Assembly: GCA_000995415.1 (NCBI GenBank)
Contig: LCEX01000012.1
Coordinates: 1 to 58,291 of the forward strand
Direction: 5' to 3'
Length of the DNA stretch: 58,291 nucleotides
Origin: Candidatus Gottesmanbacteria bacterium GW2011_GWC1_43_10
GTDB taxonomy: Bacteria > Patescibacteriota > Microgenomatia > UBA10105
The position numbers and the translations under genes were made by a program. Each line of letters starts with the position of its first letter. Within the stretch, counting starts at the first letter, position 1. This document shows positions 1 to 58,291 of this stretch, piece by piece. Below the pieces are notes generated by a model. That model saw nothing but the letters and a program-made list of their open reading frames with translations, searched no databases and was not told the origin of the DNA.

Positions 1-1
1 A

Positions 2-349
2 TTTCAACCTATTCAGAAACGAGTTTTTCAATTTAGCTTGCGAATCATCAAAATGATAGTCTTCTTACCGAAAAATTCTGCCGGATTTGCTATTAGCCAG
101 CAGATCATGCGGAGTGGTACTTCAATTGGGGCAAATATTGCCGAAGCTCAAGACGCAGCTTCTAAAGCTGATTTTACTCACTGTATGAATATTGCTCTAA
201 AAGAGGCTCGGGAAACTGACTATTGGTTAAGGCTAATCACCGCAGCCAAGTTGATTCCAGAGGCTAAAATGGCTTCACTGCTTGCAGAAATAGAGGAACT
301 TGTTAAAATACTAAGATCGAGCGTTAAAAAGCTCCGAAATAAAAATTGA
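2..349 (+). CDS. four-helix-bundle protein (23S rRNA intervening-sequence protein family); 5' end runs off the window
   Basis: The frame is open from base 2 to TGA 347-349. The core GTSIGANIAEAQDAASKADFTHCMNIALKEARETDYWLRLI fits the TIGR02436-type family. The track ORF 38..349 begins at an internal TTG. Confidence 0.7.
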   Translation, partial: FQPIQKRVFQFSLRIIKMIVFLPKNSAGFAISQQIMRSGTSIGANIAEAQDAASKADFTHCMNIALKEARETDYWLRLITAAKLIPEAKMASLLAEIEELVKILRSSVKKLRNKN

Positions 350-401
350 GATCAACTTTTTAATTATCAATTCGAAATTATCAATTAACAATTAAATACT
401 T

Positions 402-476
402 TCCCCTGTAGCTCAACGGCAGAGCGGCTTCCTGTTAAGAAGAAGGTTGGAGGTTCGAATCCTCCCGGGGGAGCCA
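402..476 (+). tRNA. tRNA-Asn (anticodon GTT), CCA encoded
   Basis: Cloverleaf read by eye. Acceptor TCCCCTG/CGGGGGA has one G-U pair. D stem is GCTC/GAGC. Anticodon stem is CTTC/GAAG with loop CTGTTAA. T arm is GGAGG-TTCGAAT-CCTCC. Discriminator G is followed by CCA. Confidence 0.9.
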
Positions 477-538
477 AGTGGTACTTAATATACCAAAAAA
501 TATATTAATGCAAAGTCGACCTTTTTAGCGATGTAGAT

Positions 539-1417
539 ATGAAAAAACAAGAGGTAATAGATAATCTTAAAAAACTTGCTTCTCAATTGGGATCTAAGAA
601 ATACATCACTTTGAAAGATCTTCGTTCGGTTCCCAAATTGAGTCACTATATGTATTTTCATTTTAAAACGATTAAAAAGGCTTTGCACGAAGCAGGTTTG
701 CCTTCTTCTTACTTAGCATCGAGTATGGGTATTAGCGATGAAAAGCTTTTAGATTATTTAAAGGATTTACAAGCTAAATTGGGTTATCCTCCTACTGTCT
801 GGGAAATTCAACATGACAACCAACTCTATAAAAAGTATTCAGAGAGAAAAATTATCTGGTCAATTTATAAATCAAGATTCGGCGGATTGATAAAAGCTAA
901 AGAATTTGCAGGTATGAAGGATAGTAAAGCGAGAATATATAAATCACGTACGTCTGGAGGGGATTTTGAAGAAGGCGAAGAAGTACTACCAAAAAATAGA
1001 TATTGGGGAGAAGCGGCAGAACTCCATGTGCTAGCAGAATTACTGTATCATGAATTTCAAGCAGCAAATATACCAGTTGATGTAGGATTAGATATTCTTG
1101 CGGTAAAGAACAATAAGACCTTTTACTTCCAAGTAAAACATAAGGATTTAAGTGACAGCAGAGCAATAAAACTCACAAAAAGTTCATTTGAAAAAACTGG
1201 TTCAGGGAATGTTTATTATATATTTGTTTTACTATCTGATAATAAAAGAGACTTCTTAATTATCCCTTATCACATCGTAAATCAATGGATAAAACAAGGT
1301 TTTGCAAAGGAAGAAGAGAGTAATTATTTAATTTATATCGACAAAAAGGATGGTAAATATAAATTAAAAGAAGTAGAACTGGATAATTACCTTGATAACT
1401 GGAAAGATATTAGATAA
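539..1417 (+). CDS. hypothetical protein: two homing-endonuclease-associated-type repeats plus a C-terminal PD-(D/E)xK-like nuclease fold
   Basis: Two ~55-aa repeats end in ..KKALHEAGL and ..KAKEFAGM. The C-terminal GEAAELHVLAELL..VDVGLDILAV..FYFQVKH gives an E..D..QxK pattern like Hjc/restriction-endonuclease folds. Confidence 0.45.
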   Translation: MKKQEVIDNLKKLASQLGSKKYITLKDLRSVPKLSHYMYFHFKTIKKALHEAGLPSSYLASSMGISDEKLLDYLKDLQAKLGYPPTVWEIQHDNQLYKKYSERKIIWSIYKSRFGGLIKAKEFAGMKDSKARIYKSRTSGGDFEEGEEVLPKNRYWGEAAELHVLAELLYHEFQAANIPVDVGLDILAVKNNKTFYFQVKHKDLSDSRAIKLTKSSFEKTGSGNVYYIFVLLSDNKRDFLIIPYHIVNQWIKQGFAKEEESNYLIYIDKKDGKYKLKEVELDNYLDNWKDIR

Positions 1418-1621
1418 ATACAAAAAAATTCAAACAAAAGAAGGTTTAACTTTTTCTATCTCCTCTCTGAATTGAGCTAGAATTATACAATAGTTTTCAC
1501 TGTGGGAAGCCAGATGGGACTTAGTTACCAAGTTCAGCTTAAAACATAGCCTTAATTGCTTAATTTCCGCTAGTATACTGTCTGAATTAGCTCTATTACA
1601 GTTGACAATTTGAACAATCTT

Positions 1622-1630
1622 TGATAATAT
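1622..1630 (+). promoter_or_regulatory. extended -10 (TGaTAATAT) 6 nt upstream of ATG 1637; TTGACA at 1602-1607 gives a 17-nt spacer
   Basis: TTGACA-N17-TAATAT is read directly. The ATG lies 7 nt after the -10 hexamer, so the transcript would be leaderless. Confidence 0.5.
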
Positions 1631-1636
1631 ATGGTT

Positions 1637-2773
1637 ATGAAAATAAAACGGAGCCTGCTTTCTATTCTTAGAAACGAGTTGATGGAAGCAAATAAAGGAT
1701 TAGTGATTTATGGCCCCAGACAGGTTGGAAAGACTACGCTTGTTAATGATTTACTTAGTGAATTCCAATTAAAAACTTTGATTTTAAATGGAGACCAAAG
1801 AGGAGCATGGTGGGAACTACTGACCAGTAGGGAATTATCGAAACTTTCTCTGCTGGTTTCCGGTTATGAGGCTATCTTTATAGATGAGGCGCAACGTATA
1901 CCGGAAATCGGATTAAATTTAAAAATTATTTTGGATAATTTTCCGAAATTAAAAGTGATTGTTACAGGATCATCTTCTCTTGACTTAGCAAGCAAAATCA
2001 GTGAACCACTTACGGGAAGAATCTACAGCTACAGATTATTTCCTATTTCTCAAGGAGAACTGCGAGTGACGCGCACTCCTTATGAAATGGAAACGCAAGT
2101 AGAAGAGAGGTTGATTTACGGGTCATATCCGGAAATTTTTTCTTTAGACGGCGCTCTGGCTAAACATAAATATTTACAAAATTTAGTTGACACCTATCTT
2201 TACAAAGATTTGCTCGAATTCGGCGACATAAGAAACTCTTCAAAAATTCGCGACCTATTAAAATTGTTGGCTTTTCAAATTGGAAATCAAGTCTCTATAA
2301 GCGAATTGGGTAATTCTTTAGAGCTAAATAAAGCAACAGTGGATAGATACATCGATTTGTTGGAAAAATCTTTTATTATTTTCAGATTGTCAGGATTCAG
2401 CAGAAATTTACGCAAAGAAGTAACCAAAATGGACAAAATCTACTTTCATGACACCGGAGTGAGAAACGCCATTATTGGAAATTTGAATTCACTTAACAGC
2501 CGTGATGATGCGGGAAAATTGTGGGAGAATTTTTTGATTGTTGAGCGGATGAAAAAATTGCAGTATGAACAAAAAATCTTTTCTGTTTATTTTTGGCGCT
2601 TATCAAGCGGAGCGGAGATGGATTTAATAGAAGAAACAGCAGGTAAACTGCATGGTTTTGAATTCAAATATGGTAAAAAAATCGTTAAACTTCCAAACTC
2701 TTGGGCGATCGGTTATCCAGCCGCCACTGCAACATTAATCAATCAAACTAATTGGCAGGAGTTCGTGGTTTAA
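1637..2773 (+). CDS. AAA+ ATPase with DUF4143-type C-terminal domain
   Basis: Walker A is GPRQVGKTTL and Walker B is IFIDEAQ. The length and C-terminal region are typical of COG1373/DUF4143 ATPases. The start is moved to ATG 1637 because of promoter geometry. Confidence 0.85.
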   Translation: MKIKRSLLSILRNELMEANKGLVIYGPRQVGKTTLVNDLLSEFQLKTLILNGDQRGAWWELLTSRELSKLSLLVSGYEAIFIDEAQRIPEIGLNLKIILDNFPKLKVIVTGSSSLDLASKISEPLTGRIYSYRLFPISQGELRVTRTPYEMETQVEERLIYGSYPEIFSLDGALAKHKYLQNLVDTYLYKDLLEFGDIRNSSKIRDLLKLLAFQIGNQVSISELGNSLELNKATVDRYIDLLEKSFIIFRLSGFSRNLRKEVTKMDKIYFHDTGVRNAIIGNLNSLNSRDDAGKLWENFLIVERMKKLQYEQKIFSVYFWRLSSGAEMDLIEETAGKLHGFEFKYGKKIVKLPNSWAIGYPAATATLINQTNWQEFVV

Positions 2774-2826
2774 AATTAATTATTTCTTTTTGATATTTAT
2801 TGCGTTTACAATACGGAATAAAGAAC

Positions 2827-3144
2827 ATGAAAATAAAACTTGGGTTGCTTTTTGGTCTTGTCTTTGGTTTGCTGGATGTACTTTTGATGATCCCACTTAA
2901 TATGCCGGATAAAGCCGTAGCCATGACTGGAGCCTTCTTTGGCCGTTTTGCTATTGGTTTTTTGATTCCAAATACCAGTCTTCCGACTCCTTCTTGGTTT
3001 AGGGGATTGGTGGTAGGGTTACTTATCAGTTTGCCAGATGCCATCATTACTAAAGCCTACGCACCTATTTTAGGTATTGGCATGGTTGGCGGGATTTTAA
3101 TAGGTATTATTTCGAACAAATTGGAAAGGAGGTGGCGAGTATGA
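2827..3144 (+). CDS. small integral membrane protein
   Basis: The ORF has 3-4 hydrophobic helices (LGLLFGLVFGLLDVLLMI, GLVVGLLISL, GIGMVGGILIGII). Its stop overlaps the next start in ATGA. Confidence 0.55.
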   Translation: MKIKLGLLFGLVFGLLDVLLMIPLNMPDKAVAMTGAFFGRFAIGFLIPNTSLPTPSWFRGLVVGLLISLPDAIITKAYAPILGIGMVGGILIGIISNKLERRWRV

Positions 3145-3374
3145 AAAAATGTGACAGTTGTGGTATGCCGCTGGATGCAAATTCCACTTCGAAATTTGCT
3201 GATCATTACTGTATTTACTGTCAGAATCAAGAAACAGGGGATTTATCCAAATATGAACAGGTCAAAGAAGGTAGTATCGGCGCTGCTATGAAATTTATGG
3301 GTAAGACAAAACCGGAGGCGGAACAAATGGTTAACGATATGTTACCAACTCTTCCGAGGTGGAAGAAATCCTAG
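3141..3374 (+). CDS. zinc-ribbon domain protein
   Basis: AGGAGGTG lies 6 nt upstream of ATG 3141. The protein has CDSCG...CIYC cysteine pairs. Confidence 0.6.
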   Translation: MKKCDSCGMPLDANSTSKFADHYCIYCQNQETGDLSKYEQVKEGSIGAAMKFMGKTKPEAEQMVNDMLPTLPRWKKS

Positions 3375-3447
3375 AGGTAGTACTGACATAAGCCTGGGGT
3401 AGCTTAATAAAGAGAGGGATCTAACATAACTTGAATTAAGGTGCATT

Positions 3448-3807
3448 TTATTTAGAAAGAAAGAAATAGGATAGAATAAGTGAAGTAAAGATAACAATTA
3501 AAGCTAAACCACAAATAATCATAACCCGTTTCGCAGAGTCTTCACGTCTTTTGTTAAAACCCTCAAACATTAGTGCATCAAAATAGTAAAGTCTTTCTTG
3601 TGTCGATTTTATGAATGAAAGCCTTTTCCATGTAGAAAAAATACGCATATATCCTAATTTTTCTGAATTTATATAATCAACAATGTTTTTCTCGGATACT
3701 GTTTTGTCTGGTTCTGTTTTACCTAAGGAGATAAAATGAGAACCAAGCTTTAAGGCTTGTCTATGGGAATGGCGTGCAAATATTGCTACGATCACTGTTG
3801 AGCTCAT
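3448..3807 (-). CDS. hypothetical protein with C-terminal transmembrane anchor
   Basis: A 119-aa ORF with a C-terminal hydrophobic helix (MIICGLALIVIFTSLILSYFFL). No family was recognised. Confidence 0.45.
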   Translation of the reverse strand: MSSTVIVAIFARHSHRQALKLGSHFISLGKTEPDKTVSEKNIVDYINSEKLGYMRIFSTWKRLSFIKSTQERLYYFDALMFEGFNKRREDSAKRVMIICGLALIVIFTSLILSYFFLSK

Positions 3808-3935
3808 AAAAAAATTATAACATGTTCTAAAGATATCAGATTTACCTCACTGTCTATTACAATCGAAGTCTTAATATTCTATTAGCCAGCCTTGCAGTTT
3901 ATTTTCAATCTAACCAGTAGATATAATCTAAACAC

Positions 3936-4145
3936 ATGATACTTTCAATTGGAACATTATTAAGCGGGTTATTCATAAGCCTTCCTGGTTATAGGGCCAT
4001 GAAGGAAAAGAGGATGAAATTAATGCCGATAAACAGAAAAGAAGTTTTAACAGGTGAGGCGGCAGAAAGAGCAGGAAAGCAATTACTAATCGTAGGATTA
4101 ATTGTTTCTATTGTTGGATTAATATTCATATTTTCTTCTATTTAA
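3936..4145 (+). CDS. small two-helix membrane protein
   Basis: A 69-aa ORF with hydrophobic helices at both ends. Confidence 0.4.
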   Translation: MILSIGTLLSGLFISLPGYRAMKEKRMKLMPINRKEVLTGEAAERAGKQLLIVGLIVSIVGLIFIFSSI

Positions 4146-4211
4146 TTAACTTGGTAAGTCATAAAAGCATTATACTACTGCCGTAAAAGTCTGTGTGACT
4201 GGCGTAAAATC

Positions 4212-4260
4212 TAGCTGAATATCAAGCTTAGGCTTGGGGAGCCCAGATTGTCTTATTATA
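4212..4260 (+). repeat. tRNA-Asn-derived repeat copy R1
   Basis: TAGCTGAATATCAAGCTTAGGCTT aligns to the tRNA D arm and anticodon-stem start. GGGGAGCCCAGATTGTCTTATTATA aligns to the tRNA 3' end plus flank (GGGGGAGCCAAGTGGTACTTAATATA). Confidence 0.65.
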
Positions 4261-4463
4261 ATTTCGTGCCTATTTTTGAGTATTTTTAATATGGGAGTCG
4301 GTACGACCTTATGGATTTTTCGGTTCTTTACGACTATTCTTCTTCGAAGAAAAACCTCAGGTAATGTCGCTTCATAAAGGGCGGTGCCCTTTGTTCTTGA
4401 CAACCCCACTGGAATTGTTTAATCTATAGGTAGATAGTCATTATAAACGGTTACTTACGCTAT

Positions 4464-5246
4464 ATGAAACAAACAATCCTGTCTACCCAACAAAGTGCTC
4501 TCCTTGAGGATTTGATCGTCAAGTATGGTCAAATAGTTACTTCTGAGCAGATCTATGCCCAGGGAAAGGATGTATGGGATCAACAAGTGGCTAAAAACGT
4601 TGTAACTAGGCTCACCCGCAATGGGTGGCTAATTCGGGTAAAGCGCGGCTTATATGCCATCTCCGACTTGAGTAATCGTGGGTTTTTGTCTCTCTCGCCC
4701 TCTGTAGTAGCCAATCTTCTGGTTAAGGATTCTTATGTCTCTTTTGAGTCGGCTCTGGCCTACCACGGTATGTTTGACCAGCTTACCAACAAGACCATTT
4801 CTATTTCTCGAGTTCAATATAAGACGGTTCAACTGCAATCAGTCGAGTACAGCTTTGTAAAAGTTCTGGAGAAGTGGTTTTTTGGTTGGGAAAAGGTAAT
4901 TATTGATAATAAGACCGTTCGTGTAGCCACTGCCGAAAAGGCCTTAATTGACATGATTCAGTTCCATAAAAGTAAATATACCGTTGATTTAGTGGTGGAA
5001 AAGCTTTCTTTGTATAAAGACTCACTTGACCTACAAAAAATGACAGAGTACCTGGGCAAGATGTCTTTGACTACCATTAAGACATTTGGTTTTCTGTTTG
5101 ACCTCTTAGGGATTGATTCTGGTGATCTTTATAATCAAGTTAAATTAAAGGGTACTCACTTGATGTTGTCTCACGATGCTAAGTTTAACGCCAAATGGCG
5201 ACTCTATTACGATGCCTATTTTGATAAATATCAGTCAGTTAAATAA
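4464..5246 (+). CDS. abiEi: type IV toxin-antitoxin system AbiEi-family antitoxin / transcriptional regulator
   Basis: An N-terminal wHTH contains ..LTRNGWLIRVKRGLYAI. The ~260-aa size fits. It sits 5 nt upstream of an AbiEii gene. Confidence 0.8.
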   Translation: MKQTILSTQQSALLEDLIVKYGQIVTSEQIYAQGKDVWDQQVAKNVVTRLTRNGWLIRVKRGLYAISDLSNRGFLSLSPSVVANLLVKDSYVSFESALAYHGMFDQLTNKTISISRVQYKTVQLQSVEYSFVKVLEKWFFGWEKVIIDNKTVRVATAEKALIDMIQFHKSKYTVDLVVEKLSLYKDSLDLQKMTEYLGKMSLTTIKTFGFLFDLLGIDSGDLYNQVKLKGTHLMLSHDAKFNAKWRLYYDAYFDKYQSVK

Positions 5247-5251
5247 TCCCT

Positions 5252-6010
5252 ATGCTTACCCGACAACAACTCGAAATCATTAATCGCAAAAGTTTGCGCT
5301 ATCCCTTGCATATTGCCGAAAAGGATTATTTCCTAGCTCTGGTAATGCAGATTATTGCGGCTTCTTTGACTGGTAAAGCCCTTATTTTCAAGGGCGGCAC
5401 CGCTTTGCATCACTGTTATCTGGACCAGTGCCGTTTTTCTGAAGACTTGGATTTTTCCTCAAACAGGACACCGTTGCCCCTTGAAGAAGTGCGGAAAATC
5501 TTTGACGGCATCGATTATTTGAGCATTAAAAAAGACTATCTTTCGCAGGCCACCATTAAAATCGAGAAACTCCAATATACTGGGCCACTGTTTCAGCCAA
5601 ACTCACTCAAAGTAGAAATTGACTTCTTGCAAAGTGTCCTGCTACCCCCTCAAATCATGGTCTACCATAACGTTTGGGGCGTAGATATAACGGTTGCCGT
5701 CATGGATATTAAGGAAATATGCGCGGAGAAAATCCGAGCTATGAGTGATCGGGCTCGTTACCGCGATTTCTATGATATCTACTTACTTTTGGAAAAGTAC
5801 AAGTTGGATCTGGATGAGATCGTCTCGTACGTCAGGCAGAAGGAGATTCGCCGACCCATCACTAAAGCCAGCATTCAAACCAACTGGAAGGTAATTGCGA
5901 CCGAAAAAGAGCAGGAAATGGGCCAGATTTATTACTCCAAGCAGATAGAGGATAGCCAGATTGAGACACTAATCCAAAGTCTGCCTTTTGACAGCATTAC
6001 AGCTGCGTAA
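5252..6010 (+). CDS. abiEii: nucleotidyltransferase AbiEii/AbiGii-family toxin (DUF1814)
   Basis: The signature FKGGTALHHCYLDQCRFSEDLDF is present. Confidence 0.9.
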   Translation: MLTRQQLEIINRKSLRYPLHIAEKDYFLALVMQIIAASLTGKALIFKGGTALHHCYLDQCRFSEDLDFSSNRTPLPLEEVRKIFDGIDYLSIKKDYLSQATIKIEKLQYTGPLFQPNSLKVEIDFLQSVLLPPQIMVYHNVWGVDITVAVMDIKEICAEKIRAMSDRARYRDFYDIYLLLEKYKLDLDEIVSYVRQKEIRRPITKASIQTNWKVIATEKEQEMGQIYYSKQIEDSQIETLIQSLPFDSITAA

Positions 6011-6016
6011 ATACTT

Positions 6017-6223
6017 ATGACAGTGATAACTGATAAACAACTGGTTAAATTCAAGGTGCTTTATAAGGCGCACTTTGGTGAAGAGTTAAGCCAGCAAACA
6101 TTGAGGCGATGGGACCGGGAAGGACATTTAAAGGCAATAAGGATTGGTACAAGACGAGACATTGGGGATAGGCGGTATCGCAAAGAAGATATTGAAAATT
6201 ATTTAAAGAAAATAGATTTATGA
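6017..6223 (+). CDS. small MerR/excisionase-type helix-turn-helix protein
   Basis: ..SQQTLRRWDREGHLKAIRIG..RRYRKEDIENYL resembles a MerR-superfamily HTH. The start is 6 nt after the abiEii stop. Confidence 0.6.
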   Translation: MTVITDKQLVKFKVLYKAHFGEELSQQTLRRWDREGHLKAIRIGTRRDIGDRRYRKEDIENYLKKIDL

Positions 6224-6295
6224 ATAATATTCAGTCCGACATTAAAAACACAATTCTGAGAAAGAAAGAAACGAAAATAAAACATTCGAATAATT

Positions 6296-7546
6296 ATGAA
6301 AAAAATTAAAGTAACAATCCAGGACGAAAACACACTAGAACTATTAGAAGATGCCCAAAAAGGTGACATAATCGATCTAAAATCGATACACGAGACAGAT
6401 ATAGATAAAACTACAATTGATATCCTAGTCAAATCAATTAAAACTGATGAGTTTATTGCACAGATAGAGGCAGCAAAGCGCAATATCGAAAAAGAGAAGA
6501 GTCTTGAGGCTCAACTCAAAGAAAAAGACATTATTAATAGAGCGAAAGAAGCGCTTGCAAAGAAAGATCAGGAGATTACCAATCTAAACACTAAAGTCGA
6601 AAACATTGCTAAACAAGTTGAATCGGATGCAAAAATTAAGGCCTTAGAAGAGAAAAAGTCTCTGGAAGATGGTTATCAGCAAAAATTAACTGAAAAAGAA
6701 GCTGAAATTCAAGAGATTAAACATCAAAAGGAACTAAGTGAGCAAAAATACCAGGATCAACTTAAAGCGAGCGAAACTGCTTTAGTCTCGCTAAAAGAAA
6801 TGCGATCTAGAATGAGTACTAAGATGATTGGTGAATCATTAGAGGTTCACTGCAAAAACGAGTTTAATAGGCTTCGCCCGTTTGCCTTTCCCAAGGCTCA
6901 ATTCGGTAAAGATAATCAACTTTCAACTTCGGGGTCCAAAGGAGACTATATCTATCGAGAACATGACGATGACGGTAATGAAATTTTAATCATTATGTTC
7001 GAGATGAAAAATGAGGATGATGAAACATCTACTAAACATAAAAATAAAGACTTTTTCAAGGAATTAGATAAAGATCGACGAGAAAAAGATTGCGAATATG
7101 CAGTACTTGTCAGCTTATTGGAAAAAGAGAACGAATATTATGACGATATTGTTACAGTGCCTGATTATCCATGCATGTTTGCCATAAGACCTCAACATTT
7201 TATTACTATAATTGCGTTTTTACGTCAGGGTAATTTGAAATCTCAAGAATTGCGACTAACTATTCAAAATCTTAAAAATCAAAATATCGATGTAACCAAT
7301 TTTGAAGCCAATATGAATGAATTTAAGGATGCTTTTGCTAGAAATTATAACTTGGCTGCTGATCAATTTACTAAAGCAATTGAAGAAATCGATAAGACTA
7401 TTGATCATCTCAACAAGGTTAAAGAAAATTTGCTCAAATCAGATAACAACTTGAGACTAGCTAACAACAAAGCATCAGAACTTACAGTAAAAAGGTTGAC
7501 AGCTAACAGCCCAAGTGTTGCAAGGGCTTTTGAGGAAAAAGTCTAA
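6296..7546 (+). CDS. DUF2130-family protein (coiled coil plus putative PD-(D/E)xK nuclease-like C-half)
   Basis: The N-half is a K/E-rich coiled coil. The C-half GDYIYRE..ILIIMFEMKNE gives a D...ExK pattern. Size and layout fit DUF2130/COG4487. Confidence 0.65.
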   Translation: MKKIKVTIQDENTLELLEDAQKGDIIDLKSIHETDIDKTTIDILVKSIKTDEFIAQIEAAKRNIEKEKSLEAQLKEKDIINRAKEALAKKDQEITNLNTKVENIAKQVESDAKIKALEEKKSLEDGYQQKLTEKEAEIQEIKHQKELSEQKYQDQLKASETALVSLKEMRSRMSTKMIGESLEVHCKNEFNRLRPFAFPKAQFGKDNQLSTSGSKGDYIYREHDDDGNEILIIMFEMKNEDDETSTKHKNKDFFKELDKDRREKDCEYAVLVSLLEKENEYYDDIVTVPDYPCMFAIRPQHFITIIAFLRQGNLKSQELRLTIQNLKNQNIDVTNFEANMNEFKDAFARNYNLAADQFTKAIEEIDKTIDHLNKVKENLLKSDNNLRLANNKASELTVKRLTANSPSVARAFEEKV

Positions 7547-7548
7547 AT

Positions 7549-8817
7549 ATGGATTACTTTAATGTTTTAGCAACAAAGATTAAGTCAAATTGGACACTTG
7601 CAACAACTCGTTTAAAAACATATTTTAAAAAACTTCTCTTTCCCATATATCTGTTTCCAATCAAATTCCTAACATACACGCTGTATTACTTAGTTATTTT
7701 CGTATTCAAGCTAATACTTGCCTTCTTTGGTTTAATAATTGACTGCGTTGTTTTTCCGTTCAAAAGTTTAAAAAACCTTCTCAAATCAATTTTTATAATT
7801 GGAGTATCTTTGTATCTTGTCGCTTCTCTTTTTGTGATTGTTGATTATTTAACCAAACAATACGGGTACATCGGTAAGTTTTTCTGTGCCTTTGGGGCCA
7901 AACAACGGGTTGAACAAGCGGTCGTGCGTGTTGTCGGTGGTCAATCAGAGGGAACCGGTTTTTATATCACTCCAAACCGGATTATCACCAGCTTTCATGT
8001 CATTGACGGCGAACCGAGCCCCAAAATCATCTTGCCGGACGGCAAGTTTATTTCTGCTGAAAAAATTGTCGGGGACAAGACGATGGATTTGGCGGTTATC
8101 AGCGTCGGGGCCACAATGACCGCTCCTTTATACCTTCCCGACGAGTTTATCGCGTATAACGATGAACCGATGCTGGCCGTGGGATATGCGCTTGGAACTG
8201 AATTAAAAGGAGATCCTACGATCGTACGGGGGGATTTTGTTGCGCTTCGGCAGTCAAAGAAGCAACAATCAGCTTTTGTGCAGACAACCATAAATCTTGT
8301 TGAGGGCATGAGCGGCGGCCCATTAACGGATCAATGCGGCGAAGTTGTCGGTATCAATACCATGGGGCTTGCGGGACTTTCGCTATTTGTACCTGCTGCA
8401 CAAGCGAAAACGTTGATTCCCAAGTTTACCGATGAGAACGTCGCGAAAATCAACGTCGATCCATCCGTTTCTCCGGAAGAGGCAGTGCGGGCATTTTATA
8501 CATACTTAAAAGCCCGAAGAATGGAGGACGGGTTTGCTCTCCTTAGCCACGAATACCTCCAAAAGACCAATTTTGAGGAGTGGACAAACAGATTTACCGA
8601 TATTCTGGATGTGAACGTTTTTGTCGTTCGACCGCAGGAACATACCGCAGATACTGCATTTGTAAAATTTGGAACGAAAAACTGGGTGGACAATGAGGTG
8701 GATTATCATTACTACGAAGGCACTTGGCAAACCGTTCAAGAAGACGGAGTTTATAAAATGCTCAAGAGTAACATAAAAGAGGTGTTTGAGCCCGGATGGG
8801 AGTGGTTTTATGAGTAG
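7549..8817 (+). CDS. membrane-anchored trypsin-like (S1C-type) serine protease with extra C-terminal domain
   Basis: N-terminal TM helices are present. The catalytic contexts are TSFHVI (His), MDLAVISV (Asp) and EGMSGGPL (Ser). The start is 2 nt after the DUF2130 stop. Confidence 0.85.
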   Translation: MDYFNVLATKIKSNWTLATTRLKTYFKKLLFPIYLFPIKFLTYTLYYLVIFVFKLILAFFGLIIDCVVFPFKSLKNLLKSIFIIGVSLYLVASLFVIVDYLTKQYGYIGKFFCAFGAKQRVEQAVVRVVGGQSEGTGFYITPNRIITSFHVIDGEPSPKIILPDGKFISAEKIVGDKTMDLAVISVGATMTAPLYLPDEFIAYNDEPMLAVGYALGTELKGDPTIVRGDFVALRQSKKQQSAFVQTTINLVEGMSGGPLTDQCGEVVGINTMGLAGLSLFVPAAQAKTLIPKFTDENVAKINVDPSVSPEEAVRAFYTYLKARRMEDGFALLSHEYLQKTNFEEWTNRFTDILDVNVFVVRPQEHTADTAFVKFGTKNWVDNEVDYHYYEGTWQTVQEDGVYKMLKSNIKEVFEPGWEWFYE

Positions 8818-8969
8818 ATTACATCGCGCGCATTGTCGCCGGAACATCATCCCGTAGTCCTTCTTTCAAAAGCTTTTTTATTTCCAACCACCTCTGCCGC
8901 AGTTCCCCGATATAACCTACATTCTCAAAAGTCTTTAGAATCGCATCAAAACTTTGGTGCATACTGAGT

Positions 8970-8989
8970 CTAGGCTCGGTGAGCCAAGT
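8970..8989 (+). repeat. tRNA-Asn-derived repeat copy R6 (short, diverged)
   Basis: CTAGGCTCGGTGAGCCAAGT: GAGCCAAGT is identical to tRNA positions 471-479. CTAGGCTCGGTGAGCC parallels copy R1 (CTTAGGCTTGGGGAGCC). Confidence 0.5.
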
Positions 8990-9034
8990 TTTTTTTAGAG
9001 CTTCACAACTGTCTAAATAGTTAACTCCTCCATC

Positions 9035-9043
9035 TGTTATAAT
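9035..9043 (+). promoter_or_regulatory. extended -10 TGtTATAAT, 6 nt upstream of ATG 9050
   Basis: The TGnTATAAT consensus is read directly. The ATG begins 7 nt after the hexamer. Confidence 0.55.
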
Positions 9044-9049
9044 AATTTC

Positions 9050-9534
9050 ATGAGTAAAAACAACCTGTCGCTTACGTTATTTGCGGATTTATCGGAGCAG
9101 GTAAGACGACTTTTGCCAGAAAACTAGAAAAGGAAACAGGAGCAATACGCATAACTAAAGACGAATGGGTAATAAAAATTTTCGGAAATAAAATAACTTC
9201 AGATAAGAATTTTGAAAAATATGACAAAAATATAACTAAACTGGCAACGGATATTGTGTTTAAAATCCTGAAAGCTGGAAAAGATGTGATAATAGATGAA
9301 GGTTTTTGGGCTAAATCACAAAGGGACGATATTAAGAAGAAAGTATCAGAAGTAGGAGCAAAGCCAATTCTTTATTATGTCGAATGTCCTGTTGAGAAAA
9401 TGAGAGAAAGGGTTGTTACCCGAAGTAAGCTTCCACCTGAAGACTCTTTTGAAATAAGTGGGGAAATGTTCGATAGTTATTTAAAATATTGGCAGCCACC
9501 AGAGGAAGACGAAGAATTTATACTGGCAAAATAG
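9050..9534 (+). pseudogene. P-loop kinase/ATPase (AAA_33-like) with a 1-nt frameshift in an A5 run just after the start codon
   Basis: ATG 9050 (frame 2) reads MSKNNLSL.. and stops at 9125-9127. Frame 1 is open from 9058 and reads ..PVAYVICGFIGAGKTTFARKLEKE.. (Walker A) through to TAG 9532-9534. One extra A in AAAAA 9056-9060 would join them. Confidence 0.6.
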
Positions 9535-9659
9535 GTTCTGGTATTTTCTACTAGGCGGAGAGTTGTAAAAGACTGTGCGTTTGATTTAAAAGGAACTCTG
9601 GTTGTTGAATGAGCTCTTCCCAATTCGCGGTTCGGAAATCGTTCCACGGATCGAGCCAG

Positions 9660-9687
9660 TTGACACATAACATACCTAAATTATATT
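9660..9687 (+). promoter_or_regulatory. candidate sigma70-type promoter TTGACA-N16-TATATT
   Basis: TTGACA is at 9660-9665 and TATATT at 9682-9687, in an otherwise gene-free stretch. Confidence 0.4.
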
Positions 9688-9743
9688 AATCCAAGTTACG
9701 AAATGAGCTATTCGTTTTATGGTGTTATATTAACTCACCCTAA

Positions 9744-9795
9744 CCCTCTCTTTGAAAAAAGAGAGGGAATCCCTCCCCTTTTAGGAAAGGGGAGG
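9744..9795 (+). other. two adjacent perfect 10-bp hairpins
   Basis: Hairpin 1 is CCCTCTCTTT-gaaa-AAAGAGAGGG (9744-9767). Hairpin 2 is CCTCCCCTTT-tagg-AAAGGGGAGG (9772-9795). AAAGGAGGTG follows directly. Confidence 0.8.
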
Positions 9796-9812
9796 AAAGG
9801 AGGTGAATATTT

Positions 9813-9884
9813 ATGAATGGTGAAGTTGTTTGTACTACTTGCGGTCATGTACAACAGGATCTAATTAAGTGTAATGTAATTTAG
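9813..9884 (+). CDS. 23-aa Cys-containing mini-ORF (MNGEVVCTTCGHVQQDLIKCNVI)
   Basis: A strong SD (AAGGAGGTG) lies 7 nt upstream. The same SD context GGAGGTGAAnAT..ATG is used by other small genes here (11938, 36097). No homology was recognised. Confidence 0.25.
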   Translation: MNGEVVCTTCGHVQQDLIKCNVI

Positions 9885-10043
9885 TAAGCAACTAGATTTA
9901 TTTCAATTTCTCTCATGTGTTTATTCCAGATCGGATTCTGAAAAGTTTTGATAACCCATCGATATCACCCAGGACAAATAAACCACGTACTAATTTCTAT
10001 TAGCGATAGGAGCATGGAATCAGATATGTTGGTGGGAATGTTT

Positions 10044-10526
10044 TTAGGTTGGCTTTGGTTTGTCTTTTAGCCTTTTTTGTTGCAGTGCTTGATCTATTAA
10101 AAAAACTTGATTACTTCTAAGGAGAGGCATTTTGTCTTGTGGAAAAAACCCATACGCAGACACTTCTTGGCTTGGTGCAAATTCACCACCAATAAATACG
10201 CCGGTATAACATATGTCCAGTCGCGCTCCCTCCCTGTCTGTCCGCGTTTTGAGTGAGTCGTCAACGCTCACTACCAGATTCGATTCTTCTTTAATTTCAC
10301 GTTCAAGGGTTTCTTTGGGATGCTCTCCGGCTTTCATATATCCACCGGGAAGTGCCCATGGGTGTTTTCGGTACGTATGTTTAAATAGTAGCACTTCATT
10401 TTTTTCATTAAAAAGAACTCCGGTAACTCCTACGAGAAATTGGCTTTGAAAAAATCGCATGAAGAAAAGTTGTATACCCTTCGGAAGATTAAGCAGTTTC
10501 CAGACTTTTGCAAGTAGTAGTTTCAC
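10044..10526 (-). CDS. NUDIX hydrolase
   Basis: The Nudix box GGYMKAGEHPKETLEREIKEESNL is present. Confidence 0.9.
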   Translation of the reverse strand: MKLLLAKVWKLLNLPKGIQLFFMRFFQSQFLVGVTGVLFNEKNEVLLFKHTYRKHPWALPGGYMKAGEHPKETLEREIKEESNLVVSVDDSLKTRTDREGARLDICYTGVFIGGEFAPSQEVSAYGFFPQDKMPLLRSNQVFLIDQALQQKRLKDKPKPT

Positions 10527-10870
10527 AGAGCGTTCTGGTCGTCAGGCTCGTTTTCGTCAGAATTATTTTTGAGTCTCTCATTTTCCAGCTCCAGCTTATG
10601 AATTTGTTTGGTCAAATCAACGATCTCACTTTTAGCTTGTTTAATTTTATTATCTTTCCCGTGCATGGCGAAGGCGGTAAAAATTGAATTGACTAGGTAA
10701 ATAAGATAGGCCAAACCTAGTCCCGTGAGCAGAGAACCGATGATGATATAAAAAAGCGGAATATCGGGTATGACATAAGTTCCAAGGCGCAACGTTACCA
10801 ACATCAAATTGTTTTGGGCCAGATATACAAAGACTGCGCCAACAACTAATAAAAAGATAAGTTTAAGCAT
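10523..10870 (-). CDS. LapA/DUF1049-like membrane protein with C-terminal coiled coil
   Basis: Two TM helices precede KIKQAKSEIVDLTKQIHKLELENERLK. ATG 10870 is preferred over the TTG at 10906 because TATACT lies 7 nt upstream of it on the minus strand. Confidence 0.5.
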   Translation of the reverse strand: MLKLIFLLVVGAVFVYLAQNNLMLVTLRLGTYVIPDIPLFYIIIGSLLTGLGLAYLIYLVNSIFTAFAMHGKDNKIKQAKSEIVDLTKQIHKLELENERLKNNSDENEPDDQNAL

Positions 10871-10935
10871 CTCAAATAGTATACAAGTATAGTTGCTACT
10901 ATACAAGTACTACAATTAGTTGTAGTATATGAAGT

Positions 10936-11121
10936 ATGACAACTGATGATAAACAACGGATAACCCTATTTATTAACCCATCTATTGTTAAGCAGGCGAG
11001 AGCTCAAGCTGTTGTTGAGGATTTGAGTTTGACTAGTCTTGTAGAAAACGCCTTGATTAACTATTTGCCTAAAGAAACGGTCATTAAGAAAGCTGACATA
11101 AAAGTGGATATTGGTCCTTGA
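10936..11121 (+). CDS. ribbon-helix-helix (CopG-like) protein
   Basis: A beta-strand (RITLFINPSIV) is followed by helices (KQARAQAVVEDLSLTSLVENALINYL). Confidence 0.5.
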   Translation: MTTDDKQRITLFINPSIVKQARAQAVVEDLSLTSLVENALINYLPKETVIKKADIKVDIGP

Positions 11122-11193
11122 AATCTAATGAGCAAAGATGGGTACGAAAAAAGTTTATATTAATCGTAAAAAATATAAGGGGGTGAAAAAAAT

Positions 11194-11607
11194 ATGGCAG
11201 AAATATCAAAAGAAACAGTAACCACCCAGGGTAACAATGTTAACCCAGTAGTGAATACCACAACCAAAAACACCTCGGTTAAAAGTACCGCAACCAGTTC
11301 TCAGACGGTTGAATATTTAATCTATTTCCTATTTGGTGTGCTTGAAATACTCTTGGCTTTTCGCCTGGTTCTTAAATTGACAGGAGCGAGTATCGCAAGT
11401 GCCTTTGTGGGTTTAATTTACGGTTTAACCGGAATCTTTATTCTACCTTTTGAAGGAATATTCCGTAGGGGATATGCCCAAGGCGTAGAAACGAGGTCAA
11501 TTCTTGAGCCATCAACGCTCGTTGCAATTGTTGTGTACGCCGTTTTGGCTTGGGGAATTGTTAAATTACTAAGAATACTCTCTGGTGAACAACAGCAAAC
11601 GGAATAG
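11194..11607 (+). CDS. YggT-like membrane protein
   Basis: AGGGGGTG SD upstream. EILLAFRLVLKLTGA...LPFEGIF...EPSTLVAIVVYAVLAWGIVKLL resembles the YggT repeat. Confidence 0.45.
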   Translation: MAEISKETVTTQGNNVNPVVNTTTKNTSVKSTATSSQTVEYLIYFLFGVLEILLAFRLVLKLTGASIASAFVGLIYGLTGIFILPFEGIFRRGYAQGVETRSILEPSTLVAIVVYAVLAWGIVKLLRILSGEQQQTE

Positions 11608-11657
11608 TTTGTTTGACACGTTTATACGAGGGTTTATTGAAAGAAGGTGAATATATA

Positions 11658-11909
11658 ATGGGTATTATACTTTGGATTATTTTTGGAGCAATTGCGGGTT
11701 GGATCGCATCAGTGGTTATGAAAACTGATTCCAGTCAAGGCACCATGACAGATATCATTATGGGTATTATTGGTGCTATTGTGGGCGGTTTTCTTATGGG
11801 ACTAGTTGGTCAATCCGGTGTTACAGGATTTAACCTTTATAGTCTTATTGTTGCTGTAATTGGCGCAGTTGTTGTTATTTATGTTGGTCGCATGTTGCGA
11901 AATAGATAA
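11658..11909 (+). CDS. GlsB/YeaQ/YmgE-family (transglycosylase-associated) stress membrane protein
   Basis: GIILWIIFGAIAGWIAS and DIIMGIIGAIVGGFL glycine-zipper helices are present. GAAGGTGA SD lies upstream of ATG 11658. Confidence 0.8.
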   Translation: MGIILWIIFGAIAGWIASVVMKTDSSQGTMTDIIMGIIGAIVGGFLMGLVGQSGVTGFNLYSLIVAVIGAVVVIYVGRMLRNR

Positions 11910-11937
11910 AACTATAACAATGGGGGAGGTGAATATT

Positions 11938-12081
11938 ATGAATATTTCTACGACGAGCTTAACGCCGTTGGCGTCACTCGCATTCGGTGTATTGATTTTG
12001 ATTTTCCCGAAATTTCTTAATTATTTCGTCGCTGCATATCTGATCATTGTCGGAATTGTAGGACTTGGATTAATCCGATAA
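11938..12081 (+). CDS. DUF3096-family small membrane protein
   Basis: GGGAGGTG SD upstream. The sequence LASLAFGVLILIFPKFLNYFVAAYLIIVGIVGLGLI fits the family. Confidence 0.65.
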   Translation: MNISTTSLTPLASLAFGVLILIFPKFLNYFVAAYLIIVGIVGLGLIR

Positions 12082-12283
12082 CTTACGTAATAAGTTCGAA
12101 CATCCTCTACCTTTAGGAGCACATCTTTGGATTAGGCCATTGTAATAATATATTCTTCGTATCCACATCTGGAAGGGAGTTGTTCTCTTAACATAATGAA
12201 ATACTCTTTCTCTTTGTATCAGCATTTAGGTCTTCTAATTCTCAAAGCAAAATACCCTCAAAATAAAGTTGTATAATCTCCTT

Positions 12284-12658
12284 ATGAAACCGAGCGAGCA
12301 AATTGATCAATTAATTACAGGACTTAACGGCTGGCGCGGCAAAATGCTTGCCAATCTTCGTAAAATCATTCATGATTGTGACCCCGAGATAATCGAGGAA
12401 TGGAAATGGATGGGCAGTCCGTGTTGGTCTCATGATGGACTAATCTGTGTTGCCAACGCTCACAAGGATAAGGTAAAACTGACCTTTTCTCAGGGCGCAA
12501 GCCTTTCGGATCCGGACAAGCTCTTTAACGCCGGTCGCCAAGGCAATAGATGGCGAGCGATTGATCTCTATGAGGGCGATAAAATAAAGGAGAATGCATT
12601 AAAAATCCTTATCCGCGCTGCCATTGATCACAACAAAGTTAAGAAATCAAGAAAGTAA
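12284..12658 (+). CDS. DUF1801 (YdhG-like) domain protein
   Basis: ..DPEIIEEWKWMGSPCWSHDGLICV..KVKLTF.. is present. TATAAT 12272-12277 lies 6 nt upstream of ATG 12284. Confidence 0.7.
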   Translation: MKPSEQIDQLITGLNGWRGKMLANLRKIIHDCDPEIIEEWKWMGSPCWSHDGLICVANAHKDKVKLTFSQGASLSDPDKLFNAGRQGNRWRAIDLYEGDKIKENALKILIRAAIDHNKVKKSRK

Positions 12659-12789
12659 TTTCTTCCCACCTTTGTTTCAGTTCACCAATGTCGTGTAAGT
12701 CCTGAAATGCTTGAATAATCCTTCGATAAAAACTCAGGACAAGTACGGCCAAAATTAGCTTGATTTACGACTTATTCTGAGTCGATGGA

Positions 12790-12815
12790 GGGGGAGCCAG
12801 TTGGCGCTTAATATA
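12790..12815 (+). repeat. tRNA-Asn 3'-end repeat copy R3 (best copy)
   Basis: GGGGGAGCCAGTTGGCGCTTAATATA compared with tRNA plus flank GGGGGAGCCAAGTGGTACTTAATATA gives 22/26 identical. This includes an exact 10-mer and an exact 9-mer. Confidence 0.8.
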
Positions 12816-12827
12816 TCTGGATTTAAT

Positions 12828-13169
12828 ATGAGAGAAACTGTCAAAATCGTCGTTTTTGTTCCGGAAACTCATGCTGACGTCGTAAGAGAAGCTATGGGAA
12901 AAGCGGGCGCTGGTTTAATCGGAGATTATAAATACTGCAGCTTTTCTATTAAAGGCATTTCACGTTTTATTCCACTTGATACTGCGCATCCTACAATCGG
13001 AAAGATAGGTAAAATGGAAGAAGTCAAAGAGGAAAGAATTGAAACTGTTTGTTATAAAGATGATCTAGATAAAATTATCAGGGCAATAAAAAAAGTACAC
13101 CCATATGAAGAAGTAGCGATTGATGTTTATCCTTTGGTCTTAAATCCACACGAAACAACATATAAATAA
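12828..13169 (+). CDS. COG3323-type protein (YqfO/NIF3 C-terminal-like alpha/beta domain)
   Basis: VKIVVFVPETHADVVREAMGKAGAG..IGDYKYCSF..GKMEEVKEERIE..VHPYEEVAIDVYPL is present. Confidence 0.6.
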   Translation: MRETVKIVVFVPETHADVVREAMGKAGAGLIGDYKYCSFSIKGISRFIPLDTAHPTIGKIGKMEEVKEERIETVCYKDDLDKIIRAIKKVHPYEEVAIDVYPLVLNPHETTYK

Positions 13170-13222
13170 GTTCAAAACTCGTCCCTAATTACCGGTGAAT
13201 ATCAGCAGCGTAAATATCCCCA

Positions 13223-14188
13223 TTACCCGTTCGCCAGGCCATCCAAGCTGCGATATTTCCGAATAACGGGACTCATGTTTCCATTCTGATGCGGACCTTG
13301 TTCTTGGATCTCAAAAACTTCGTGTGTTTTAAGGTCAACTCCTTCAATTCCTGCTACGTGTGGGACAGTATTTTTACCCCAGACGACATAGCTTTTGCTA
13401 ATTGATGGCCAAGACATGTTGTATTCAGAAGAGGAGTGGAGTAATGTTTCTGTACCTCTGCGTAGATTTTTCATGTATACGTCAGATCTGCCTTCAATAT
13501 CGCCATATTGAATCCATACCACAGTGTTTTCATAAATATCTGGTGCTTCTTGAAACCCATCACCTGTGGCTACATCGAATTGCCTGTTCCTACGCAGATC
13601 GTAGCCGTATATATTACTTCCGCCAGGTGCAGCATACCCCCACACAACTATATTTCCCGATATTTTTGCTGGCCCGCAAGCTGTTTCAGTAATCAATGTA
13701 TCTCTCCTTCGTTTCAGATCATATGCATGTAATTTGCCACACGCACCACCTTCGATATAGACAACAGTATCCTCATCATAGTCAGTCGCGGTATTTGATC
13801 CAACTTCGTCAGTTATAGCTATATCTTTTTTCCGTTTCATGTCGTATGCATGCACGTTGTATCCTCGAGCTTCCGTATAAGTATTGTATACAAGGTACCG
13901 CCCATCATAGGCTGTGGGTGCAAAGAAATCTGCGGGCAGTTGATCGCCAACTTTCGCTAGTAATGATTCTTGAGTGGTTTTGAAGTCATAGCCATGTATC
14001 TCTCCAAATCCATCTGACCAATAAACAGTATTTTTGTAAATCATAGGCCAATCCTCACGGTTGCCGCTTGATGTGAGTTGAAGAAGATCTACTGTGGCTG
14101 CGAAAGCAATATCCAATTTGACAGTTAAAAATAGAAAGGAAAGTAAGAGCAGTAAAGATATAAATCTTAATCCATTTTTCATCTTCAT
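13223..14188 (-). CDS. secreted beta-propeller repeat protein
   Basis: It has a signal peptide (LRFISLLLLLSFLFLTV..AFA). About six ~45-aa repeats each contain a ..[TN][VI]V[WY].. strand (NTVYWSD, RYLVYNT, DTVVYIE, NIVVWGY, NTVVWIQ, SYVVWGK). Confidence 0.6.
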   Translation of the reverse strand: MKMKNGLRFISLLLLLSFLFLTVKLDIAFAATVDLLQLTSSGNREDWPMIYKNTVYWSDGFGEIHGYDFKTTQESLLAKVGDQLPADFFAPTAYDGRYLVYNTYTEARGYNVHAYDMKRKKDIAITDEVGSNTATDYDEDTVVYIEGGACGKLHAYDLKRRRDTLITETACGPAKISGNIVVWGYAAPGGSNIYGYDLRRNRQFDVATGDGFQEAPDIYENTVVWIQYGDIEGRSDVYMKNLRRGTETLLHSSSEYNMSWPSISKSYVVWGKNTVPHVAGIEGVDLKTHEVFEIQEQGPHQNGNMSPVIRKYRSLDGLANG

Positions 14189-14246
14189 ATCAGATTAAAT
14201 ATAGTATTACTCCTTTGGACAAAATATAGCAATATGACGTAAAATC

Positions 14247-14289
14247 TAGCTGTATACCGAGCTTGGGCTGGGGGAGCAGAGTTAATTTA
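14247..14289 (+). repeat. tRNA-Asn-derived repeat copy R2
   Basis: CGTAAAATCTAGCTG (14238-14252) is identical to 4203-4217. It continues TATACCGAGCTTGGGCTGGGGGAGCAGAGTTAATTTA, ~80% identical to copy R1. Confidence 0.65.
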
Positions 14290-14335
14290 GAGCTCAATAA
14301 GGTTTTTTATCGATTTATAGAAAGGCGGAAAACCC

Positions 14336-14860
14336 ATGACTGTCAATAAATATACGAGACAATTGGAAGACCTAGCGTTGAGAATTGCTAAGGCCGCAAA
14401 AGAGAGTAAAAAGGACTATTTTATTGGTGGAGGACTAGCTATTGATTTCTTTTATGGACAGATCACCAGAAATCATCACGACATAGACTTTCACCCGATA
14501 TTGGAAGATACCGTTTGGTGGATCGAGTGGTTTAAAAGTCGGGGTTATAAAGTTACCAATAGATTAGATCCAAAATTTCCCGAAACTTGGCGGGTTTATA
14601 ATTTTGAAGGAGAAGCCATAATAGACATGTGGCCATTGCAACAGGAAAATGGGGTATTACTCATTAATTGTGAGGGAAAATACGTTGATGCAGGAAGATA
14701 TTGGAAAGAAACTAAGTTAGTAGATTACAAAAAAGTGGATATCAGGATCGAAAACCCACAACGAGTATTGGAACAAAAAACTCGCCATGCAAGTCAAAGT
14801 CAAAAGTATCGACGTGTAGATTTGCATGATTTCAAACTTTTAGGGAAAGAGCCAAAATAA
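14336..14860 (+). CDS. nucleotidyltransferase-fold protein (ANT(2'')/LinA-like family)
   Basis: GGGLAIDFFYGQITRNHHDIDF matches the GG..D..h...R.H.DiD motif of that family. Confidence 0.55.
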   Translation: MTVNKYTRQLEDLALRIAKAAKESKKDYFIGGGLAIDFFYGQITRNHHDIDFHPILEDTVWWIEWFKSRGYKVTNRLDPKFPETWRVYNFEGEAIIDMWPLQQENGVLLINCEGKYVDAGRYWKETKLVDYKKVDIRIENPQRVLEQKTRHASQSQKYRRVDLHDFKLLGKEPK

Positions 14861-14885
14861 AAAGTCCAAACTTGCTCAATCGCCC

Positions 14886-14911
14886 GGAGCCAATTGGCGG
14901 CACTTAATGTA
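14886..14911 (+). repeat. tRNA-Asn 3'-end repeat copy R4
   Basis: GGAGCCAATTGGCGGCACTTAATGTA shares GAGCCA, TTGGCG and CTTAAT.TA with copy R3 and with the tRNA flank. Confidence 0.6.
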
Positions 14912-14918
14912 CTAAATT

Positions 14919-14927
14919 TGGTATACT
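14919..14927 (+). promoter_or_regulatory. extended -10 TGgTATACT, 6 nt upstream of ATG 14934
   Basis: Read directly from the sequence. Confidence 0.5.
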
Positions 14928-14933
14928 AAAAGT

Positions 14934-15194
14934 ATGAATTTTAGGAAATTATTTTACAAAATTTCTATTGGAGAAATAGTAGAGGATTATGGCGTTTTTG
15001 CAGCTGATAATTTCTACGGACTACAAGAATTAAGACTGTTGAAGTGTAGAAGCAAAAGCGAGGATTTTTTTGTATTGGAGGGATCCACAAAAATCAGATT
15101 TTTATTTGGATTTGATATCAGATATTTTAAAATAAGCAAAGAAGGTCTTTCAAACTTAAACAGTTTGTTAAATACAAAAATTTTCAATAAATAA
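14934..15194 (+). CDS. hypothetical protein
   Basis: An 86-aa ORF with leaderless-type promoter geometry. No family was recognised. Confidence 0.35.
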   Translation: MNFRKLFYKISIGEIVEDYGVFAADNFYGLQELRLLKCRSKSEDFFVLEGSTKIRFLFGFDIRYFKISKEGLSNLNSLLNTKIFNK

Positions 15195-15360
15195 AGCTTG
15201 AAATTTTGCTTTCTCAATTTCTTCCCGAGTTTGTTGGACAAGCCCCGCTTCCCACTTCGCAGACGCTTCGAGGGACAAGTCGGAGTGGCACCTAGTACAA
15301 ACTAATTGTGTGGTTATATTAGAGTTTTGCTCTTGAGCGATATGATTCCACAGAGCTTTT

Positions 15361-15618
15361 TTATGCGAGGTCTTTTTTCATCTCGATAAACTCCTTTTTA
15401 TCAATCTCTCCTTTAGCATAACGTTCTTTGAGGATATCGAAAGGTGATCTTCCTTTGTCACCGTTTCTTGCTGAACCGCCAAGATAACGAAAAAGGGCAA
15501 CCACACCAAAAACAAGAAGTATCCAAAAAAGCAGCATCGGTATCCATCCTAGTAAACCGAACCCATTCCAGCTACCCATCATATTGTTCCAACTACCGTA
15601 ACCCATCATGAAATTCAC
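15361..15618 (-). CDS. SHOCT-domain membrane protein
   Basis: A Gly/Met/Trp-rich N-terminus and a TM helix are followed by a C-terminal DILKERYAKGEIDKKEFIEMKKDL SHOCT motif. Confidence 0.75.
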   Translation of the reverse strand: MNFMMGYGSWNNMMGSWNGFGLLGWIPMLLFWILLVFGVVALFRYLGGSARNGDKGRSPFDILKERYAKGEIDKKEFIEMKKDLA

Positions 15619-15671
15619 CTCCCTTCATTTTCACATCTGTCCTATATTCATGACTTAAGTTAGTTTAACTT

Positions 15672-15995
15672 TCAAAAAGTAAGCACTTTATCGTTTTCAG
15701 CCACCAAATTGTAAAAATCTTCAAGTTTGCCTTCAGGACATTTTTCGTTACTCTCTTGCTTACGGATTGCCAGGCAAGTGCCACAGGCGAGAACCTTTGC
15801 TTTATCAGATGCCAAAAACTTTTCTACTTGTTCTTTGATGTTAAATTTGGGAGAACTTGCCAGTTGATACTCCACGCCCTCACTGATTAGAAAAATTGAG
15901 ACGGTATCACCTTTGGATAAAGCCAGGTTTGCAAGACGCAGCGCATTCCAGTTGGTCTCTTCATTTTTGGTTGAAAGAATAATGCCCAGTTTCAT
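15672..15995 (-). CDS. DsrE/DsrF-like sulfur-relay family protein
   Basis: MKLGIILSTKNEET..ALRLANLALSKGDTVSIFLISEGV..ACGTC is present. The start overlaps the upstream PadR stop. Confidence 0.7.
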   Translation of the reverse strand: MKLGIILSTKNEETNWNALRLANLALSKGDTVSIFLISEGVEYQLASSPKFNIKEQVEKFLASDKAKVLACGTCLAIRKQESNEKCPEGKLEDFYNLVAENDKVLTF

Positions 15996-16317
15996 GTCGC
16001 GCTCCCTTCTGGATATACTTTTTGATACCCACGAAACAAATGATGAATCAGCTCATCGGTTTGTTGCAAAGATGCGACCGCGCCTTTCAAAAATGCTCGA
16101 CCGGTTTTTGTAATAGAGTACACTCTTTTATCGCGTTCATTTTCTTGGCTATCCCATTTCGACGTCACCCAACCAACTTGTTCCATTCGCCTTAAGGTTC
16201 GATATAAGTTGCCAATATCTACTTTTTCACCGCAGTGTTTCGAATGCAGGGCTCGACGAACCGTTCAATAGTCCCAAAGTCCCTTGACCGAAATGAGATG
16301 ACATTCATGGTACTCAT
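15992..16317 (-). pseudogene. PadR-family regulator, split by a frameshift in an A5 run and apparently missing the helix-2 (HGYEL) segment
   Basis: The frame from ATG 16317 reads MSTMNVISFRSRDFGTIERFVEPCIRNTAVKK* with its stop at 16219-16221. The other frame reads ..GEKVDIGNLYRTLRRMEQVGWVTSKWD..KRVYSITKTGRAFL. The two frames meet at the run TTTTT 16223-16227 (plus strand). Confidence 0.55.
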
Positions 16318-16394
16318 ATATGTAAATATCATATATCAACTCGTCGTTTATTACAAAGATTGATTTCCTTTTCCAAATTTGACACACTTGGGTT

Positions 16395-17147
16395 ATGATG
16401 AAAATGATCAAAGGTCTTGGGATTTTATTGGCGGTTTTAGTATTGTTGATTGTTTTATCAATAGTCTCTGCCAAAAACACTCCGCCTCCACAGATTGTGG
16501 CCAATTTTACCAATTTAGAAAGAATTGAAAAAATCTCCAAGTACCGAAGTTGTGTGGGTCACGTCACTGTTCCTCAAGATCAGCGGGAGACAAAAAGAAA
16601 TATGAAGCACTACTTTTGGGTAAAACCGGAGTATAACAAAACTAGTACTGTTGAGATTTATGCTCCATATGCTGGGTATGTCACAGTCCTTCGGACTGAG
16701 CCGGGGTTAAATCTGGAGGGAGAAATATGGATCACCCCCGACAGAAAAATATTCTCAGTCCTGCCGCCATTTGGGATCTGGAATTTTAGTGTCCAGCATA
16801 TAGACGTGCGAAAGGACTTGAAAATGGGCAGTCAAGTCAAGGCCGGAGAACTGATCGGCTACGCGGCCCTTTCGGAAAAAAGAGGCAACTCTTTTGATAT
16901 TGTTTATGGCAAAATGAGCCTAACCCCCAAAAAAATTGATAACTGGACGGATCCTTTTACGGATTTGGATTCAGTTTTTGATCATATGAGTGACGAGGTT
17001 TTGGCTAAGTATCAAGAGACAGGATTGGATAAAGAAAACATTGTTATCAGTAAAGAAGACAGAGATCAAAACCCGTGTCAGTATCAGGATCAAGGACCCT
17101 ACTTTCTGAATCAAGACGCTCCAGACAATTGGGTAGAACTTTTGTAG
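16395..17147 (+). CDS. hypothetical exported or membrane-anchored protein
   Basis: It has an N-terminal signal/anchor (GLGILLAVLVLLIVLSIVSA). No confident family was found. ..VKAGELIGYA.. is faintly M23/LytM-like. Confidence 0.45.
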   Translation: MMKMIKGLGILLAVLVLLIVLSIVSAKNTPPPQIVANFTNLERIEKISKYRSCVGHVTVPQDQRETKRNMKHYFWVKPEYNKTSTVEIYAPYAGYVTVLRTEPGLNLEGEIWITPDRKIFSVLPPFGIWNFSVQHIDVRKDLKMGSQVKAGELIGYAALSEKRGNSFDIVYGKMSLTPKKIDNWTDPFTDLDSVFDHMSDEVLAKYQETGLDKENIVISKEDRDQNPCQYQDQGPYFLNQDAPDNWVELL

Positions 17148-17246
17148 AACGTTAGAGGCCTTCGGTTTTATTTCCTGCTTTACCTACCTGCATATAAATG
17201 AAGATCCGACATTTTATGAAGAAGAAAAACCTACTCCAAATACCCT

Positions 17247-20200
17247 CTAAGGAGAAGAGGCGGGTTGGGGAGCAGTAGATTCTTGAGGTGCAGTTGACTC
17301 CTGGGGAGCAGTGGATTGCTGAGGTGCAGATGACTCTTGAGGAGCAGTAGAAGAAGTAGGCTGTGGTTCTGTAGTCGAAGACGATGATGGGGGCGGTGAT
17401 GAGGTAGAGGAAGAAGAACTACCGCTATCAGACATGCACCAACCACCATTATCACTCATCCAGTGATAACCTGAAGGACAAGAACCGCTGGTTGAGCCAG
17501 TGGATCCGCTACTGGTTCCACCAGTAGAACTACTTGATTTGCATGAACACGAGCTATAATCATACCAGCTATTAGTGCCACAGCCACTGGATGGTGGTTG
17601 ACAAGAGCTAGAGCCACCATAATAGGTACCACCTGATGAACTACTTGAAGAGCGACAGGAACAAGTTGAGTAGTCATACCAACTATTACTTCCACAGCCG
17701 CCACTTGGTGGATAACACGTACCACTTCCTGAACCAGTATATGAACCACTGCCAGAATATGTTGGATATTGGCAATTACATGTACTACTATTCCAGGTAC
17801 CAGCGCCGCAACCCCAGGATGGAGCAGTGCAACTACCCGGAGTATTGGTCCGACAGCTACAGCTACCCCAGTCAAAGTAAGCTCCGGATCCGCTGCAGCC
17901 GCTACTCGGATAGGTGCAATAAGAACTGCTACTGGAACTGCCGCCATAACTACTACTGCGACAGCTACACGAAGGAGTATCCCAATACTGGTTGTAGCCG
18001 CAGCCGCCACTTGGAGGGGTACAAGATGGACTACCTGAATAATTGGGAGTCGGGATGCAGCCTGAGCCATCCCAATAATATCCAGGTCCACAACTACTTT
18101 GAGTCAGATTTGGCGAATATGGACTCGCGACACATTGGCTACCATTCCAGTTAAAGCCTCCGGGACAAGCTCCGTCACTACAGCGACCAGTGGCTGGATC
18201 ATAAGCCTGGCCACCGCAATTATAACCTCCAGGAGGTGGAGTGTTACTGGTGGACGAGCCACTTGTGTAGGAGGAGTAGTAAGAAGTATACCCGCTTCCT
18301 GGGACATAAGTACCACCATCAGCCATACACCAGCCAGCTTGGTTGCCAGTTGGCGCCATCCAGTGGAAACCAGCCGGACACTGGCCCGGAGCAGTTGGCT
18401 GTGGTCCCGTACCCGGTACCGTACCGGGTGGTGGATTTGTATTATAACCAGTCGGCGCAACTCCATAATAATATGGAGCAGTATAATTGCCCGGAGAACT
18501 ATAAGATCCAGGGCCTTGGTAGCCGACGCTGCCAGGCGGGACTCCGGGAGCTGAATAGTAGGGTGAGTATGGTGTAGATCCCGGACCGCTTCCGGAATAC
18601 GGAGTTTGATATCCACCTGACGAGCCATACGTACCACTATTACTCATACACCAGCCGCCAGAATCATACATCCAGTGATAGCCTTGCGGACACACGCCCG
18701 GGCTGGAAGTCTGCGGACCTTGACCATAAGTCAAACCTCCACTTCCCGGTGAGGCTCCGGGATAACCCACATATGGTTGATAAGGTTGAGGTGTATACGT
18801 TGACGTAAAGCCAGGAGTTCCCGGATAATTATTTGAGTAGTATGAATACACTGGAATTGGTGCTCCAGGTGGTGGACAGGGGGTATTTGAAGCAAATGGT
18901 GGGGAAGGCAAGAAACACGGTCCGGCAGTATCTCTGACTCCCAGGCTATATGACAGACCTTCGATCCGAGCCAAGTCTACCGGGAGTGCCCGGCCAGGAT
19001 TGTTGCGGCGATAATTTTCCACCCGTTCAAAATCAGTCCGCGTGGGTTTGTATTCCTGTTGCAAAGTCGCTACAGCCAGCTGGATATCGCGGCGATTGCC
19101 AAAGTCTTCAATTCTTATAAGATCCGGCCGGATAGTTTGGGCTACATCTTCAATCCTCGTGAGGCGGATATATGGCCGGATCTCGGCTGGAATTTCCTGC
19201 CCAGGCTCATATGTTTTTTGAAATTCATCGAGTTTGGTCGTAATATTTTCATTTTCTTTGATAGTTTCCGTCAGTTTTTCAGTTTGTTTTTTGAGCTGAG
19301 ATGTTTCTTTCAAAGCTGACAATTGCTTAATTTCCAAAAATGCTTGCGGATCAGCTTGTGTCAGACGGATATCAAACAGAGCCAAATCAGGGGACTCGAT
19401 AATCCCCATACCCGTGAGTTTGCCGACAGCGAGTCTAGCCTCCAGTCGGGTATCGGCAGACTCCAGGGCCTGTTTTTGTTCATCAGTCAGGGTCACGTTT
19501 TCGGGAAGATTATCAAGTTTAGCTTGAATTTCTGGGGGGATAGGGGGATCGCCGACCAGATCTGCTGCCCGGTCCAGACCCTGGACAGTGGTCGAGATCG
19601 CCGCGCTTATCGGAGTGGCCGCATCCGTATCAGCCAGTACCTCTGCCCGTTGTAATATCACATTTTGCTCAACCACTTGGTCAGTCAGAAGTTCACCCAA
19701 TTTCTTTTTGCCTTCATCACTTAAATTCACATTTCCACTACCCAGATCGTTGTAGACTTGCTGCATCGTCTCAGTGTAGTCAGACAGAGATGATTTAAAG
19801 CGCTCCGGATTGTCGTTTTTCAGCATGGTATAGGCTTCGGCAAATCTTTCTTTAGCAATAGCCAGTCTGAATTCTTCGCGGGCTTGCGGAGTCAAGGCAA
19901 CAGTTGTTTGGACTGCTTCAATTGCCCGGTCCAGGAAATAAAATGGACTATCAGGATTAACCAGTGTGGGTTGTGGGACTGTCACTTCAGCTACTCCTGT
20001 CGGAGTCGGCACCGGAGTAGGCGCAGGGACACATTGGCCTTCACTCCAACTCCAGTAACTGCCTGGTGTTTGACATTTTGGTTGAGATTCATCTTGATTA
20101 TATGTTCCATCAGCGTTCATAGGCACACATTTGTTTTGCGCGAACGAATAATAAGAATTTGGTTCATCACATTCATATTCACGATAGTTTCTCACCGGTT

Positions 20201-22829
20201 CATTAGTTTCATCCCAGACACAACCTCGGGGTGGGGTATAAGTCGCGCCGACAGGACAAATCTCTCTGCCGATTTCAATATCTCCTGGAGACGGACTCGG
20301 CCATGGAGCAAAGCTTGGAGGGGGACCCCCGGTACCAGCTTGACAATCACTGGTAGACCAGGACCAGGTGTAGCCAGCCGGACAAACCGGTTGGCCATCA
20401 GGATATGGATTGGCTCCTTGCCGATTGGTATCCACACATTGTTTGGCAGCAAATGACCAATATTGACCAGGTCGGCTGCAACGATATTGTTCATAATCAG
20501 ACAAACTTTTACCCGTATCTTCCCAGACACAGCCTTCAAACTGCTTAAACACGGCTCCCACTGGGCAGGCGGTCAAAACTGCATCGTTTCCTCCCGGCGG
20601 AGTGGGCGGTGTCGGCACTGGTTTTATGGTCGCCTCAGGAGTCGTCGTCGCAAGAGGCGAAACAAGCGGAAATTGACCACTGTTTATTGGTCGAGCTTTC
20701 TTTTTTAACCTTTCATACTCTTTGAAAAATTCTTCACTTTGTTCCAGATCATCAGGATCAATTTGAAGCGGATCAATCGTGTTTTCAAGATAGCCTAAAC
20801 GCTCGATATTACTATTATTGGTAGCTTTAAGTGTGGCTGTCTGGGCAAATTCTGCTTGAATGGTGCGCAGTCTTTGGAGTTCCTCGACTTTGCGGATTTC
20901 CACCAATTGGTTGTATTCCTGTGGACTGGTCAAATTTTGCGCCTCGTCAAGTTTTTTGGCATCAGCTGGCGGGAAAGAACCGATCTCCGAGAGTTTGCGG
21001 ATTTTTCCCCGGACTTCAGCGCGACTATCAGCGTTAGTGATGCCTGTTGCTTCTTCTTCTGTGATCAAACCTTGGGCTTTGAGGTCTTGGATCCGGTCCA
21101 CCAGCGGATCAGGTAGTGCCGGCCGACCTAAAGTATCGGCGCTGGTATCCAGCGCGTTTTCCGTGGCCGCGATCATTTTGGCAATAAGTTCTGTTTTGTT
21201 TTCAGGCGGCGGCAAAAAGCCTTTTTCCAAAACTACGTTGTGTCTGCTTGTTTCACTTTCAAGTTTGAGAGCCAAGTCTTCTTTTTGCTCATCATCTCCG
21301 CGGAAATTTTCTACAGATTGACTGACAACGTTTAAGCTACTCTGATAATTATTCAAAGCTGCGATGTAATCATTTTGCCGATCTGGGTTTTGAGCTAATT
21401 GACTCGCTTCCCGGAGCCGTTCTTCACTAAAGCGGATTTCGAGCTCAACCCGTCTAACTGTATTAAAAGTAGTTACCCAAGAAAAAGTTTCACCAAAACG
21501 CTTGAAGAAATAAGTGGCATCTCCTGGTACTGGGCCAGTCACGCTTGATAGATATGGTGCCACAGATGGTGGAGTTGGTGATGGTAGTGGTGGAGGCGTA
21601 GCCACAGGTAGTGGCGATTCTCCTGGGGCTAAACTCGGAAGAGGAGAGGGAGTGAAAGTGGGTGGAGGAGTTGCCAGCGGTGGTGAAGAATACGTGGAAT
21701 TTTCTCCGATTGCTTCTGGGTAAAGTTTAGCAATTTCAGCTAATGTTTCTGGAGGAAAGTGTGTCAAATCTATATTTTTAGCCACGTCCTGGGCGCGTTC
21801 ATAATACAAATAAGGCCGGATTTCACTCGGTGGAGGTGTTCCTGCACCAGCTTTTTTCCAGGAATCTATTTGATTCAAAATATCTGTGGTGGGTTGGGGT
21901 CTTGTTTCATAGCTGCGCAGCTCTATGACAGTGTAATTGGCGGCAATCTGGTCCTGAGCTTCAGGAAACTTTTTATCAACAGATTCATTCATTTTCAAAA
22001 CTTCTGCAGCTGGAAATTCACCGCTGCCAACCAATTTATTTAGTTCTCTTCTGACTTCACTTCGGCTATCATAGGCATAGAGTTTGTTGGCTTCTTCAGG
22101 AGTGAGTAAGCCTTGTTCTTTGAGTGTTTGAATACTTCCCGAGAGTCCATCGGAAATAGGTGGAGCATCGGTCGCATCAGCCAAAGCATCCATTGAGTCT
22201 TCACTTGCAGAGAGGGCATCTTTGAGCGCTTCTGTCATTTTTGGTGGAGATGTAAAACTGAGGTCTTGGAATGCGATATTGTGAGACGCGATATTTGATT
22301 CAACTTGAGACAAAAGATTTAAGGCGGCTGGATCAGCGCTTTTGGCTAAAATCGGCAAGTCTTTGCCTAAATCTTGCATCAGAGTTTCATAATTGTCACC
22401 CGTTACCGAAGCCAGATATGGTTTGTCTTGTGAAACTAATGCTTTGATTTCCGATACACGTTCATCTGCAAAAGACAAACGTAAATTTCCGCGGGCTATC
22501 GGATCAAACGTAAAAGTCAACTGCACATTTTCGGCAAATGTATCAAAAAAAGCAAGTGGATTTCCCGGAAGTACTCCAGCGGTATTAAATGCGGGCATGA
22601 GTTTGGGTGTAGTGATGGGTGGTAAATTTTCAACTGCTGAATACGTCACACCCAAGACCTGTTTATCTGGTCCGTAATATGGACCCCAGTCAAAATAATC
22701 TGCGCGGCTAAACGCAAAAATAGAGGAGGGGAAGACTAGTGCCAACACTAAAAGCGATACGACGATGATAAGATGACGCTTAGTCCGTAAACCAAAAAGG
22801 GCAGACATCATTTGAGAACAAAATTTCAA
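17247..22829 (-). CDS. giant (1860-aa) secreted/surface protein: three DUF5667-like modules, Pro-rich linkers, Cys mini-domain arrays and a S/G/Y/P low-complexity tail
   Basis: A single 5583-nt ORF with an N-terminal anchor (IIVVSLLVLALVFPSSIFA). Internal repeats are read from the translation (see findings). Confidence 0.9.
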   Translation of the reverse strand: MKFCSQMMSALFGLRTKRHLIIVVSLLVLALVFPSSIFAFSRADYFDWGPYYGPDKQVLGVTYSAVENLPPITTPKLMPAFNTAGVLPGNPLAFFDTFAENVQLTFTFDPIARGNLRLSFADERVSEIKALVSQDKPYLASVTGDNYETLMQDLGKDLPILAKSADPAALNLLSQVESNIASHNIAFQDLSFTSPPKMTEALKDALSASEDSMDALADATDAPPISDGLSGSIQTLKEQGLLTPEEANKLYAYDSRSEVRRELNKLVGSGEFPAAEVLKMNESVDKKFPEAQDQIAANYTVIELRSYETRPQPTTDILNQIDSWKKAGAGTPPPSEIRPYLYYERAQDVAKNIDLTHFPPETLAEIAKLYPEAIGENSTYSSPPLATPPPTFTPSPLPSLAPGESPLPVATPPPLPSPTPPSVAPYLSSVTGPVPGDATYFFKRFGETFSWVTTFNTVRRVELEIRFSEERLREASQLAQNPDRQNDYIAALNNYQSSLNVVSQSVENFRGDDEQKEDLALKLESETSRHNVVLEKGFLPPPENKTELIAKMIAATENALDTSADTLGRPALPDPLVDRIQDLKAQGLITEEEATGITNADSRAEVRGKIRKLSEIGSFPPADAKKLDEAQNLTSPQEYNQLVEIRKVEELQRLRTIQAEFAQTATLKATNNSNIERLGYLENTIDPLQIDPDDLEQSEEFFKEYERLKKKARPINSGQFPLVSPLATTTPEATIKPVPTPPTPPGGNDAVLTACPVGAVFKQFEGCVWEDTGKSLSDYEQYRCSRPGQYWSFAAKQCVDTNRQGANPYPDGQPVCPAGYTWSWSTSDCQAGTGGPPPSFAPWPSPSPGDIEIGREICPVGATYTPPRGCVWDETNEPVRNYREYECDEPNSYYSFAQNKCVPMNADGTYNQDESQPKCQTPGSYWSWSEGQCVPAPTPVPTPTGVAEVTVPQPTLVNPDSPFYFLDRAIEAVQTTVALTPQAREEFRLAIAKERFAEAYTMLKNDNPERFKSSLSDYTETMQQVYNDLGSGNVNLSDEGKKKLGELLTDQVVEQNVILQRAEVLADTDAATPISAAISTTVQGLDRAADLVGDPPIPPEIQAKLDNLPENVTLTDEQKQALESADTRLEARLAVGKLTGMGIIESPDLALFDIRLTQADPQAFLEIKQLSALKETSQLKKQTEKLTETIKENENITTKLDEFQKTYEPGQEIPAEIRPYIRLTRIEDVAQTIRPDLIRIEDFGNRRDIQLAVATLQQEYKPTRTDFERVENYRRNNPGRALPVDLARIEGLSYSLGVRDTAGPCFLPSPPFASNTPCPPPGAPIPVYSYYSNNYPGTPGFTSTYTPQPYQPYVGYPGASPGSGGLTYGQGPQTSSPGVCPQGYHWMYDSGGWCMSNSGTYGSSGGYQTPYSGSGPGSTPYSPYYSAPGVPPGSVGYQGPGSYSSPGNYTAPYYYGVAPTGYNTNPPPGTVPGTGPQPTAPGQCPAGFHWMAPTGNQAGWCMADGGTYVPGSGYTSYYSSYTSGSSTSNTPPPGGYNCGGQAYDPATGRCSDGACPGGFNWNGSQCVASPYSPNLTQSSCGPGYYWDGSGCIPTPNYSGSPSCTPPSGGCGYNQYWDTPSCSCRSSSYGGSSSSSSYCTYPSSGCSGSGAYFDWGSCSCRTNTPGSCTAPSWGCGAGTWNSSTCNCQYPTYSGSGSYTGSGSGTCYPPSGGCGSNSWYDYSTCSCRSSSSSSGGTYYGGSSSCQPPSSGCGTNSWYDYSSCSCKSSSSTGGTSSGSTGSTSGSCPSGYHWMSDNGGWCMSDSGSSSSSTSSPPPSSSSTTEPQPTSSTAPQESSAPQQSTAPQESTAPQESTAPQPASSP

Positions 22830-23155
22830 ACTATATTTCTAGGCTAACGGAACAATTGATGGCTTGTCAAATAGATATAGATCTATCCATCTTCGTAGAG
22901 CACCATGGTTTTAGTCATGGGTGAATGAGATAAAATTTGTTGCGGCAGGATGTCCGCCCAACAGGGCGTTTATGTGACCACAGGCTTACAGTATGAAACA
23001 GCTTTCAAACCAAGGCAACACATAGAGCCTTTTGCTGTAATCGCACTGTGTTGGACCAAAACTCTGAAAAAGCCCGTAAAATCATTACGACTGAAGTCTA
23101 TCCACTCCATAAACAATGAAAAAACAGTCCCATTTTTCCAAACACTTCCAGGCTT

Positions 23156-23731
23156 TTAGATATCTAATAGTTTTAAAAATTTCTTAATTTTTTCTTTTCT
23201 GATTCCCATTTCTTGTCCATATTCAAACAAAATATCCTGCTGTTTTTGAGTAATGGTAGTGGCTAACTGGAGTTTCTTCGGATTTAAAATGCTGGGAGAG
23301 ACTTGTTTAATTTCATATAGAAATGCGACCAGATCGCAGATTTTAAGATCTTTTTCAAGATTTTTATCAAAATGTACTTCAAGCGCTTGTAATATATTTT
23401 CTTGGATTTTAGCCAACTGGTTTTTGACCACGCGAGCTTTAAACATCGGTAAAATATCTCCGGTTACTGCCTCATGTAAGTCATGAAGGAGAGCTTGAGT
23501 CGTCAGCCGATCCCGTTTTTCTGGTGAAAAGTGATTGTATTTTGACCAATAAAGGGCAACAAACGCGGTAGCAACTGAATGCCGGCCGACATTCCAGTTT
23601 CCGCCAAACCCCGATACACCAAATGCTCGCGGAATGTTGTAAATATTCATGAGAAAATCAAGATTTGGGTTATGTTCCACATCAGCTAAAAAGCCTTGAG
23701 GCGTAAAAATATCTTCCGAGCGGTATTTCAT
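23156..23731 (-). CDS. HD-domain phosphohydrolase (YfbR-like 5'-nucleotidase type)
   Basis: The metal-binding pattern is GRHSVATAF...LLHDLHEAVTGDI. Confidence 0.7.
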   Translation of the reverse strand: MKYRSEDIFTPQGFLADVEHNPNLDFLMNIYNIPRAFGVSGFGGNWNVGRHSVATAFVALYWSKYNHFSPEKRDRLTTQALLHDLHEAVTGDILPMFKARVVKNQLAKIQENILQALEVHFDKNLEKDLKICDLVAFLYEIKQVSPSILNPKKLQLATTITQKQQDILFEYGQEMGIRKEKIKKFLKLLDI

Positions 23732-23896
23732 AATGATTGAAGTATAATTTCAATCTTACTGAGTGGAATTACGGACATAACTTGGATAGTTTAAATGCAT
23801 TATACTACTTCGGCATACATTGGTTAGTCTAGGTGAAACTGATGCATTTACTGTGTGTTACAATTCACGCTGTAACAAGAACCTATTTAAGGAATT

Positions 23897-24703
23897 ATGA
23901 TTCAAGCAGAGTTATCAATACCTCATCGACAAATTGATTTAGTAACATCCAAACATCGCGAGCAACTCGTGTCCATAATGCGCTATGCCCGGTTCTTGTC
24001 AGGAGAAACGCCAGTAGAGTGGCAAGCGCTTTTGGGTCCGGACGTGATTGGGTTAACTCATCCGGAAGTTGTAGCAGATATAGCGCAGCGATTTGTATCT
24101 TTTAACCAACAACATGGGATTATACTTTCTGCAGAAGAACAAACACTTTTACTCACGACCCCTTGGATACACGACTGGGGAGAAATGGTTATTGAAGGAG
24201 TGGGGATAGGGGATATCACATTTGAACATAAAACTAGCGACCATGAAGCTATGGAGTTGCAAGTGTTCTTAACGGTATTAAATGACATACCAGAAAATGA
24301 AGTTAGGGAGGTGATGCGAAATGTTTATGCAGAAATTGCCAAAAACTGTGTGAGTAAACTTGGGCGGATGTTTAATGCAGTAGAACGGATCGGGTATTTA
24401 GAAACAGCTATACGGGCATTTATTGGAGTTGATGGTAGGCACATCGCAAATTGGCGTGGTTTGGTAGGGAACGTGTTATCGAACCAAATAGAGAAATTAT
24501 TGGAGTACAGAAGAGAATATCCTTACGTTGATGAGGTATTGATACAAACAGATGACACAATAGACAGGATGTTTACAGCTGTTTTAGCAGATGGCGTTCC
24601 GTTAGATAATGCTGGGGAAGTTTCTTACGATTTAACCAAACTCCAAAAAGCTAAGAAAGCTTGGTCAAAAAGAGGTAAGAAGCGTGGTCAAGTGCGAGTG
24701 TAG
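23897..24703 (+). CDS. hypothetical protein, possibly a divergent HD-superfamily member
   Basis: LTHPEVVADIA...PWIHDWGEMVIEGVGIGDITFEHK fits an H...HD..E...GD pattern weakly. Confidence 0.35.
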   Translation: MIQAELSIPHRQIDLVTSKHREQLVSIMRYARFLSGETPVEWQALLGPDVIGLTHPEVVADIAQRFVSFNQQHGIILSAEEQTLLLTTPWIHDWGEMVIEGVGIGDITFEHKTSDHEAMELQVFLTVLNDIPENEVREVMRNVYAEIAKNCVSKLGRMFNAVERIGYLETAIRAFIGVDGRHIANWRGLVGNVLSNQIEKLLEYRREYPYVDEVLIQTDDTIDRMFTAVLADGVPLDNAGEVSYDLTKLQKAKKAWSKRGKKRGQVRV

Positions 24704-24823
24704 TATACAGCCTTTTGATCTCCAACCACCCCTGTCGTAATTCTCCTATATACACCACGTTGGAAAACCAATTTTCGAAATATGCTTGACACCTGGCGGG
24801 GTATATATTACACTGTAATACAT

Positions 24824-25057
24824 ATGAGCACTACTCTTGATCGAAGAATTTTGACTCTCGCTGTCAAACCCGGGCTGGAGCAGGCAATACGGGCCCAGGC
24901 AAAACAAGAAGGAAAAACCACGAGCGAACTTCTGCGGGAAGCAGTACACCAGTATCTTTTGGAAAAGACGCTGGCAAAAATTGAACGGTATGGTGAAAAT
25001 ATCGCCGCTAAGTTGAACTTGGAAACATATGATGACGTGGAACAAATCGGGGGATAA
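24824..25057 (+). CDS. ribbon-helix-helix (CopG-type) antitoxin
   Basis: RILTLAVKPGLEQAIRAQAKQEGKTTSELLREAVHQYL is present. The gene overlaps the downstream PIN gene. Confidence 0.7.
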   Translation: MSTTLDRRILTLAVKPGLEQAIRAQAKQEGKTTSELLREAVHQYLLEKTLAKIERYGENIAAKLNLETYDDVEQIGG

Positions 25058-25463
25058 GCTACGGGTGGTTTTTGACACAAATGTCTTCATCGCCGGCGCC
25101 CTCAAAAGCGGTTTGGTGCGAGAGCTTCTGCATCGGTCAGTGCGGGGAGAACTCAATATACTCACGTCTCAAGAGATATTGCAGGAACTTCAAGAAAAAC
25201 TTTCCGGGAAGTTTCATTGGGACAAGAAACATATTGACGAGTTTCGGGCTTTTCTCCAATCAACCTCTGTAGTCATTTCCGTTATCAGTAAGGTGACTGA
25301 TATCAAAAAAGATCCGGATGACAATAAAGTTCTTACCTGCGCGTTGGACGGAAAAGCACATTTGATCATTTCGTCCGATCGGCACTTGTTAAAACTAAAA
25401 GTATGGCGGGGCATTGCTATTGTTCATCCCAAAACTCTGTCTTGGATGATGCCAAAGCAGTGA
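25029..25463 (+). CDS. PIN-domain toxin (TIGR00305/PIN_3-type)
   Basis: LRVVFDTNVFIAGAL (first acidic residue), ..E.., ..D.. and ..LIISSDRHLL are present. It is paired with the RHH gene. Confidence 0.8.
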   Translation: MMTWNKSGDKLRVVFDTNVFIAGALKSGLVRELLHRSVRGELNILTSQEILQELQEKLSGKFHWDKKHIDEFRAFLQSTSVVISVISKVTDIKKDPDDNKVLTCALDGKAHLIISSDRHLLKLKVWRGIAIVHPKTLSWMMPKQ

Positions 25464-25606
25464 TGAGGTTGGGATCTATGTAACTCCTGATATAATGAGT
25501 CCAATTAAAGTATGGCAGTGCGCACTACTATCCAAATTAGCCATCCTGGGTTAAAGGCTAAAGGTCAAGTGATTACGGACTTTAAGGATCCGAAGTTTAA
25601 AGCTCT

Positions 25607-26725
25607 TCAATAGTTCTCTTGGATAAAATCTACGATGGCTTGGCCACTCGGGGTCAAATTTCCTCCTGAATCAGTAAACAGATCAACATCAGGAGTCCCG
25701 GAATTGTACCAAACAGCATAGGTGAGCCCGCTGTCTACTACGGCTTGGGCCAAAGCTTTGGCAGACTCGGCTTTTCCTTCTCCTTTTCGTTGTCCGATTT
25801 CATTATTCATCACCTTTTTATTTGTAAAGTCTTTGAGAAACTTCGCAGTTTCTGAAAACGCTTTGGCATCACGGATGTACCAATGGAAATTTATATAGTC
25901 GATACTGGACGTTTTATAAACCTCAAGGAGTTTTTCACCATTTCGAAGAAGCTCGCGCATCTCACTCGGGATTTCCGCTTCTTTTTTCACTTGACAATAT
26001 TTTTCACCTGCATCCTGATTTTGTTTGGTATAAAACGCGCGTTTGGCAAAATCGCAAGCAGCACTTGTTTTTCCTTGCTTTAGGTAATTTAACCAAGTCA
26101 GATGAGCTGCGGCTTCACTCGTCATGCCGCCATTACTACATGTAAACCCCAGTTGGTGGGCCACGCCGCAGGCGGCGTTTAATTCTTTGGCGTATTCACT
26201 GGCTGTATCGATACCATCATTTGGACTATCCCAAACTCCTTTTTGGGTGCCGTCATAATAAAACGGCGGGACATTTTCTTCATTTTCGACGACCACCACT
26301 TCTGGTTCATAGGCCTTGATGATTTGGGCAACTGCCTGTTTATATTTTTCTATGTCTTTGGGAGGTGTGGTGGGGATGCGGGCGTCAAACCCGACAGCAT
26401 TGACGCCATTATTTCGGATAGTCAAAATTGTCCCTAGTCCTGAAGCTTTAAACTTGGCACACTCGTCACATTTGCCGCCAGAACTCAGCCATTCTTCGAC
26501 AGTCACATCATTTGGCCGTTGGTAGACAAATCCCCAAGCTTTTTCTTTGGCCAGTATTTCCGGTGGGACTTGGTTTCCAACGCCGGCTTTCATGCCAAAA
26601 GGATTAGTGTTATTTATTGGTGAACGGGGAGAGACTTGAGGTTTCTTGGTGCGTTTATTGACCACAAAACCGATAAGAACTATAAGTAAAATGAAAAGGA
26701 GTACAAAAAGTAGCTTTGGTTTCAT
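25607..26725 (-). CDS. exported hypothetical protein, possible clan GH-A-like TIM-barrel hydrolase
   Basis: It has an N-terminal anchor. VVVENEENV and VMNNEIGQ resemble the acid/base and nucleophile strands of GH5-like enzymes. The call is weak. Confidence 0.3.
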   Translation of the reverse strand: MKPKLLFVLLFILLIVLIGFVVNKRTKKPQVSPRSPINNTNPFGMKAGVGNQVPPEILAKEKAWGFVYQRPNDVTVEEWLSSGGKCDECAKFKASGLGTILTIRNNGVNAVGFDARIPTTPPKDIEKYKQAVAQIIKAYEPEVVVVENEENVPPFYYDGTQKGVWDSPNDGIDTASEYAKELNAACGVAHQLGFTCSNGGMTSEAAAHLTWLNYLKQGKTSAACDFAKRAFYTKQNQDAGEKYCQVKKEAEIPSEMRELLRNGEKLLEVYKTSSIDYINFHWYIRDAKAFSETAKFLKDFTNKKVMNNEIGQRKGEGKAESAKALAQAVVDSGLTYAVWYNSGTPDVDLFTDSGGNLTPSGQAIVDFIQENY

Positions 26726-26788
26726 AGCCTCATGATACGGTACATGGATGATAAAGTATAGTTGAATAGTGTTTTTAACTTATCCTGA

Positions 26789-26797
26789 TGCTATAAT
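26789..26797 (+). promoter_or_regulatory. extended -10 TGcTATAAT, 6 nt upstream of ATG 26804
   Basis: Read directly from the sequence. Confidence 0.55.
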
Positions 26798-26803
26798 TTA
26801 TCT

Positions 26804-27067
26804 ATGAAAAACGCAATCATTCTTCACGGCGGACCAGATAAAAAAGAATACTATGATCCTAAAGCCCCGAGCATGAGTAATGCTCATTGGCTTCCTTGGT
26901 TGCAAGGACAACTGCTCAAAAACGAAATTACGGCAAGTACTCCGGAAGTTCCACATGCATTTGTGGAAAAGAAAAAACAAGCAAAAATAGATTTGTTGAG
27001 AAAAGAAGATGTTGGTTTGTCAATCTTATTGCTTGATGAACAAAAATTTGTGACACCTGTTTACTAG
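26804..27067 (+). pseudogene. truncated RBBP9/YdeN-family serine hydrolase (N-terminal ~55 aa only)
   Basis: MKNAIILHGGPDKKEYYDPKAPSMSNAHWLPWLQGQLLKNEITASTPEVP matches the family N-terminus. The rest (..VEKKKQAKIDLL..) is unrelated, and the nucleophile region is absent. Confidence 0.45.
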
Positions 27068-27068
27068 T

Positions 27069-27557
27069 ATGGAGAATTTGATTCAAGAAGCGGCGAAGGT
27101 GATAAGAAATATTTTGTATATCAACATTGCTTCGGTTACGCCGTCAGGTAAACCGTGGAATACTCCGGTATATTGTGCCTTTGATAAACAGCTCAATTTC
27201 TACTGGTTATCTTGGAGACAGAATCAACATTCCAAAAATATCCGCAGTAATTCCTCTGTGTTTGTGACTATATATGATTCGACCGTTGCCGCAAGTACCG
27301 GTTTTGGTGTTTACTTTGAAGGTAATGCTTACGAACTGACAAATCCGAAAGATATCATTTTGGGATTAAAAGCAGTATACGCACGGGAAAAAAGGAAACC
27401 CAGGGACGTTATCCAATTTTTAAAGAAATTCCCCAGACGTGCTTATAAGTTTGTCCCGGAAAAAATTTGGGTAAACGGAGATGGAGAGATTAATGGCAAC
27501 TACATAGATATGCGGACAGAGTTGGATTTGGAAAAGTTAAGATCAGTTATGAAATAG
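27069..27557 (+). CDS. pyridoxamine 5'-phosphate oxidase-like FMN-binding family protein
   Basis: The split-barrel-type pattern is ..INIASVTPSGKPWNTPVYCAFD..FYWLSW..HSKNI. Confidence 0.55.
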   Translation: MENLIQEAAKVIRNILYINIASVTPSGKPWNTPVYCAFDKQLNFYWLSWRQNQHSKNIRSNSSVFVTIYDSTVAASTGFGVYFEGNAYELTNPKDIILGLKAVYAREKRKPRDVIQFLKKFPRRAYKFVPEKIWVNGDGEINGNYIDMRTELDLEKLRSVMK

Positions 27558-27574
27558 TATTTTCAAAATGGCTA

Positions 27575-27614
27575 TTGCATAGATTCACGTATTTTTGCAT
27601 ACTATGCATAGATT
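27575..27614 (+). promoter_or_regulatory. candidate promoter TTGCAT-N19-TACTAT with palindrome TGCATAcTATGCA and direct repeat TGCATAGATT x2
   Basis: The -35 is at 27575-27580 and the -10 at 27600-27605. The palindrome is at 27596-27608. The direct repeats are at 27576-27585 and 27605-27614. The site is upstream of the MerR-type HTH gene. Confidence 0.4.
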
Positions 27615-27628
27615 TGAAGGATTAACCT

Positions 27629-28363
27629 ATGCAAAATAATCTAATTTCAATAGGAGAAGCCGCAAAGCTCCTTGGCGTTTCAATTGATACATTGAGACGT
27701 TGGGATGTAGTTGGACGTTTATTGTCGGTTCGAACTGGCGTGCGCGGCCATCGGTTTTATCGTCAATCCGATATTTCAGAGTTTTTGCAGGATATTGAGA
27801 CAAAAGCCGACAAATGGGTGCAATCTGCTCACGGAGTTGAACCAGAGCCTGAGATGTATTGTCAAACTCGAGATGTGTTTCAAGCTCGACTCGAACAGTT
27901 CCAATCAAAACTAAGTCGCCTAGTATCATTGCCCATCGTATCACTTGTTACTGCGGTTGCCGGTGAGATTGGTAACAATTCATTTGACCATAATTTGGGT
28001 AACTGGCACGATATCCCAGGCGTTTTTTTCTCATATTCTATTCGTAATAGAGAAGTCATATTAGCTGATCGAGGTCAAGGTGTCTTAACAACGCTCAAAC
28101 GGGTACGACCAGAGTTGAATCGCGCAGATGAGGCATTAAAAGTAGCTTTCACTGAAACCATCTCCGGTCGATTTCCTGAAGCACGGGGAAACGGGTTGAA
28201 ATTTGTAAGATCAATTATTATCGCTCATCCATTAACGTTGTATTTTCGGACTGGCGATGCGTGTCTATACCTAAAACAAAACAGTAAATATGTGATGATT
28301 CGTCAGTCAGAAACACCAATCAAAGGTTGTTTTGCTACAATAGGATTTGAGGAGGCAGTATGA
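27629..28363 (+). CDS. MerR/excisionase-type HTH fused to a GHKL (SpoIIAB/RsbW-like) ATPase/kinase domain
   Basis: The HTH is ISIGEAAKLLGVSIDTLRRWDVVGRL..HRFYRQSDISEFL. The N box is EIGNNSFDHN, the G1 box is LADRGQGV and the G2 box is ARGNGLKFV. Confidence 0.65.
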   Translation: MQNNLISIGEAAKLLGVSIDTLRRWDVVGRLLSVRTGVRGHRFYRQSDISEFLQDIETKADKWVQSAHGVEPEPEMYCQTRDVFQARLEQFQSKLSRLVSLPIVSLVTAVAGEIGNNSFDHNLGNWHDIPGVFFSYSIRNREVILADRGQGVLTTLKRVRPELNRADEALKVAFTETISGRFPEARGNGLKFVRSIIIAHPLTLYFRTGDACLYLKQNSKYVMIRQSETPIKGCFATIGFEEAV

Positions 28364-28626
28364 TTATTCAGGTAAAGAAATTTGGCACCACATTAGTATC
28401 TCGTCCTTCAGGAAAAGAAGCCTGGTTAGCATTTCAACCGGTTTTAAATGAAATTTCAAATGAGGAAGATATAATTGTAGATTTTAGCGATGTAATTGTT
28501 TTAACTCCTTCATGGGCAGATGAATTTTTGACACCGCTTCGAGAGCGTTTCCAAAACCGAGTCAAACTTCAACATACCGATAATCCTTCTGTCATAGCGA
28601 CACTCGCAATACTTGTAAAACAATGA
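28360..28626 (+). CDS. STAS-like DUF4325 protein
   Basis: ..LVSRPSGKEAWLAFQPVLNE..DIIVDFSDVIVLTPSWADEFLTPL.. is present. Its ATG overlaps the upstream stop in ATGA. Confidence 0.7.
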   Translation: MIIQVKKFGTTLVSRPSGKEAWLAFQPVLNEISNEEDIIVDFSDVIVLTPSWADEFLTPLRERFQNRVKLQHTDNPSVIATLAILVKQ

Positions 28627-28802
28627 AAGACATGAATAAAACCATCTTTCTTTGCGCGAGTATGATCTTTTATCGAGATTTCGTAGAAATTAAAGAGCAG
28701 CTTGTGGTAAAAAGATTTACGGTGAAAATTCCTTATTCAGCTCGCGTCATGAAAAGGAATAATGACTTTGAGGTGTCACATTTTAAGGGTGTCTATACTT
28801 AA
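28623..28802 (+). pseudogene. 59-aa remnant resembling the N-terminus of nucleoside 2-deoxyribosyltransferase-like proteins
   Basis: MKDMNKTIFLCASMIFYRDFVEIKEQLVVKRFTVKIPY.. is present. Its ATG overlaps the DUF4325 stop in ATGA. Family members are usually about 130-150 aa. The ORF is below the track's size cutoff. Confidence 0.3.
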
Positions 28803-28883
28803 AAACAAAAAGCAAAGATAATTGGTGATAATTTCCAAGATCTAGTTTCAAATTGTTGCTTGATATGATATTCTAGGAAGATT

Positions 28884-29417
28884 ATGGATAACAACGACAA
28901 ATGTCCCAAATGTGGAGCACCACTTGGGGAGATCATCGAAACCAAAAACGGGCGCAAGTTGCAGCGCTGCAGTACAGCTAGCCCCTGGGATCCCAAAGTC
29001 AAGCCAACCGGATGTACATATGTGAAGTGGTTACAGGTTGAGCCCAAACAACTCGATGAGAAATGTCCCAAATGCGGTAATCCGTTGGTGCTAGCTGTGA
29101 CGCGGTTTGGTAAAAAAATGAAAAAGTGTAGTACTGGTGGGTGGGATGCAGTAGCCAAAAAAGCCACCGGGTGTGATTACATCGAGTGGATTAACGGCAC
29201 GACTGAAAAACTTGATGAAAAATGTCCGGAATGTGGTAATCCGTTGGTACTGTTTACAACAGCTAAGGGCAAACGCCTCAAAAAGTGTTCCACCGCCGGT
29301 TGGGACCGGGTAGCGCGTAAAGCTACAGGATGCACCTATGTCGAATGGCTCAAAGCAGATGCTACTTCTACACCAGCCAATGGTGAAGAATTTCTGCCTC
29401 CGGAACCTGCAGGTTAA
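28884..29417 (+). CDS. stand-alone protein made of three topoisomerase-type C4 zinc-ribbon repeats (YrdD-like)
   Basis: Three ~55-aa repeats are present: CPKCGAPL..RCST..GCTYVKW, CPKCGNPL..KCSTGGWD..GCDYIEW and CPECGNPL..KCSTAGWD..GCTYVEW. Confidence 0.75.
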   Translation: MDNNDKCPKCGAPLGEIIETKNGRKLQRCSTASPWDPKVKPTGCTYVKWLQVEPKQLDEKCPKCGNPLVLAVTRFGKKMKKCSTGGWDAVAKKATGCDYIEWINGTTEKLDEKCPECGNPLVLFTTAKGKRLKKCSTAGWDRVARKATGCTYVEWLKADATSTPANGEEFLPPEPAG

Positions 29418-29481
29418 TATCTTGGGAACTTTTTAATTAAGCCCCAAATTATCACTTTTATCTTCTGTTATAATTCGACAT

Positions 29482-29559
29482 ATGCAAGTTACTCTTTTGA
29501 TGACCAACTCAACGACCAGTTGTTGCAAGTACGTTATTTTGTTAAAAAATAACTTATGA
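29482..29559 (+). CDS. 25-aa upstream mini-ORF overlapping the MGMT start (ATGA)
   Basis: TGtTATAAT (29466-29474) lies 7 nt upstream of ATG 29482. The peptide is MQVTLLMTNSTTSCCKYVILLKNNL. Its TGA 29557-29559 overlaps ATG 29556. The MGMT gene has no SD. Confidence 0.3.
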   Translation: MQVTLLMTNSTTSCCKYVILLKNNL

Positions 29560-29858
29560 CTTTTCGCGAGAAAGTATACGAAATTACCAAACAGATTCCT
29601 AAAGGCAAAGTAGCCACTTACGGACAACTGGCGCGCCTAGTTGGCAATGCAAAAGCAGCTCGGGCGGTGGGAACATTCATGAGAGTTAATCCCAATGCGC
29701 CGCATACTCCGTGTCACCGCGTCGTGGCGCAAGATGGCAGTCTGACCGGTTATTCAGGCGTTGGGGGAGTGGCGGGCAAAAAGAAAATGTTACTTACTGA
29801 AGGCGTGTTTTTTCAAGGAGATAAAGTCGATTTATCCCGCTCAGGATGGCAGAAATAA
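29556..29858 (+). CDS. MGMT-family methylated-DNA--protein-cysteine methyltransferase (C-terminal domain only, active Cys retained)
   Basis: TYGQLARLVGNAKAARAVG...PCHRVV is present. Confidence 0.85.
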   Translation: MTFREKVYEITKQIPKGKVATYGQLARLVGNAKAARAVGTFMRVNPNAPHTPCHRVVAQDGSLTGYSGVGGVAGKKKMLLTEGVFFQGDKVDLSRSGWQK

Positions 29859-29959
29859 GTCTCTTTTCGAGGCTAAAACCTATAGTGTCTATTGTGGATT
29901 ATTCTCTTTAATGCTACACTTACTCCTGCCTTTATAAATCGGACTTTTTGTCAAGCCAG

Positions 29960-30014
29960 GATAAAGATACCTCACTCATATCTTCTTTTATATCTTTTCT
30001 GCTATTTCTTTAAA
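29960..30014 (+). promoter_or_regulatory. leader motif copy A (upstream of the 30080 gene)
   Basis: GATAAAGATACCTCACTCATATCTTCTTTTATATCTTTTCTGCTATTTCTTTAAA is closely similar to 30486-30544. Confidence 0.5.
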
Positions 30015-30079
30015 CATGATTGTTAAGTAAAGTTGCACTAGAAATTTGATAAGTAGAGGATTTTGGAAAAGGGAAAAAT

Positions 30080-30346
30080 ATGGCAATGACCTTATGTATT
30101 CGGTGCGGTAAATTGCGAATACTCGATAAAACCTGGAAAGAGCAAATAGGTTTATCCCTAGTTACCTATACCTCAACTATTTGCCCCGATCCTGTCTGCC
30201 AAAAAGCGGTTGAGACCATTTTGAAAGATAGGCACGATGTAAATGATGCCAGAATGAAAGCCTCTATCAAAAGACGCACCGAGAATCGAAAAAGAGGGAT
30301 GGAGGTGCGCCGGGCTAAAAATCGTGTTGATTTGTACCTGAAGTGA
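30080..30346 (+). CDS. small zinc-ribbon protein with a basic C-terminal tail
   Basis: CIRCG...CPDPVC is followed by a K/R-rich tail (KRRTENRKRGMEVRRAKNR). Confidence 0.45.
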   Translation: MAMTLCIRCGKLRILDKTWKEQIGLSLVTYTSTICPDPVCQKAVETILKDRHDVNDARMKASIKRRTENRKRGMEVRRAKNRVDLYLK

Positions 30347-30388
30347 CGTTGGAAGGCTGTTTTAAAGCCCTTTTTGTCCTATAGTTAG

Positions 30389-30417
30389 TTGACAACTGGT
30401 TCCAAATAGTGTATACT
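30389..30417 (+). promoter_or_regulatory. consensus-like promoter TTGACA-N17-TATACT
   Basis: Read directly. It would give a ~175-nt leader for the DEAD-box helicase gene. Confidence 0.6.
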
Positions 30418-30485
30418 ACCAGAAGTTAAATAGCAGATTGAAGCAATAGATCTGCTTAAATTTGAACCTATTTTAGGAAGTTTTA

Positions 30486-30544
30486 GATAAAGATACTTCA
30501 AGACTTATCTTCTTTTATTTGTATCTTTTCTTCTCTTTCAAAAT
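30486..30544 (+). promoter_or_regulatory. leader motif copy B (in the helicase 5' leader)
   Basis: GATAAAGATACTTCAAGACTTATCTTCTTTTATTTGTATCTTTTCTTCTCTTTCAAAA. Confidence 0.5.
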
Positions 30545-30600
30545 ATTTTTTCTAAACTTAAGCAGGTTTATGGCTTTATTTAAGTATCACCTATAAATCT

Positions 30601-31845
30601 ATGATTCATACAAGGTACTTCTCTAGGAGATCAACCAATTCCCATTTTAGCTTGGGTAATGGTCGTCATGGTCGGGGAGCCAGTTTTCGCGGACACGCTT
30701 CTTCATCGGGTAGGGGATTTCATGGGGGCGCTCGGCGATCGGTCAAAACGTTGGATCCGGCGCTGCTAATGAAAAAAGCTGCAGAACTGGTGCCGCAGGT
30801 GGCATATTTACCCAAACATGCTTTTAGCGATTTTCCGATGCATCCGCAACTTAAGCAAAACATCATTCTTCGTGGTTATACTATTCCAACGCCCATTCAA
30901 GACCAGGCTATCGGGCCGATTTTGGAGGGAAAAGATGTGGTGGGGATAGCCAATACCGGAACAGGTAAAACTGCGGCATTTCTTTTGCCGCTTTTACATA
31001 AAATTACCCATGATAGGACTCAACGAGTGCTGATCGTTGCCCCAACCCGGGAATTGGCTGTGCAAATATTGGAAGAATGTCGGGCTTTTGCTAGAGGTTT
31101 GGAGATTTTTTCAACTCTGTGTATTGGAGGCGTCAGTATCAGACCCCAGGTCGAAAACTTGCGCCGTCATCCCCATATAGTGATTGGAACGCCGGGCAGA
31201 CTCAAAGATTTGAAAAATCAAAACAAATTATCAATTGCCCTGTTTTCCAATATCGTTTTGGATGAAGTTGATAGGATGCTGGATATGGGTTTTGTCAGAG
31301 ATGTCGAGTTTCTGATTTCACATTTGCCAAAGGTGCGTCAGTCGCTTTTTTTCTCAGCCACACTCACCCCAAACGTGAATCAAGTGATGCAAAAGCTACT
31401 TACCAACCCGGTGACTATTTCGGTTAAAGCCCAGGAAACTCTACACAATATAGACCAAGACGTTATCAAAACCAACGGACGAGTTAAACTGGATATTCTA
31501 CATGACCTACTAAATCAGGAAGCTTTTAAAAAGGTTCTAGTTTTTGGTCGCACCAAGTGGGGGATAGAAAAACTGGCGAAACAACTGAGCGTAAAGGGCA
31601 TTACAGTAGCAGCCCTACACGGAAACAAAAATCAAAACCAGCGGCAACGGGCACTTGCCGAATTTAAACAAAATAGAGTTAATGTGCTTTTGGCTACTGA
31701 TATCGCTTCCCGCGGTCTCGATATTCCCGACGTGACGCATGTAATCAACTTTGATCTTCCGGAAACTTACGAAGACTATATCCACCGGATCGGTAGGACC
31801 GGTAGGGCTGGTAAAAAAGGCATAGCCTTAAGTTTTGTAGAATAA
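30601..31845 (+). CDS. DEAD-box ATP-dependent RNA helicase (motif II reads DEVD) with an RG-rich N-terminal extension
   Basis: The motifs are Q (GYTIPTPIQ), I (ANTGTGKTAAF), Ia (PTRELA), II (LDEVDRM), III (SAT) and VI (HRIGRTGRAG). Confidence 0.9.
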   Translation: MIHTRYFSRRSTNSHFSLGNGRHGRGASFRGHASSSGRGFHGGARRSVKTLDPALLMKKAAELVPQVAYLPKHAFSDFPMHPQLKQNIILRGYTIPTPIQDQAIGPILEGKDVVGIANTGTGKTAAFLLPLLHKITHDRTQRVLIVAPTRELAVQILEECRAFARGLEIFSTLCIGGVSIRPQVENLRRHPHIVIGTPGRLKDLKNQNKLSIALFSNIVLDEVDRMLDMGFVRDVEFLISHLPKVRQSLFFSATLTPNVNQVMQKLLTNPVTISVKAQETLHNIDQDVIKTNGRVKLDILHDLLNQEAFKKVLVFGRTKWGIEKLAKQLSVKGITVAALHGNKNQNQRQRALAEFKQNRVNVLLATDIASRGLDIPDVTHVINFDLPETYEDYIHRIGRTGRAGKKGIALSFVE

Positions 31846-31943
31846 ATCAAGGCTTCCATACCTTCATAATTCACTTATAACTCCTATTACGATATAATTA
31901 TCATCTCTAGTAAAAGACAAAAAATATTTGACCAACCACAGTT

Positions 31944-33134
31944 ATGACTGATTACCGCTTTGCCAAACGGGTGGCAGCTGTACCTGATGCAGGCATCGGG
32001 ACGATCATGAGCTATGCTGCTCAATTTAAAGATACTATTTCTTTAGGTCAAGGCGCGCCCCAATTTCCAACTCCCCAATTTGTTTACGATCAACTCCATC
32101 AGCGCTCTAAAGTAGATCCCGCACTAGGCATGTATAATTCGACCAATGACAAAATCCAACTAGGCTTAAAGGAATTACTAGCCAAAGACATCGCCAAAAA
32201 GTACGGGTTTACACCCAGTATTGACGAATTATATTTAACTCTGGGAGGCATAGGCGGATTATTTGCTACCCTGATGAGTATATTGGAAAAAGGCGACGAA
32301 GTCGTCTTTTTTGATCCCAGCTATCCTTTACATCTATCACAAGTTTATTTAACCCAGGCGACACCGGTTTTTGTCCCTCTTAAGGAAGATGATAACTGGG
32401 CAATTGATATAGAAAGATTGCAAAAAAGTATTACCAAAAAAACCAAAGCGATTATCCTCACCAATCCCAATAACCCCACAGGAACAATTTTGACTAAAGC
32501 CCAAGTGCAAGCATTAGCTCAAATTATTCTGGAGCACAAGCTTTTTTTGGTTTTGGATGAAGCATACGAATACTTGACATACGAACAACCATTGTTTAGT
32601 CCACTTCTGATTCCAGAGCTTCGGGAGCGGACCATTTTGAGTAAGAGCTTTTCCAAAGAGTATGCGATGACCGGATGGAGAATCGGATATGTTTGGGCAC
32701 CATCGGAGATCATCAATAAAATCCACAACGTCCACCTTTACTTTACGATCAATCCGGCGACAGTTTCGATTGTGGCTGCTACCATCGTTTTGAGCGATCC
32801 GCGTGGCAAAAAAGCCATGATGCAATTTGTGGACCAAATTAGACAGAGTCGGGAAGTGATTTGCCAAAGGATTGACGGCTTAAAAAGCCTATTTACATAC
32901 ACTAAACCGCAAGGGTCGTTTTATCTCTTCCCCAAAATCTTATTACCCAACTCTAGCGGACTGGATTTTGCCAAAAGGTTAGTTCGGGAAACGGGAGTGA
33001 TCACTGTACCAGGAGAGAGTATGGGACCAGCGGGCAAAGGACATTTACGTTTATCCTTTTCGGCCAAGCCACAACTCATTGATCGTGCCTTTGACCGGAT
33101 CGATGTTTTCGTAAAAAAACTGCGACTGGTTTAA
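31944..33134 (+). CDS. class I/II pyridoxal-phosphate-dependent aminotransferase
   Basis: NPNNPTG, DEAY and the PLP lysine context SFSKEYAMTGWRIGY are present. Confidence 0.9.
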   Translation: MTDYRFAKRVAAVPDAGIGTIMSYAAQFKDTISLGQGAPQFPTPQFVYDQLHQRSKVDPALGMYNSTNDKIQLGLKELLAKDIAKKYGFTPSIDELYLTLGGIGGLFATLMSILEKGDEVVFFDPSYPLHLSQVYLTQATPVFVPLKEDDNWAIDIERLQKSITKKTKAIILTNPNNPTGTILTKAQVQALAQIILEHKLFLVLDEAYEYLTYEQPLFSPLLIPELRERTILSKSFSKEYAMTGWRIGYVWAPSEIINKIHNVHLYFTINPATVSIVAATIVLSDPRGKKAMMQFVDQIRQSREVICQRIDGLKSLFTYTKPQGSFYLFPKILLPNSSGLDFAKRLVRETGVITVPGESMGPAGKGHLRLSFSAKPQLIDRAFDRIDVFVKKLRLV

Positions 33135-33147
33135 TTCTCTTTCAAAA

Positions 33148-33357
33148 TCAACCCTTCTTGAGTAGTGGTAGGCCGGTGCGGCGGCTGTGAATGATTTTAT
33201 AGCCCGCCGGCAGCTCGTCTATCGCGTATTTACCCTTTTTTGGTGAGAAATAGTAAATCGTTTGCTTGAGACCACTACCTTTGAGTTTGACTGTCTGGGA
33301 ATGCAGATTGTAGACACGGCCAGTAGACGTTTTGTGTTGAAAAACCATATGTTTCAC
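33148..33357 (-). CDS. hypothetical small basic protein
   Basis: A 69-aa ORF. No family was recognised. Confidence 0.35.
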   Translation of the reverse strand: MKHMVFQHKTSTGRVYNLHSQTVKLKGSGLKQTIYYFSPKKGKYAIDELPAGYKIIHSRRTGLPLLKKG

Positions 33358-33446
33358 CCCTCTTTCTTACCTTCATTAAACACCGTGCCCAGATAGCTTG
33401 TCAAACATCTGTATCTCTCGGGACCAAGCAAACTGGGAGCAAATGG

Positions 33447-33454
33447 TGTATAAT
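33447..33454 (+). promoter_or_regulatory. TGTATAAT -10 element upstream of the typA leader
   Basis: TATAAT is at 33449-33454, preceded directly by TG. Confidence 0.45.
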
Positions 33455-33491
33455 CTAAAGGTAGTTGCCCAGAAATACTAGATTTTGAGGG

Positions 33492-33522
33492 CCCGCATGT
33501 CAACATGCGGGTATTGTTTTTT
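33492..33522 (+). terminator. terminator-like hairpin plus U-tract abutting the typA start codon
   Basis: CCCGCATG-tcaa-CATGCGGG (8 bp) is followed by TATTGTTTTTT and then ATG 33523. No upstream + strand gene ends here. Confidence 0.55.
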
Positions 33523-35337
33523 ATGGACCTAAGAAATATTGCCATCATCGCCCACGTCGACCACGGTAAAACCACCTTGGTTGACGGGATGCTCAAACAA
33601 ACCCATACTTTTCGGGCTAATCAGGCTGAGATGCAACAAACTACTATTCTTGACCGCAATGAACTCGAGCGGGAGAAAGGGATCACTATTCTCGCGAAAA
33701 ATACCAGTGTTACTTACCATGAGACTAAAATCAACATTATTGATACCCCCGGGCACGCGGATTTTTCCGGTGAAGTCGAACGGGTGATCAATATGGCTGA
33801 CGGTGCACTATTGGTCGTTGATAGCGCTGAGGGGCCACTACCCCAAACCAGGTTTGTGCTGGAACAGGCATTTAAACAAAACCTAAAAATCATTGTGGTG
33901 ATTAATAAAATTGATCGCAAAGACGCCCGGCCAAAGGAAGTTTTGGGGGAAATTGAAGAACTATTTTTGCATCTGGCTAAACATGCTTCCCAACTCACTT
34001 TTCCGGTGATTTATGCCGTCGGTCGGGAAGGCAAGGCCTGGAAAAATTTGCCGGTCGATTTGACTGCTCCCGGAGATCTACAACTGCTATTTGAAGAAAT
34101 CATTGCCTTTGTCCCGCCACCACAAGTAGGGATAGGTAAACCCTTTAAAATGCTGGTTTCTACTTTGGACTTTGATCCTTACAAAGGTACTTATGCTATC
34201 GGCAAAGTCTCTCAAGGGACAGTCAAGCCCGGGCAAACAGTGGTCGAGCTTTTGGAAAAAGAAAAATTGGGAACTTACAAAATCGAACAGGTATTTACAA
34301 GTGTTGGCCTTGCCAGACAGGAAGTAACTGAAAGTACGCCGGGAGATATCATTGCCGTCACTGGTCTACCAGAGGTGGGGATTGGGCAAACTCTGGCTGA
34401 TCTGCTGGATCCAGTCGGGTTTCCGGCAATGATACTTACCGAGCCGACGCTCAAAGTACAAATTGCTCCCAATACATCGCCTTTTGCCGGCAAAGAAGGT
34501 AAATTTGCCACCAGTCGGCAGCTGGAAGAAAGGTTAAAGCGCGAGAAAAAAACTAATATTGGCCTTAGGATCGAGATGAATGCTAGCGGAGGATTTATCG
34601 TCGCCGGCCGCGGTGAGTTACACTTGGCAATTTTAATTGAAAACCTGCGTCGGGAAGGCTATGAGTTGCAGGTAGGCCGTCCGGAAGTGATCGTGAAGCA
34701 GACAGAAAACGGAGTGGAAGAACCGTTTGAGGAAGTGACGATTGAAATTGGCAAAGAACATTTGGGGACGATCATTGAAGAGATGGGAAAACGGCGGGCC
34801 GAACTACTTGATACCATCACTCATGATAATGGTACTACCCGGATGCTTTATCTCATCTCCAGCCGTAATCTTTTGGGTTTCCGAAGTGATATGTTGACCA
34901 AAACCCGTGGACAAGGGTTATTTGCCAGCCGGTTTGTCGGTTTTAAACCCCAAACACCCCCTTTACCAAAACTTCGAAACGGCGTCCTGATCGCTTTTGA
35001 AACCGGCATCTCCCGAAGTTACGCGCTGGAGTCAGCTCAGGAAAGAGGTACACTGTTTATCGGTCCGGGCATCAAGGTGTATCAAGGGATGATCGTGGGC
35101 TTAAATTCCCGCCAGGATGATTTGGAAATCAATGTCTGCAAAACCAAAAAACTGACTAACGTCCATTCCGAAACATCGGATATCGCTATCAAAATCGATC
35201 CGCCGGTAGTCATGAGTTTGGAGCAGTGCCTGGATTTCATTGAGGATGATGAGTTACTCGAAGTGACGCCATTATCCTTGCGACTTCGCAAACGTTGGTT
35301 GACCAAGATTGACCGCGTCCGCGCCACTCGGGTATAA
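33523..35337 (+). CDS. typA: translational GTPase TypA/BipA
   Basis: [25 protein letters not shown] and NKIDR are present. The ~600-aa length and EF-G-like domains fit. Confidence 0.95.
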
Positions 35338-35522
35338 CTGGATTCTCCAGATCGGTTTCCCAAACATCGATTAACCCACTTTTTTTAGAGAAGTATAATT
35401 ACTTCACAGCTGGAATATAAATTCCCATCTATATAGTGTAAGATAAAAGCTGGTGATATAAGTTACAAAAACTGACGTTTGATCTAACGGTTTGTTAAGC
35501 GTCACTAGAGGAGGTGAGGAAG

Positions 35523-35927
35523 ATGATCAAAGGAATTGAAAGCATACTTCTTTCAAGCCCAAATGCCAAAAAACTAGCCGCATTTTACAAAGACAAAGTC
35601 GGTTTGAAACAAACACTGGAAGCAGAGATGGGTGATCGGGGAGAAAAATTGTTTGGCTTTGAACTAAAAGCGGGCAGTGGTTTCTATATCATGGATCATT
35701 CGGAGGTCAAAGGCGCCAACAAGCAACCGCAAAGATATTTACTCAATTTTGAAGTAGAAGAGATCAATACAGAGGTCAAAAAGTTGCTAAAAAAGGGCGT
35801 CAAGCAAATTCAAGACGTATACCATGTAGAAGATTATGGTTTGATTGCCACATTTGCCGACGTGGATGGTAATTACTTTCAACTGGTACAAGTGCAGGTG
35901 GCTAAATCAAGCAATATTGTTAATTGA
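35523..35927 (+). CDS. VOC (glyoxalase/bleomycin-resistance) family protein
   Basis: GAGGAGGTGAGG SD upstream. IESILLSSPNAKKLAAFYKDKVGL...GLIATFADVDGNYFQLV is present. Confidence 0.7.
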   Translation: MIKGIESILLSSPNAKKLAAFYKDKVGLKQTLEAEMGDRGEKLFGFELKAGSGFYIMDHSEVKGANKQPQRYLLNFEVEEINTEVKKLLKKGVKQIQDVYHVEDYGLIATFADVDGNYFQLVQVQVAKSSNIVN

Positions 35928-35971
35928 AAACAGAGCTAAAATATTGGTATGCTGGAAGAGGCGAAAAGATT

Positions 35972-36039
35972 GGCCCGCCTCCGTTCAGGTTCGTCTCGAG
36001 GTCTACGTTCTCGCAGACGAAACTTTACTTCGGCGGGTC
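35972..36039 (+). other. nested stem-loop element upstream of a small membrane-protein gene
   Basis: The outer stem is GGCCCGCC/GGCGGGTC. The inner stem is TTCGTCTCGAG/CTCGCAGACGAA with one bulge. No U-tract follows. Confidence 0.4.
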
Positions 36040-36096
36040 TAAGAAACAGTAATTCTGATTACATCAGAAACTCTTTCTAAGAGGAGGTGAAAATTT

Positions 36097-36267
36097 ATGC
36101 CAGATATGAAACGTTGCATGGAGCCACATGCGTTACTCCATACCGGAGTGGGAATTGGTTTGGGACTCGTATTAGTGGGTTTAGTTCCCAGCGTGGCAAC
36201 TAATGCCTTGATGTGGGGGATCGTAGTCGTGGTGGCCGGTTTTGTCGGCGAGTTTTTAGTAAAGTAA
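36097..36267 (+). CDS. 56-aa small membrane protein
   Basis: GAGGAGGTG SD lies 7 nt upstream. MPDMKRCMEPHALLHTGVGIGLGLVLVGLVP..MWGIVVVVAGFVGEFLVK is present. This is preferred over the antisense track ORF 36039..36281. Confidence 0.5.
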   Translation: MPDMKRCMEPHALLHTGVGIGLGLVLVGLVPSVATNALMWGIVVVVAGFVGEFLVK

Positions 36268-36363
36268 TTTTTGGGTTTCATTATCTTTTAAATCCGTTAC
36301 TTGTTAAAAATAGTGTTTAAGTATAGTATAGCGGTGTTATTTAGTCCTATTGGTAAGTGAAAT

Positions 36364-36696
36364 ATGACGAAAAAGTGGCGCTCCAAAACTCTTCAGGAAT
36401 ATATCAATATCTTACGGGATCTGGAACGGGATGAAATCCGAAGCAAAGAATACGGTAGCATCTTGATCTTGGCCATCATGGAAGAAGTGGGGGAAATTGC
36501 CCGGGCGTATCTGGCCGAACATGGCCGTAAACCGAGTAATCTTCGAGCCCAAGAAGATGAAACTTATATTCACGAACTTGGTGACTTACTCGTCTCGATC
36601 ATGAAACTGGCTATTTATAAAAACATCAATCTTGATCACCGGATCGAATATACGATTAAAAAGATCACCCGGAGAAAACATCATCCGAAGGTTTAG
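36364..36696 (+). CDS. MazG-like all-alpha nucleotide pyrophosphohydrolase
   Basis: The EEVGEIARAY...ELGDLLVSIMKLA metal-binding EExxE...D pattern is present. Confidence 0.65.
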   Translation: MTKKWRSKTLQEYINILRDLERDEIRSKEYGSILILAIMEEVGEIARAYLAEHGRKPSNLRAQEDETYIHELGDLLVSIMKLAIYKNINLDHRIEYTIKKITRRKHHPKV

Positions 36697-36966
36697 TCAA
36701 TTTTGCTTCTGACTCTTCTTTACGTATGTAGCGTATGCGCTACTAGCGAAGCTCCCCAACAAAAATATGGCTGCGTAGTTAGTATATCTCTGGGTAAATT
36801 GGTAAAGCCACAAAACCGCGAGTACTAGTGAAAGCAACAGCCAATAAAGCGCGTGTTTTTTTGCCTTCTTTCGCATGTTTATCAATAGCCGGGCGAGCAG
36901 AAAAACGCTGATGAAAAGGGGTGAAAGTACGATAAGAATCTGGATATATTTCGTAAATTCTGCCAT
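36697..36966 (-). CDS. small membrane protein
   Basis: An 89-aa ORF with three hydrophobic helices. Confidence 0.45.
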   Translation of the reverse strand: MAEFTKYIQILIVLSPLFISVFLLARLLINMRKKAKKHALYWLLLSLVLAVLWLYQFTQRYTNYAAIFLLGSFASSAYATYVKKSQKQN

Positions 36967-37004
36967 ACTACAATTAGTATAAGCTAGTCACTTGAGCTTT
37001 GGCA

Positions 37005-37460
37005 ATGACCTCCATAAAACTAGCCGTTAAAGTTATCTCGCTCTTAATTCTTATTCTCATTTTTGTAAAAGTATTTTTTCCATTCTACCGTATCGGTTCT
37101 GGTTCGATGGAGCCAACACTTTCTGAAGGTGACGTGATCATTGTGAGCCGGTACCACTACAAGTTTTTTAAACCAAAACGTAGAGAGATAGTGCTCATCG
37201 ATCCAGCCTCAGGAGTATTTTCGAAAGGTACTCTTGCTCACCGTGTGATAGCAGTATCAGGGGATCGCGTGATCATCGCTAACGACAGAGTGGCGGTAAA
37301 TGGAGACGAAATCGAGTACTCAGTACTAAATAATGCTCGTCCAACTGATTTAGTAGTTCCGCGGGATAATATATTTCAAAAAGGTGATAATCCAGAGACA
37401 CGAACATACGGACTGGTTAACCAAGAATTCATTGTCGGTAAAGTGCTTTTTTACTTTTAG
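37005..37460 (+). CDS. signal peptidase I (S26), with His at the usual catalytic Lys position
   Basis: GSGSMEPTLSEGDVIIV (Ser box), LAHRVIAVSGDRV (KRVIG-box position) and FQKGDNPE are present. Confidence 0.75.
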   Translation: MTSIKLAVKVISLLILILIFVKVFFPFYRIGSGSMEPTLSEGDVIIVSRYHYKFFKPKRREIVLIDPASGVFSKGTLAHRVIAVSGDRVIIANDRVAVNGDEIEYSVLNNARPTDLVVPRDNIFQKGDNPETRTYGLVNQEFIVGKVLFYF

Positions 37461-39154
37461 CCAAAAGTAAACGCGTAAATTTCCAGATTTCCGTCCACAA
37501 ATTCCAATCGCAGCAGATGTTTTCCAGGGGAGTTAAGTTTAATTAATTTGTATAACCGATCAGTATCGACAGTCACCACCCCGTTTTTTACATCCTCCCC
37601 AGCTTGAGTTGTCACGATTTGGTTATCTAAAAACACTTTGACCTGACCGCTGCCAGTGCGTGGCCGCATCACCAGAAATACATTTTGGGCCTCAAAATTA
37701 AATTCTAGAGTACTCTGGGGCATGGGACTAGCGTATTCTCCGCCGATTGTCCAGACGCCACCGAAGGCAAAGTTGTTGGTGGGTAGACCTTCGGGAATTG
37801 AATAAGCTGCTGGCAGATCTTGTTGGATAGCTTCGGAAGAAGCCAAATTGGCCACGCGCAAATAACCCAGATAAGTTTCCGGTGTGCGGGCTTGGATGCG
37901 GTACTCGGGGTTAGTTATTGGCATTTGGGTGAGATCGGCACCGGTTTCTTTGAGTAGTTGCTGGATCATTTCTTCGGTTTGATCGTATTCACCTTCGCCA
38001 AAATGCGAATAGCGAATTTGCCCATTTTTATCAACCAAATATTTGGCTGGCCAGTAGTGATTGGCATAAGCATTCCAGATTTGGTAATCGTTATCTTGGA
38101 CAACTGGGTAAGTCAAACCAAAGTCAGTTATGGCGCGAGACACATTTTCCGCCTTTTTCTCAAACTCAAATTCTGGCGTATGGACGCCCACGATAACTAA
38201 ACCTTTATCCTGATATTTTTCGTACCAACTTTTGAGATAAGGCAGGGTACGGATACAATTGATGCAGGTATAAGTCCAAAAGTCGACCAAGACGACTTTG
38301 CCCCGAAGTTGGGTGATAGTTAATGGTTGACTGTTAAACCATTTACCACCACCGGCGAAATCCGGGGCAGCACCCAAATCTGATTTTAAAAAGTTAAACA
38401 TCGGTGATTTCTGTTTTAGTTTAGCAAGTTCCGGCTGAATTTGGGCGTTGTTTTCCAAACTAGTCAGTCCCGTGCCGTAACTTGGGAACTTTTGCAAAAT
38501 CCAAGTTTGAAACGTCCGATCTACATTAAAATAGATAGCGAGCGCAGTCAAGAGCATCACGAGCCCAAAGATTTTTTGCAGCCGGGATGAGTTTTTGACC
38601 AACCAAGGTTGTCTCGTCAACAGTTGTCTGCCACTAAATGTGATAAGTAGTAAAGGTATGGCAGTCCCAGTGGCATAGGCGAGAGTGATCAAAACTGCTT
38701 CCAAAGTGACGCGCGAGGTAGCGGCTAAAGTGATGATGCTAGCCAGAATTGGCCCGACACAAGGGGTCCAAATGAGTCCTAGACCCGCACCAATCACTAG
38801 TCCACCGCCAAAACCTTGACCGCGAGTTTGCGGCGCAAATTGCCCAAGTTTGGAAAATAGTCTTTCGCTTACGGCTTGAATTTGGGGAATCATGAGACTT
38901 AGTCCAAATCCAAACAGTATCAAGACAGCCAGATTGCGTAGTGTATCTACGGGGATTCCCAAGAGTTTTACCAGTGTAGTCAGAAACAAAGTAAAAAAGG
39001 TGAAGCTCAAGATAAACCCCAGGATGATCCCTAACGGCCGTTTGTGTCCGCCGGTCAAAGATCCAGTCAGCACAATCGGCAAAACTGGCAGAATACAAGG
39101 TGAGAGAATAGTGACAATTCCGCCCAAGAAAGCAAACAGGATTAACAACAGCAT
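37457..39154 (-). CDS. DipZ-like protein: CcdA/DsbD-type membrane domain plus thioredoxin-like (CxxC) domain plus C-terminal beta domain
   Basis: LSPCILPVLPIV and WTPCVGPIL Cys motifs are in the TM part. VDFWTYTCINCIRTLPY is the redoxin part. Confidence 0.85.
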   Translation of the reverse strand: MLLLILFAFLGGIVTILSPCILPVLPIVLTGSLTGGHKRPLGIILGFILSFTFFTLFLTTLVKLLGIPVDTLRNLAVLILFGFGLSLMIPQIQAVSERLFSKLGQFAPQTRGQGFGGGLVIGAGLGLIWTPCVGPILASIITLAATSRVTLEAVLITLAYATGTAIPLLLITFSGRQLLTRQPWLVKNSSRLQKIFGLVMLLTALAIYFNVDRTFQTWILQKFPSYGTGLTSLENNAQIQPELAKLKQKSPMFNFLKSDLGAAPDFAGGGKWFNSQPLTITQLRGKVVLVDFWTYTCINCIRTLPYLKSWYEKYQDKGLVIVGVHTPEFEFEKKAENVSRAITDFGLTYPVVQDNDYQIWNAYANHYWPAKYLVDKNGQIRYSHFGEGEYDQTEEMIQQLLKETGADLTQMPITNPEYRIQARTPETYLGYLRVANLASSEAIQQDLPAAYSIPEGLPTNNFAFGGVWTIGGEYASPMPQSTLEFNFEAQNVFLVMRPRTGSGQVKVFLDNQIVTTQAGEDVKNGVVTVDTDRLYKLIKLNSPGKHLLRLEFVDGNLEIYAFTFG

Positions 39155-39198
39155 AAGTTTTATAGATAGTCGTTTATATCTTAAACTATAGCACTTGT

Positions 39199-39702
39199 GT
39201 GATAAAATTGGTATCTATGGCTACAAATGGGCATTTTCACAGCCTGACGTATGGAACATGCAGTTTGGAGGATCTGCGTCAGCACGTGCTTGATTATTTA
39301 GCCAGCGAACCTGAGCGTAATTATCGTTTAGTGATCGGATCTGACAGTCAAGCTAAAAACCACTCGGACACCGATTTCGTGGTGGCTATCGTCATCCACC
39401 GTGTGGGAGCCGGCGGGATCTATTTTTGGAAGCGGATCATTGAGAAAAAACAATATGTCCTTCGGGCCCGGATTTATCAGGAAGCTACTTATTCACTCAC
39501 GACCGCCGAAGAATTTTTAGAATTACTAAAACGGGATGGGATCAGTAAGTATGATGTGGAAATCCATGTGGATATAGGAAAATTTGGGCAGACGCGGGAG
39601 ATGATCAATGAAATCGTCGGCATGGTCCGCGGTTCCGGCTTTGCCGTCAAAATCAAGCCGGATGCATTTGGGGCAAGTAAGGTAGCAGACCAATATACTT
39701 AA
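39199..39702 (+). CDS. YkuK-family (DUF458) RNase H-like protein
   Basis: LVIGSDSQ...DFVVAIVIHRVGAGGIYFW is present. The true start may be ATG 39217. Confidence 0.65.
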   Translation: MIKLVSMATNGHFHSLTYGTCSLEDLRQHVLDYLASEPERNYRLVIGSDSQAKNHSDTDFVVAIVIHRVGAGGIYFWKRIIEKKQYVLRARIYQEATYSLTTAEEFLELLKRDGISKYDVEIHVDIGKFGQTREMINEIVGMVRGSGFAVKIKPDAFGASKVADQYT

Positions 39703-39703
39703 A

Positions 39704-39765
39704 AACTCAGAACTCAGAACTCAGAACTCAGAACTCAGAACTCAGAACTCAGAACTCAGAACTCA
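39704..39765. repeat. perfect heptanucleotide tandem repeat (AACTCAG) x8 plus a partial unit
   Basis: Counted directly. It fills the convergent gap between ykuK-like (stop at 39702) and the PBP fragment (stop at 39772). Confidence 0.95.
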
Positions 39766-39771
39766 AATTGA

Positions 39772-41933
39772 TTACGGGCTGAGGCTGGGACGGGGAGAGG
39801 GAAAAGTCCCACAGCCGCCTTTGGGTTCGGTTCCCCGGACAAAATATTCGGTGATCCCAAAACATGGTAGACTCACGACATTTGGCGGTTGGGTAAACGG
39901 TTGATCAGCTTTATCCTGAAGTAATCCCTGCATGATCTGATTCCAAATTGGCGCGGCTCCGGTGACCCCCGAAGTTAAGTATTGATCCATGGGTGAGTTG
40001 TCATTATTGCCTACCCAGACGCCAACAACCAAAGAAGGTGTATAGCCCAAAGTCCAGTTATCACGTTTGTCGTTGGTAGTGCCAGTTTTGACTGCCACAG
40101 TTTTACCGGGGATAACTAAAGCCGAGTTGGGGCCAAAGGCTGGAGTTCGGGCGCGATTATCAGATAAAATGCTAGAAAGAATAAAAGCAATTTCAGCTGG
40201 TAAAGTTTGAGTGGTTTTGGGGTTGTCTTTTTCATAGCCGGAATATTGTAAGAGTTGGCTAGAGCTGATCGGATTGTCACCAGCCCATGAAATTTACTAT
40301 CGTAGTTGACCGGTGTATAAGCGGCTTGACCGGGGTTGGGGAAAGAGATGGGAGCGTCATCGATGACTGAAGCAGCGGTCAAACCATTTTGCAAGCCGGC
40401 GGCATAATTGACGACTTTGATACTCGATCCGGGTTGACGCTCAGAGAGAACGACATTGACATTGCCATCCTGAGAACTGAAATAGTCCTTGCTGCCGACC
40501 ATCGCTAAAATATCTCCGGTTTTAGGGTCAGTGACGATTGCTGCTCCGTTACCCACCCGCAGTTTAGCTAGGTCATTTACATTGTTGGTAACTATTTCCT
40601 GAACTTTTTCCTGCGTTGGCAAATCCAGAGTTGTAGTGATGCGTAAGCCTCCCTGGTCCACGATGCGTGAGCCAAATTGTTTGGTAATCAAGTCCCTGAC
40701 ATACATCACAAAATGGGGAGCTTTGATATTGGTCACCTGTGGCCGAAATTGTATTGGGGCACTAAGCGCAGCAGTGGCATCAGTTTGAGTGATGTAATCC
40801 TCATCAACCATCCGTGCCAAAACTTCGCGTTGCCTGACTTGAGCCAGCTCCGGCCGGGTGCCATAAGGAGAATACAGGGTGGGGGCTGCCGGAAGGCCAG
40901 CTAGGTATGCGGCTTCGGCCAAAGTCAAATCGGCCACTTTTTTCCCAAAATAAGTTTCGGCTGCCGCTTCAATTCCCCAGGCAATACCGCCATAAGGGAC
41001 TTGATTTAAGTACATTTCGAGTATTTGATCTTTGCTATAAATGCGTTCTGCCCAAAAAGCCAAAATCAATTCCTTAAGTTTGCGCTGGAAACTGACCTCA
41101 GGGGTAAGTAGCGCATTTTTAATCAACTGTTGGGTGATGGTTGAGCCACCTTGAGTATTGTGATTGATAAAAGTCTCACGTGCAGCCCGAGCGATACTGG
41201 TCAATGAAAATCCGGGGTGAAAGTAAAAATTACGGTCTTCAATGGCGATAGTCGCTTGTTTGACAAATTTGGGGATTTGCACTAGGGGTACTGGTTTACG
41301 GTCTTCATCGCCGTGGATTTCATAAAGCAGATTGCCACTGCGGTCAAAAATTTGCGTGGTGACGGGAATAACTCGTTGCGAAAGTAAACGGGGATTGGGT
41401 AGGAGTTTGATATACAGATAGAAATTATATGGAATAAACACAAAGATAAGAGTCACTAAAGCTCCAATTACCATACCTAGGATTAAGGGTGGGGGAGCAA
41501 ATCTGTGGCGGCGATAAACAGTTTTGGTTTTGATTTTGGTCAGTTTGGATTTTAAAATGGGTGGATGAGGTAGGTGAATTTTAGTCACCTGTGGAATTTG
41601 GTTAGCTAATCTTTGAGGTAAGAGGCTTAAGAAATTGATCGTTCGAAAAAAGATGAGTCGCAACTGGATAAAACTGAATTGGAGGAGAGACCTGGATTTG
41701 ACTAAGGCAGTGGTTGATTGTTTTAGCCAATCTTCAATTACAGTACCAATGGCTTCAGCCAGATTTTTTATAATACTAAAGGCCAGTTTGAGTACAAAGA
41801 GTATTCCTTTGGTGATAATTATCGTTATATCGCCAATTCTGGCTAAAAAGAAGATCACCGCGCTCCAAAGTGCGAAAATAAATTCAGGTTCGGTCTTTTT
41901 GGTTGTTGTGTCAGTCTGTTTTCGCGGCGGCAT
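39772..41933 (-). pseudogene. PBP1A-family penicillin-binding protein disrupted by an internal out-of-frame deletion
   Basis: The upstream ORF carries GT51 motifs (EDRNFYFHPG, GGSTITQQLIK), SSIK and SYNIPA, then goes out of frame near 40236. In another frame, YEKDNPKTTQTLPAEIAFILSSILSDNRARTPAFG..AVKTGTTNDKRDNW continues to 39772. About 85 aa between SxN and KTG are missing relative to the paralog. Confidence 0.7.
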
Positions 41934-41977
41934 CTTAACGGCGTTATACCATAGTTTATAGGACTTGTGAAGCAGAA

Positions 41978-41998
41978 AAGTAATATAGGATATTACTT
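41978..41998 (-). terminator. AT-rich hairpin downstream of PBP1A
   Basis: AAGTAATAT-agg-ATATTACTT is a perfect 9-bp stem with only a weak T-run. Confidence 0.3.
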
Positions 41999-42064
41999 AA
42001 ATTTTAAAAGTTAAATTATTTGTTGAAAATGAAGATTTGATTTGAAAGCATGCGACTCTTTCAA

Positions 42065-44350
42065 TCACCGAAGCATCTGTACCGGATCATTGTCGTGTGG
42101 GCAATCGATACAATAGAGACCAAAGGCGTCACGAACGATAGAGCGTTCGACAGTGGAGACGTTTTCAGTCTGATCTGGTTTTGCCAGTTTCTGGGTTGCG
42201 TTATCAATGATCACTGATTGCTTCAAATTTTCTTTCTCCGTTGGTTGAGTGCCTTTAATGAAATACTCGTAGCGTGGACCACAGGCATTATCATCTTGGG
42301 GGAGAAGTCCGGAGATTGGACAGACTTGGGTTCCGATGATGCCTTCAGGTTGTTTGGGCCAGGATTCTTTTTTGTCTTTTAAATAAAAACTTATGATTTT
42401 ATTCCAAATCGGAGCGGCTCCTGTCACTCCAGAAGTCAAATAGGGATGCATCGGGCTATTGTCATTATTGCCCACCCAAGTCGCCACCAGTATTTCTGGG
42501 GTAAAACCAATCGTCCAATTATCGCGTTTGTCATCGGTGGTTCCGGTTTTGACGGAAACTGCCGGATGGCCGGCTACTTGGAGAAAACTCGTACCAAAAG
42601 CCGCCGAACGGGCATTTTGGTCAAGTAAAATATGGGAAATCAAAAATGCGGTCTCGGTCGAGATCACTCGTTGGCCGTTGATAAGTAATGCTTGGGGTAC
42701 AGCTTGATTCAAATTGGTATCCTTGTATTCTTCCAAAATCTTGCCGTGACTGTCTTCGACTTTGAGAATCGACACTAAATTTTTTCTGATGCCGGTGTTG
42801 GCGAAAACGCCAAAGGCAGTAGCCATTTCGGTCATCGGGACTTCACCGCCACCGAGAGTCAGGGACAGTCCGTAACGTGACGGATCAGTCAAAGTCGTGA
42901 TCCCAAAAGCTGAAGATGAAGCCACCATATTTTCGACCGTATTCAGTTTCAACATTTTTACCGCCGGGATATTGTAAGAACTGCCCAAGGCAAAACGCAT
43001 CTGCACCGGGCCGTGGAATTGACCGTCATAATTTTGCGGACAATATGCAGTTGGAATTGAAGGAAAACAAGTGGCTTGATCGATAAATACTGTTGCCGGA
43101 GTGACTACTCGATTTTCCAGGCCAATAGCGTAGTTGATCGGTTTGATCGCGGATCCGGGTTGGCGCTTGGCAGTAACGACGTTGAACGAGCCAGATTCAG
43201 AAGCAAAGTAATCTTTTGATCCCACCATGGCCAAGATTTCTCCAGTAGCCGGATGAGTCACAAGTGTGGCTCCATTGGTGACATTAAGATCAGCGAGTTT
43301 GGCTACTTCTGTGGCCACTGTATTTTCCGCAAATTCCTGTAAGTTCCAATCAAGAGTGGTGGTGATGCGCAGTCCGCCTTGTTCAACCTGTTTTTCGCCG
43401 TAGCGTTCAACCAGTTTTTGCTTGACGTACATCACAAAATGGGGAGCTTTGATATTGGTGGTGGGTGGAGAAAATTTAAGTTCCGTTTTGCTGGCTGTAT
43501 CGGCTTGATCTTGGGTGATATATCCATCTTCAACCATCCGTCGTAACACTGCTTGTTGCCGTTCTTGAGCTAGTTCCGGGTGGGCGCCGTAAGGGGAATA
43601 AAGGGTGGGAGCTGCCGGAAGTCCAGCCAAAAGCGCGGATTCTGCTAATGACAACTGTTGTACCGGCTTGCCAAAGTAGCGTTCGGAAGCTGCCTCAATG
43701 CCCCAGGCAGTACCCCCATAAGGGACATAGTTAAGATACATTTCCAAGATTTTGTCTTTGGGATATCTTAGTTCCACCAGCAGGGCCAAAATGATCTCTT
43801 TGGCTTTGCGCTGGAGGGTACGTTCGGGATTTAATAGCGCGGTTTTGACAAGTTGTTGGGTGATGGTCGAGCCGCCTTGCAACTGCTGACGGAAAATAGT
43901 TTCCTTAAGCGCTCTCAAAATCCCGCCGACCGGATTGATGCCGCGATGTTTATAAAAATCTTTGTCTTCGATAGCGATAGTGGCTTCCTGGACATACTTG
44001 GGGATTTGGGAAATCGGGACCAGAGTCCGATTTTTATCAATGAAAATATCATAGAGGAGTTCGCCATTTCGCGAGTAAATTTTTGTCGTTTGTGATAGGT
44101 CTGAAGTAGACAACGTTTCTGGAGATGGAAAGTCTTTAAAAATAAACAAGTATAAAAAGATGGCCAGAGTTAAAATAATAAGGCTGGTCCAGACAAATCG
44201 ACGGCGCGTAAGCAGTTTTTTGAACTGCCAGCGCCAACTGGCTTTGGGAGCCGGAAGTAGGAATACCGGTTTAGTGATGGAGATTTTACTAGTTTTGGTT
44301 CCTGGTTTTCTGATTCGCTTACGTTTAGTTAGTTTGCGTGTCTTTGGCAT
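42065..44350 (-). CDS. PBP1A-family bifunctional transglycosylase/transpeptidase
   Basis: The GT51 motifs are EDKDFYKHRGI, GGSTITQQLVK and RKAKE. The TP motifs are GSAIKP, SYN and KTGTT. TATAAT lies 6 nt upstream of the ATG on the minus strand. Confidence 0.9.
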   Translation of the reverse strand: MPKTRKLTKRKRIRKPGTKTSKISITKPVFLLPAPKASWRWQFKKLLTRRRFVWTSLIILTLAIFLYLFIFKDFPSPETLSTSDLSQTTKIYSRNGELLYDIFIDKNRTLVPISQIPKYVQEATIAIEDKDFYKHRGINPVGGILRALKETIFRQQLQGGSTITQQLVKTALLNPERTLQRKAKEIILALLVELRYPKDKILEMYLNYVPYGGTAWGIEAASERYFGKPVQQLSLAESALLAGLPAAPTLYSPYGAHPELAQERQQAVLRRMVEDGYITQDQADTASKTELKFSPPTTNIKAPHFVMYVKQKLVERYGEKQVEQGGLRITTTLDWNLQEFAENTVATEVAKLADLNVTNGATLVTHPATGEILAMVGSKDYFASESGSFNVVTAKRQPGSAIKPINYAIGLENRVVTPATVFIDQATCFPSIPTAYCPQNYDGQFHGPVQMRFALGSSYNIPAVKMLKLNTVENMVASSSAFGITTLTDPSRYGLSLTLGGGEVPMTEMATAFGVFANTGIRKNLVSILKVEDSHGKILEEYKDTNLNQAVPQALLINGQRVISTETAFLISHILLDQNARSAAFGTSFLQVAGHPAVSVKTGTTDDKRDNWTIGFTPEILVATWVGNNDNSPMHPYLTSGVTGAAPIWNKIISFYLKDKKESWPKQPEGIIGTQVCPISGLLPQDDNACGPRYEYFIKGTQPTEKENLKQSVIIDNATQKLAKPDQTENVSTVERSIVRDAFGLYCIDCPHDNDPVQMLR

Positions 44351-44373
44351 AGAGGTATTATATAATAAATAGT

Positions 44374-44503
44374 CAGTTATCGGTTCTCAGTTTTCGGTTA
44401 TCAGATATTAGTTTGTCAGTTTTCTGTTAATCAGTTTTAAAACTGAAAACCGAGAACAGAAAAACCTATATCCGAAAACAGACAACAGAAAACTGATAAC
44501 AGA
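44374..44503. repeat. heptad-periodic imperfect palindrome (GTTnTCn heptads, then nGAnAAC heptads)
   Basis: The left arm is CAGTTAT CGGTTCT CAGTTTT CGGTTAT CAGATAT... The centre is CAGTTTTAAAACTG (44432-44445). The right arm is TGAAAAC CGAGAAC AGAAAAA...AGAAAAC TGATAAC. Confidence 0.75.
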
Positions 44504-44506
44504 ATT

Positions 44507-45490
44507 ATGTTTTTTCCCTCCCTTCATGGTAACTGGGTAGATTTTCTGATTATTCTCTTCGTGGTGTTTTATATCTGGGACGGTTGGGGAAAAGGGTTTA
44601 TTTCCCAGATGTTAGATTTGGTGGTATTTATTGGCGCCTTTTTGCTAGCACTGAAACTTTATCCGTTTTTAGCTAACATTCTGGTAGCTAACTTTTCCTT
44701 TCCGCAGGGGATTGCCCGGGCGGGTGGATTCTTCATTCTGGGGATTGTCTTGGAACAGGTTTTAGCCAATTTAGCCGGTTGGGCAATGGGAAAAATTCAT
44801 GAGAAATGGCACAGGCACAAGTTAAATCGATTTCTGGCGGTGATTCCTCTGGCAGCCAATGCGATCGTCTTGATAGCTTTTGTTTTAACTTTGCTTTTGG
44901 GCCTACCGATCCAGGGACAGATCAAAGCCGCAATTTCAGATTCAAAACTGGCTAAACCTTTGATTTCAAAAACTCAAAACCTAGAGCGGATTCTCTCCAA
45001 GATTTTTGGCCAAGCTCTGGGAGATTCATTAAATTTTGTCACTGTACCTACAAAACTTGAGGGACGTGACCAGGTAAAGTTAAATTTCAATCAACATGAG
45101 TTGACGGTGGATGAGGGGTCAGAAACCGAAATGTTAAGTAGAGTCAACAAAGAGCGGCGGGATCGGGGGATCAAGGAGCTCGTTGAAAACGATAAGTTAC
45201 GCGATTTGGCTCGTAATTACGCACGAGACATGTTTGAACGCGGATATTTTTCTCATTATAACCCGGAAGGTGAATCTCCTTTTGACCGGATGGAAAAGGC
45301 TGGTATCACATATCAAACCGCCGGAGAAAATTTAGCTCTTTCGCCAAATGTGACAGTAGCGCATGAAGGATTGATGCAGAGCCAGGGACATCGGGAAAAT
45401 ATCTTAAACCCTGATTTTGGCAGGGTGGGAATTGGCGTCATCGACGGAGGTATTTATGGGAAAATGTTTGTACAGGAGTTTACGAACTAG
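44507..45490 (+). CDS. CvpA-family membrane domain fused to a CAP/SCP (YkwD-like) domain
   Basis: The N-terminus has 4 TM helices of CvpA type. The C-terminus reads RVNKERRDRGIKEL..LARNYARDM..GYFSH..GENLA..GHRENILNPDFGRVGIGV. Confidence 0.8.
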   Translation: MFFPSLHGNWVDFLIILFVVFYIWDGWGKGFISQMLDLVVFIGAFLLALKLYPFLANILVANFSFPQGIARAGGFFILGIVLEQVLANLAGWAMGKIHEKWHRHKLNRFLAVIPLAANAIVLIAFVLTLLLGLPIQGQIKAAISDSKLAKPLISKTQNLERILSKIFGQALGDSLNFVTVPTKLEGRDQVKLNFNQHELTVDEGSETEMLSRVNKERRDRGIKELVENDKLRDLARNYARDMFERGYFSHYNPEGESPFDRMEKAGITYQTAGENLALSPNVTVAHEGLMQSQGHRENILNPDFGRVGIGVIDGGIYGKMFVQEFTN

Positions 45491-46109
45491 GTTTTACAAC
45501 TAGTCCCCAGCGAGCATAAGTAGGTGGCCATGGTAACCCTAAATAGTCGATTGGTCCGGCAAGATGCAATCCTTGATGGTAGTATTGGTGAGGAATCATG
45601 TCGACTACAAAATCCGCTGGAGTCATTATTCCTCGTGGAGTAGTAATAGTCTGGCGAGCATTGCCCAAAGCAAGTTCTACAAGTCGATCGTTGGTATAGA
45701 CGAGTATTGCCAAAAGATCAGACTTGTCTAATAAACGGAGTGGTAATTGGGTGGACTTATATGTATACTCCCCGGTTTCAAAACCTCCAAGTCGTTGTGT
45801 GGTGTTTTCTATGATGTGAATTAGCTGATCACGAGTTGAGGCCGAAGGTCCTTGTGGGGTATATCCATTGATCCGTATGTTGTAAAGACTTTCTGGAACC
45901 CATGTAAAGTAGTCAACAAGAAGAGCGTGCTCGCTTAGGTATAGTTCGATTGCATTTCTTAGCGGTTCCGACTTAATATGATTTATTCGGTCAACTATGC
46001 CAAGATACCCTAAAAGTATACTTTCTCTCAAGAGTTGATCCGCAATGGGTAAGTGTTTAGGTTTTTCGTTACCCAAAATCCCGACCATTCTTTCTAGTAA
46101 AACTGCCAT
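45480..46109 (-). CDS. hypothetical protein
   Basis: A 209-aa ORF that overlaps the cvpA-CAP gene end by 11 nt (convergent). No confident family was found. Confidence 0.45.
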   Translation of the reverse strand: MAVLLERMVGILGNEKPKHLPIADQLLRESILLGYLGIVDRINHIKSEPLRNAIELYLSEHALLVDYFTWVPESLYNIRINGYTPQGPSASTRDQLIHIIENTTQRLGGFETGEYTYKSTQLPLRLLDKSDLLAILVYTNDRLVELALGNARQTITTPRGIMTPADFVVDMIPHQYYHQGLHLAGPIDYLGLPWPPTYARWGLVVKPSS

Positions 46110-46252
46110 AACTACTTTTGAGACAGGGAATAACTTATTATAGCATGCGATATAAAAAATACTTAAATTTATTTCTCTTGCTGGGTTGCAAACTAGATTT
46201 GAAAGTGATATGAATAATGAACTTTACTAACTTTTCTTTCAAGGAGGTTTAC

Positions 46253-46870
46253 ATGTTCACACTTCCTGATCTACCTTATGCCTATAACAGCTTGGAGCCT
46301 TACATTGATGAGGCGACCATGCGGATTCATCACGACAAACATCACGCGGCGTATATCAAAAATCTAAATGAGGCTTTGGCAAATCAGGACAAACTACAAA
46401 TGTTGACGGTCGAGGAACTGTTACAAAATTTGTCGCGCGTCCCCGAAACGATCCGGACCAAAGTCAGAAACCACGGCGGAGGACATGCCAACCACACACT
46501 CTTTTGGCAAGTGATGGCTCCGCCTGAACCAAATGCAGCTGCTCCGGCAGGAGATTTGATTAAAGCCATCAATGTCACTTTTGGTAGTTTACTGACCTTT
46601 CAGGAAAAATTTACATCTATAACGATGGGGAGATTTGGCAGCGGTTGGGCCTGGTTGGTGTCGGTGAGCGGCAAATTGGAGATCGTGGATACGCCAAATC
46701 AGGATACGCCGCTATTGGAACACAAAACTCCGATTCTGGGCCTGGATGTTTGGGAGCATGCGTATTATCTTAAGTACCAAAACCTGCGCGCAGATTATAT
46801 TAAACAGTGGTGGAATGTCATAAACTGGCGCGAAGTTGAAAAAAGATTTGCCCAAAGCCTCGTCAAGTGA
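46253..46870 (+). CDS. sodA: Fe/Mn superoxide dismutase
   Basis: AAGGAGG SD upstream. FTLPDLPYAYNSLEPYIDEATMRIHHDKHHAAY and LGLDVWEHAYYLKY are present. Confidence 0.95.
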   Translation: MFTLPDLPYAYNSLEPYIDEATMRIHHDKHHAAYIKNLNEALANQDKLQMLTVEELLQNLSRVPETIRTKVRNHGGGHANHTLFWQVMAPPEPNAAAPAGDLIKAINVTFGSLLTFQEKFTSITMGRFGSGWAWLVSVSGKLEIVDTPNQDTPLLEHKTPILGLDVWEHAYYLKYQNLRADYIKQWWNVINWREVEKRFAQSLVK

Positions 46871-47565
46871 AGGATTTACCGTTGCCGCCACAAATTGTGA
46901 CTACGGATACTACCTTACCCTGGGCGTTTGCCAAACACGAACAAACAGGCGAGTCGATAGCCGCGGATCATTTTCTATCTGAATGTATCATCTTAGCTTG
47001 CGGTTTCGGTGAACAGGCAGAATTGGCGGCCCAAGAAGTAGTCGAGACCACTTTGCTGGCTTATAAAATCTTGCGTACGAAACAGTTTTATTTTTCCGCC
47101 CACGGTCAACTGATGCCCAAACTAGTGCATATAGCGGGACGGAAACTATTTAAACTACGCTCCAGTTTTCCCGATATCAAAGCCAGTTTGACTGTAGTAT
47201 GTTTGTCGGTGAAGCGTTGGTGGATAGTGAGTACAGATACCACACACATCTACTTATATCGTGGTCAACAGCTAGTGAGAATTTTGCCTCAAGAAGAGCT
47301 GACTCAAATAGAACCCCAGTTTTTGGGAGAAACCAAATATCCCCAGGCCGTATTTACTGAAGGTGACATCCAATCCCAAGATCAATTTTTACTTACGACC
47401 AAACCACTAGCGGAAACAGTAAACACCAAGAGACTGACAGAATTTTTAAAAAGCACATCGGTTACTTCGGAAAAGTGGGGGCAGATCCCGCAAGAAATTG
47501 TGAATGAAGCAGTCAAGCGGCGTAAGCAATCTAGTTACGGCGCGGTACTTGCAGAACACAAATAG
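46867..47565 (+). CDS. hypothetical protein
   Basis: A 232-aa ORF whose GTG start overlaps the sod stop. No family was recognised. Confidence 0.45.
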   Translation: MKDLPLPPQIVTTDTTLPWAFAKHEQTGESIAADHFLSECIILACGFGEQAELAAQEVVETTLLAYKILRTKQFYFSAHGQLMPKLVHIAGRKLFKLRSSFPDIKASLTVVCLSVKRWWIVSTDTTHIYLYRGQQLVRILPQEELTQIEPQFLGETKYPQAVFTEGDIQSQDQFLLTTKPLAETVNTKRLTEFLKSTSVTSEKWGQIPQEIVNEAVKRRKQSSYGAVLAEHK

Positions 47566-47648
47566 CTTCATTCATCATTTTTTCCAAACTTTCAAAATCT
47601 TGCTTATTTTCACTAGTTAACTGATAATAGAGTTAGTTCTGAAATTAT

Positions 47649-49133
47649 ATGACTGCCAACTTTTTTGATGATCTTCATGATGACAACACTCCACCAACTT
47701 ATCGTTGGTTTGACGGAGCGAAATGGAAAACTTCTGTAAACAGTCACTTCATACCAGTTGTATCACCAATTGACCATGCGACTCTCGGTCGGATTACAGT
47801 TGTCACTCATGGTGAGATCGATACGGCGATTGCCAATGCCCATCTGGCTCAAGCAGCTTGGGCTGACAAAACTGTGATGGAGCGGGGAAAAGTTTTACAT
47901 TTGGCAGCTGATTGGATCCGCGAACACGAGTCTTACTTAACCACATTGTTAGTATCCGAAATTGGAAAACCCACCGATGAAGCTAAAGATGAAATCTTGA
48001 GAAGTGCAGATATGATTGACTATTTTGCGCATGAAGCCCTGCATATGAAAGGCGAGCAACTGCCTTCCGATGCTTTTCCCGGTTATGACAAAAGCAAAAT
48101 CTCAATTATCGAACGCGTGCCCTTAGGTGTAGTTTTGGCAATTGCGCCATTTAATTATCCTGTTAATTTATCCGTTTCCAAACTAGCTCCGGCACTCGTT
48201 ACCGGGAATGCCGTGATTTACAAACCTCCTACCAATGGAGCTATTTCCGGACTTCACTTGACGCAAATTTTCCGGAAAGCCGGAGTACCGGATCACGTAT
48301 TGGTCGCAGTTACCGGAAGCGGGGAAGATATTGGAGATTATTTAGTAGCGCACCCGGGCATCGACATGATCACTTTTACCGGTTCATCCCAAATTGGGAA
48401 ACATGCAGCCGGCATTGCCGGGATGATTCCGTTGCTATTTGAGTGTGGGGGAAACAATCCGGCCTTGGTTCTAAATGATTGCAATACGGAAGAAACAGCT
48501 TTGGAAATAGTCAAAGGCGCCTATTCATTTGCCGGCCAACGGTGTACTGCGATCAAATACGTTTTGGGCTTATCTCCTGATATTGAGCGGATTTTGCCGC
48601 GGGTAGTTGAGTTGACTAAACAAAAAATCAAAATGGGTGATCCGCGTTCACCAGAAACCAAAAGTGTCGGGCCTTTGATCACCGAATCTGCTGCCAAAGA
48701 AGTCGAGGCCCGGATTTTGGCAGCCGAGCGGGCGGGAGCCAAGATCATGTTGGGCGGAGTCCGCCGGGGCAATTATATAGAACCCACGATACTGGATTAC
48801 GCCAAACCGGATATGGAAATAGTGCGGATTGAAACTTTTGGACCGGTAGTTTCCTTTATCCGGGTCAAAAATATGGAAGAAGCAGTGGAAATTGTGAACC
48901 GGTCAACTTATGGACTTCAAGCTGCGATTTATACTGCCGATGAAGGAACGGGTATTCGCCTTGCCCAAAAACTGCATGTCGGCACTGTTTGGATAAATTC
49001 TAAACCCCAACGTGGCCCGGACCATTTTCCATTTTTGGGAATTAAAGGAAGCGGAGTAGGGGTGCAGGGTATCGGTTATTCACTGGAAGCCATGACTCGG
49101 CTTAAACCAATTGTTTTAAATAAACCCCAGTAA
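47649..49133 (+). CDS. aldehyde dehydrogenase family, GapN-like (non-phosphorylating GAPDH type)
   Basis: ERVPLGVVLAIAPFNYP, FECGGNNP (general base Glu) and FAGQRCTAIKYV (catalytic Cys) are present. Confidence 0.8.
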   Translation: MTANFFDDLHDDNTPPTYRWFDGAKWKTSVNSHFIPVVSPIDHATLGRITVVTHGEIDTAIANAHLAQAAWADKTVMERGKVLHLAADWIREHESYLTTLLVSEIGKPTDEAKDEILRSADMIDYFAHEALHMKGEQLPSDAFPGYDKSKISIIERVPLGVVLAIAPFNYPVNLSVSKLAPALVTGNAVIYKPPTNGAISGLHLTQIFRKAGVPDHVLVAVTGSGEDIGDYLVAHPGIDMITFTGSSQIGKHAAGIAGMIPLLFECGGNNPALVLNDCNTEETALEIVKGAYSFAGQRCTAIKYVLGLSPDIERILPRVVELTKQKIKMGDPRSPETKSVGPLITESAAKEVEARILAAERAGAKIMLGGVRRGNYIEPTILDYAKPDMEIVRIETFGPVVSFIRVKNMEEAVEIVNRSTYGLQAAIYTADEGTGIRLAQKLHVGTVWINSKPQRGPDHFPFLGIKGSGVGVQGIGYSLEAMTRLKPIVLNKPQ

Positions 49134-49137
49134 AAAA

Positions 49138-49167
49138 TTACTCCCATTCCATCGTCGCCGGAGGTTT
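49138..49167 (-). pseudogene. 30-nt remnant of a second guaA 3' end (encodes KPPATMEWE*)
   Basis: The minus strand reads AAACCTCCGGCGACGATGGAATGGGAGTAA. It is 24/30 identical to the true guaA end (49201-49230), and all 6 differences are synonymous. Confidence 0.6.
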
Positions 49168-49200
49168 GGGACGTACCAGTCGGTACATCCCTGTGCCGAT

Positions 49201-50724
49201 TTACTCCCACTCCATAGTTGCAGGTGGCTTGGTGGTGATGTCATAAACTACGCGGGAAACACCCGGGACTTCATTCACAATCCGCGAGGACAATTTTTGC
49301 AGCAAGGAGTAAGGAAGATGCGCCCAGTTGGTGGTCATCACATCTTTGGATTCAATGATTCTTAAAGCTACTACTTCACCAAAAAAGCGGCCGTCGCCTT
49401 TGACTGCGGTTGATGGAGCTCCGGTCATGATCGGGAAACACATGTAGACTTTCTTAAGCCAATTAGATTTGGCCATTTCCTCAAGTATAATTTGATCAGC
49501 CTGATGTTCCTGGGCCAAACGCGCTCGCGTGACTTCGCCAACGATCCGGATCGCAAGGCCCGGGCCGGGAAATACTTGTTTTTGCACAAACTTGGGTGGC
49601 AGGCCCAATTTTCGGCCAATTTTTCTTACTTCATCTTTGTAAAACTCACGTAGCGGCTCAACCAACTTAAATCCGAGTTCTTTAGGGAGCCCTCCCACAT
49701 TGTGATGCGATTTGATTTTGGCAGCGTGTTTGGTGCCTTTACTCTCAATCACATCAGAATAAATCGTGCCTTGAACTAAGACATCTGCACCTTTGTGTTT
49801 TTTGGCTTCTTCGTGAAAAAGCTTGATATAAAGAGCACCGATTGCCCGGCGTTTGTCTTCCGGATCGGTGAGGCCGGTTAAAGCTTTTAAAAACTCTGCT
49901 TGGGCTTTGACAATCACCGGTTTGATATGAAAACTCTCGGTAAACAATTTAGTTACTTCTTCTTTGGTCCCAGTCCGCATCAAACCACTTTCTATATAGA
50001 CCGGAATGAGCTGTTTGCCGACAGCCCGGGCTACAAGTGCAGCAGCCACAGTTGAATCCACACCTCCGGAAACCGCACAGAGAGCATTGGCCTGCCCAAT
50101 CTCGTGTTTTATGCGGGTTATGAGTTGGGGGAGGTCAAGGCGATGTTTTTTGATTTTCAGACCGCAAATATTTTCTATAAAATTACGCAAAATGAGTTTG
50201 CCAAAACGGGTGTGTTCGACTTCCGGATGAAATTGCACACAGTAAATATGTCTTTTGGTATTGTGCATTGCTGCCACATGCACATCATTGGTGGAGGCAG
50301 TGACATGAAACCCAGGCGGGGGAGTAACGACTTGGTCACCATGACTCATCCAGACTTGAAAAGGTTTGCCGGTAAACCCGGAGAAAAGACCTGACTGTTC
50401 ATTTACGTGCACTATGGCCGGTCCGTATTCTTTGACTTTGCCGGCTTTGACTTCGCCTTGGAGTAAAAACCCAGTTAGTTGTTGACCGTAACAAATGCCC
50501 AAAATCGGGATTTTAAATGAAAATATTTTCGGATCAATGGTTGGCGCGCCTGACCCATAAACACTGGCCGGGCCTCCGGAAAAAATGATGCCTCGAGGAT
50601 CAAGTTCTTTAATCTTTGCGAGTGCCTGTTCAGGAATTACTGTTGTGACCGTTACACCCAAATCTCGGATGCGGCGAGCAATCAAGTTGGCAGTTTGGGA
50701 ACCAAAGTCGACGATTAACATCAT
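49201..50724 (-). CDS. guaA: GMP synthase (glutamine-hydrolysing)
   Basis: The GATase motif GICYGQQ, the ATP-PPase motif SGGVDS and the C-terminal KPPATMEWE are present. Confidence 0.95.
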   Translation of the reverse strand: MMLIVDFGSQTANLIARRIRDLGVTVTTVIPEQALAKIKELDPRGIIFSGGPASVYGSGAPTIDPKIFSFKIPILGICYGQQLTGFLLQGEVKAGKVKEYGPAIVHVNEQSGLFSGFTGKPFQVWMSHGDQVVTPPPGFHVTASTNDVHVAAMHNTKRHIYCVQFHPEVEHTRFGKLILRNFIENICGLKIKKHRLDLPQLITRIKHEIGQANALCAVSGGVDSTVAAALVARAVGKQLIPVYIESGLMRTGTKEEVTKLFTESFHIKPVIVKAQAEFLKALTGLTDPEDKRRAIGALYIKLFHEEAKKHKGADVLVQGTIYSDVIESKGTKHAAKIKSHHNVGGLPKELGFKLVEPLREFYKDEVRKIGRKLGLPPKFVQKQVFPGPGLAIRIVGEVTRARLAQEHQADQIILEEMAKSNWLKKVYMCFPIMTGAPSTAVKGDGRFFGEVVALRIIESKDVMTTNWAHLPYSLLQKLSSRIVNEVPGVSRVVYDITTKPPATMEWE

Positions 50725-50984
50725 ATACTGCTTTTAGGTGGTCCTGTATGAAAACTTATTTCGTGACGAGTTACTATACCGTCAGGTCCTTTTATATCCC
50801 GTCCTACTATAAATGTTTTTCCCATTTGATCGGTGCGTTTTCTACCACCAAAACCTGTTGGAGTTTCCATGTACAACATACCTCTTTGGTTAAAAACTCT
50901 TGTGTCACCATCTAAATAAAATTCGTCAGGGGTTAAAAATACTCTGGCGAAAACTCCTAATGTTTCGTTTAATGGTGTGGTCAT
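50721..50984 (-). CDS. hypothetical protein, stop overlaps the guaA start
   Basis: An 87-aa ORF with an ATGA-type overlap to guaA. No family was recognised. Confidence 0.4.
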   Translation of the reverse strand: MTTPLNETLGVFARVFLTPDEFYLDGDTRVFNQRGMLYMETPTGFGGRKRTDQMGKTFIVGRDIKGPDGIVTRHEISFHTGPPKSSI

Positions 50985-51014
50985 AAACTCTCCTTCTTTT
51001 ATAATTTTTTTATA

Positions 51015-51725
51015 CTATTTCCTCGCTAGTTCAAACCATTCGCTAAAGCCGGCAATTTTGATCGCCCCTTCCCGCATCTCCGCGATTTTGATAAGCGATA
51101 TGATATTTTCAGCCGGGATGCCAGCTTCAATCAGCCGCTCGCGCCCGGCATAAGGCTTTTCGATCACAAAGAAAAAAACCACCGGCACGGCTTGAGCTTG
51201 GTTAACGATATTAATCAGATCCAGGGCTGTTTTGCCCGTATCCAAAAAATCATCACAAATAGCTACCCGTTCTCCCTCTGATAAAACTTCTTGAGAGACG
51301 GTCAGATCAACTGTTTTTCCGTGAGTATAAGAGTGGCTTTGGGCCTGAAACACTTTTTGCATGGTGATAGGTATGCCTTTGGGAGCATAAATCACATCCG
51401 GCATGTCATCCATATGCAGACTGGTTGAGATAGCCGGAATGTTGCCGGATGAAGGAGCCGTCAAAATCACATCCGGAGAAAAAGGGGTGACCACTTGAGC
51501 CAATTCTTCGCCAATTGCATCAATCAGGCGTGTGTTTACTTTGTGGTTTAGGAAATGGATCACATCCAAGATAAGCAGCGACTCGGTTTTCCCGGGAAAC
51601 GTATATTTGAAAGACCGGGCTTGGGTCACGAGTGATGAAGCCAGGAGTTTTTGGGCTTTTGTGAGCCTGGATCCGGAAATGAGCTGTAAAGCTTCTTTGG
51701 GTGGTAAAATAGTTTCTCCCATCAT
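51015..51725 (-). CDS. phosphoribosyltransferase-family protein (purine PRT-like) with an N-terminal extension
   Basis: The PRPP-binding motif VAICDDFLDTGKTAL is present. Confidence 0.7.
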   Translation of the reverse strand: MMGETILPPKEALQLISGSRLTKAQKLLASSLVTQARSFKYTFPGKTESLLILDVIHFLNHKVNTRLIDAIGEELAQVVTPFSPDVILTAPSSGNIPAISTSLHMDDMPDVIYAPKGIPITMQKVFQAQSHSYTHGKTVDLTVSQEVLSEGERVAICDDFLDTGKTALDLINIVNQAQAVPVVFFFVIEKPYAGRERLIEAGIPAENIISLIKIAEMREGAIKIAGFSEWFELARK

Positions 51726-52312
51726 ACGCCAATCTTTTTAAGATACATATTTATAGTTTGGGTTGCAAATCCAAATGTCAAAAACCGGTGTTTTATTTGT
51801 TCACGCGAGATGCCGGTTTTTTGCCAAAGTGGTCCGAGTTGGACTATAGTTTCACAAACTTCGTAAGGGTAAACGATCCAAGCGGAAGTCTTAGTTACAT
51901 AAAAATCAGGGACGTAAGTCGAGTGGGGCTTGAGATGTAGAGCGGCAGTGGTGATATCGACTTTTCTGGCCCCAAGTTCTTCTAAATAAATTAGACTGCG
52001 CAGGAAAGTTTTGCCCGTATCGGAAACGTCGTCAAGTAGGAGAATTTTTTTACCGGTGAGGCGGGTGTCCAAACCATAGACAATATGAGGAATTGAAGCT
52101 TGCTTAAAATCTTTGTAACTTTGGACGGTAAATGCAGCGATAGGTAAGCTTAAATGATCGGACATGAGTTGAGCCAAAGTGAGACCGCCGCGGGCGATGG
52201 CGACAATAAGATCAAATTTTTTGGCGCTGCGGGTGATTTTTTGACTTAAGGTAGATGTTGTTGCACAAAAATCTTCCCAAGTGATATTTAAGTACTGCTG
52301 CTGCCAGTTCAT
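51722..52312 (-). CDS. purine phosphoribosyltransferase (hypoxanthine/xanthine-guanine type)
   Basis: The PRPP motif ILLLDDVSDTGKTF is present. The ~196-aa size fits. Confidence 0.75.
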   Translation of the reverse strand: MNWQQQYLNITWEDFCATTSTLSQKITRSAKKFDLIVAIARGGLTLAQLMSDHLSLPIAAFTVQSYKDFKQASIPHIVYGLDTRLTGKKILLLDDVSDTGKTFLRSLIYLEELGARKVDITTAALHLKPHSTYVPDFYVTKTSAWIVYPYEVCETIVQLGPLWQKTGISREQIKHRFLTFGFATQTINMYLKKIGV

Positions 52313-52338
52313 AAAAAATAACCCCGCAGGATGCGGGG
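52313..52338 (-). terminator. terminator-like hairpin plus U-tract abutting the PRT start codon
   Basis: The minus strand reads CCCCGCA-tcc-TGCGGGG, then TTATTTTTT, then ATG 52312. No SD is present. Confidence 0.55.
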
Positions 52339-52393
52339 TGTTATTGCTCTATTTTATATAAACGATAATCAAGTGATCTGATTACCATGAGCC

Positions 52394-52423
52394 ATTATAT
52401 GGTTGAGATGTTTCGCTTGTCAA
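52394..52423 (-). promoter_or_regulatory. consensus promoter TTGACA-N18-TATAAT (minus strand)
   Basis: Both hexamers match consensus exactly. The promoter sits about 80 nt upstream of the PRT-PRT-orf-guaA operon. Confidence 0.6.
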
Positions 52424-52469
52424 GGATTTCCAATCTTGACGGTATGCAAAGAAAACATATAATGGGAGA

Positions 52470-53042
52470 ATGGTTCCCAATCCACCCAAAAGTTATAAAT
52501 ACCGTAACATCACAGTTTCAGGTAAGATCGCCACGGGAACTACGACGCTGGCCAAAAATCTGCAACAAATATTAGGATGGGAATATATCAACGCAGGTGC
52601 TATTCAACGAGCGTGGGATCGGGAACACGGGGTTGATGAAAACGCACGAGGTGCGATGCTTCGTCCAGATGACCACGAACGTAAAATGGAAGCGATGGCC
52701 AAAAAAATATTAGTCGAAAAAGAACACATGATTTATGAAGCGTGGTTATCAGGATTTGTGGCCCGTGACATTTCAAGCGTGCTACGAGTTTTGCTTGTGT
52801 GCAGCGATGCGGCAGTCCGAATAGATCGCTCAGCCAATCGCGACAATGTAACCATTGAAGAAGCCAAAGAGTTTATCAGAATACGCGAAGAGGAAAATAT
52901 CAGAAAATGGAAAAAAATTTATGGAAATCATGATTTCTGGAATCCTAAATATTTCAATTTGGTGATTGACACCTATTCTTCCGGACAAATGGAGACACTG
53001 GGTAAAGTATTAGATAAGTTAGGTTATAGAAACCATTCCTAA
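52470..53042 (+). CDS. cytidylate-kinase-like P-loop kinase family protein
   Basis: The P-loop NITVSGKIATGTTTLAKNL is present. It is a paralog of the next gene. Confidence 0.55.
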   Translation: MVPNPPKSYKYRNITVSGKIATGTTTLAKNLQQILGWEYINAGAIQRAWDREHGVDENARGAMLRPDDHERKMEAMAKKILVEKEHMIYEAWLSGFVARDISSVLRVLLVCSDAAVRIDRSANRDNVTIEEAKEFIRIREEENIRKWKKIYGNHDFWNPKYFNLVIDTYSSGQMETLGKVLDKLGYRNHS

Positions 53043-53576
53043 ATGTATAGCAAAATCACTATTTCAGGCCTTATTTGCTCTGGTAAAACGACACTGTTTT
53101 GGGACCTTTTTAAAAAACTGAATTGGCCGACGTTTTCGGCCAGCCATTTTTTCCGGGATTATTCCAGAACTCATGGCACTTCCTTACAAAAAGCAGAGGA
53201 ACAAACCCAGAGCCTGACCAAAGTAGTCGATTTTGGGATGCTCGAACTTTTAAAAAACGAACAACGCATCATACTCGAAGGTTGGATGACGGGCATTATG
53301 GCAGATGATTTACCGGGAGTATTGCGGGTTTTTTTGACGTGTACTGACGAAGAAAGAATCAAGCGATTTGCCGAGAGGGAAAAAGTGAGCCTTGAGGAAG
53401 CGAAAGTTCAGATCAAAGAACGGGAAAGTAATGTTTATGGAAAATTACAGAGTATTTATAAGCGTAACGATTTTTTAGACCCAAAAAATTATAACCTGGT
53501 TATCGATACGACTACCAAATCTCCACAAGAAATACTTACTGAAGTTCTTCTGAAAATTGATAAACATCTGGTTTAA
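53043..53576 (+). CDS. cytidylate-kinase-like P-loop kinase family protein (tandem paralog)
   Basis: The P-loop KITISGLICSGKTTLFWDL is present. It shares ..LRVFLTC..ERIKR..YNLVIDT.. with the upstream gene. Confidence 0.55.
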   Translation: MYSKITISGLICSGKTTLFWDLFKKLNWPTFSASHFFRDYSRTHGTSLQKAEEQTQSLTKVVDFGMLELLKNEQRIILEGWMTGIMADDLPGVLRVFLTCTDEERIKRFAEREKVSLEEAKVQIKERESNVYGKLQSIYKRNDFLDPKNYNLVIDTTTKSPQEILTEVLLKIDKHLV

Positions 53577-53578
53577 AT

Positions 53579-54130
53579 ATGATACCAACAAGACCTCAAT
53601 GTTTAGCCTTGTGGGACAAGTACAATCTGCCTTCGGCCAAAAGAATTCATGTGGAAGAAGTAACTCAGCTTGCAAAATTCTTTGCAAGCAAGCTCAAAGC
53701 TCAAAATTCAAATGTCAAAATAAATGAAGCCCTAGTTGAGGCGGCGGCACTCTTACATGATATTGATAAAAATGTTACAAAAAGGGCAGGGGAGCGGCAT
53801 CCGGATACGGCGGAGCGGATTTTGAAAGAATTAGGCTTTGACGAAGTAGCTGAAGTCGTGCGCAAGCATTCACTCCATGCGATTCTTGATCCGGAACTAA
53901 CTCCTAAAACCTGGGAAGAAAAAATTGTCTATTTGGCTGACAAAATGACTAAATATGAAGTAATCGGAGTAGATCACCGGTTTAAACTTTGGTACAAAGA
54001 ACATTTGCCGCCTGAAGCGGTTAAAGAGTTGAATGAAAGCTTTCCCAAAGTCAAACAATTAGAACAAGAAATTTACCAAGCAGCCGGAATCACCTTTATA
54101 GATATCCAAGAGGAATTTCAACAGGCATGA
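53579..54130 (+). CDS. HD-domain (HDIG-type) phosphohydrolase
   Basis: H...LLHDIDK...D is present. Confidence 0.8.
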   Translation: MIPTRPQCLALWDKYNLPSAKRIHVEEVTQLAKFFASKLKAQNSNVKINEALVEAAALLHDIDKNVTKRAGERHPDTAERILKELGFDEVAEVVRKHSLHAILDPELTPKTWEEKIVYLADKMTKYEVIGVDHRFKLWYKEHLPPEAVKELNESFPKVKQLEQEIYQAAGITFIDIQEEFQQA

Positions 54131-54678
54131 AACGCAGGTTATTTGTGGGTATTGGTCTACCTAAATCAACTAAACAAAAACTGGGAAAACTGTTGAGTGG
54201 TCTAGGTCAAGATTATCCGGAAATCAAATGGGAAGTGCCGGAAAAATTGCATCTGACCCTCAAATTTTTGGGTAACACCGTAGTCGTTCCAGAGACAATT
54301 TTGACTAGCCTTCGGCAAAAGCTCGCAGATACTTCCGGTTTTACCCTGAATTTTGGAGAAATAGCTATTTTGGTAAATCAACAGAGCTTGGTAGTCTTGG
54401 AAGCCATCTCTGAAGAAAATTTATTAAGTCTTTACCATAAAATCAATAACGTTTTGGAAAATTTAAAATTTGCCCGGGACAAACGCAAATTTTATCCGCA
54501 TGTGACTTTGGGCCGGTTTACATCACAGGCTGGAGGTTGGGATTTATCTCACACGAACTTTAAATTGCCGCGAGTTGAGGTCAAGGCTGTCACTTTATGG
54601 CAAAGTCAATCAGATAAGATGGGTACAACCTATGTAAGTCTGGGCGAAGTTGTATTAAGAGAAGTTTTGTCTTCGTGA
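54127..54678 (+). CDS. thpR: RNA 2',3'-cyclic phosphodiesterase (2H family, ThpR/LigT)
   Basis: Two HxTx motifs are present: HLTLKF and HVTLGR. Confidence 0.85.
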   Translation: MKRRLFVGIGLPKSTKQKLGKLLSGLGQDYPEIKWEVPEKLHLTLKFLGNTVVVPETILTSLRQKLADTSGFTLNFGEIAILVNQQSLVVLEAISEENLLSLYHKINNVLENLKFARDKRKFYPHVTLGRFTSQAGGWDLSHTNFKLPRVEVKAVTLWQSQSDKMGTTYVSLGEVVLREVLSS

Positions 54679-54699
54679 TATAATTGGTTTTTACCAAAC

Positions 54700-55245
54700 A
54701 TGCTTAAAGTTTTGGCAGCCGTAATTGTCGCTTTCAGTTTTTTTGGGATGTTGACGCTCGCGCTCGCGCAAGAATCGTCACCGCAAGCGCCGAAGTCGTC
54801 TCCTTCCCCGGTAATCTACTCACTACCTTTCCCCGGGATATTACCTGACCATCCGTTGTTTTTTGTGAAAGTTTTGCGGGATAAGATCTTGCTTATTTTG
54901 ATCTCCAATCAAGTCAAACGGGTAGACTTTTTGATTTTGCTCGCGGATAAATACCTCAAAATGAGCATGATGCTTCTGGATAAAAACAAAGAAGATTTGG
55001 CAGCCAAGACGTTGGCTGATGGGGTGGGATATCTTAGTCAAGCTGAGGTAGAGATATTTAAAATCAGCAATTCCAATACTAGTGAAGTGCGGAGTCTTAA
55101 AGACCGTTTCGAAGGGTCTTTAGCCAAAGAACAGGAAGTGGTCGAAGGCATAATTAACCGCACCGATTTGAATTCCGTAGACCAATTTAACCGCCTTTTT
55201 ACTCAACTCAAAACCTTAGCCGACGACTACAACCTCAAAAAATAA
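54700..55245 (+). CDS. exported DUF5667-like protein
   Basis: It has a signal peptide. PGILPDHPLFFVKVLRDKILLIL..VDFLILLADKYL uses the same module type as the giant protein. Confidence 0.5.
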   Translation: MLKVLAAVIVAFSFFGMLTLALAQESSPQAPKSSPSPVIYSLPFPGILPDHPLFFVKVLRDKILLILISNQVKRVDFLILLADKYLKMSMMLLDKNKEDLAAKTLADGVGYLSQAEVEIFKISNSNTSEVRSLKDRFEGSLAKEQEVVEGIINRTDLNSVDQFNRLFTQLKTLADDYNLKK

Positions 55246-55600
55246 ACCCATAACAATATAATACACGTTTACTTGCAGCATTTTGGCGGCTGATTTTGAT
55301 ATAGATTATTCTAACGCCAAAAATTCCTAGATAGAAGTTTACTTCTCTAGTTTATAGGTAAAAGTTTATTATTAACTAAATCCTAATAAGACTATCATTT
55401 TGAACTAAAAAAATACTCTAATAGAGTAAGCGACCTAAGTTTGTTATGTAACTAAACTTATAACAAATTGATAAATACAAGTTTGAAGCTAAGGCCAGGA
55501 CTGATATAAAAAGATATAGTTTGTGATCTTGACGCGGGTTATGTAGTGTCTTATCTTTGACTTTGGCACCACAGATAGTGTTTGAGGTTTCACGAGAAAT

Positions 55601-55668
55601 AGCTATCAGCCATCAGCTCTCAGCCATCAGACAGTTTGAAAGCAGATAGCTGGAAGCTGACAGCTAAT
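55601..55668. repeat. heptad-periodic AGC-phased repeat / imperfect palindrome abutting the nrdR start
   Basis: AGCTATC AGCCATC AGCTCTC AGCCATC AGACAGT is followed by ttgaa and then AGCAGAT AGCTGGA AGCTGAC AGCTAAT. The ATG is at 55670. Confidence 0.7.
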
Positions 55669-55669
55669 T

Positions 55670-56116
55670 ATGAAATGTCCGTATTGTACACATGAGGCAA
55701 CTGAAGTAGTCGAGACGCGGGATAGTGAAGATCTGTCGGTGACGAGAAGGCGCCGGGAATGCAGTAAATGCGGTAAGCGGTTTACGACCTACGAACGGAT
55801 TGAAACCGTGCCACTGGTGGTTATCAAAAAAAGCGGGACGCGCGAAAGTTTTGACCGGGAAAAGTTGGGAAGTGGAATCAGAAAGGCAGCGGAGAAAACG
55901 ACCTTGACCCATAAAGATATTGAAGAGATCCTTGATGAAGTAGAGCGGGAACTGCGGGGGGGAGAGTCAGTTGAAGTCGATAGCCAAAAGATCGGGCAAA
56001 TGGTAGCGACCAGACTTAAGAAAAAAGATAAAGTCGCCTATATCAGATTTTCGTCTGTTTTTCGCAGGTTTGTGGATCTTGAGGAGTTTGAAAAAGAACT
56101 ACATAAACTTTTATAA
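55670..56116 (+). CDS. nrdR: transcriptional repressor NrdR
   Basis: The zinc ribbon MKCPYC...CSKCGKRFTTYE is followed by an ATP-cone. Confidence 0.95.
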   Translation: MKCPYCTHEATEVVETRDSEDLSVTRRRRECSKCGKRFTTYERIETVPLVVIKKSGTRESFDREKLGSGIRKAAEKTTLTHKDIEEILDEVERELRGGESVEVDSQKIGQMVATRLKKKDKVAYIRFSSVFRRFVDLEEFEKELHKLL

Positions 56117-56236
56117 AAATCAAAATGCAAAAATCAAAAGTCAAAATTGCAAGTTAAACTTCAAAAGTTTTAAATTCTTAATTTTTTACTTTTGAACTGG
56201 ACTTTTGCCTTTTGACCTTTGACTTTTAACTTTTTA
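56116..56236. repeat. heptad-periodic A-rich/T-rich imperfect palindrome between nrdR and nrdJ
   Basis: The left arm is AAAATCA AAATGCA AAAATCA AAAGTCA.. and ends TTCAAAAGT. The right arm begins ACTTTTGAA and continues GACTTTT GCCTTTT GACCTTT GACTTTT AACTTTT. Confidence 0.7.
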
Positions 56237-56239
56237 TAT

Positions 56240-58291
56240 ATGCAACTTACTGGAATTCGTAGCAAAGTATTTTTAGATCGGTATGCTCTCAAGGACAAAG
56301 AGGGTAAACCCATTGAACAAACTCCAGAGGAGATGTGGCGTCGGATTGCCCGAGGTGTGGCTGACAATGAAAAAACAGTCAAAGAAAAAAAATACTGGGA
56401 AAATGAATTTTATGAGGCGATGACTGATTTTAAATTTGTTCCGGGAGGAAGGATTTTGTCAGGAGCAGGTACCGGATATAAAGTCACTTACTACAATTGC
56501 TTCGTGATTCCCTCACCCAAAGATTCACGCGGAGGGATACTTGAAACCTTAAAACAAATGGTGGAAATCATGGCTAGAGGCGGAGGAGTGGGGATCAACC
56601 TGTCATCGCTTCGTCCCCGGGGAGCGCGGGTCAAAAAGGTTAACGGCTTTTCATCCGGTCCATGTAACTGGGCGGAACTTTTTTCTGTGGCTACCAAAGA
56701 TATCATTCAACAAGGGGGGACGAGACGTGGAGCTTTGATGCTCATGCTTTGGGATTGGCATCCGGATGTGGAAGAATTTATCACCGTCAAACAGGATTTG
56801 TCGCGGATAAATGGTGCTAATTTATCAGTCTGCGTATCTGATTCTTTTATGGAAGCCGTCAAAAACGATCGTGATTGGGATCTGGTTTTTCCCGACAAGG
56901 ACGATCCGGATTACGATACCAAATGGGATGGGATCATGCAGCATTGGTTGGATCTGGGTAAAAAACCAAAAGTCGTCAAAACTATCAAAGCCCGTTCACT
57001 TTGGGATCTGATTTGCCAGGCAGCTTGGAGGAGTGCCGAGCCGGGCTTGGTGTTTATGGAACGCTACAACAAACAGCACTCCAATTATTACTTCAACTAC
57101 ATCAACTGTGTAAATCCGTGTGTAACAGGAGATACATTGGTCGCGACAAGTGATGGACTAAAGTATATGCGACAATTATATGAAGAAAATACTCCATTTA
57201 CAGCTATTGTAAATGGAAAAGCGTATCTTTCCACAGCAGTTAAAAAAACTGGTGTGAAGCCTGTGTTTCGACTTAAAACTCATGAAGGATATGAACTACG
57301 ATTAACCAGAGATCATAAAGTGGTTACTTTAGATGGACCAAAAGCTGCAGAAAAATTAACGCCGAGCGACAAGATCGTGCTTACGAGTGGCGGAGGCTTT
57401 GGGAAAAACGGGTCTTTGGAGGAAGGTCAGGTATTAGGTTGGTTAGTTGGTGATGGAAGTATGAAAAAAGATGTAGCTACTCTTTATTTCTACCATGATG
57501 AAAAAAAAGAACTTGCTCCAAAATTTGCTACCATGGTTTCACAACTTGTGGCAGGAGAACAGGTGGTCGCACGCTCCTATTCAGTGACTCCTCAATATGT
57601 TGAAAAAGAAAACAAAGCTGTGGTTGAATCTGTAAGACTATGGAGGATAGCACAGCGTTATGGTCTCACTCACGCCAATGAATATCTAGTTCCCAAAGCA
57701 GTTCTTGCCGGTTCGGAAATGATGCAACGTGGGTATTTACAAGGTTTATTTTCAAGTGATGGGCATGTTGCTGGTACTCCGGAAAAAGGTGTAAGTGCAA
57801 GACTTACTTCTATCAGTAAGGCTTTGCTTGTCGATGTGCAACGGCTACTTTTAAATTTTGGGATTATGAGCCGCATCTATGAGAATCGTCGAGCTGATGG
57901 GATCAGAAAACTTCCAAACGGTAAAGGTGCATACGCTGATTATCATTGTCAAGCGTATCATGATTTAGTTATATCTAAATCTGATTTAGTAACATTTGCA
58001 GGTTTGATTGGATTTTTGCAAAAAGCAAAACAAGAAAAGTTACGATCGCTTTTATCTCGTTATACACGAGGGCCCTACAGGCAACAATTGGTAGCTACAG
58101 TAAAAGAACTGGAACCAGATGGAATTGAAGAGGTCTTTGACATCACAGTTTCTGAAATACACCAGTTTTCGGCAAATGGCCTGCTGGTTTTAAACTGTGG
58201 TGAAGAAGGCCTTCCGGCTTGGGGAGTATGCTACTTATCATCCATCAATCTGGCCGCTTTGGTCAACGAAAAAGGCGAAATGGATTATAAA
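56240..58291 (+). CDS. nrdJ: class II (adenosylcobalamin-type) ribonucleotide reductase NrdJ, intein-containing; 3' end off the window
   Basis: The frame is open from ATG 56240 to the window end. ..GGRILSGAG..YYNCFV..GGGVGINLSSLRPRG..CVNP[intein]CGEEGLP is read. It is absent from the ORF track, presumably because it has no stop within the window. Confidence 0.9.
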   Translation, partial: MQLTGIRSKVFLDRYALKDKEGKPIEQTPEEMWRRIARGVADNEKTVKEKKYWENEFYEAMTDFKFVPGGRILSGAGTGYKVTYYNCFVIPSPKDSRGGILETLKQMVEIMARGGGVGINLSSLRPRGARVKKVNGFSSGPCNWAELFSVATKDIIQQGGTRRGALMLMLWDWHPDVEEFITVKQDLSRINGANLSVCVSDSFMEAVKNDRDWDLVFPDKDDPDYDTKWDGIMQHWLDLGKKPKVVKTIKARSLWDLICQAAWRSAEPGLVFMERYNKQHSNYYFNYINCVNPCVTGDTLVATSDGLKYMRQLYEENTPFTAIVNGKAYLSTAVKKTGVKPVFRLKTHEGYELRLTRDHKVVTLDGPKAAEKLTPSDKIVLTSGGGFGKNGSLEEGQVLGWLVGDGSMKKDVATLYFYHDEKKELAPKFATMVSQLVAGEQVVARSYSVTPQYVEKENKAVVESVRLWRIAQRYGLTHANEYLVPKAVLAGSEMMQRGYLQGLFSSDGHVAGTPEKGVSARLTSISKALLVDVQRLLLNFGIMSRIYENRRADGIRKLPNGKGAYADYHCQAYHDLVISKSDLVTFAGLIGFLQKAKQEKLRSLLSRYTRGPYRQQLVATVKELEPDGIEEVFDITVSEIHQFSANGLLVLNCGEEGLPAWGVCYLSSINLAALVNEKGEMDYK
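57119..58195 (+). mobile_element. 359-aa intein with a LAGLIDADG homing-endonuclease domain, inserted in the NPCGE active-site motif
   Basis: The N-terminus is CVTGDTLVATSDG and block B is LTRDH. The LAGLIDADG motifs are LGWLVGDGS and YLQGLFSSDGH. The C-terminus is ..NGLLVLN followed by the extein Cys (CGEEG). Confidence 0.85.

Follow-up and report, generated by a model that had tools for sequence, protein, structure and literature searches.

Repeats beside the tRNA-Asn gene of a Gottesmanbacteria contig are attachment sites and gene-end remnants of a large serine recombinase element family

The repeated sequences downstream of tRNA-Asn on contig LCEX01000012.1 of Candidatus Gottesmanbacteria bacterium GW2011_GWC1_43_10 (58,291 nucleotides, the whole stretch analysed, here called the window) are not tRNA copies; they represent attachment sites and gene-end remnants from a family of mobile elements that move by means of a large serine recombinase (LSR). 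This family, which inserts repeatedly at the tRNA-Asn end, is widespread in the candidate phyla radiation (CPR). The first approximately 15.5 kb past the tRNA, together with an outlier at 24.7 kb, probably represent an island that arose by repeated integration of LSR elements followed by decay. The basis for this is the homology of the repeat units to the 3′ end of LSR genes, the split and unsplit forms of these genes, the reconstructed attachment sites, the direct orientation of the units and the differing arrays at related loci. A preliminary description, made from the sequence alone, had proposed as one of two readings a serial integration beside tRNA-Asn with decayed att remnants. Its essence is retained here with three details changed, among them that the enzyme is an LSR and not the tyrosine integrase classical for tRNA islands, and that most of the repeated block comes from the 3′ end of the recombinase's own gene, with its attachment site, and not from a displaced tRNA fragment.

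The tRNA-Asn(GTT) gene (402-476, + strand) is intact (ARAGORN; Rfam 63.1 bits) and serves as the target attB; next to its final bases and the encoded CCA lies an element-derived arm. All six strings reported previously were found at their positions. The 26-mer at the tRNA end (467-492) and the copy at 12790-12815 are identical at 22/26 positions without gaps. The best 26-mer match in 300 first-order Markov shuffles was 20/26, and the 12790 copy thus passes the shuffle check that had been called for, exceeding 300/300 shuffles. Six matches of at least 17/26 to the 26-mer were observed on the + strand versus 1.2 expected, and none was found on the − strand. The copies at 4236, 8978, 14270 and 14886 are unconvincing individually. 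We accepted them because the free positions of the search pattern are near-invariant in 50 other genomes and because the minus-strand translation matches recombinase C-termini. Chance or low complexity as the source of the similarities, in whose favour the copies at 8978, 14270 and 1503 are weak one by one, has a probability close to nil: it is refuted by the shuffles and by 50 exact matches with conserved free positions, and all units are co-stranded with adjoining homology to the recombinase gene end.

These matches were obtained by searching a one-genome-per-species collection with the pattern GGAGCCANNTGGNNCTTAATATA, which yielded at least 50 exact matches, mostly in CPR/Patescibacteria lineages. 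The free positions are C in 39/50, A in 48/50 and CC in 39-42/50, and the conserved block stops sharply approximately 20 nt past the core. In 15 of the 50 matches the motif lies directly at the 3′ end of tRNA-Asn(GTT) and in three more 2-5 kb downstream and equally oriented; among the 50, tRNA-Asn is the only intact tRNA type found beside the motif. Read on the minus strand, the common block GGAGCCA-NN-TGGCACTTAATATACC translates as ..GILSANWLP.., a stretch close to the 3′ end of an LSR gene; this gene is intact in other CPR genomes. There, ORFs of approximately 520-580 amino acids cross the motif on the opposite strand, and the three scanned (L031, L034, L048) all contain the Resolvase, Recombinase and Zn_ribbon_recom domains that characterise LSRs.

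The LSR gene occurs in two forms. One ends in the tRNA or a tRNA-like sequence in antisense and lacks the last approximately 45 codons, here called ext (L074, L077, L078, L079, L081, L082, L083); the other is full-length and approximately 45 codons longer (L073, L075, L076). At L077, L082 and L083 the missing ext ORF is located 9-11 kb away at the opposite end of the element on the same strand, and joining LSR body and distal ext restores the frame. Since truncated LSR forms occur with ext at the far end in the same orientation, the attachment site is internal to the recombinase gene, which is divided by integration. The attP reconstructed in silico from attL and attR of these three loci is a quasi-palindrome of approximately 48 bp with the arms GGTATAWTAAGT and ACTTAATATACC, and the reconstructed attB of L082 and L083 consists of the tRNA end and a terminator. 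In complete elements, GAGC is all that the attL and attR junctions have in common; a short quasi-palindromic attP that is identical to attB over a few base pairs is a feature of LSR sites. The B′ side of L077 is an old P′-like relic, which suggests that an occupied site was re-used. A replication module was not seen in the two complete elements examined. Where tRNA-Asn of relatives has no element arm (L066, L069, L070), both the encoded CCA and the motif are absent.

The six copies described before are real, but the set was incomplete: the window holds at least 11 units, five of which had been missed (U1, U4, U5, U9 and U10). Among the units of the window are two relics of the LSR gene end and a single ext ORF that is still intact. 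All units have a single orientation, with minus-strand homology of window units to LSR C-termini or ext at E-values of 4e-13 to 7e-3. The copies had been described as all intergenic, which is correct relative to the annotated genes, but they are relics of minus-strand coding sequence, and the copy in U3 is part of a still open frame.

U0 (467-494) is an attL-type junction of tRNA end and P′ arm, with GA joined to GCCAAGTGGTACTTAATATACC; its minus strand reads GILSTTWLPREDSNLQPSS (tblastn E = 6e-9) and nothing is left of the recombinase body. L077, L079 and L081 have this arrangement with the LSR intact. U1 (1433-1528) comprises a decayed core with P′ arm (GGGAAGCCAGATGGGACTTAGTTACC, 1503-1528) and an ext relic (ILAQFREEIEKVKPSFV); the ungapped match of 17/26 and the E-value of 0.007 against the LSR C-terminus of L065 are each marginal alone, but both occur together in the expected order. 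U2 (4182-4409, including the copies at 4212 and 4236) represents the 3′-terminal approximately 65 codons of an unsplit LSR gene and reads KRHYLRFFF..VVKNRKIHKVVPTPILKILKNRHEIIIRQSGLPKPKLDIQLDF.., continuing across the core into an ext that is cut short (versus LSR C-termini, E = 4e-4 with two linked segments; 18/26 to the tRNA 26-mer). U3 (8819-8998, including the copy at 8978) is an attR-like junction with an intact ext frame, TWLTEPRLSMHQSFDAILKTFENVGYIGELRQRWLEIKKLLKEGLRDDVPATMRAM followed by a stop codon (E = 4e-13), after which the + strand shows the core GGTGAGCC and a T-run; this is terminator-like, with a hairpin at 8973-8985, and no P′ arm is present there. U4 (9617-9694, DNA family D10) has a core with a diverged P′ arm (GAGCCAGTTGACACATAACATACC) and a shortened ext-like left arm. 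Beyond the arm, approximately 20 nt are similar to what follows U0 (local alignment of 62 nt with 452-513, score 36), and the best promoter-like match of the region, TTGACA-16-TATATT at 9660-9687, also falls in this unit. U5 (9908-9964) is an ext relic (VIKTFQNPIWNKHMRE; E = 4e-4 versus L054-type ext) without a recognisable core.

U6 (12645-12815), the unit with the 22/26 copy, is an attP-like junction of a frameshifted ext relic (ILSANWLPLHRLRI.. and ..IIQAFQDLHDIGELKQRWEEI; E = 8e-7), core and well-kept P′ arm, in which GGGGGAGCCA stems not from tRNA DNA but from the codons W-L-P in reverse complement. U7 (14235-14290, including the copies at 14247 and 14270) is a copy of the U2 left arm and core, matching 4200-4242 at 86% identity across 43 nt (family D18), and has a U3-like right flank (TTTAGAGCT). 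U8 (14886-14916) consists of core and P′ arm with a 3-nt insertion (GGAGCCAATTGGCGGCACTTAATGTAC; gapped alignment score 27) and has the highest inverted-repeat symmetry among the window units (16/28). U9 (15204-15345) is an LSR C-terminal/ext relic (AQEQNSNITTQLVCT..LVQQTREEIEKAK; E = 2.5e-4 versus the LSR C-terminus of L065) that adjoins a SHOCT-DsrE-PadR module. U10 (24708-24800), beyond the region covered previously, is an ext relic (FSNVVYIGELRQGWLEIKRL; E = 3e-6) and belongs together with 8871-8923 to family D12.

The second reading offered previously was a junction element derived from tRNA-Asn (D arm plus acceptor end, without the part from anticodon to T arm) that carries a promoter and assembles an array. 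The units do have GGGGGAGCCA in common with the tRNA end, + strand genes begin 14-204 nt past six units and U4 has a strong sigma-70-like match. However, when 4212 and 14247 are aligned with the D arm of the tRNA, the scores lie below the shuffle mean and are no higher than in shuffled sequence (p = 0.75 and 0.93), the tRNA-corresponding part of each copy is approximately 10 nt at most, and the conserved codons W-L-P of the recombinase/ext frame yield GGGAGCCA as their reverse complement. With the D-arm likeness at chance level and the strings mostly representing the recombinase gene end, the copies cannot be regarded as truncated tRNA-Asn genes. The promoter idea fares no better: promoter-like sites are not enriched (39 found versus 46.7 expected), the TAATAT box has no conserved −35 partner, and what follows the block in complete elements is a converging recombinase gene and not a downstream gene. 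A tRNA-derived element is thus highly improbable.

The segments between the units (495-15203; Pfam, PADLOC) contain a diverse cargo: an HNH_repeat protein; a PDC-S01 / AAA_14-DUF4143 ATPase; AbiEi/AbiEii, an HTH_17 protein, DUF2130 and a Trypsin_2 protease; an AAA_33 kinase; NUDIX, LapA-like, YGGT-like, Transgly_assoc and DUF1801 proteins; a 122-aa protein and a 321-aa protein; and a nucleotidyltransferase. The GC content of the array is 0.34-0.41 versus 0.39-0.48 over the core genes from approximately 30 kb on. No recombinase domain was found in window ORFs of at least 120 aa or in the first 16 kb, where only relics are present, and no tyrosine recombinase was found in the window. The earlier statement that no segment carries an integrase is right in that no recombinase gene is left, but C-terminal LSR relics remain at 4182-4409 and 15204-15345. 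The absence is therefore attributed to decay, and the window contains remnants of LSR elements and not a complete member. Among near-identical strains, presence/absence does not vary at the units, and a metagenome scan revealed neither an excised nor an alternative junction for the tRNA of this strain. Since a recombinase gene, strain differences and alternative junctions are all missing, any mobility in the window would be historical.

According to the proposed explanation, attP would be located inside the recombinase ORF approximately 45 codons ahead of the stop, attB would be the last bases of tRNA-Asn, and strand exchange would take place inside the 4-nt identity GAGC. Integration would generate at one end the tRNA joined to P′ arm and LSR body, with the truncated recombinase terminating in the tRNA antisense strand and the element providing the encoded CCA, and at the other end the ext-coding piece joined to B′. 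Excision would rebuild the full-length recombinase gene. A later element at the occupied site would produce ext-core-P′ junctions resembling attP. In the window most units have decayed and every recombinase body has been deleted, with defence-type and miscellaneous cargo in between. Canonical LSRs recombine attP with attB only, and tandem accretion requires recombination with an occupied site; that the LSR may accept an old P′ arm as B′ partner is suggested by one case, L077. The order of the integration events is likewise inferred.

Comparison with relatives shows how variable such arrays are. More than one ext unit is present at 16 of 61 related loci, and the units are co-stranded in 16/16; the picture of a cassette array was thus a good description of the architecture, both for the window and for 16 other loci, though not its tRNA-derived promoter element. 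L069, L070 and L071 have the region from rpoD to tRNA-Asn in common with the window, and L069 also DEAD helicase-BipA, at 45-60% amino acid identity; these relatives are all distant. Between the common flanks the array measures 7 kb versus 30 kb here, with other cargo between like units; such variable content between conserved flanks is an island feature. The presence/absence comparison suggested earlier thus reveals different cargo in distant relatives and no gain or loss at the units among near-identical strains. The SHOCT-DsrE-PadR module occupies another array position in L068. The YGGT block is conserved in L069 and some units lie beyond it, which implies insertion at sites other than the tRNA-proximal one and counts against the proposed explanation.

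A different explanation is a live integron-like cassette system in which the units would be functional recombination sites. A cassette would consist of a P′ arm, one or two uniformly oriented genes, an ext ORF and the core, moved by an LSR acting in trans or neighbouring; the conserved ext peptide would complete the recombinase or serve as a small directionality factor. In its favour, the architecture is regular: at L017 five units lie in 8 kb, and all cargo ORFs of at least 100 aa are opposite to ext. The ext of U3 has 26 close and 152 remote relatives in the databases, and at least 50 motif matches and 152 ext clusters compare with 11 LSR loci. Differences between ext copies without LSR fall predominantly on third codon positions (5/2/13 up to 12/7/25), and 7/26 ext ORFs have a Met start at the junction codon or one residue before (P0005, P0006, P0008, P0013, P0017, P0018, P0026). 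This protein-level conservation in recombinase-less units and the sharp end of the conserved block approximately 20 nt after the core are unlike what random deletion predicts, and both count against decay. On the other hand, of the 11 ext frames in the window only one has stayed intact, decay has affected several P′ arms, and neither a resident recombinase nor a common promoter was found there. Arrays mix several ext subfamilies, many of them cut to 27-62 codons, which looks like debris of different elements and not like the sites of one integrase. Because the longer ext-bearing proteins are C-terminal LSR fragments, the conservation may predate the LSR loss and stem from time inside active recombinase genes. 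We consider a live cassette system quite unlikely, and serial integration with decay remains the preferred reading.

Among known systems, SCCmec/SCC elements are composite staphylococcal islands that are inserted by the large serine recombinases CcrAB and CcrC at the 3′ end of rlmH/orfX. The island resembles them in the insertion at the 3′ end of a conserved gene that stays functional, in composite arrays with recombinase-less modules between directly repeated att sequences, and in accessory or defence-type cargo. It differs in target (tRNA-Asn instead of rlmH) and in its CPR hosts, in having one recombinase, which shares Pfam domains with Ccr, instead of a CcrA/CcrB pair, and in the location of attP inside the recombinase ORF, which is truncated upon integration. 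In the archaeal fuselloviruses of the SSV1 type, attP is likewise situated within the integrase gene, tRNA integration splits the gene and excision restores it. Split and unsplit forms and the in-frame distal ext show this partitioning here as well, with one piece at either end of the element. The SSV integrase, however, is a tyrosine recombinase of archaeal hosts, and here merely the last approximately 45 codons are detached; the LSR family works like the SSV type without belonging to it. Arrays of short uniformly oriented cassettes, each with a terminal recombination site, are reminiscent of integrons, which have a resident tyrosine recombinase integrase (intI), attI and Pc and recombine attC as folded single strands. 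In the window intI, attI and Pc are absent and promoters are not enriched. Nor is the island of the Islander type: no displaced tRNA 3′ fragment forms a direct repeat, as GAGC to approximately 10 nt are in common and the remainder is recombinase-derived, and the integrase gene is present in relatives but not in the window. In the tycheposons of Prochlorococcus, newer elements at the same tRNA push older ones deeper, fragmented integrases and att remnants are scattered in the island, a minority use large serine recombinases, and the repeated marks are partial tRNAs (bioRxiv 10.1101/2020.12.28.424599). The tRNA-anchored island described here is similar in its serial integration and scattered remnants; it differs in lineage, in showing no replication module in the two complete elements examined, and in marks that are mostly recombinase gene end.

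Although the structure in the window is mostly a graveyard, so that its direct biological impact is modest, it points to a specific and widespread pair of recombinase and attachment site and to a tRNA-Asn hotspot where defence and accessory genes gather. To our knowledge, mobile elements and gene-flow routes in CPR/Patescibacteria are poorly known. For the annotation of CPR genomes, island boundaries can be marked in practice by the 27-nt block and the ext ORF, and the defined attP/attB pair is a candidate genome-engineering tool. A serine integrase gene split by its own integration would tie enzyme structure to integration state, a design that would offer built-in directionality control. We regard it as conceivable but rather doubtful that this is a CPR-wide system in which the C-terminal helix of an LSR with the att site in its own frame is taken apart and rebuilt at each event, with detached helix ORFs of approximately 50 aa maintained by purifying selection across hundreds of recombinase-less units as interchangeable C-termini or trans directionality factors. 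The tRNA-Asn arrays would then be an active integron-like exchange platform in organisms otherwise thought to be poor in mobile elements.

The six strings that the preliminary description listed as copies of the tRNA-Asn 3′ end are all present where it placed them. The tRNA-Asn(GTT) is encoded at 402-476, after a 23S-rRNA-IVP-family gene at the start of the window. The 26-mer at 467-492 matches 12790-12815 without gaps at 22 of 26 positions, compared to at best 20 of 26 among 300 Markov shuffles of the window, so that the proposed similarity of this copy holds. Matches of at least 17/26 to the 26-mer were found six times on the + strand (1.2 expected) and not at all on the − strand. Repeat finding and local alignment identified an additional, overlooked copy at 9617-9694 and showed that 4200-4242 and 14235-14277 are 86% identical. 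The Rfam scan of the window revealed only the tRNA.

The block following the tRNA is conserved across genomes. The pattern GGAGCCANNTGGNNCTTAATATA has 50 exact matches in a one-genome-per-species collection, the majority in records titled as CPR/Patescibacteria lineages and the remainder under other titles; the lineages include Daviesbacteria, Woesebacteria, Curtissbacteria, Levybacteria, Roizmanbacteria, Gottesmanbacteria and Saccharibacteria. Positions left unconstrained in the pattern are almost invariant among the matches, and conservation ends approximately 20 nt past the CCA. Fifteen of the 50 directly adjoin the 3′ end of tRNA-Asn(GTT) and three further ones are located 2-5 kb downstream of it in the same orientation; no intact tRNA of another type is involved at any of the 50. 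Some matches adjoin a tRNA-like 3′ half without an ARAGORN call, and the remaining ones are mostly without a tRNA within the locus sequence examined.

In several of the comparison loci (handles with L, from other genomes and metagenome contigs) an ORF of about 520-580 amino acids on the opposite strand reads through the block, which encodes the peptide ..LGILSANWLP... The three ORFs scanned (L031, L034, L048) contain Resolvase, Recombinase and Zn_ribbon_recom domains, the ORF is therefore a large serine recombinase (LSR). Judging from sequence, the conserved block is thus the end of a recombinase gene and not tRNA. Protein searches found 11 loci of this family. In L074, L077, L078, L079, L081, L082 and L083 the gene is split: the frame enters a tRNA or tRNA-like 3′ end antisense and stops there (tRNA-Asn was called in L074, L077, L079 and L081). 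In L073, L075 and L076 it is full-length and continues for about 45 codons (..NITxxLSHIIKAFEDFRLVQQIREEIEKV.., then stop), termed ext. In L077, L082 and L083 an ext ORF is located 9-11 kb from the split gene, on the same strand and at the far end of a cargo block, which in L077 comprises a type III-like restriction-modification system and in L082 a LexA-like repressor and a methylase.

A group I intron (Rfam 89.5 bits) was found at 12234-12515 of L078, just upstream of the tRNA-like 3′ end abutted by the LSR gene; ARAGORN calls no tRNA there, and this is the only locus of that type tested for an intron. The sequence GAGATAGTCC.. upstream of the T arm is common to L078 and to L015, L028, L052, L082, L083, L086 and L090. 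In the metagenome contigs L084, L085, L087 and L089 a different conserved sequence of approximately 60 nt, GACGCAGAGGCAACAAAGCGTCCTTTTGTCCCGTAACATCGCTC.., directly follows GGAGCCAGATGG (the same tRNA 3′ end) and may be an arm of another element family. The viral contigs searched contained neither the block nor an LSR relative, and there is no sign that the LSR elements are phages.

Attachment sites were derived by comparing both junctions of an element. For L082, attB (arms B and B′, tRNA side) reads ..GTCGCGGAGC|TACTGAAAAAGTCACC.. and comprises the tRNA end and a terminator; attP (arms P and P′, element side) reads GGTTATATTAACGTTACGATCCTCGAGC|CCATTAGTCGTTAATATACC and forms a quasi-palindrome of about 48 bp. 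The two have GAGC alone in common; identity limited to a few base pairs is typical of serine integrases. A clear palindrome is obtained only from the reconstructed attP, the centres of individual units being weak and ambiguous in inverted-repeat scoring. Joining the split LSR halves in silico restored the full reading frame. The tRNA-Asn genes that no element arm adjoins (L066, L069, L070) are without an encoded CCA and without the block, therefore both are supplied by the element. The B′ side of L077 is an old P′-like relic, thus an occupied site can apparently be used again, and such integration would generate ext-core-P′ junctions.

Searching the translated minus strand with ext peptides and LSR C-termini revealed at least 11 units in the window, all in one common orientation, which we designate U0 to U10. 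U0 (467-494) consists of the tRNA end and a P′ arm, U1 (1433-1528) of a decayed core, P′ and an ext relic, and U2 (4182-4409) retains the final ~65 codons of an LSR gene that is not split. An intact ext frame and core, then a terminator-like T-run, are present in U3 (8819-8998), and a core with a diverged P′ in U4 (9617-9694). U5 (9908-9964) and U10 (24708-24800) are ext relics and U9 (15204-15345) is an LSR C-terminal/ext relic. U6 (12645-12815) carries a frameshifted ext, a core and a good P′; U7 (14235-14290) is a copy of the U2 left arm, and U8 (14886-14916) is a core and P′ with a 3-nt insertion. At the DNA level, the U2/U7 left arm is not significantly similar to the left arms of L016, L017 and L037 (p about 0.1), so the link between them rests on the protein-frame match. 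The preliminary description had seen no integrase in the segments, and the window as a whole retains no recombinase of any type.

The GGGGGAGCCA of U6 was rejected as copied tRNA DNA, since it is the reverse complement of the conserved W-L-P codons; its likeness to the tRNA end is putatively due to binding of the P and B arms by the same enzyme. GGTTCGGAAATCGTTCC at 9629 was first read as a decayed T arm, a reading that was dropped; on the minus strand it also reads as a shortened ext-like frame, NWLDPWNDFRTANWEE, with a weak match (E = 0.075). Such "pseudo-T-arm" left arms recur in other genomes, and we provisionally treat the stretch as a P arm of the element resembling a B arm. The D-arm similarity proposed for 4212 and 14247 is at chance level (local alignment to the tRNA at 402-466 scored 11 and 10, shuffle means 12.2 and 12.0) and was rejected. 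Promoter-like sites are not enriched, and neither a promoter function nor a tRNA-derived promoter junction element is supported. The observation of the preliminary description is confirmed in part; its first reading, serial integration beside tRNA-Asn, is correct in essence, with the repeats apparently representing the recombinase gene end instead of tRNA.

AbiEi/AbiEii, a candidate defence ATPase (PDC-S01), the DUF2130-protease pair, a NUDIX protein, kinases and a nucleotidyltransferase are among the cargo of the array, whose GC content is lower than that of the core genes beginning near 30 kb. L069, L070 and L071 have rpoD..tRNA-Asn in common with the window, and L069 also the 61-aa/YGGT pair and DEAD helicase-BipA, with a tRNA-to-helicase distance of about 7 kb (30 kb in the window). 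The L069 cargo differs from that of the window and is parted by the same kinds of units. A SHOCT-DsrE-PadR module, located at 15354-16339 in the window and between protease and ext unit in L068, is 74-80% identical in DNA in three genomes (window, L068, L070) at differing array positions and behaves as a movable block. Altogether, 60 ext units were found in 61 loci; 16 of these loci have more than one unit, invariably on one strand. L017 contains five ext units in 8 kb, and every cargo ORF of at least 100 amino acids is opposite to ext.

For the ext of the window's subfamily (..FENVSYIGELRQRWLEIKKLLKGG..), 26 close relatives were found, and 152 clusters of relatives at 50% identity. Almost all are ORFs of 35-130 amino acids; the few that exceed this length are C-terminal pieces of LSRs with ext at their end. 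The AlphaFold model of ext is one long helix (pLDDT 74), whose simplicity precludes a meaningful fold search. Four recombinase-less ext copies differ mainly at the third codon position (5/2/13 up to 12/7/25), which points to purifying selection on the protein. This conservation either dates from active recombinase genes or reflects a function of the detached helix itself. An active cassette system served by a single integrase is unlikely: different ext subfamilies occur together in the arrays and truncated units are numerous, which favours debris of several related elements. Near-identical strains differ by small deletions inside genes only, with none at units, and no recombinant junction between the window's tRNA and a different P′ arm was found in a metagenome scan; there is therefore no evidence of current mobility in the window's population.

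Among 99.9% identical strains, the AbiEi antitoxin gene (4464-5246) and the AAA_33 kinase region (9207-9413) carry several independent deletions of 24-118 bp. In the AAA_33/zeta-toxin-like kinase gene (9050-9534, annotated publicly as a 151-aa product) the ATG at 9050 is out of frame with the remainder of the ORF, P-loop included (9079-9534), which suggests a frameshift within a T-run. In a near-identical strain (L005, 1-9863, GCA_000998605.1 LCDL01000020; also L088) the DNA is wholly different beginning 24 nt upstream of tRNA-Asn, corresponding to window position ~378 and upstream. This DNA encodes two serine-recombinase ORFs, 30-35% identical to the LSR family of the units, an N6/N4 methylase, a DEAD/ResIII helicase and an OLD-like ATPase, and represents either an assembly join or insertion of an element 5′ of the tRNA. 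Just upstream of the tRNA, a YkuD gene is flanked by two 23S_rRNA_IVP four-helix-bundle genes (window 38-349; L001 8255-8617, 9455-9811), one of which also matches bAvd, a family of accessory proteins of diversity-generating retroelements; a reverse transcriptase was not seen in the vicinity. Further along the window, an 1860-aa ORF (17247-22829, − strand) contains three DUF5667 stretches and, near its 3′ end, an 18-nt tandem repeat (17266-17355); local GC (~0.50) exceeds that of the remaining window. The heptanucleotide AACTCAG is repeated perfectly in tandem, in about nine copies (39704-39773), directly after an RNaseH_like gene (39199-39702). Two neighbouring paralogous genes for class A penicillin-binding proteins (Transgly and Transpeptidase; 40116-41933 and 42065-44350) are 73-83% identical in patches at the DNA level (families D1, D4, D9).

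The structure resembles SCC composite islands, in which an LSR targets the 3′ end of a conserved gene and direct repeats enclose modules that have no recombinase. It is also like SSV-type integration, where attP lies within the integrase gene and the gene is split on integration, and like tRNA-anchored islands such as tycheposons, where serial integration drives older, decaying elements inward. It is a member of none of these; enzyme class, target or repeat nature differs in each. The literature search found no description of this system, which, given its incomplete coverage, is weak evidence of novelty. The window locus itself is mostly decayed; the tRNA-Asn/LSR structure is of interest for CPR biology and for the mechanism of serine integrases.

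Follow-up and report, generated by a model that had tools for sequence, protein, structure and literature searches.

Within the window (the whole stretch of 58,291 nucleotides that was analysed), two overlapping genes on the forward strand, here called A and B, encode a protein with an N-terminal DNA-binding domain and a GHKL domain, and a small STAS-like protein, respectively. The sequence-only reading had placed three ORFs here, coupled to one another by ATGA overlaps; all three are present, and the A/B and B/ORF3 junctions both have this form. The features of the locus are as follows.

27575-27614, + strand: promoter/operator array directly 5' of gene A; predicted, from repeats
27624-27633, - strand: inverted one-mismatch repeat copy TGCATAGGTT, spanning the gene A start codon
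27629-28363, + strand: gene A, 244 aa; DNA-binding GHKL protein, predicted Ser kinase
27641-27790, + strand: A residues 5-54, MerR/excisionase/BldC-like winged HTH (Pfam, NCBIfam and PDB sequence matches)
27794-27928, + strand: A residues 56-100, helical linker (alignments and AlphaFold2 model)
27929-28360, + strand: A residues 101-244, GHKL (Bergerat-fold) domain
27965-27994, + strand: A N box, EIGNNSFDHN, residues 113-122 (E113, N117, H121)
28067-28084, + strand: A G1 box, DRGQGV, residues 147-152 (D147, G149, G151)
28187-28207, + strand: A lid and G2 box, GNGLKFV, residues 187-193
28360-28626, + strand: gene B, 88 aa; single-domain DUF4325 STAS-like protein
28510-28512, + strand: B Ser51 codon, candidate phospho-acceptor in P50-S51-W52-x-D54-E55-F56
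28623-28802, + strand: ORF3, 59 aa; overlaps B in ATGA

The neighbours named earlier (an RHH/PIN-like pair, a Zn-ribbon protein and an MGMT-domain gene) are likewise found in the window. The PIN pair, at 24782-25463, has no linkage to the A-B module in other loci.

Linkage and distribution of the two genes

Genes A and B travel together. A neighbourhood survey, proposed to see if such genes are linked elsewhere, finds them adjoining and on the same strand in 85 of 85 loci; in roughly half of the genome loci, the stop and start codons overlap as ATGA. They also adjoin in 75 of 80 further metagenome loci, and in the remaining five a contig end interrupts the locus. The pair occurs in no fewer than 576 species-level genomes of Patescibacteria, spread over Microgenomates, Parcubacteria, Gracilibacteria, Peribacteria and Doudnabacteria. 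Identity is 50-83%, and conservation at this level across so many genomes is what one expects of a lineage-wide housekeeping regulator. Relatives include pairs of an HTH-less kinase and B, as well as kinases fused to a wHTH. A natural fusion of A and B, suspected in locus L079, is ruled out by a TAA stop at L079:4739-4741. Public sequencing runs that match the sequence are DNA metagenomes only, with no RNA-seq among them. In the literature searched, no description of the pair in CPR was found.

Nothing else recurs around the pair. Across 80 loci, A is found in 80 and B in 79, and the next real neighbour in 5. No partner gene is conserved within 4 kb on either side of the pair (80 genomes), and no sigma-factor or PP2C phosphatase gene is conserved beside it in the neighbourhoods of 80 loci. 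ORF3 had been taken for a remnant resembling nucleoside 2-deoxyribosyltransferases, a resemblance that family searches do not bear out (no Pfam match at E=10 and no NCBIfam match); its sole PDB match is an unrelated protein at chance level (E 1.3). The exact ORF3 protein is recorded only on contigs syntenic with the window, and tblastn did not find ORF3 in 82 loci from other organisms. In the nearest relatives, the gene after B is RibD_C (L166) or, on the opposite strand, PMSR (L002). The possibility that ORF3 is a remnant of the RibD_C gene in L166 was rejected, there being no similarity at the protein or DNA level. ORF3 can thus not be kept as a member of the module: homologues are absent outside the organism's own contigs, and no third gene recurs (maximum 5 of 80 loci). 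Because no third or effector gene is conserved at the examined loci, the idea of a decayed effector is without basis.

The suggestion of a conflict or defence system is also contradicted, as flanks differ between genomes, viral relatives are nearly absent (1 of 2.9 million viral contigs has a relative), and the pair is spread lineage-wide. In a PADLOC check (PADLOC-DB v2), the HTH alone has matches, to mad1 and an MTase HTH, and B and ORF3 have none.

The GHKL protein and its STAS-like partner

The N-terminal domain of A is a MerR/excisionase-type HTH, as first read. Residues 5-54 match Pfam MerR (7.4e-10), MerR_1 and HTH_17 above cut-offs, and NCBIfam 'excise' at 29.2 bits (cut-off 28.8); the score against NCBIfam HTH_BldC (NF033787) is 27.9 bits, below its cut-off of 77. 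In PDB sequence searches with A, the matches are HTHs of the MerR type, foremost those of BldC (6AMA/6AMK) and BrlR, with E of 5e-5 to 1e-3. The recognition helix reads V-S-I-D20-T-L-R-R-W. The linker that follows (residues 56-100) has family-wide conserved residues, W63 and Y77-C78-x-T-R81-D82-x-F-x-A-R87, and is kept in HTH-less relatives too. In the AlphaFold2 model it consists of helices only and has no STAS domain. The linker is a candidate sensor or interaction surface.

A study of 2026 (Chambers et al., EMBO J, PMC13373217) characterised two pairs with which A and B can be compared: CapK-CapS, in which CapK is HTH-STAS-GHKL, and VapK-VapS. The earlier statement that no function is characterised for this architecture therefore no longer holds for the superfamily; the window pair itself lies outside those families. 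The terms Patescibacteria, Microgenomates, Parcubacteria and Levybacteria are absent from the supplementary files of that paper (PMC13373217).

The ATP-binding boxes of A are intact, with EIGNNSFDHN, DRGQGV and GNGLKFV in the order N-G1-G2. Their key residues also survive proper alignment, on which the call had been made to depend: E113, N117, H121, D147, G149, G151, G187, G189 and L190 are invariant in homologues, counted over the 30 sequences of alignment A1 and the 40 of A5, whose identity goes down to 28%. Family models recognise the domain poorly. Protein A has no Pfam GHKL match even at E=10, and none of 40 family members reaches a Pfam GHKL gathering threshold; sub-threshold matches are to HATPase_c_2 in 8 of 40 (best 6.3e-4) and to HATPase_c in 3 of 40. 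PDB sequence searches with A and with its family profile gave HTH matches only and no GHKL. The AlphaFold2 model of A (pLDDT 86) has 17 Foldseek matches in the PDB at E<=1e-3, all of them TopoII/GyrB/Hsp90-type ATPase domains or Hsp90 complexes. The best (TopoII/GyrB/Hsp90 ATPase domains, E about 1e-4) are not kinases.

Profile comparison connects this domain to a kinase family. The A family (A5) aligns by hhalign to the VapK family (A4) with a probability of 93.1% and E of 3.1e-7 over 127 columns that span the whole domain, and to the single sequences of VapK and CapK with E of 4.2e-4 and 1.1e-3, respectively. Homology to VapK begins at residue 105 of A, which corresponds to residue 140 of VapK. 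N117 of A aligns with N218 of CapK, the catalytic Asn tested by mutation (PMC13373217). The GHKL call for A is thus supported by the AlphaFold2 fold, the sub-threshold HATPase_c_2 matches and the profile homology to VapK. Judged by these alignments, the GHKL domain of A is homologous to those of VapK and CapK, and A is predicted to be a Ser kinase.

The assignment of B to DUF4325 (PF14213) is sound, with 28.2 bits against a cut-off of 23 and matches in all 32 homologues tested. VapS matches the same Pfam family with E of 2.7e-17. Known structures that resemble the model of B are STAS domains such as those of RsbS and prestin. B is a single domain that ends at residue 88, directly after the last STAS helix, and has no output domain. 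Similarity to the characterised partners is E 5.5e-5 for VapS and E 1.5e-3 for CapS; the B profile against PDB sequences gives a weak match to VapS only (E 0.37). The search for a phosphorylatable Ser or Thr that had been proposed leads to S51, which does not vary among 32 sequences that cover all CPR clades. It sits at the N-terminus of helix alpha2, which starts at residue 51 in the model, and is aligned to S54, the phospho-acceptor of CapS. In the gapless alignment of B and VapS, S48 is one residue earlier than S51. Phosphotransfer from A to Ser51 of B is inferred by homology. A kinase-substrate logic of the SpoIIAB/SpoIIAA kind is reasonable for A and B because linkage is tight, ATP-binding residues are kept, and the invariant S51 is at the phospho-acceptor position.

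Direct repeats upstream of gene A

The predicted promoter of A is embedded in 10-bp direct repeats, TGCATAGATT. In the window, one exact copy lies at 27576-27585 and overlaps a -35-like TTGCAT at 27575-27580, and a second is at 27605-27614; these are the only two exact copies in 58 kb, both upstream of A. A degenerate unit, TGCATACTAT, at 27596-27605 fills the slot that a -10 element has in other genomes. The window's own array is partly degenerate, and a simple sigma-70 scan calls no promoter at the site. The inverted copy TGCATAGGTT over the A start codon is of uncertain significance. One-mismatch matches occur at chance rate across the window, so this copy is suggestive by position only.

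Across 80 genomes, 187 repeat matches fall in the 140 nt upstream of A (16.7 per kb) versus 36 in 594 kb of flanks (0.06 per kb, about chance), an enrichment of about 275-fold. The layout is stereotyped, with spacings of 10, 20-21 and 30 nt; measured from the TG of an extended -10, copies begin at -20, -10 and +10. Presence of the repeats follows that of the HTH. They are found in 34 of 46 loci with the MerR HTH and 0 of 25 without it, and wHTH-fused relatives carry other repeats. Repeat sequence varies with residue 20 of the recognition helix. D20 accompanies TGCATA in 86 loci versus 1, and other residues at this position accompany TGTATA or GGTAGA and never GCATA (Fisher 7e-11, phylogeny not corrected for). 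The 10-bp repeat array, its co-occurrence with the HTH and its covariation with residue 20 are new, and the pair was previously undescribed. No further operator arrays occur in the 58-kb window or in the 594 kb of flanks, leaving a transcriptional regulon beyond the pair's own operon unsupported. A search of viral contigs with the double repeat gave zero matches.

BldC oligomerises on 9-bp direct repeats in a head-to-tail manner (Schumacher et al. 2018, PMC5859096). Like BldC, A has a MerR-type HTH without the MerR coiled coil, and its predicted target is a variable number of phased direct repeats of 9-10 bp. The two differ in that BldC is a stand-alone protein of 68 residues with a large developmental regulon, whereas the HTH of A is fused to a kinase and its own promoter is the only known target. 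The repeats also differ (AATTxxxxC for BldC versus TGCATAGATT upstream of A). By inference from these likenesses only, the HTH of A may work in the manner of BldC. Classical MerR proteins have a coiled-coil dimerisation helix and an effector domain, and bind a palindromic operator within a promoter with a 19-20-bp spacer. In contrast, the sites of A are direct repeats with 10-bp phasing and its C-terminal part is a GHKL domain.

Proposed operation and relation to known pairs

We suggest that A and B form a self-regulating, two-gene signalling operon of Patescibacteria (CPR) that is a minimal, distant relative of the CapK-CapS and VapK-VapS pairs, a reading to which we give a probability of about 0.6. 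The HTH of A is predicted to bind head-to-tail on the 10-bp direct repeats in which the -35, -10 and transcription start of the operon are embedded, and would thereby autoregulate it. The GHKL domain of A would bind ATP and B and then phosphorylate B on Ser51, with B coupled to A in translation. Binding of B versus release of phosphorylated B may alter the occupancy or oligomerisation of A on the operator. Alternatively or additionally, B may be freed for an unlinked target. Speculative candidates for the input signal are the ATP/ADP state, nucleic acid, or a ligand of the W63/YCxTRD linker.

SpoIIAB-SpoIIAA and RsbW-RsbV each combine a small GHKL Ser kinase with a single-domain STAS antagonist that has its phospho-Ser at helix alpha2. 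Protein A resembles these kinases in its ExxxNxxxH N box and in the sub-threshold HATPase_c_2 matches of its family (8 of 40 members). However, its sequence similarity is below the thresholds of those families, the A-B operon has no sigma-factor or PP2C phosphatase gene, and the kinase itself carries the DNA-binding domain.

CapK is an ssDNA-activated kinase that phosphorylates CapS, a STAS-wHTH repressor; in 348 of 443 cases, CapKS is followed by an operon of known or predicted immune function (PMC13373217). With CapK-CapS, the A-B pair shares an N-terminal HTH on a GHKL Ser kinase (predicted for A), a gene for a STAS protein directly after it, the correspondence of CapK N218 to A N117 and of the phospho-Ser S54 to B S51, and autoregulation of its own promoter (proposed for A). 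In CapKS, however, the substrate carries the DNA-binding output (the CapS wHTH), which recognises palindromes; in A-B the kinase has the sole DNA-binding domain, and its predicted sites are direct repeats. The internal STAS domain of CapK forms an ssDNA groove with the kinase domain (CapK W68, VapK F54); A has no such domain and the activation mechanism of CapK and VapK is therefore not transferable. Most CapKS pairs precede an immune operon, known or predicted, whereas no neighbour of A-B is conserved. The DUF4325 model does not recognise the CapS STAS domain, and the similarity of CapS to B is weak (E about 1e-3).

VapK-VapS is like A-B in having the kinase gene before the STAS gene, a homologous GHKL domain, a DUF4325 partner and a conserved Ser at the start of STAS helix alpha2. 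VapS is an antitoxin that is let go from VapC upon phosphorylation, and VapKSC, a toxin-antitoxin and anti-phage system, is found in diverse bacteria (PMC13373217). VapK lacks an HTH and starts with a STAS domain, whereas A has an HTH and a helical linker and no STAS domain. VapS has 116 aa, a C-terminal inhibitory helix (residues 94-116) and a cognate VapC gene, whereas B has 88 aa and there is no third gene. The A-B pair is a distant, simpler relative of both CapK-CapS and VapK-VapS and is outside those families.

The HTH of A may serve autoregulation only, with an output that is post-translational. Unphosphorylated B (or A) would sequester an unlinked protein, for example a PIN/VapC-like toxin (of which CPR genomes have many), a sigma factor or another enzyme, which would come free once B is phosphorylated. 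We consider this unlikely, although several observations are in its favour. VapS, the closest characterised DUF4325 protein, acts in this manner as the antitoxin of VapC (PMC13373217), and a PIN subgroup is coupled to DUF4325 genes (PMC5499597). In the 58-kb window and 594 kb of flanks, operator arrays are seen nowhere but at the operon's own promoter, and pairs of an HTH-less kinase and B exist that must act without binding DNA. Deletion of the CapK HTH has no phenotype (PMC13373217), showing that the HTH of a kinase of this sort is not necessarily its output. Conversely, B lacks the C-terminal helix that VapS needs for inhibition of VapC, no partner gene is conserved within 4 kb to either side (80 genomes), and the window's PIN pair is not linked to the module in other loci.

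Less probable still, and in our judgement doubtful, is that A, instead of being a kinase, works as an ATP-driven DNA-binding switch or clamp in the style of GyrB, Hsp90 or MORC. B would then go unphosphorylated and act as a regulatory subunit, tuning ATP turnover or oligomerisation on the repeats. This would agree with the best Foldseek matches of A, with the conserved E113 at the general-base position of the N box, and with a repetitive DNA target suited to filament or clamp formation. However, the GHKL domain of A is about 140 aa and, as in SpoIIAB, has no transducer domain. Its profile homology is to the kinases VapK and CapK, its sub-threshold Pfam matches favour the SpoIIAB/RsbW type (HATPase_c_2), and the invariant Ser of B coincides exactly with the phospho-acceptor site. 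A conflict or defence module of three genes with a decayed effector, or a CapKS-type controller of an adjacent immune operon, is very improbable and already largely refuted: CapKS and VapKSC are immune-associated (PMC13373217), ORF3 is coupled to B by its ATGA overlap, and TA-like genes lie near the pair in the window, but ORF3 has no family match and no homologue beyond the organism's own contigs, unrelated genes follow B in the nearest relatives, only A and B recur, PADLOC matches the HTH alone, viral relatives come to a single contig, and lineage-wide distribution with high sequence conservation is unlike that of defence islands.

The A-B pair extends the CapK/CapS-VapK/VapS superfamily to a minimal form of a GHKL domain and a bare STAS protein, to a form with the DNA-binding domain on the kinase, and to a non-defence, lineage-wide context. 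Patescibacteria have tiny genomes with few recognisable regulators, and to our knowledge no signalling circuit of theirs has been characterised experimentally. The pair has been kept at 50-83% identity between CPR lineages of phylum rank, always as a unit, which marks it out as a core regulatory device. A bolder possibility, which we hold tentatively and with the odds against it, is that the pair works as a master switch throughout CPR, with partner switching coupled straight to DNA. The GHKL kinase would double as the transcription factor, polymerised head-to-tail on phased 10-bp repeats, and phosphorylation of the minimal STAS protein at Ser51 would set the amount of kinase bound to DNA. If true, one protein would unite an anti-sigma kinase and a regulated transcription factor, the circuit would report a global condition (energy charge or DNA damage, for example) in regulator-poor organisms, and further target promoters would exist in CPR genomes. 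The covariation of the predicted operator with one residue of the recognition helix represents a testable protein-DNA code and a handle for regulon searches in CPR genomes.

A DNA-binding kinase-like protein and its STAS-like partner

Three ORFs overlap one another through two ATGA junctions, exactly where the sequence-only reading had placed them:

27629-28363, + strand: gene A, 244-aa ORF
28360-28626, + strand: gene B, 88-aa ORF, start overlapping the stop of A in ATGA
28623-28802, + strand: ORF3, 59-aa orphan, start overlapping the stop of B in ATGA

Residues 5-54 of A pass the Pfam models MerR, MerR_1 and HTH_17 as well as NCBIfam 'excise', with a sub-threshold match to HTH_BldC, and the HTH is of the MerR/excisionase type first assigned to it. 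Outside these residues A has no Pfam match, even at E=10, and sequence searches with A alone or with a family profile matched no solved structure beyond the HTH. An AlphaFold2 model of A (pLDDT 86, pTM 0.79) predicts the HTH, helices at 56-65, 81-95 and 101-121, and then an alpha/beta domain. Because this model comes closest, among PDB structures, to the ATPase domains of topoisomerase II, GyrB and Hsp90 (E about 1e-4), the C-terminal domain is assigned, as modeled, to the Bergerat (GHKL) fold. The GHKL ATPase read from sequence is borne out by this fold and by sub-threshold matches of 8 of 40 A-family members to HATPase_c_2, the SpoIIAB/RsbW-type model. All three nucleotide-binding boxes quoted in that reading are present, and E113, N117, H121, D147, G149, G151, G187, G189 and L190 are invariant among homologs. 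The conserved W63/Y77-C78-T-R81-D82 segment could form a sensor surface.

B passes Pfam DUF4325, as do 32 of 32 homologs tested, and its model (pLDDT 83) resembles RsbS, prestin and other STAS domains (TM 0.62), in keeping with its original description as STAS-like. Helix alpha2 is predicted to start at S51, a residue that does not vary among any of the CPR clades and lies in the motif P-S-W-[AG]-D-E-F.

Relationship to CapK-CapS and VapK-VapS

Two kinase-STAS pairs have been described (Chambers et al., EMBO J 2026; PMC13373217). The repressor CapS (STAS-wHTH) is phosphorylated on Ser54 by CapK (HTH-STAS-GHKL), a kinase activated by ssDNA. The proposal that VapK (STAS-GHKL) phosphorylates VapS Ser48, which would free the toxin VapC, draws on mutants, a phage-protection assay and an AlphaFold 3 model.

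A B profile weakly matched 9Z7O ('VapS') among PDB sequences, and we used the source data of PMC13373217 for direct comparison. VapS is a strong DUF4325 member (2.7e-17), whereas that model does not recognize the CapS STAS domain. In hhalign, B aligns with VapS (E 5.5e-5) and CapS (E 1.5e-3), the latter placing S51 on the phosphorylated S54 and providing the candidate phosphorylatable residue that the sequence-only reading had suggested seeking. A aligns with VapK (E 4.2e-4) and CapK (E 1.1e-3, N117 falling on the catalytic N218 of CapK), and a diverse A-family profile matches the VapK-family profile over 127 columns, the entire GHKL domain (probability 93%, E 3.1e-7). Together with the invariant S51 at the start of helix alpha2, these alignments support homology of A-B to the CapK/VapK-CapS/VapS superfamily.

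The pairs nevertheless differ in organization. CapK and VapK carry a STAS domain before the GHKL domain and A does not; B lacks the wHTH of CapS and the inhibitory C-terminal helix of VapS; and A-B has no associated operon or toxin. A-B is therefore a new minimal architecture that belongs to neither family. The architecture was initially thought to be without characterized function; it now has characterized relatives, albeit distant ones, while the A-B form itself remains new.

A phased repeat array upstream of A, a putative operator linked to the HTH type

Directly 5' of A, nearly all loci have two to four direct copies of TGCATAGATT. Allowing one mismatch, 187 matches (16.7 per kb) fall within 140 nt 5' of A across 80 genomes, versus 36 in the remaining 594 kb (0.06 per kb, the chance expectation). 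Copies are spaced by 10, 20-21 or 30 nt and start at -20, -10 and +10 as counted from the TG of an extended -10 (TGnTAnAAT), the copy at -20 overlapping the -35 TTGCAT and the start codon of A lying about 24 nt past the -10. These positions place the predicted promoter of A inside a four-unit array with a 10-bp phase. The window contains:

27576-27585 and 27605-27614: the sole exact TGCATAGATT copies in 58 kb
27596-27605: degenerate TGCATAGATT unit
27624-27633, - strand: inverted partial copy; the start-codon sequence of A, CTATGCAA, is TTGCATAG inverted

Start-codon regions of many other A loci likewise have an inverted partial copy, which might add a binding site or might reflect the conserved Met-Gln start.

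The repeat follows the HTH. Among metagenome loci, TGCATAGATT is present in 34 of 46 with a MerR-type HTH on the kinase and in 0 of 25 without. Divergent MerR-type HTHs have variant repeats upstream, and position 3 of the repeat varies together with residue 20 of the recognition helix (Fisher 7e-11, uncorrected for phylogeny): D20 pairs with TGCATA in 86 loci versus 1, and Q/M/T/G/N with TGTATA or GGTAGA, never GCATA.

Searching exhaustively with just the kinase part yielded 304 representatives at 50% identity, including proteins of about 190 aa lacking any HTH and others with a different, winged HTH (P0266, P0334). In all variants the GHKL domain is still preceded by the W...YCxTRDxFxAR helical segment, and a DUF4325 gene also follows the HTH-less and wHTH versions. 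In homologous loci from other genomes and metagenomes these are:

L093:3788-4822, L119:2621-3675, L150:3716-4766: wHTH-fused kinases, with TATAGTATATAGTA-like repeats in place of TGCATAGATT at the same promoter position
L090, L091, L092, L095, L103, L114, L116, L129: kinases of about 190 aa with no HTH (in most loci the gene lies near position 4000), followed by an approximately 93-aa DUF4325 gene, GC 0.35-0.46 and no TGCATAGATT motif upstream

A syntenic gene of about 350 aa, whose product has a hydrophobic N-terminal segment, comes directly after B in L093 and L119. Judged by eye, the N-terminal part of one representative, P0255 (320 aa), is apparently a cytidylyltransferase-like domain (FAD-synthetase/RibL-like), fused to the W...YCxTRD-GHKL core.

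BldC (6AMA/6AMK), which binds DNA as head-to-tail multimers over 9-bp direct repeats (PMC5859096), is among the solved HTHs closest to that of A. The simplest reading of these patterns is that the operon is autoregulated through binding of the HTH of A to the TGCATAGATT array; other arrays suggestive of a wider regulon are absent from the window, flanks and viral contigs. Homology to CapK/VapK and to SpoIIAB-type systems suggests that A binds ATP and phosphorylates B on Ser51, and a kinase-STAS partner pair, the core of the sequence-only reading, is reasonable given this homology and the genomic linkage of the genes. The ssDNA activation of CapK is not simply transferable, because its ssDNA groove requires the STAS domain that A lacks. 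The new element in A-B is a minimal, CPR-wide, apparently self-regulating variant with the DNA-binding domain on the kinase and a phased direct-repeat array as its putative operator. More speculatively, B and B~P could feed back on DNA occupancy of A. B might also have an unlinked target; output through such a protein is possible but rather unlikely. Less likely still is that A is a non-kinase ATPase switch.

Linkage, ORF3 and neighboring genes

Relatives of A of about 244 aa number in the thousands in Patescibacteria, as do those of B. A is encoded in at least 576 GTDB species-representative genomes (identity 50-83%), including those of Levy-, Roizman-, Gottesman-, Curtiss-, Ames-, Collier-, Shapiro-, Woese-, Pace-, Falkow-, Portnoy-, Yanofsky-, Moran-, Magasanik-, Uhr-, Staskawicz- and Doudnabacteria, Gracilibacteria and Peribacteria. 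The proposed linkage of DUF4325 with HTH-GHKL genes is pervasive: a same-strand B lies directly 3' of A in 85 of 85 loci and in 75 of 80 further metagenome loci, the other five being cut by contig ends. All-against-all clustering of flanking ORFs from 80 genomes recovered A in 80, B in 79 and any other real gene in five or fewer, so that neither a conserved third gene nor the suggested variable effector recurs. PADLOC, also suggested, recognized the HTH alone, and just 1 viral contig among 2.9 million has a gene for a relative. On these grounds, A-B is a stand-alone, lineage-wide two-gene operon, not a defence-island element or a three-gene system.

ORF3 is outside this module. It has no family match (Pfam at E=10, NCBIfam, PADLOC) or structure match, and its reported likeness to nucleoside 2-deoxyribosyltransferase was not reproduced. 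Records of this exact protein are confined to contigs of the same organism that are syntenic with the window, and ORF3 is missing from 82 of 82 loci of other organisms tested. Unrelated genes come after B in the nearest relatives, RibD_C in L166 and, on the opposite strand, PMSR in L002; kinship of ORF3 with the L166 gene was considered and rejected, the two being unrelated. ORF3 may be a young or spurious ORF and does not look like the remnant of any recognizable gene. A defence module whose effector has decayed into ORF3, as originally envisaged, is thus highly improbable, given an orphan ORF beside a lineage-wide two-gene operon.

Other genes in the window are:

24782-25057 and 25029-25463, + strand: overlapping RHH-antitoxin/PIN-toxin-like pair (translations inspected by eye), unrelated to A-B in other genomes
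28884-29417, + strand: 177-aa protein in which a unit of about 53 aa recurs three times in tandem, each unit a topoisomerase-I-type zinc ribbon (CPxCG...CST.GWD...TGC.Y.EW), unlinked to A-B in other genomes
29556-29858, + strand: stand-alone MGMT DNA-binding/active-site domain (100 aa, containing PCHRV) that lacks the N-terminal domain of Ada/Ogt-type proteins

One MAG (CAZWLI01, a Peribacteria bin; L048 and L051) has two A-B pairs, and other listed species-level genomes have one. Many TPA_asm records with A-B are titled 'uncultured Gammaproteobacteria' or 'Pseudomonadales' (L007-L010, L012, L017 and others) and are probably mislabeled bins.
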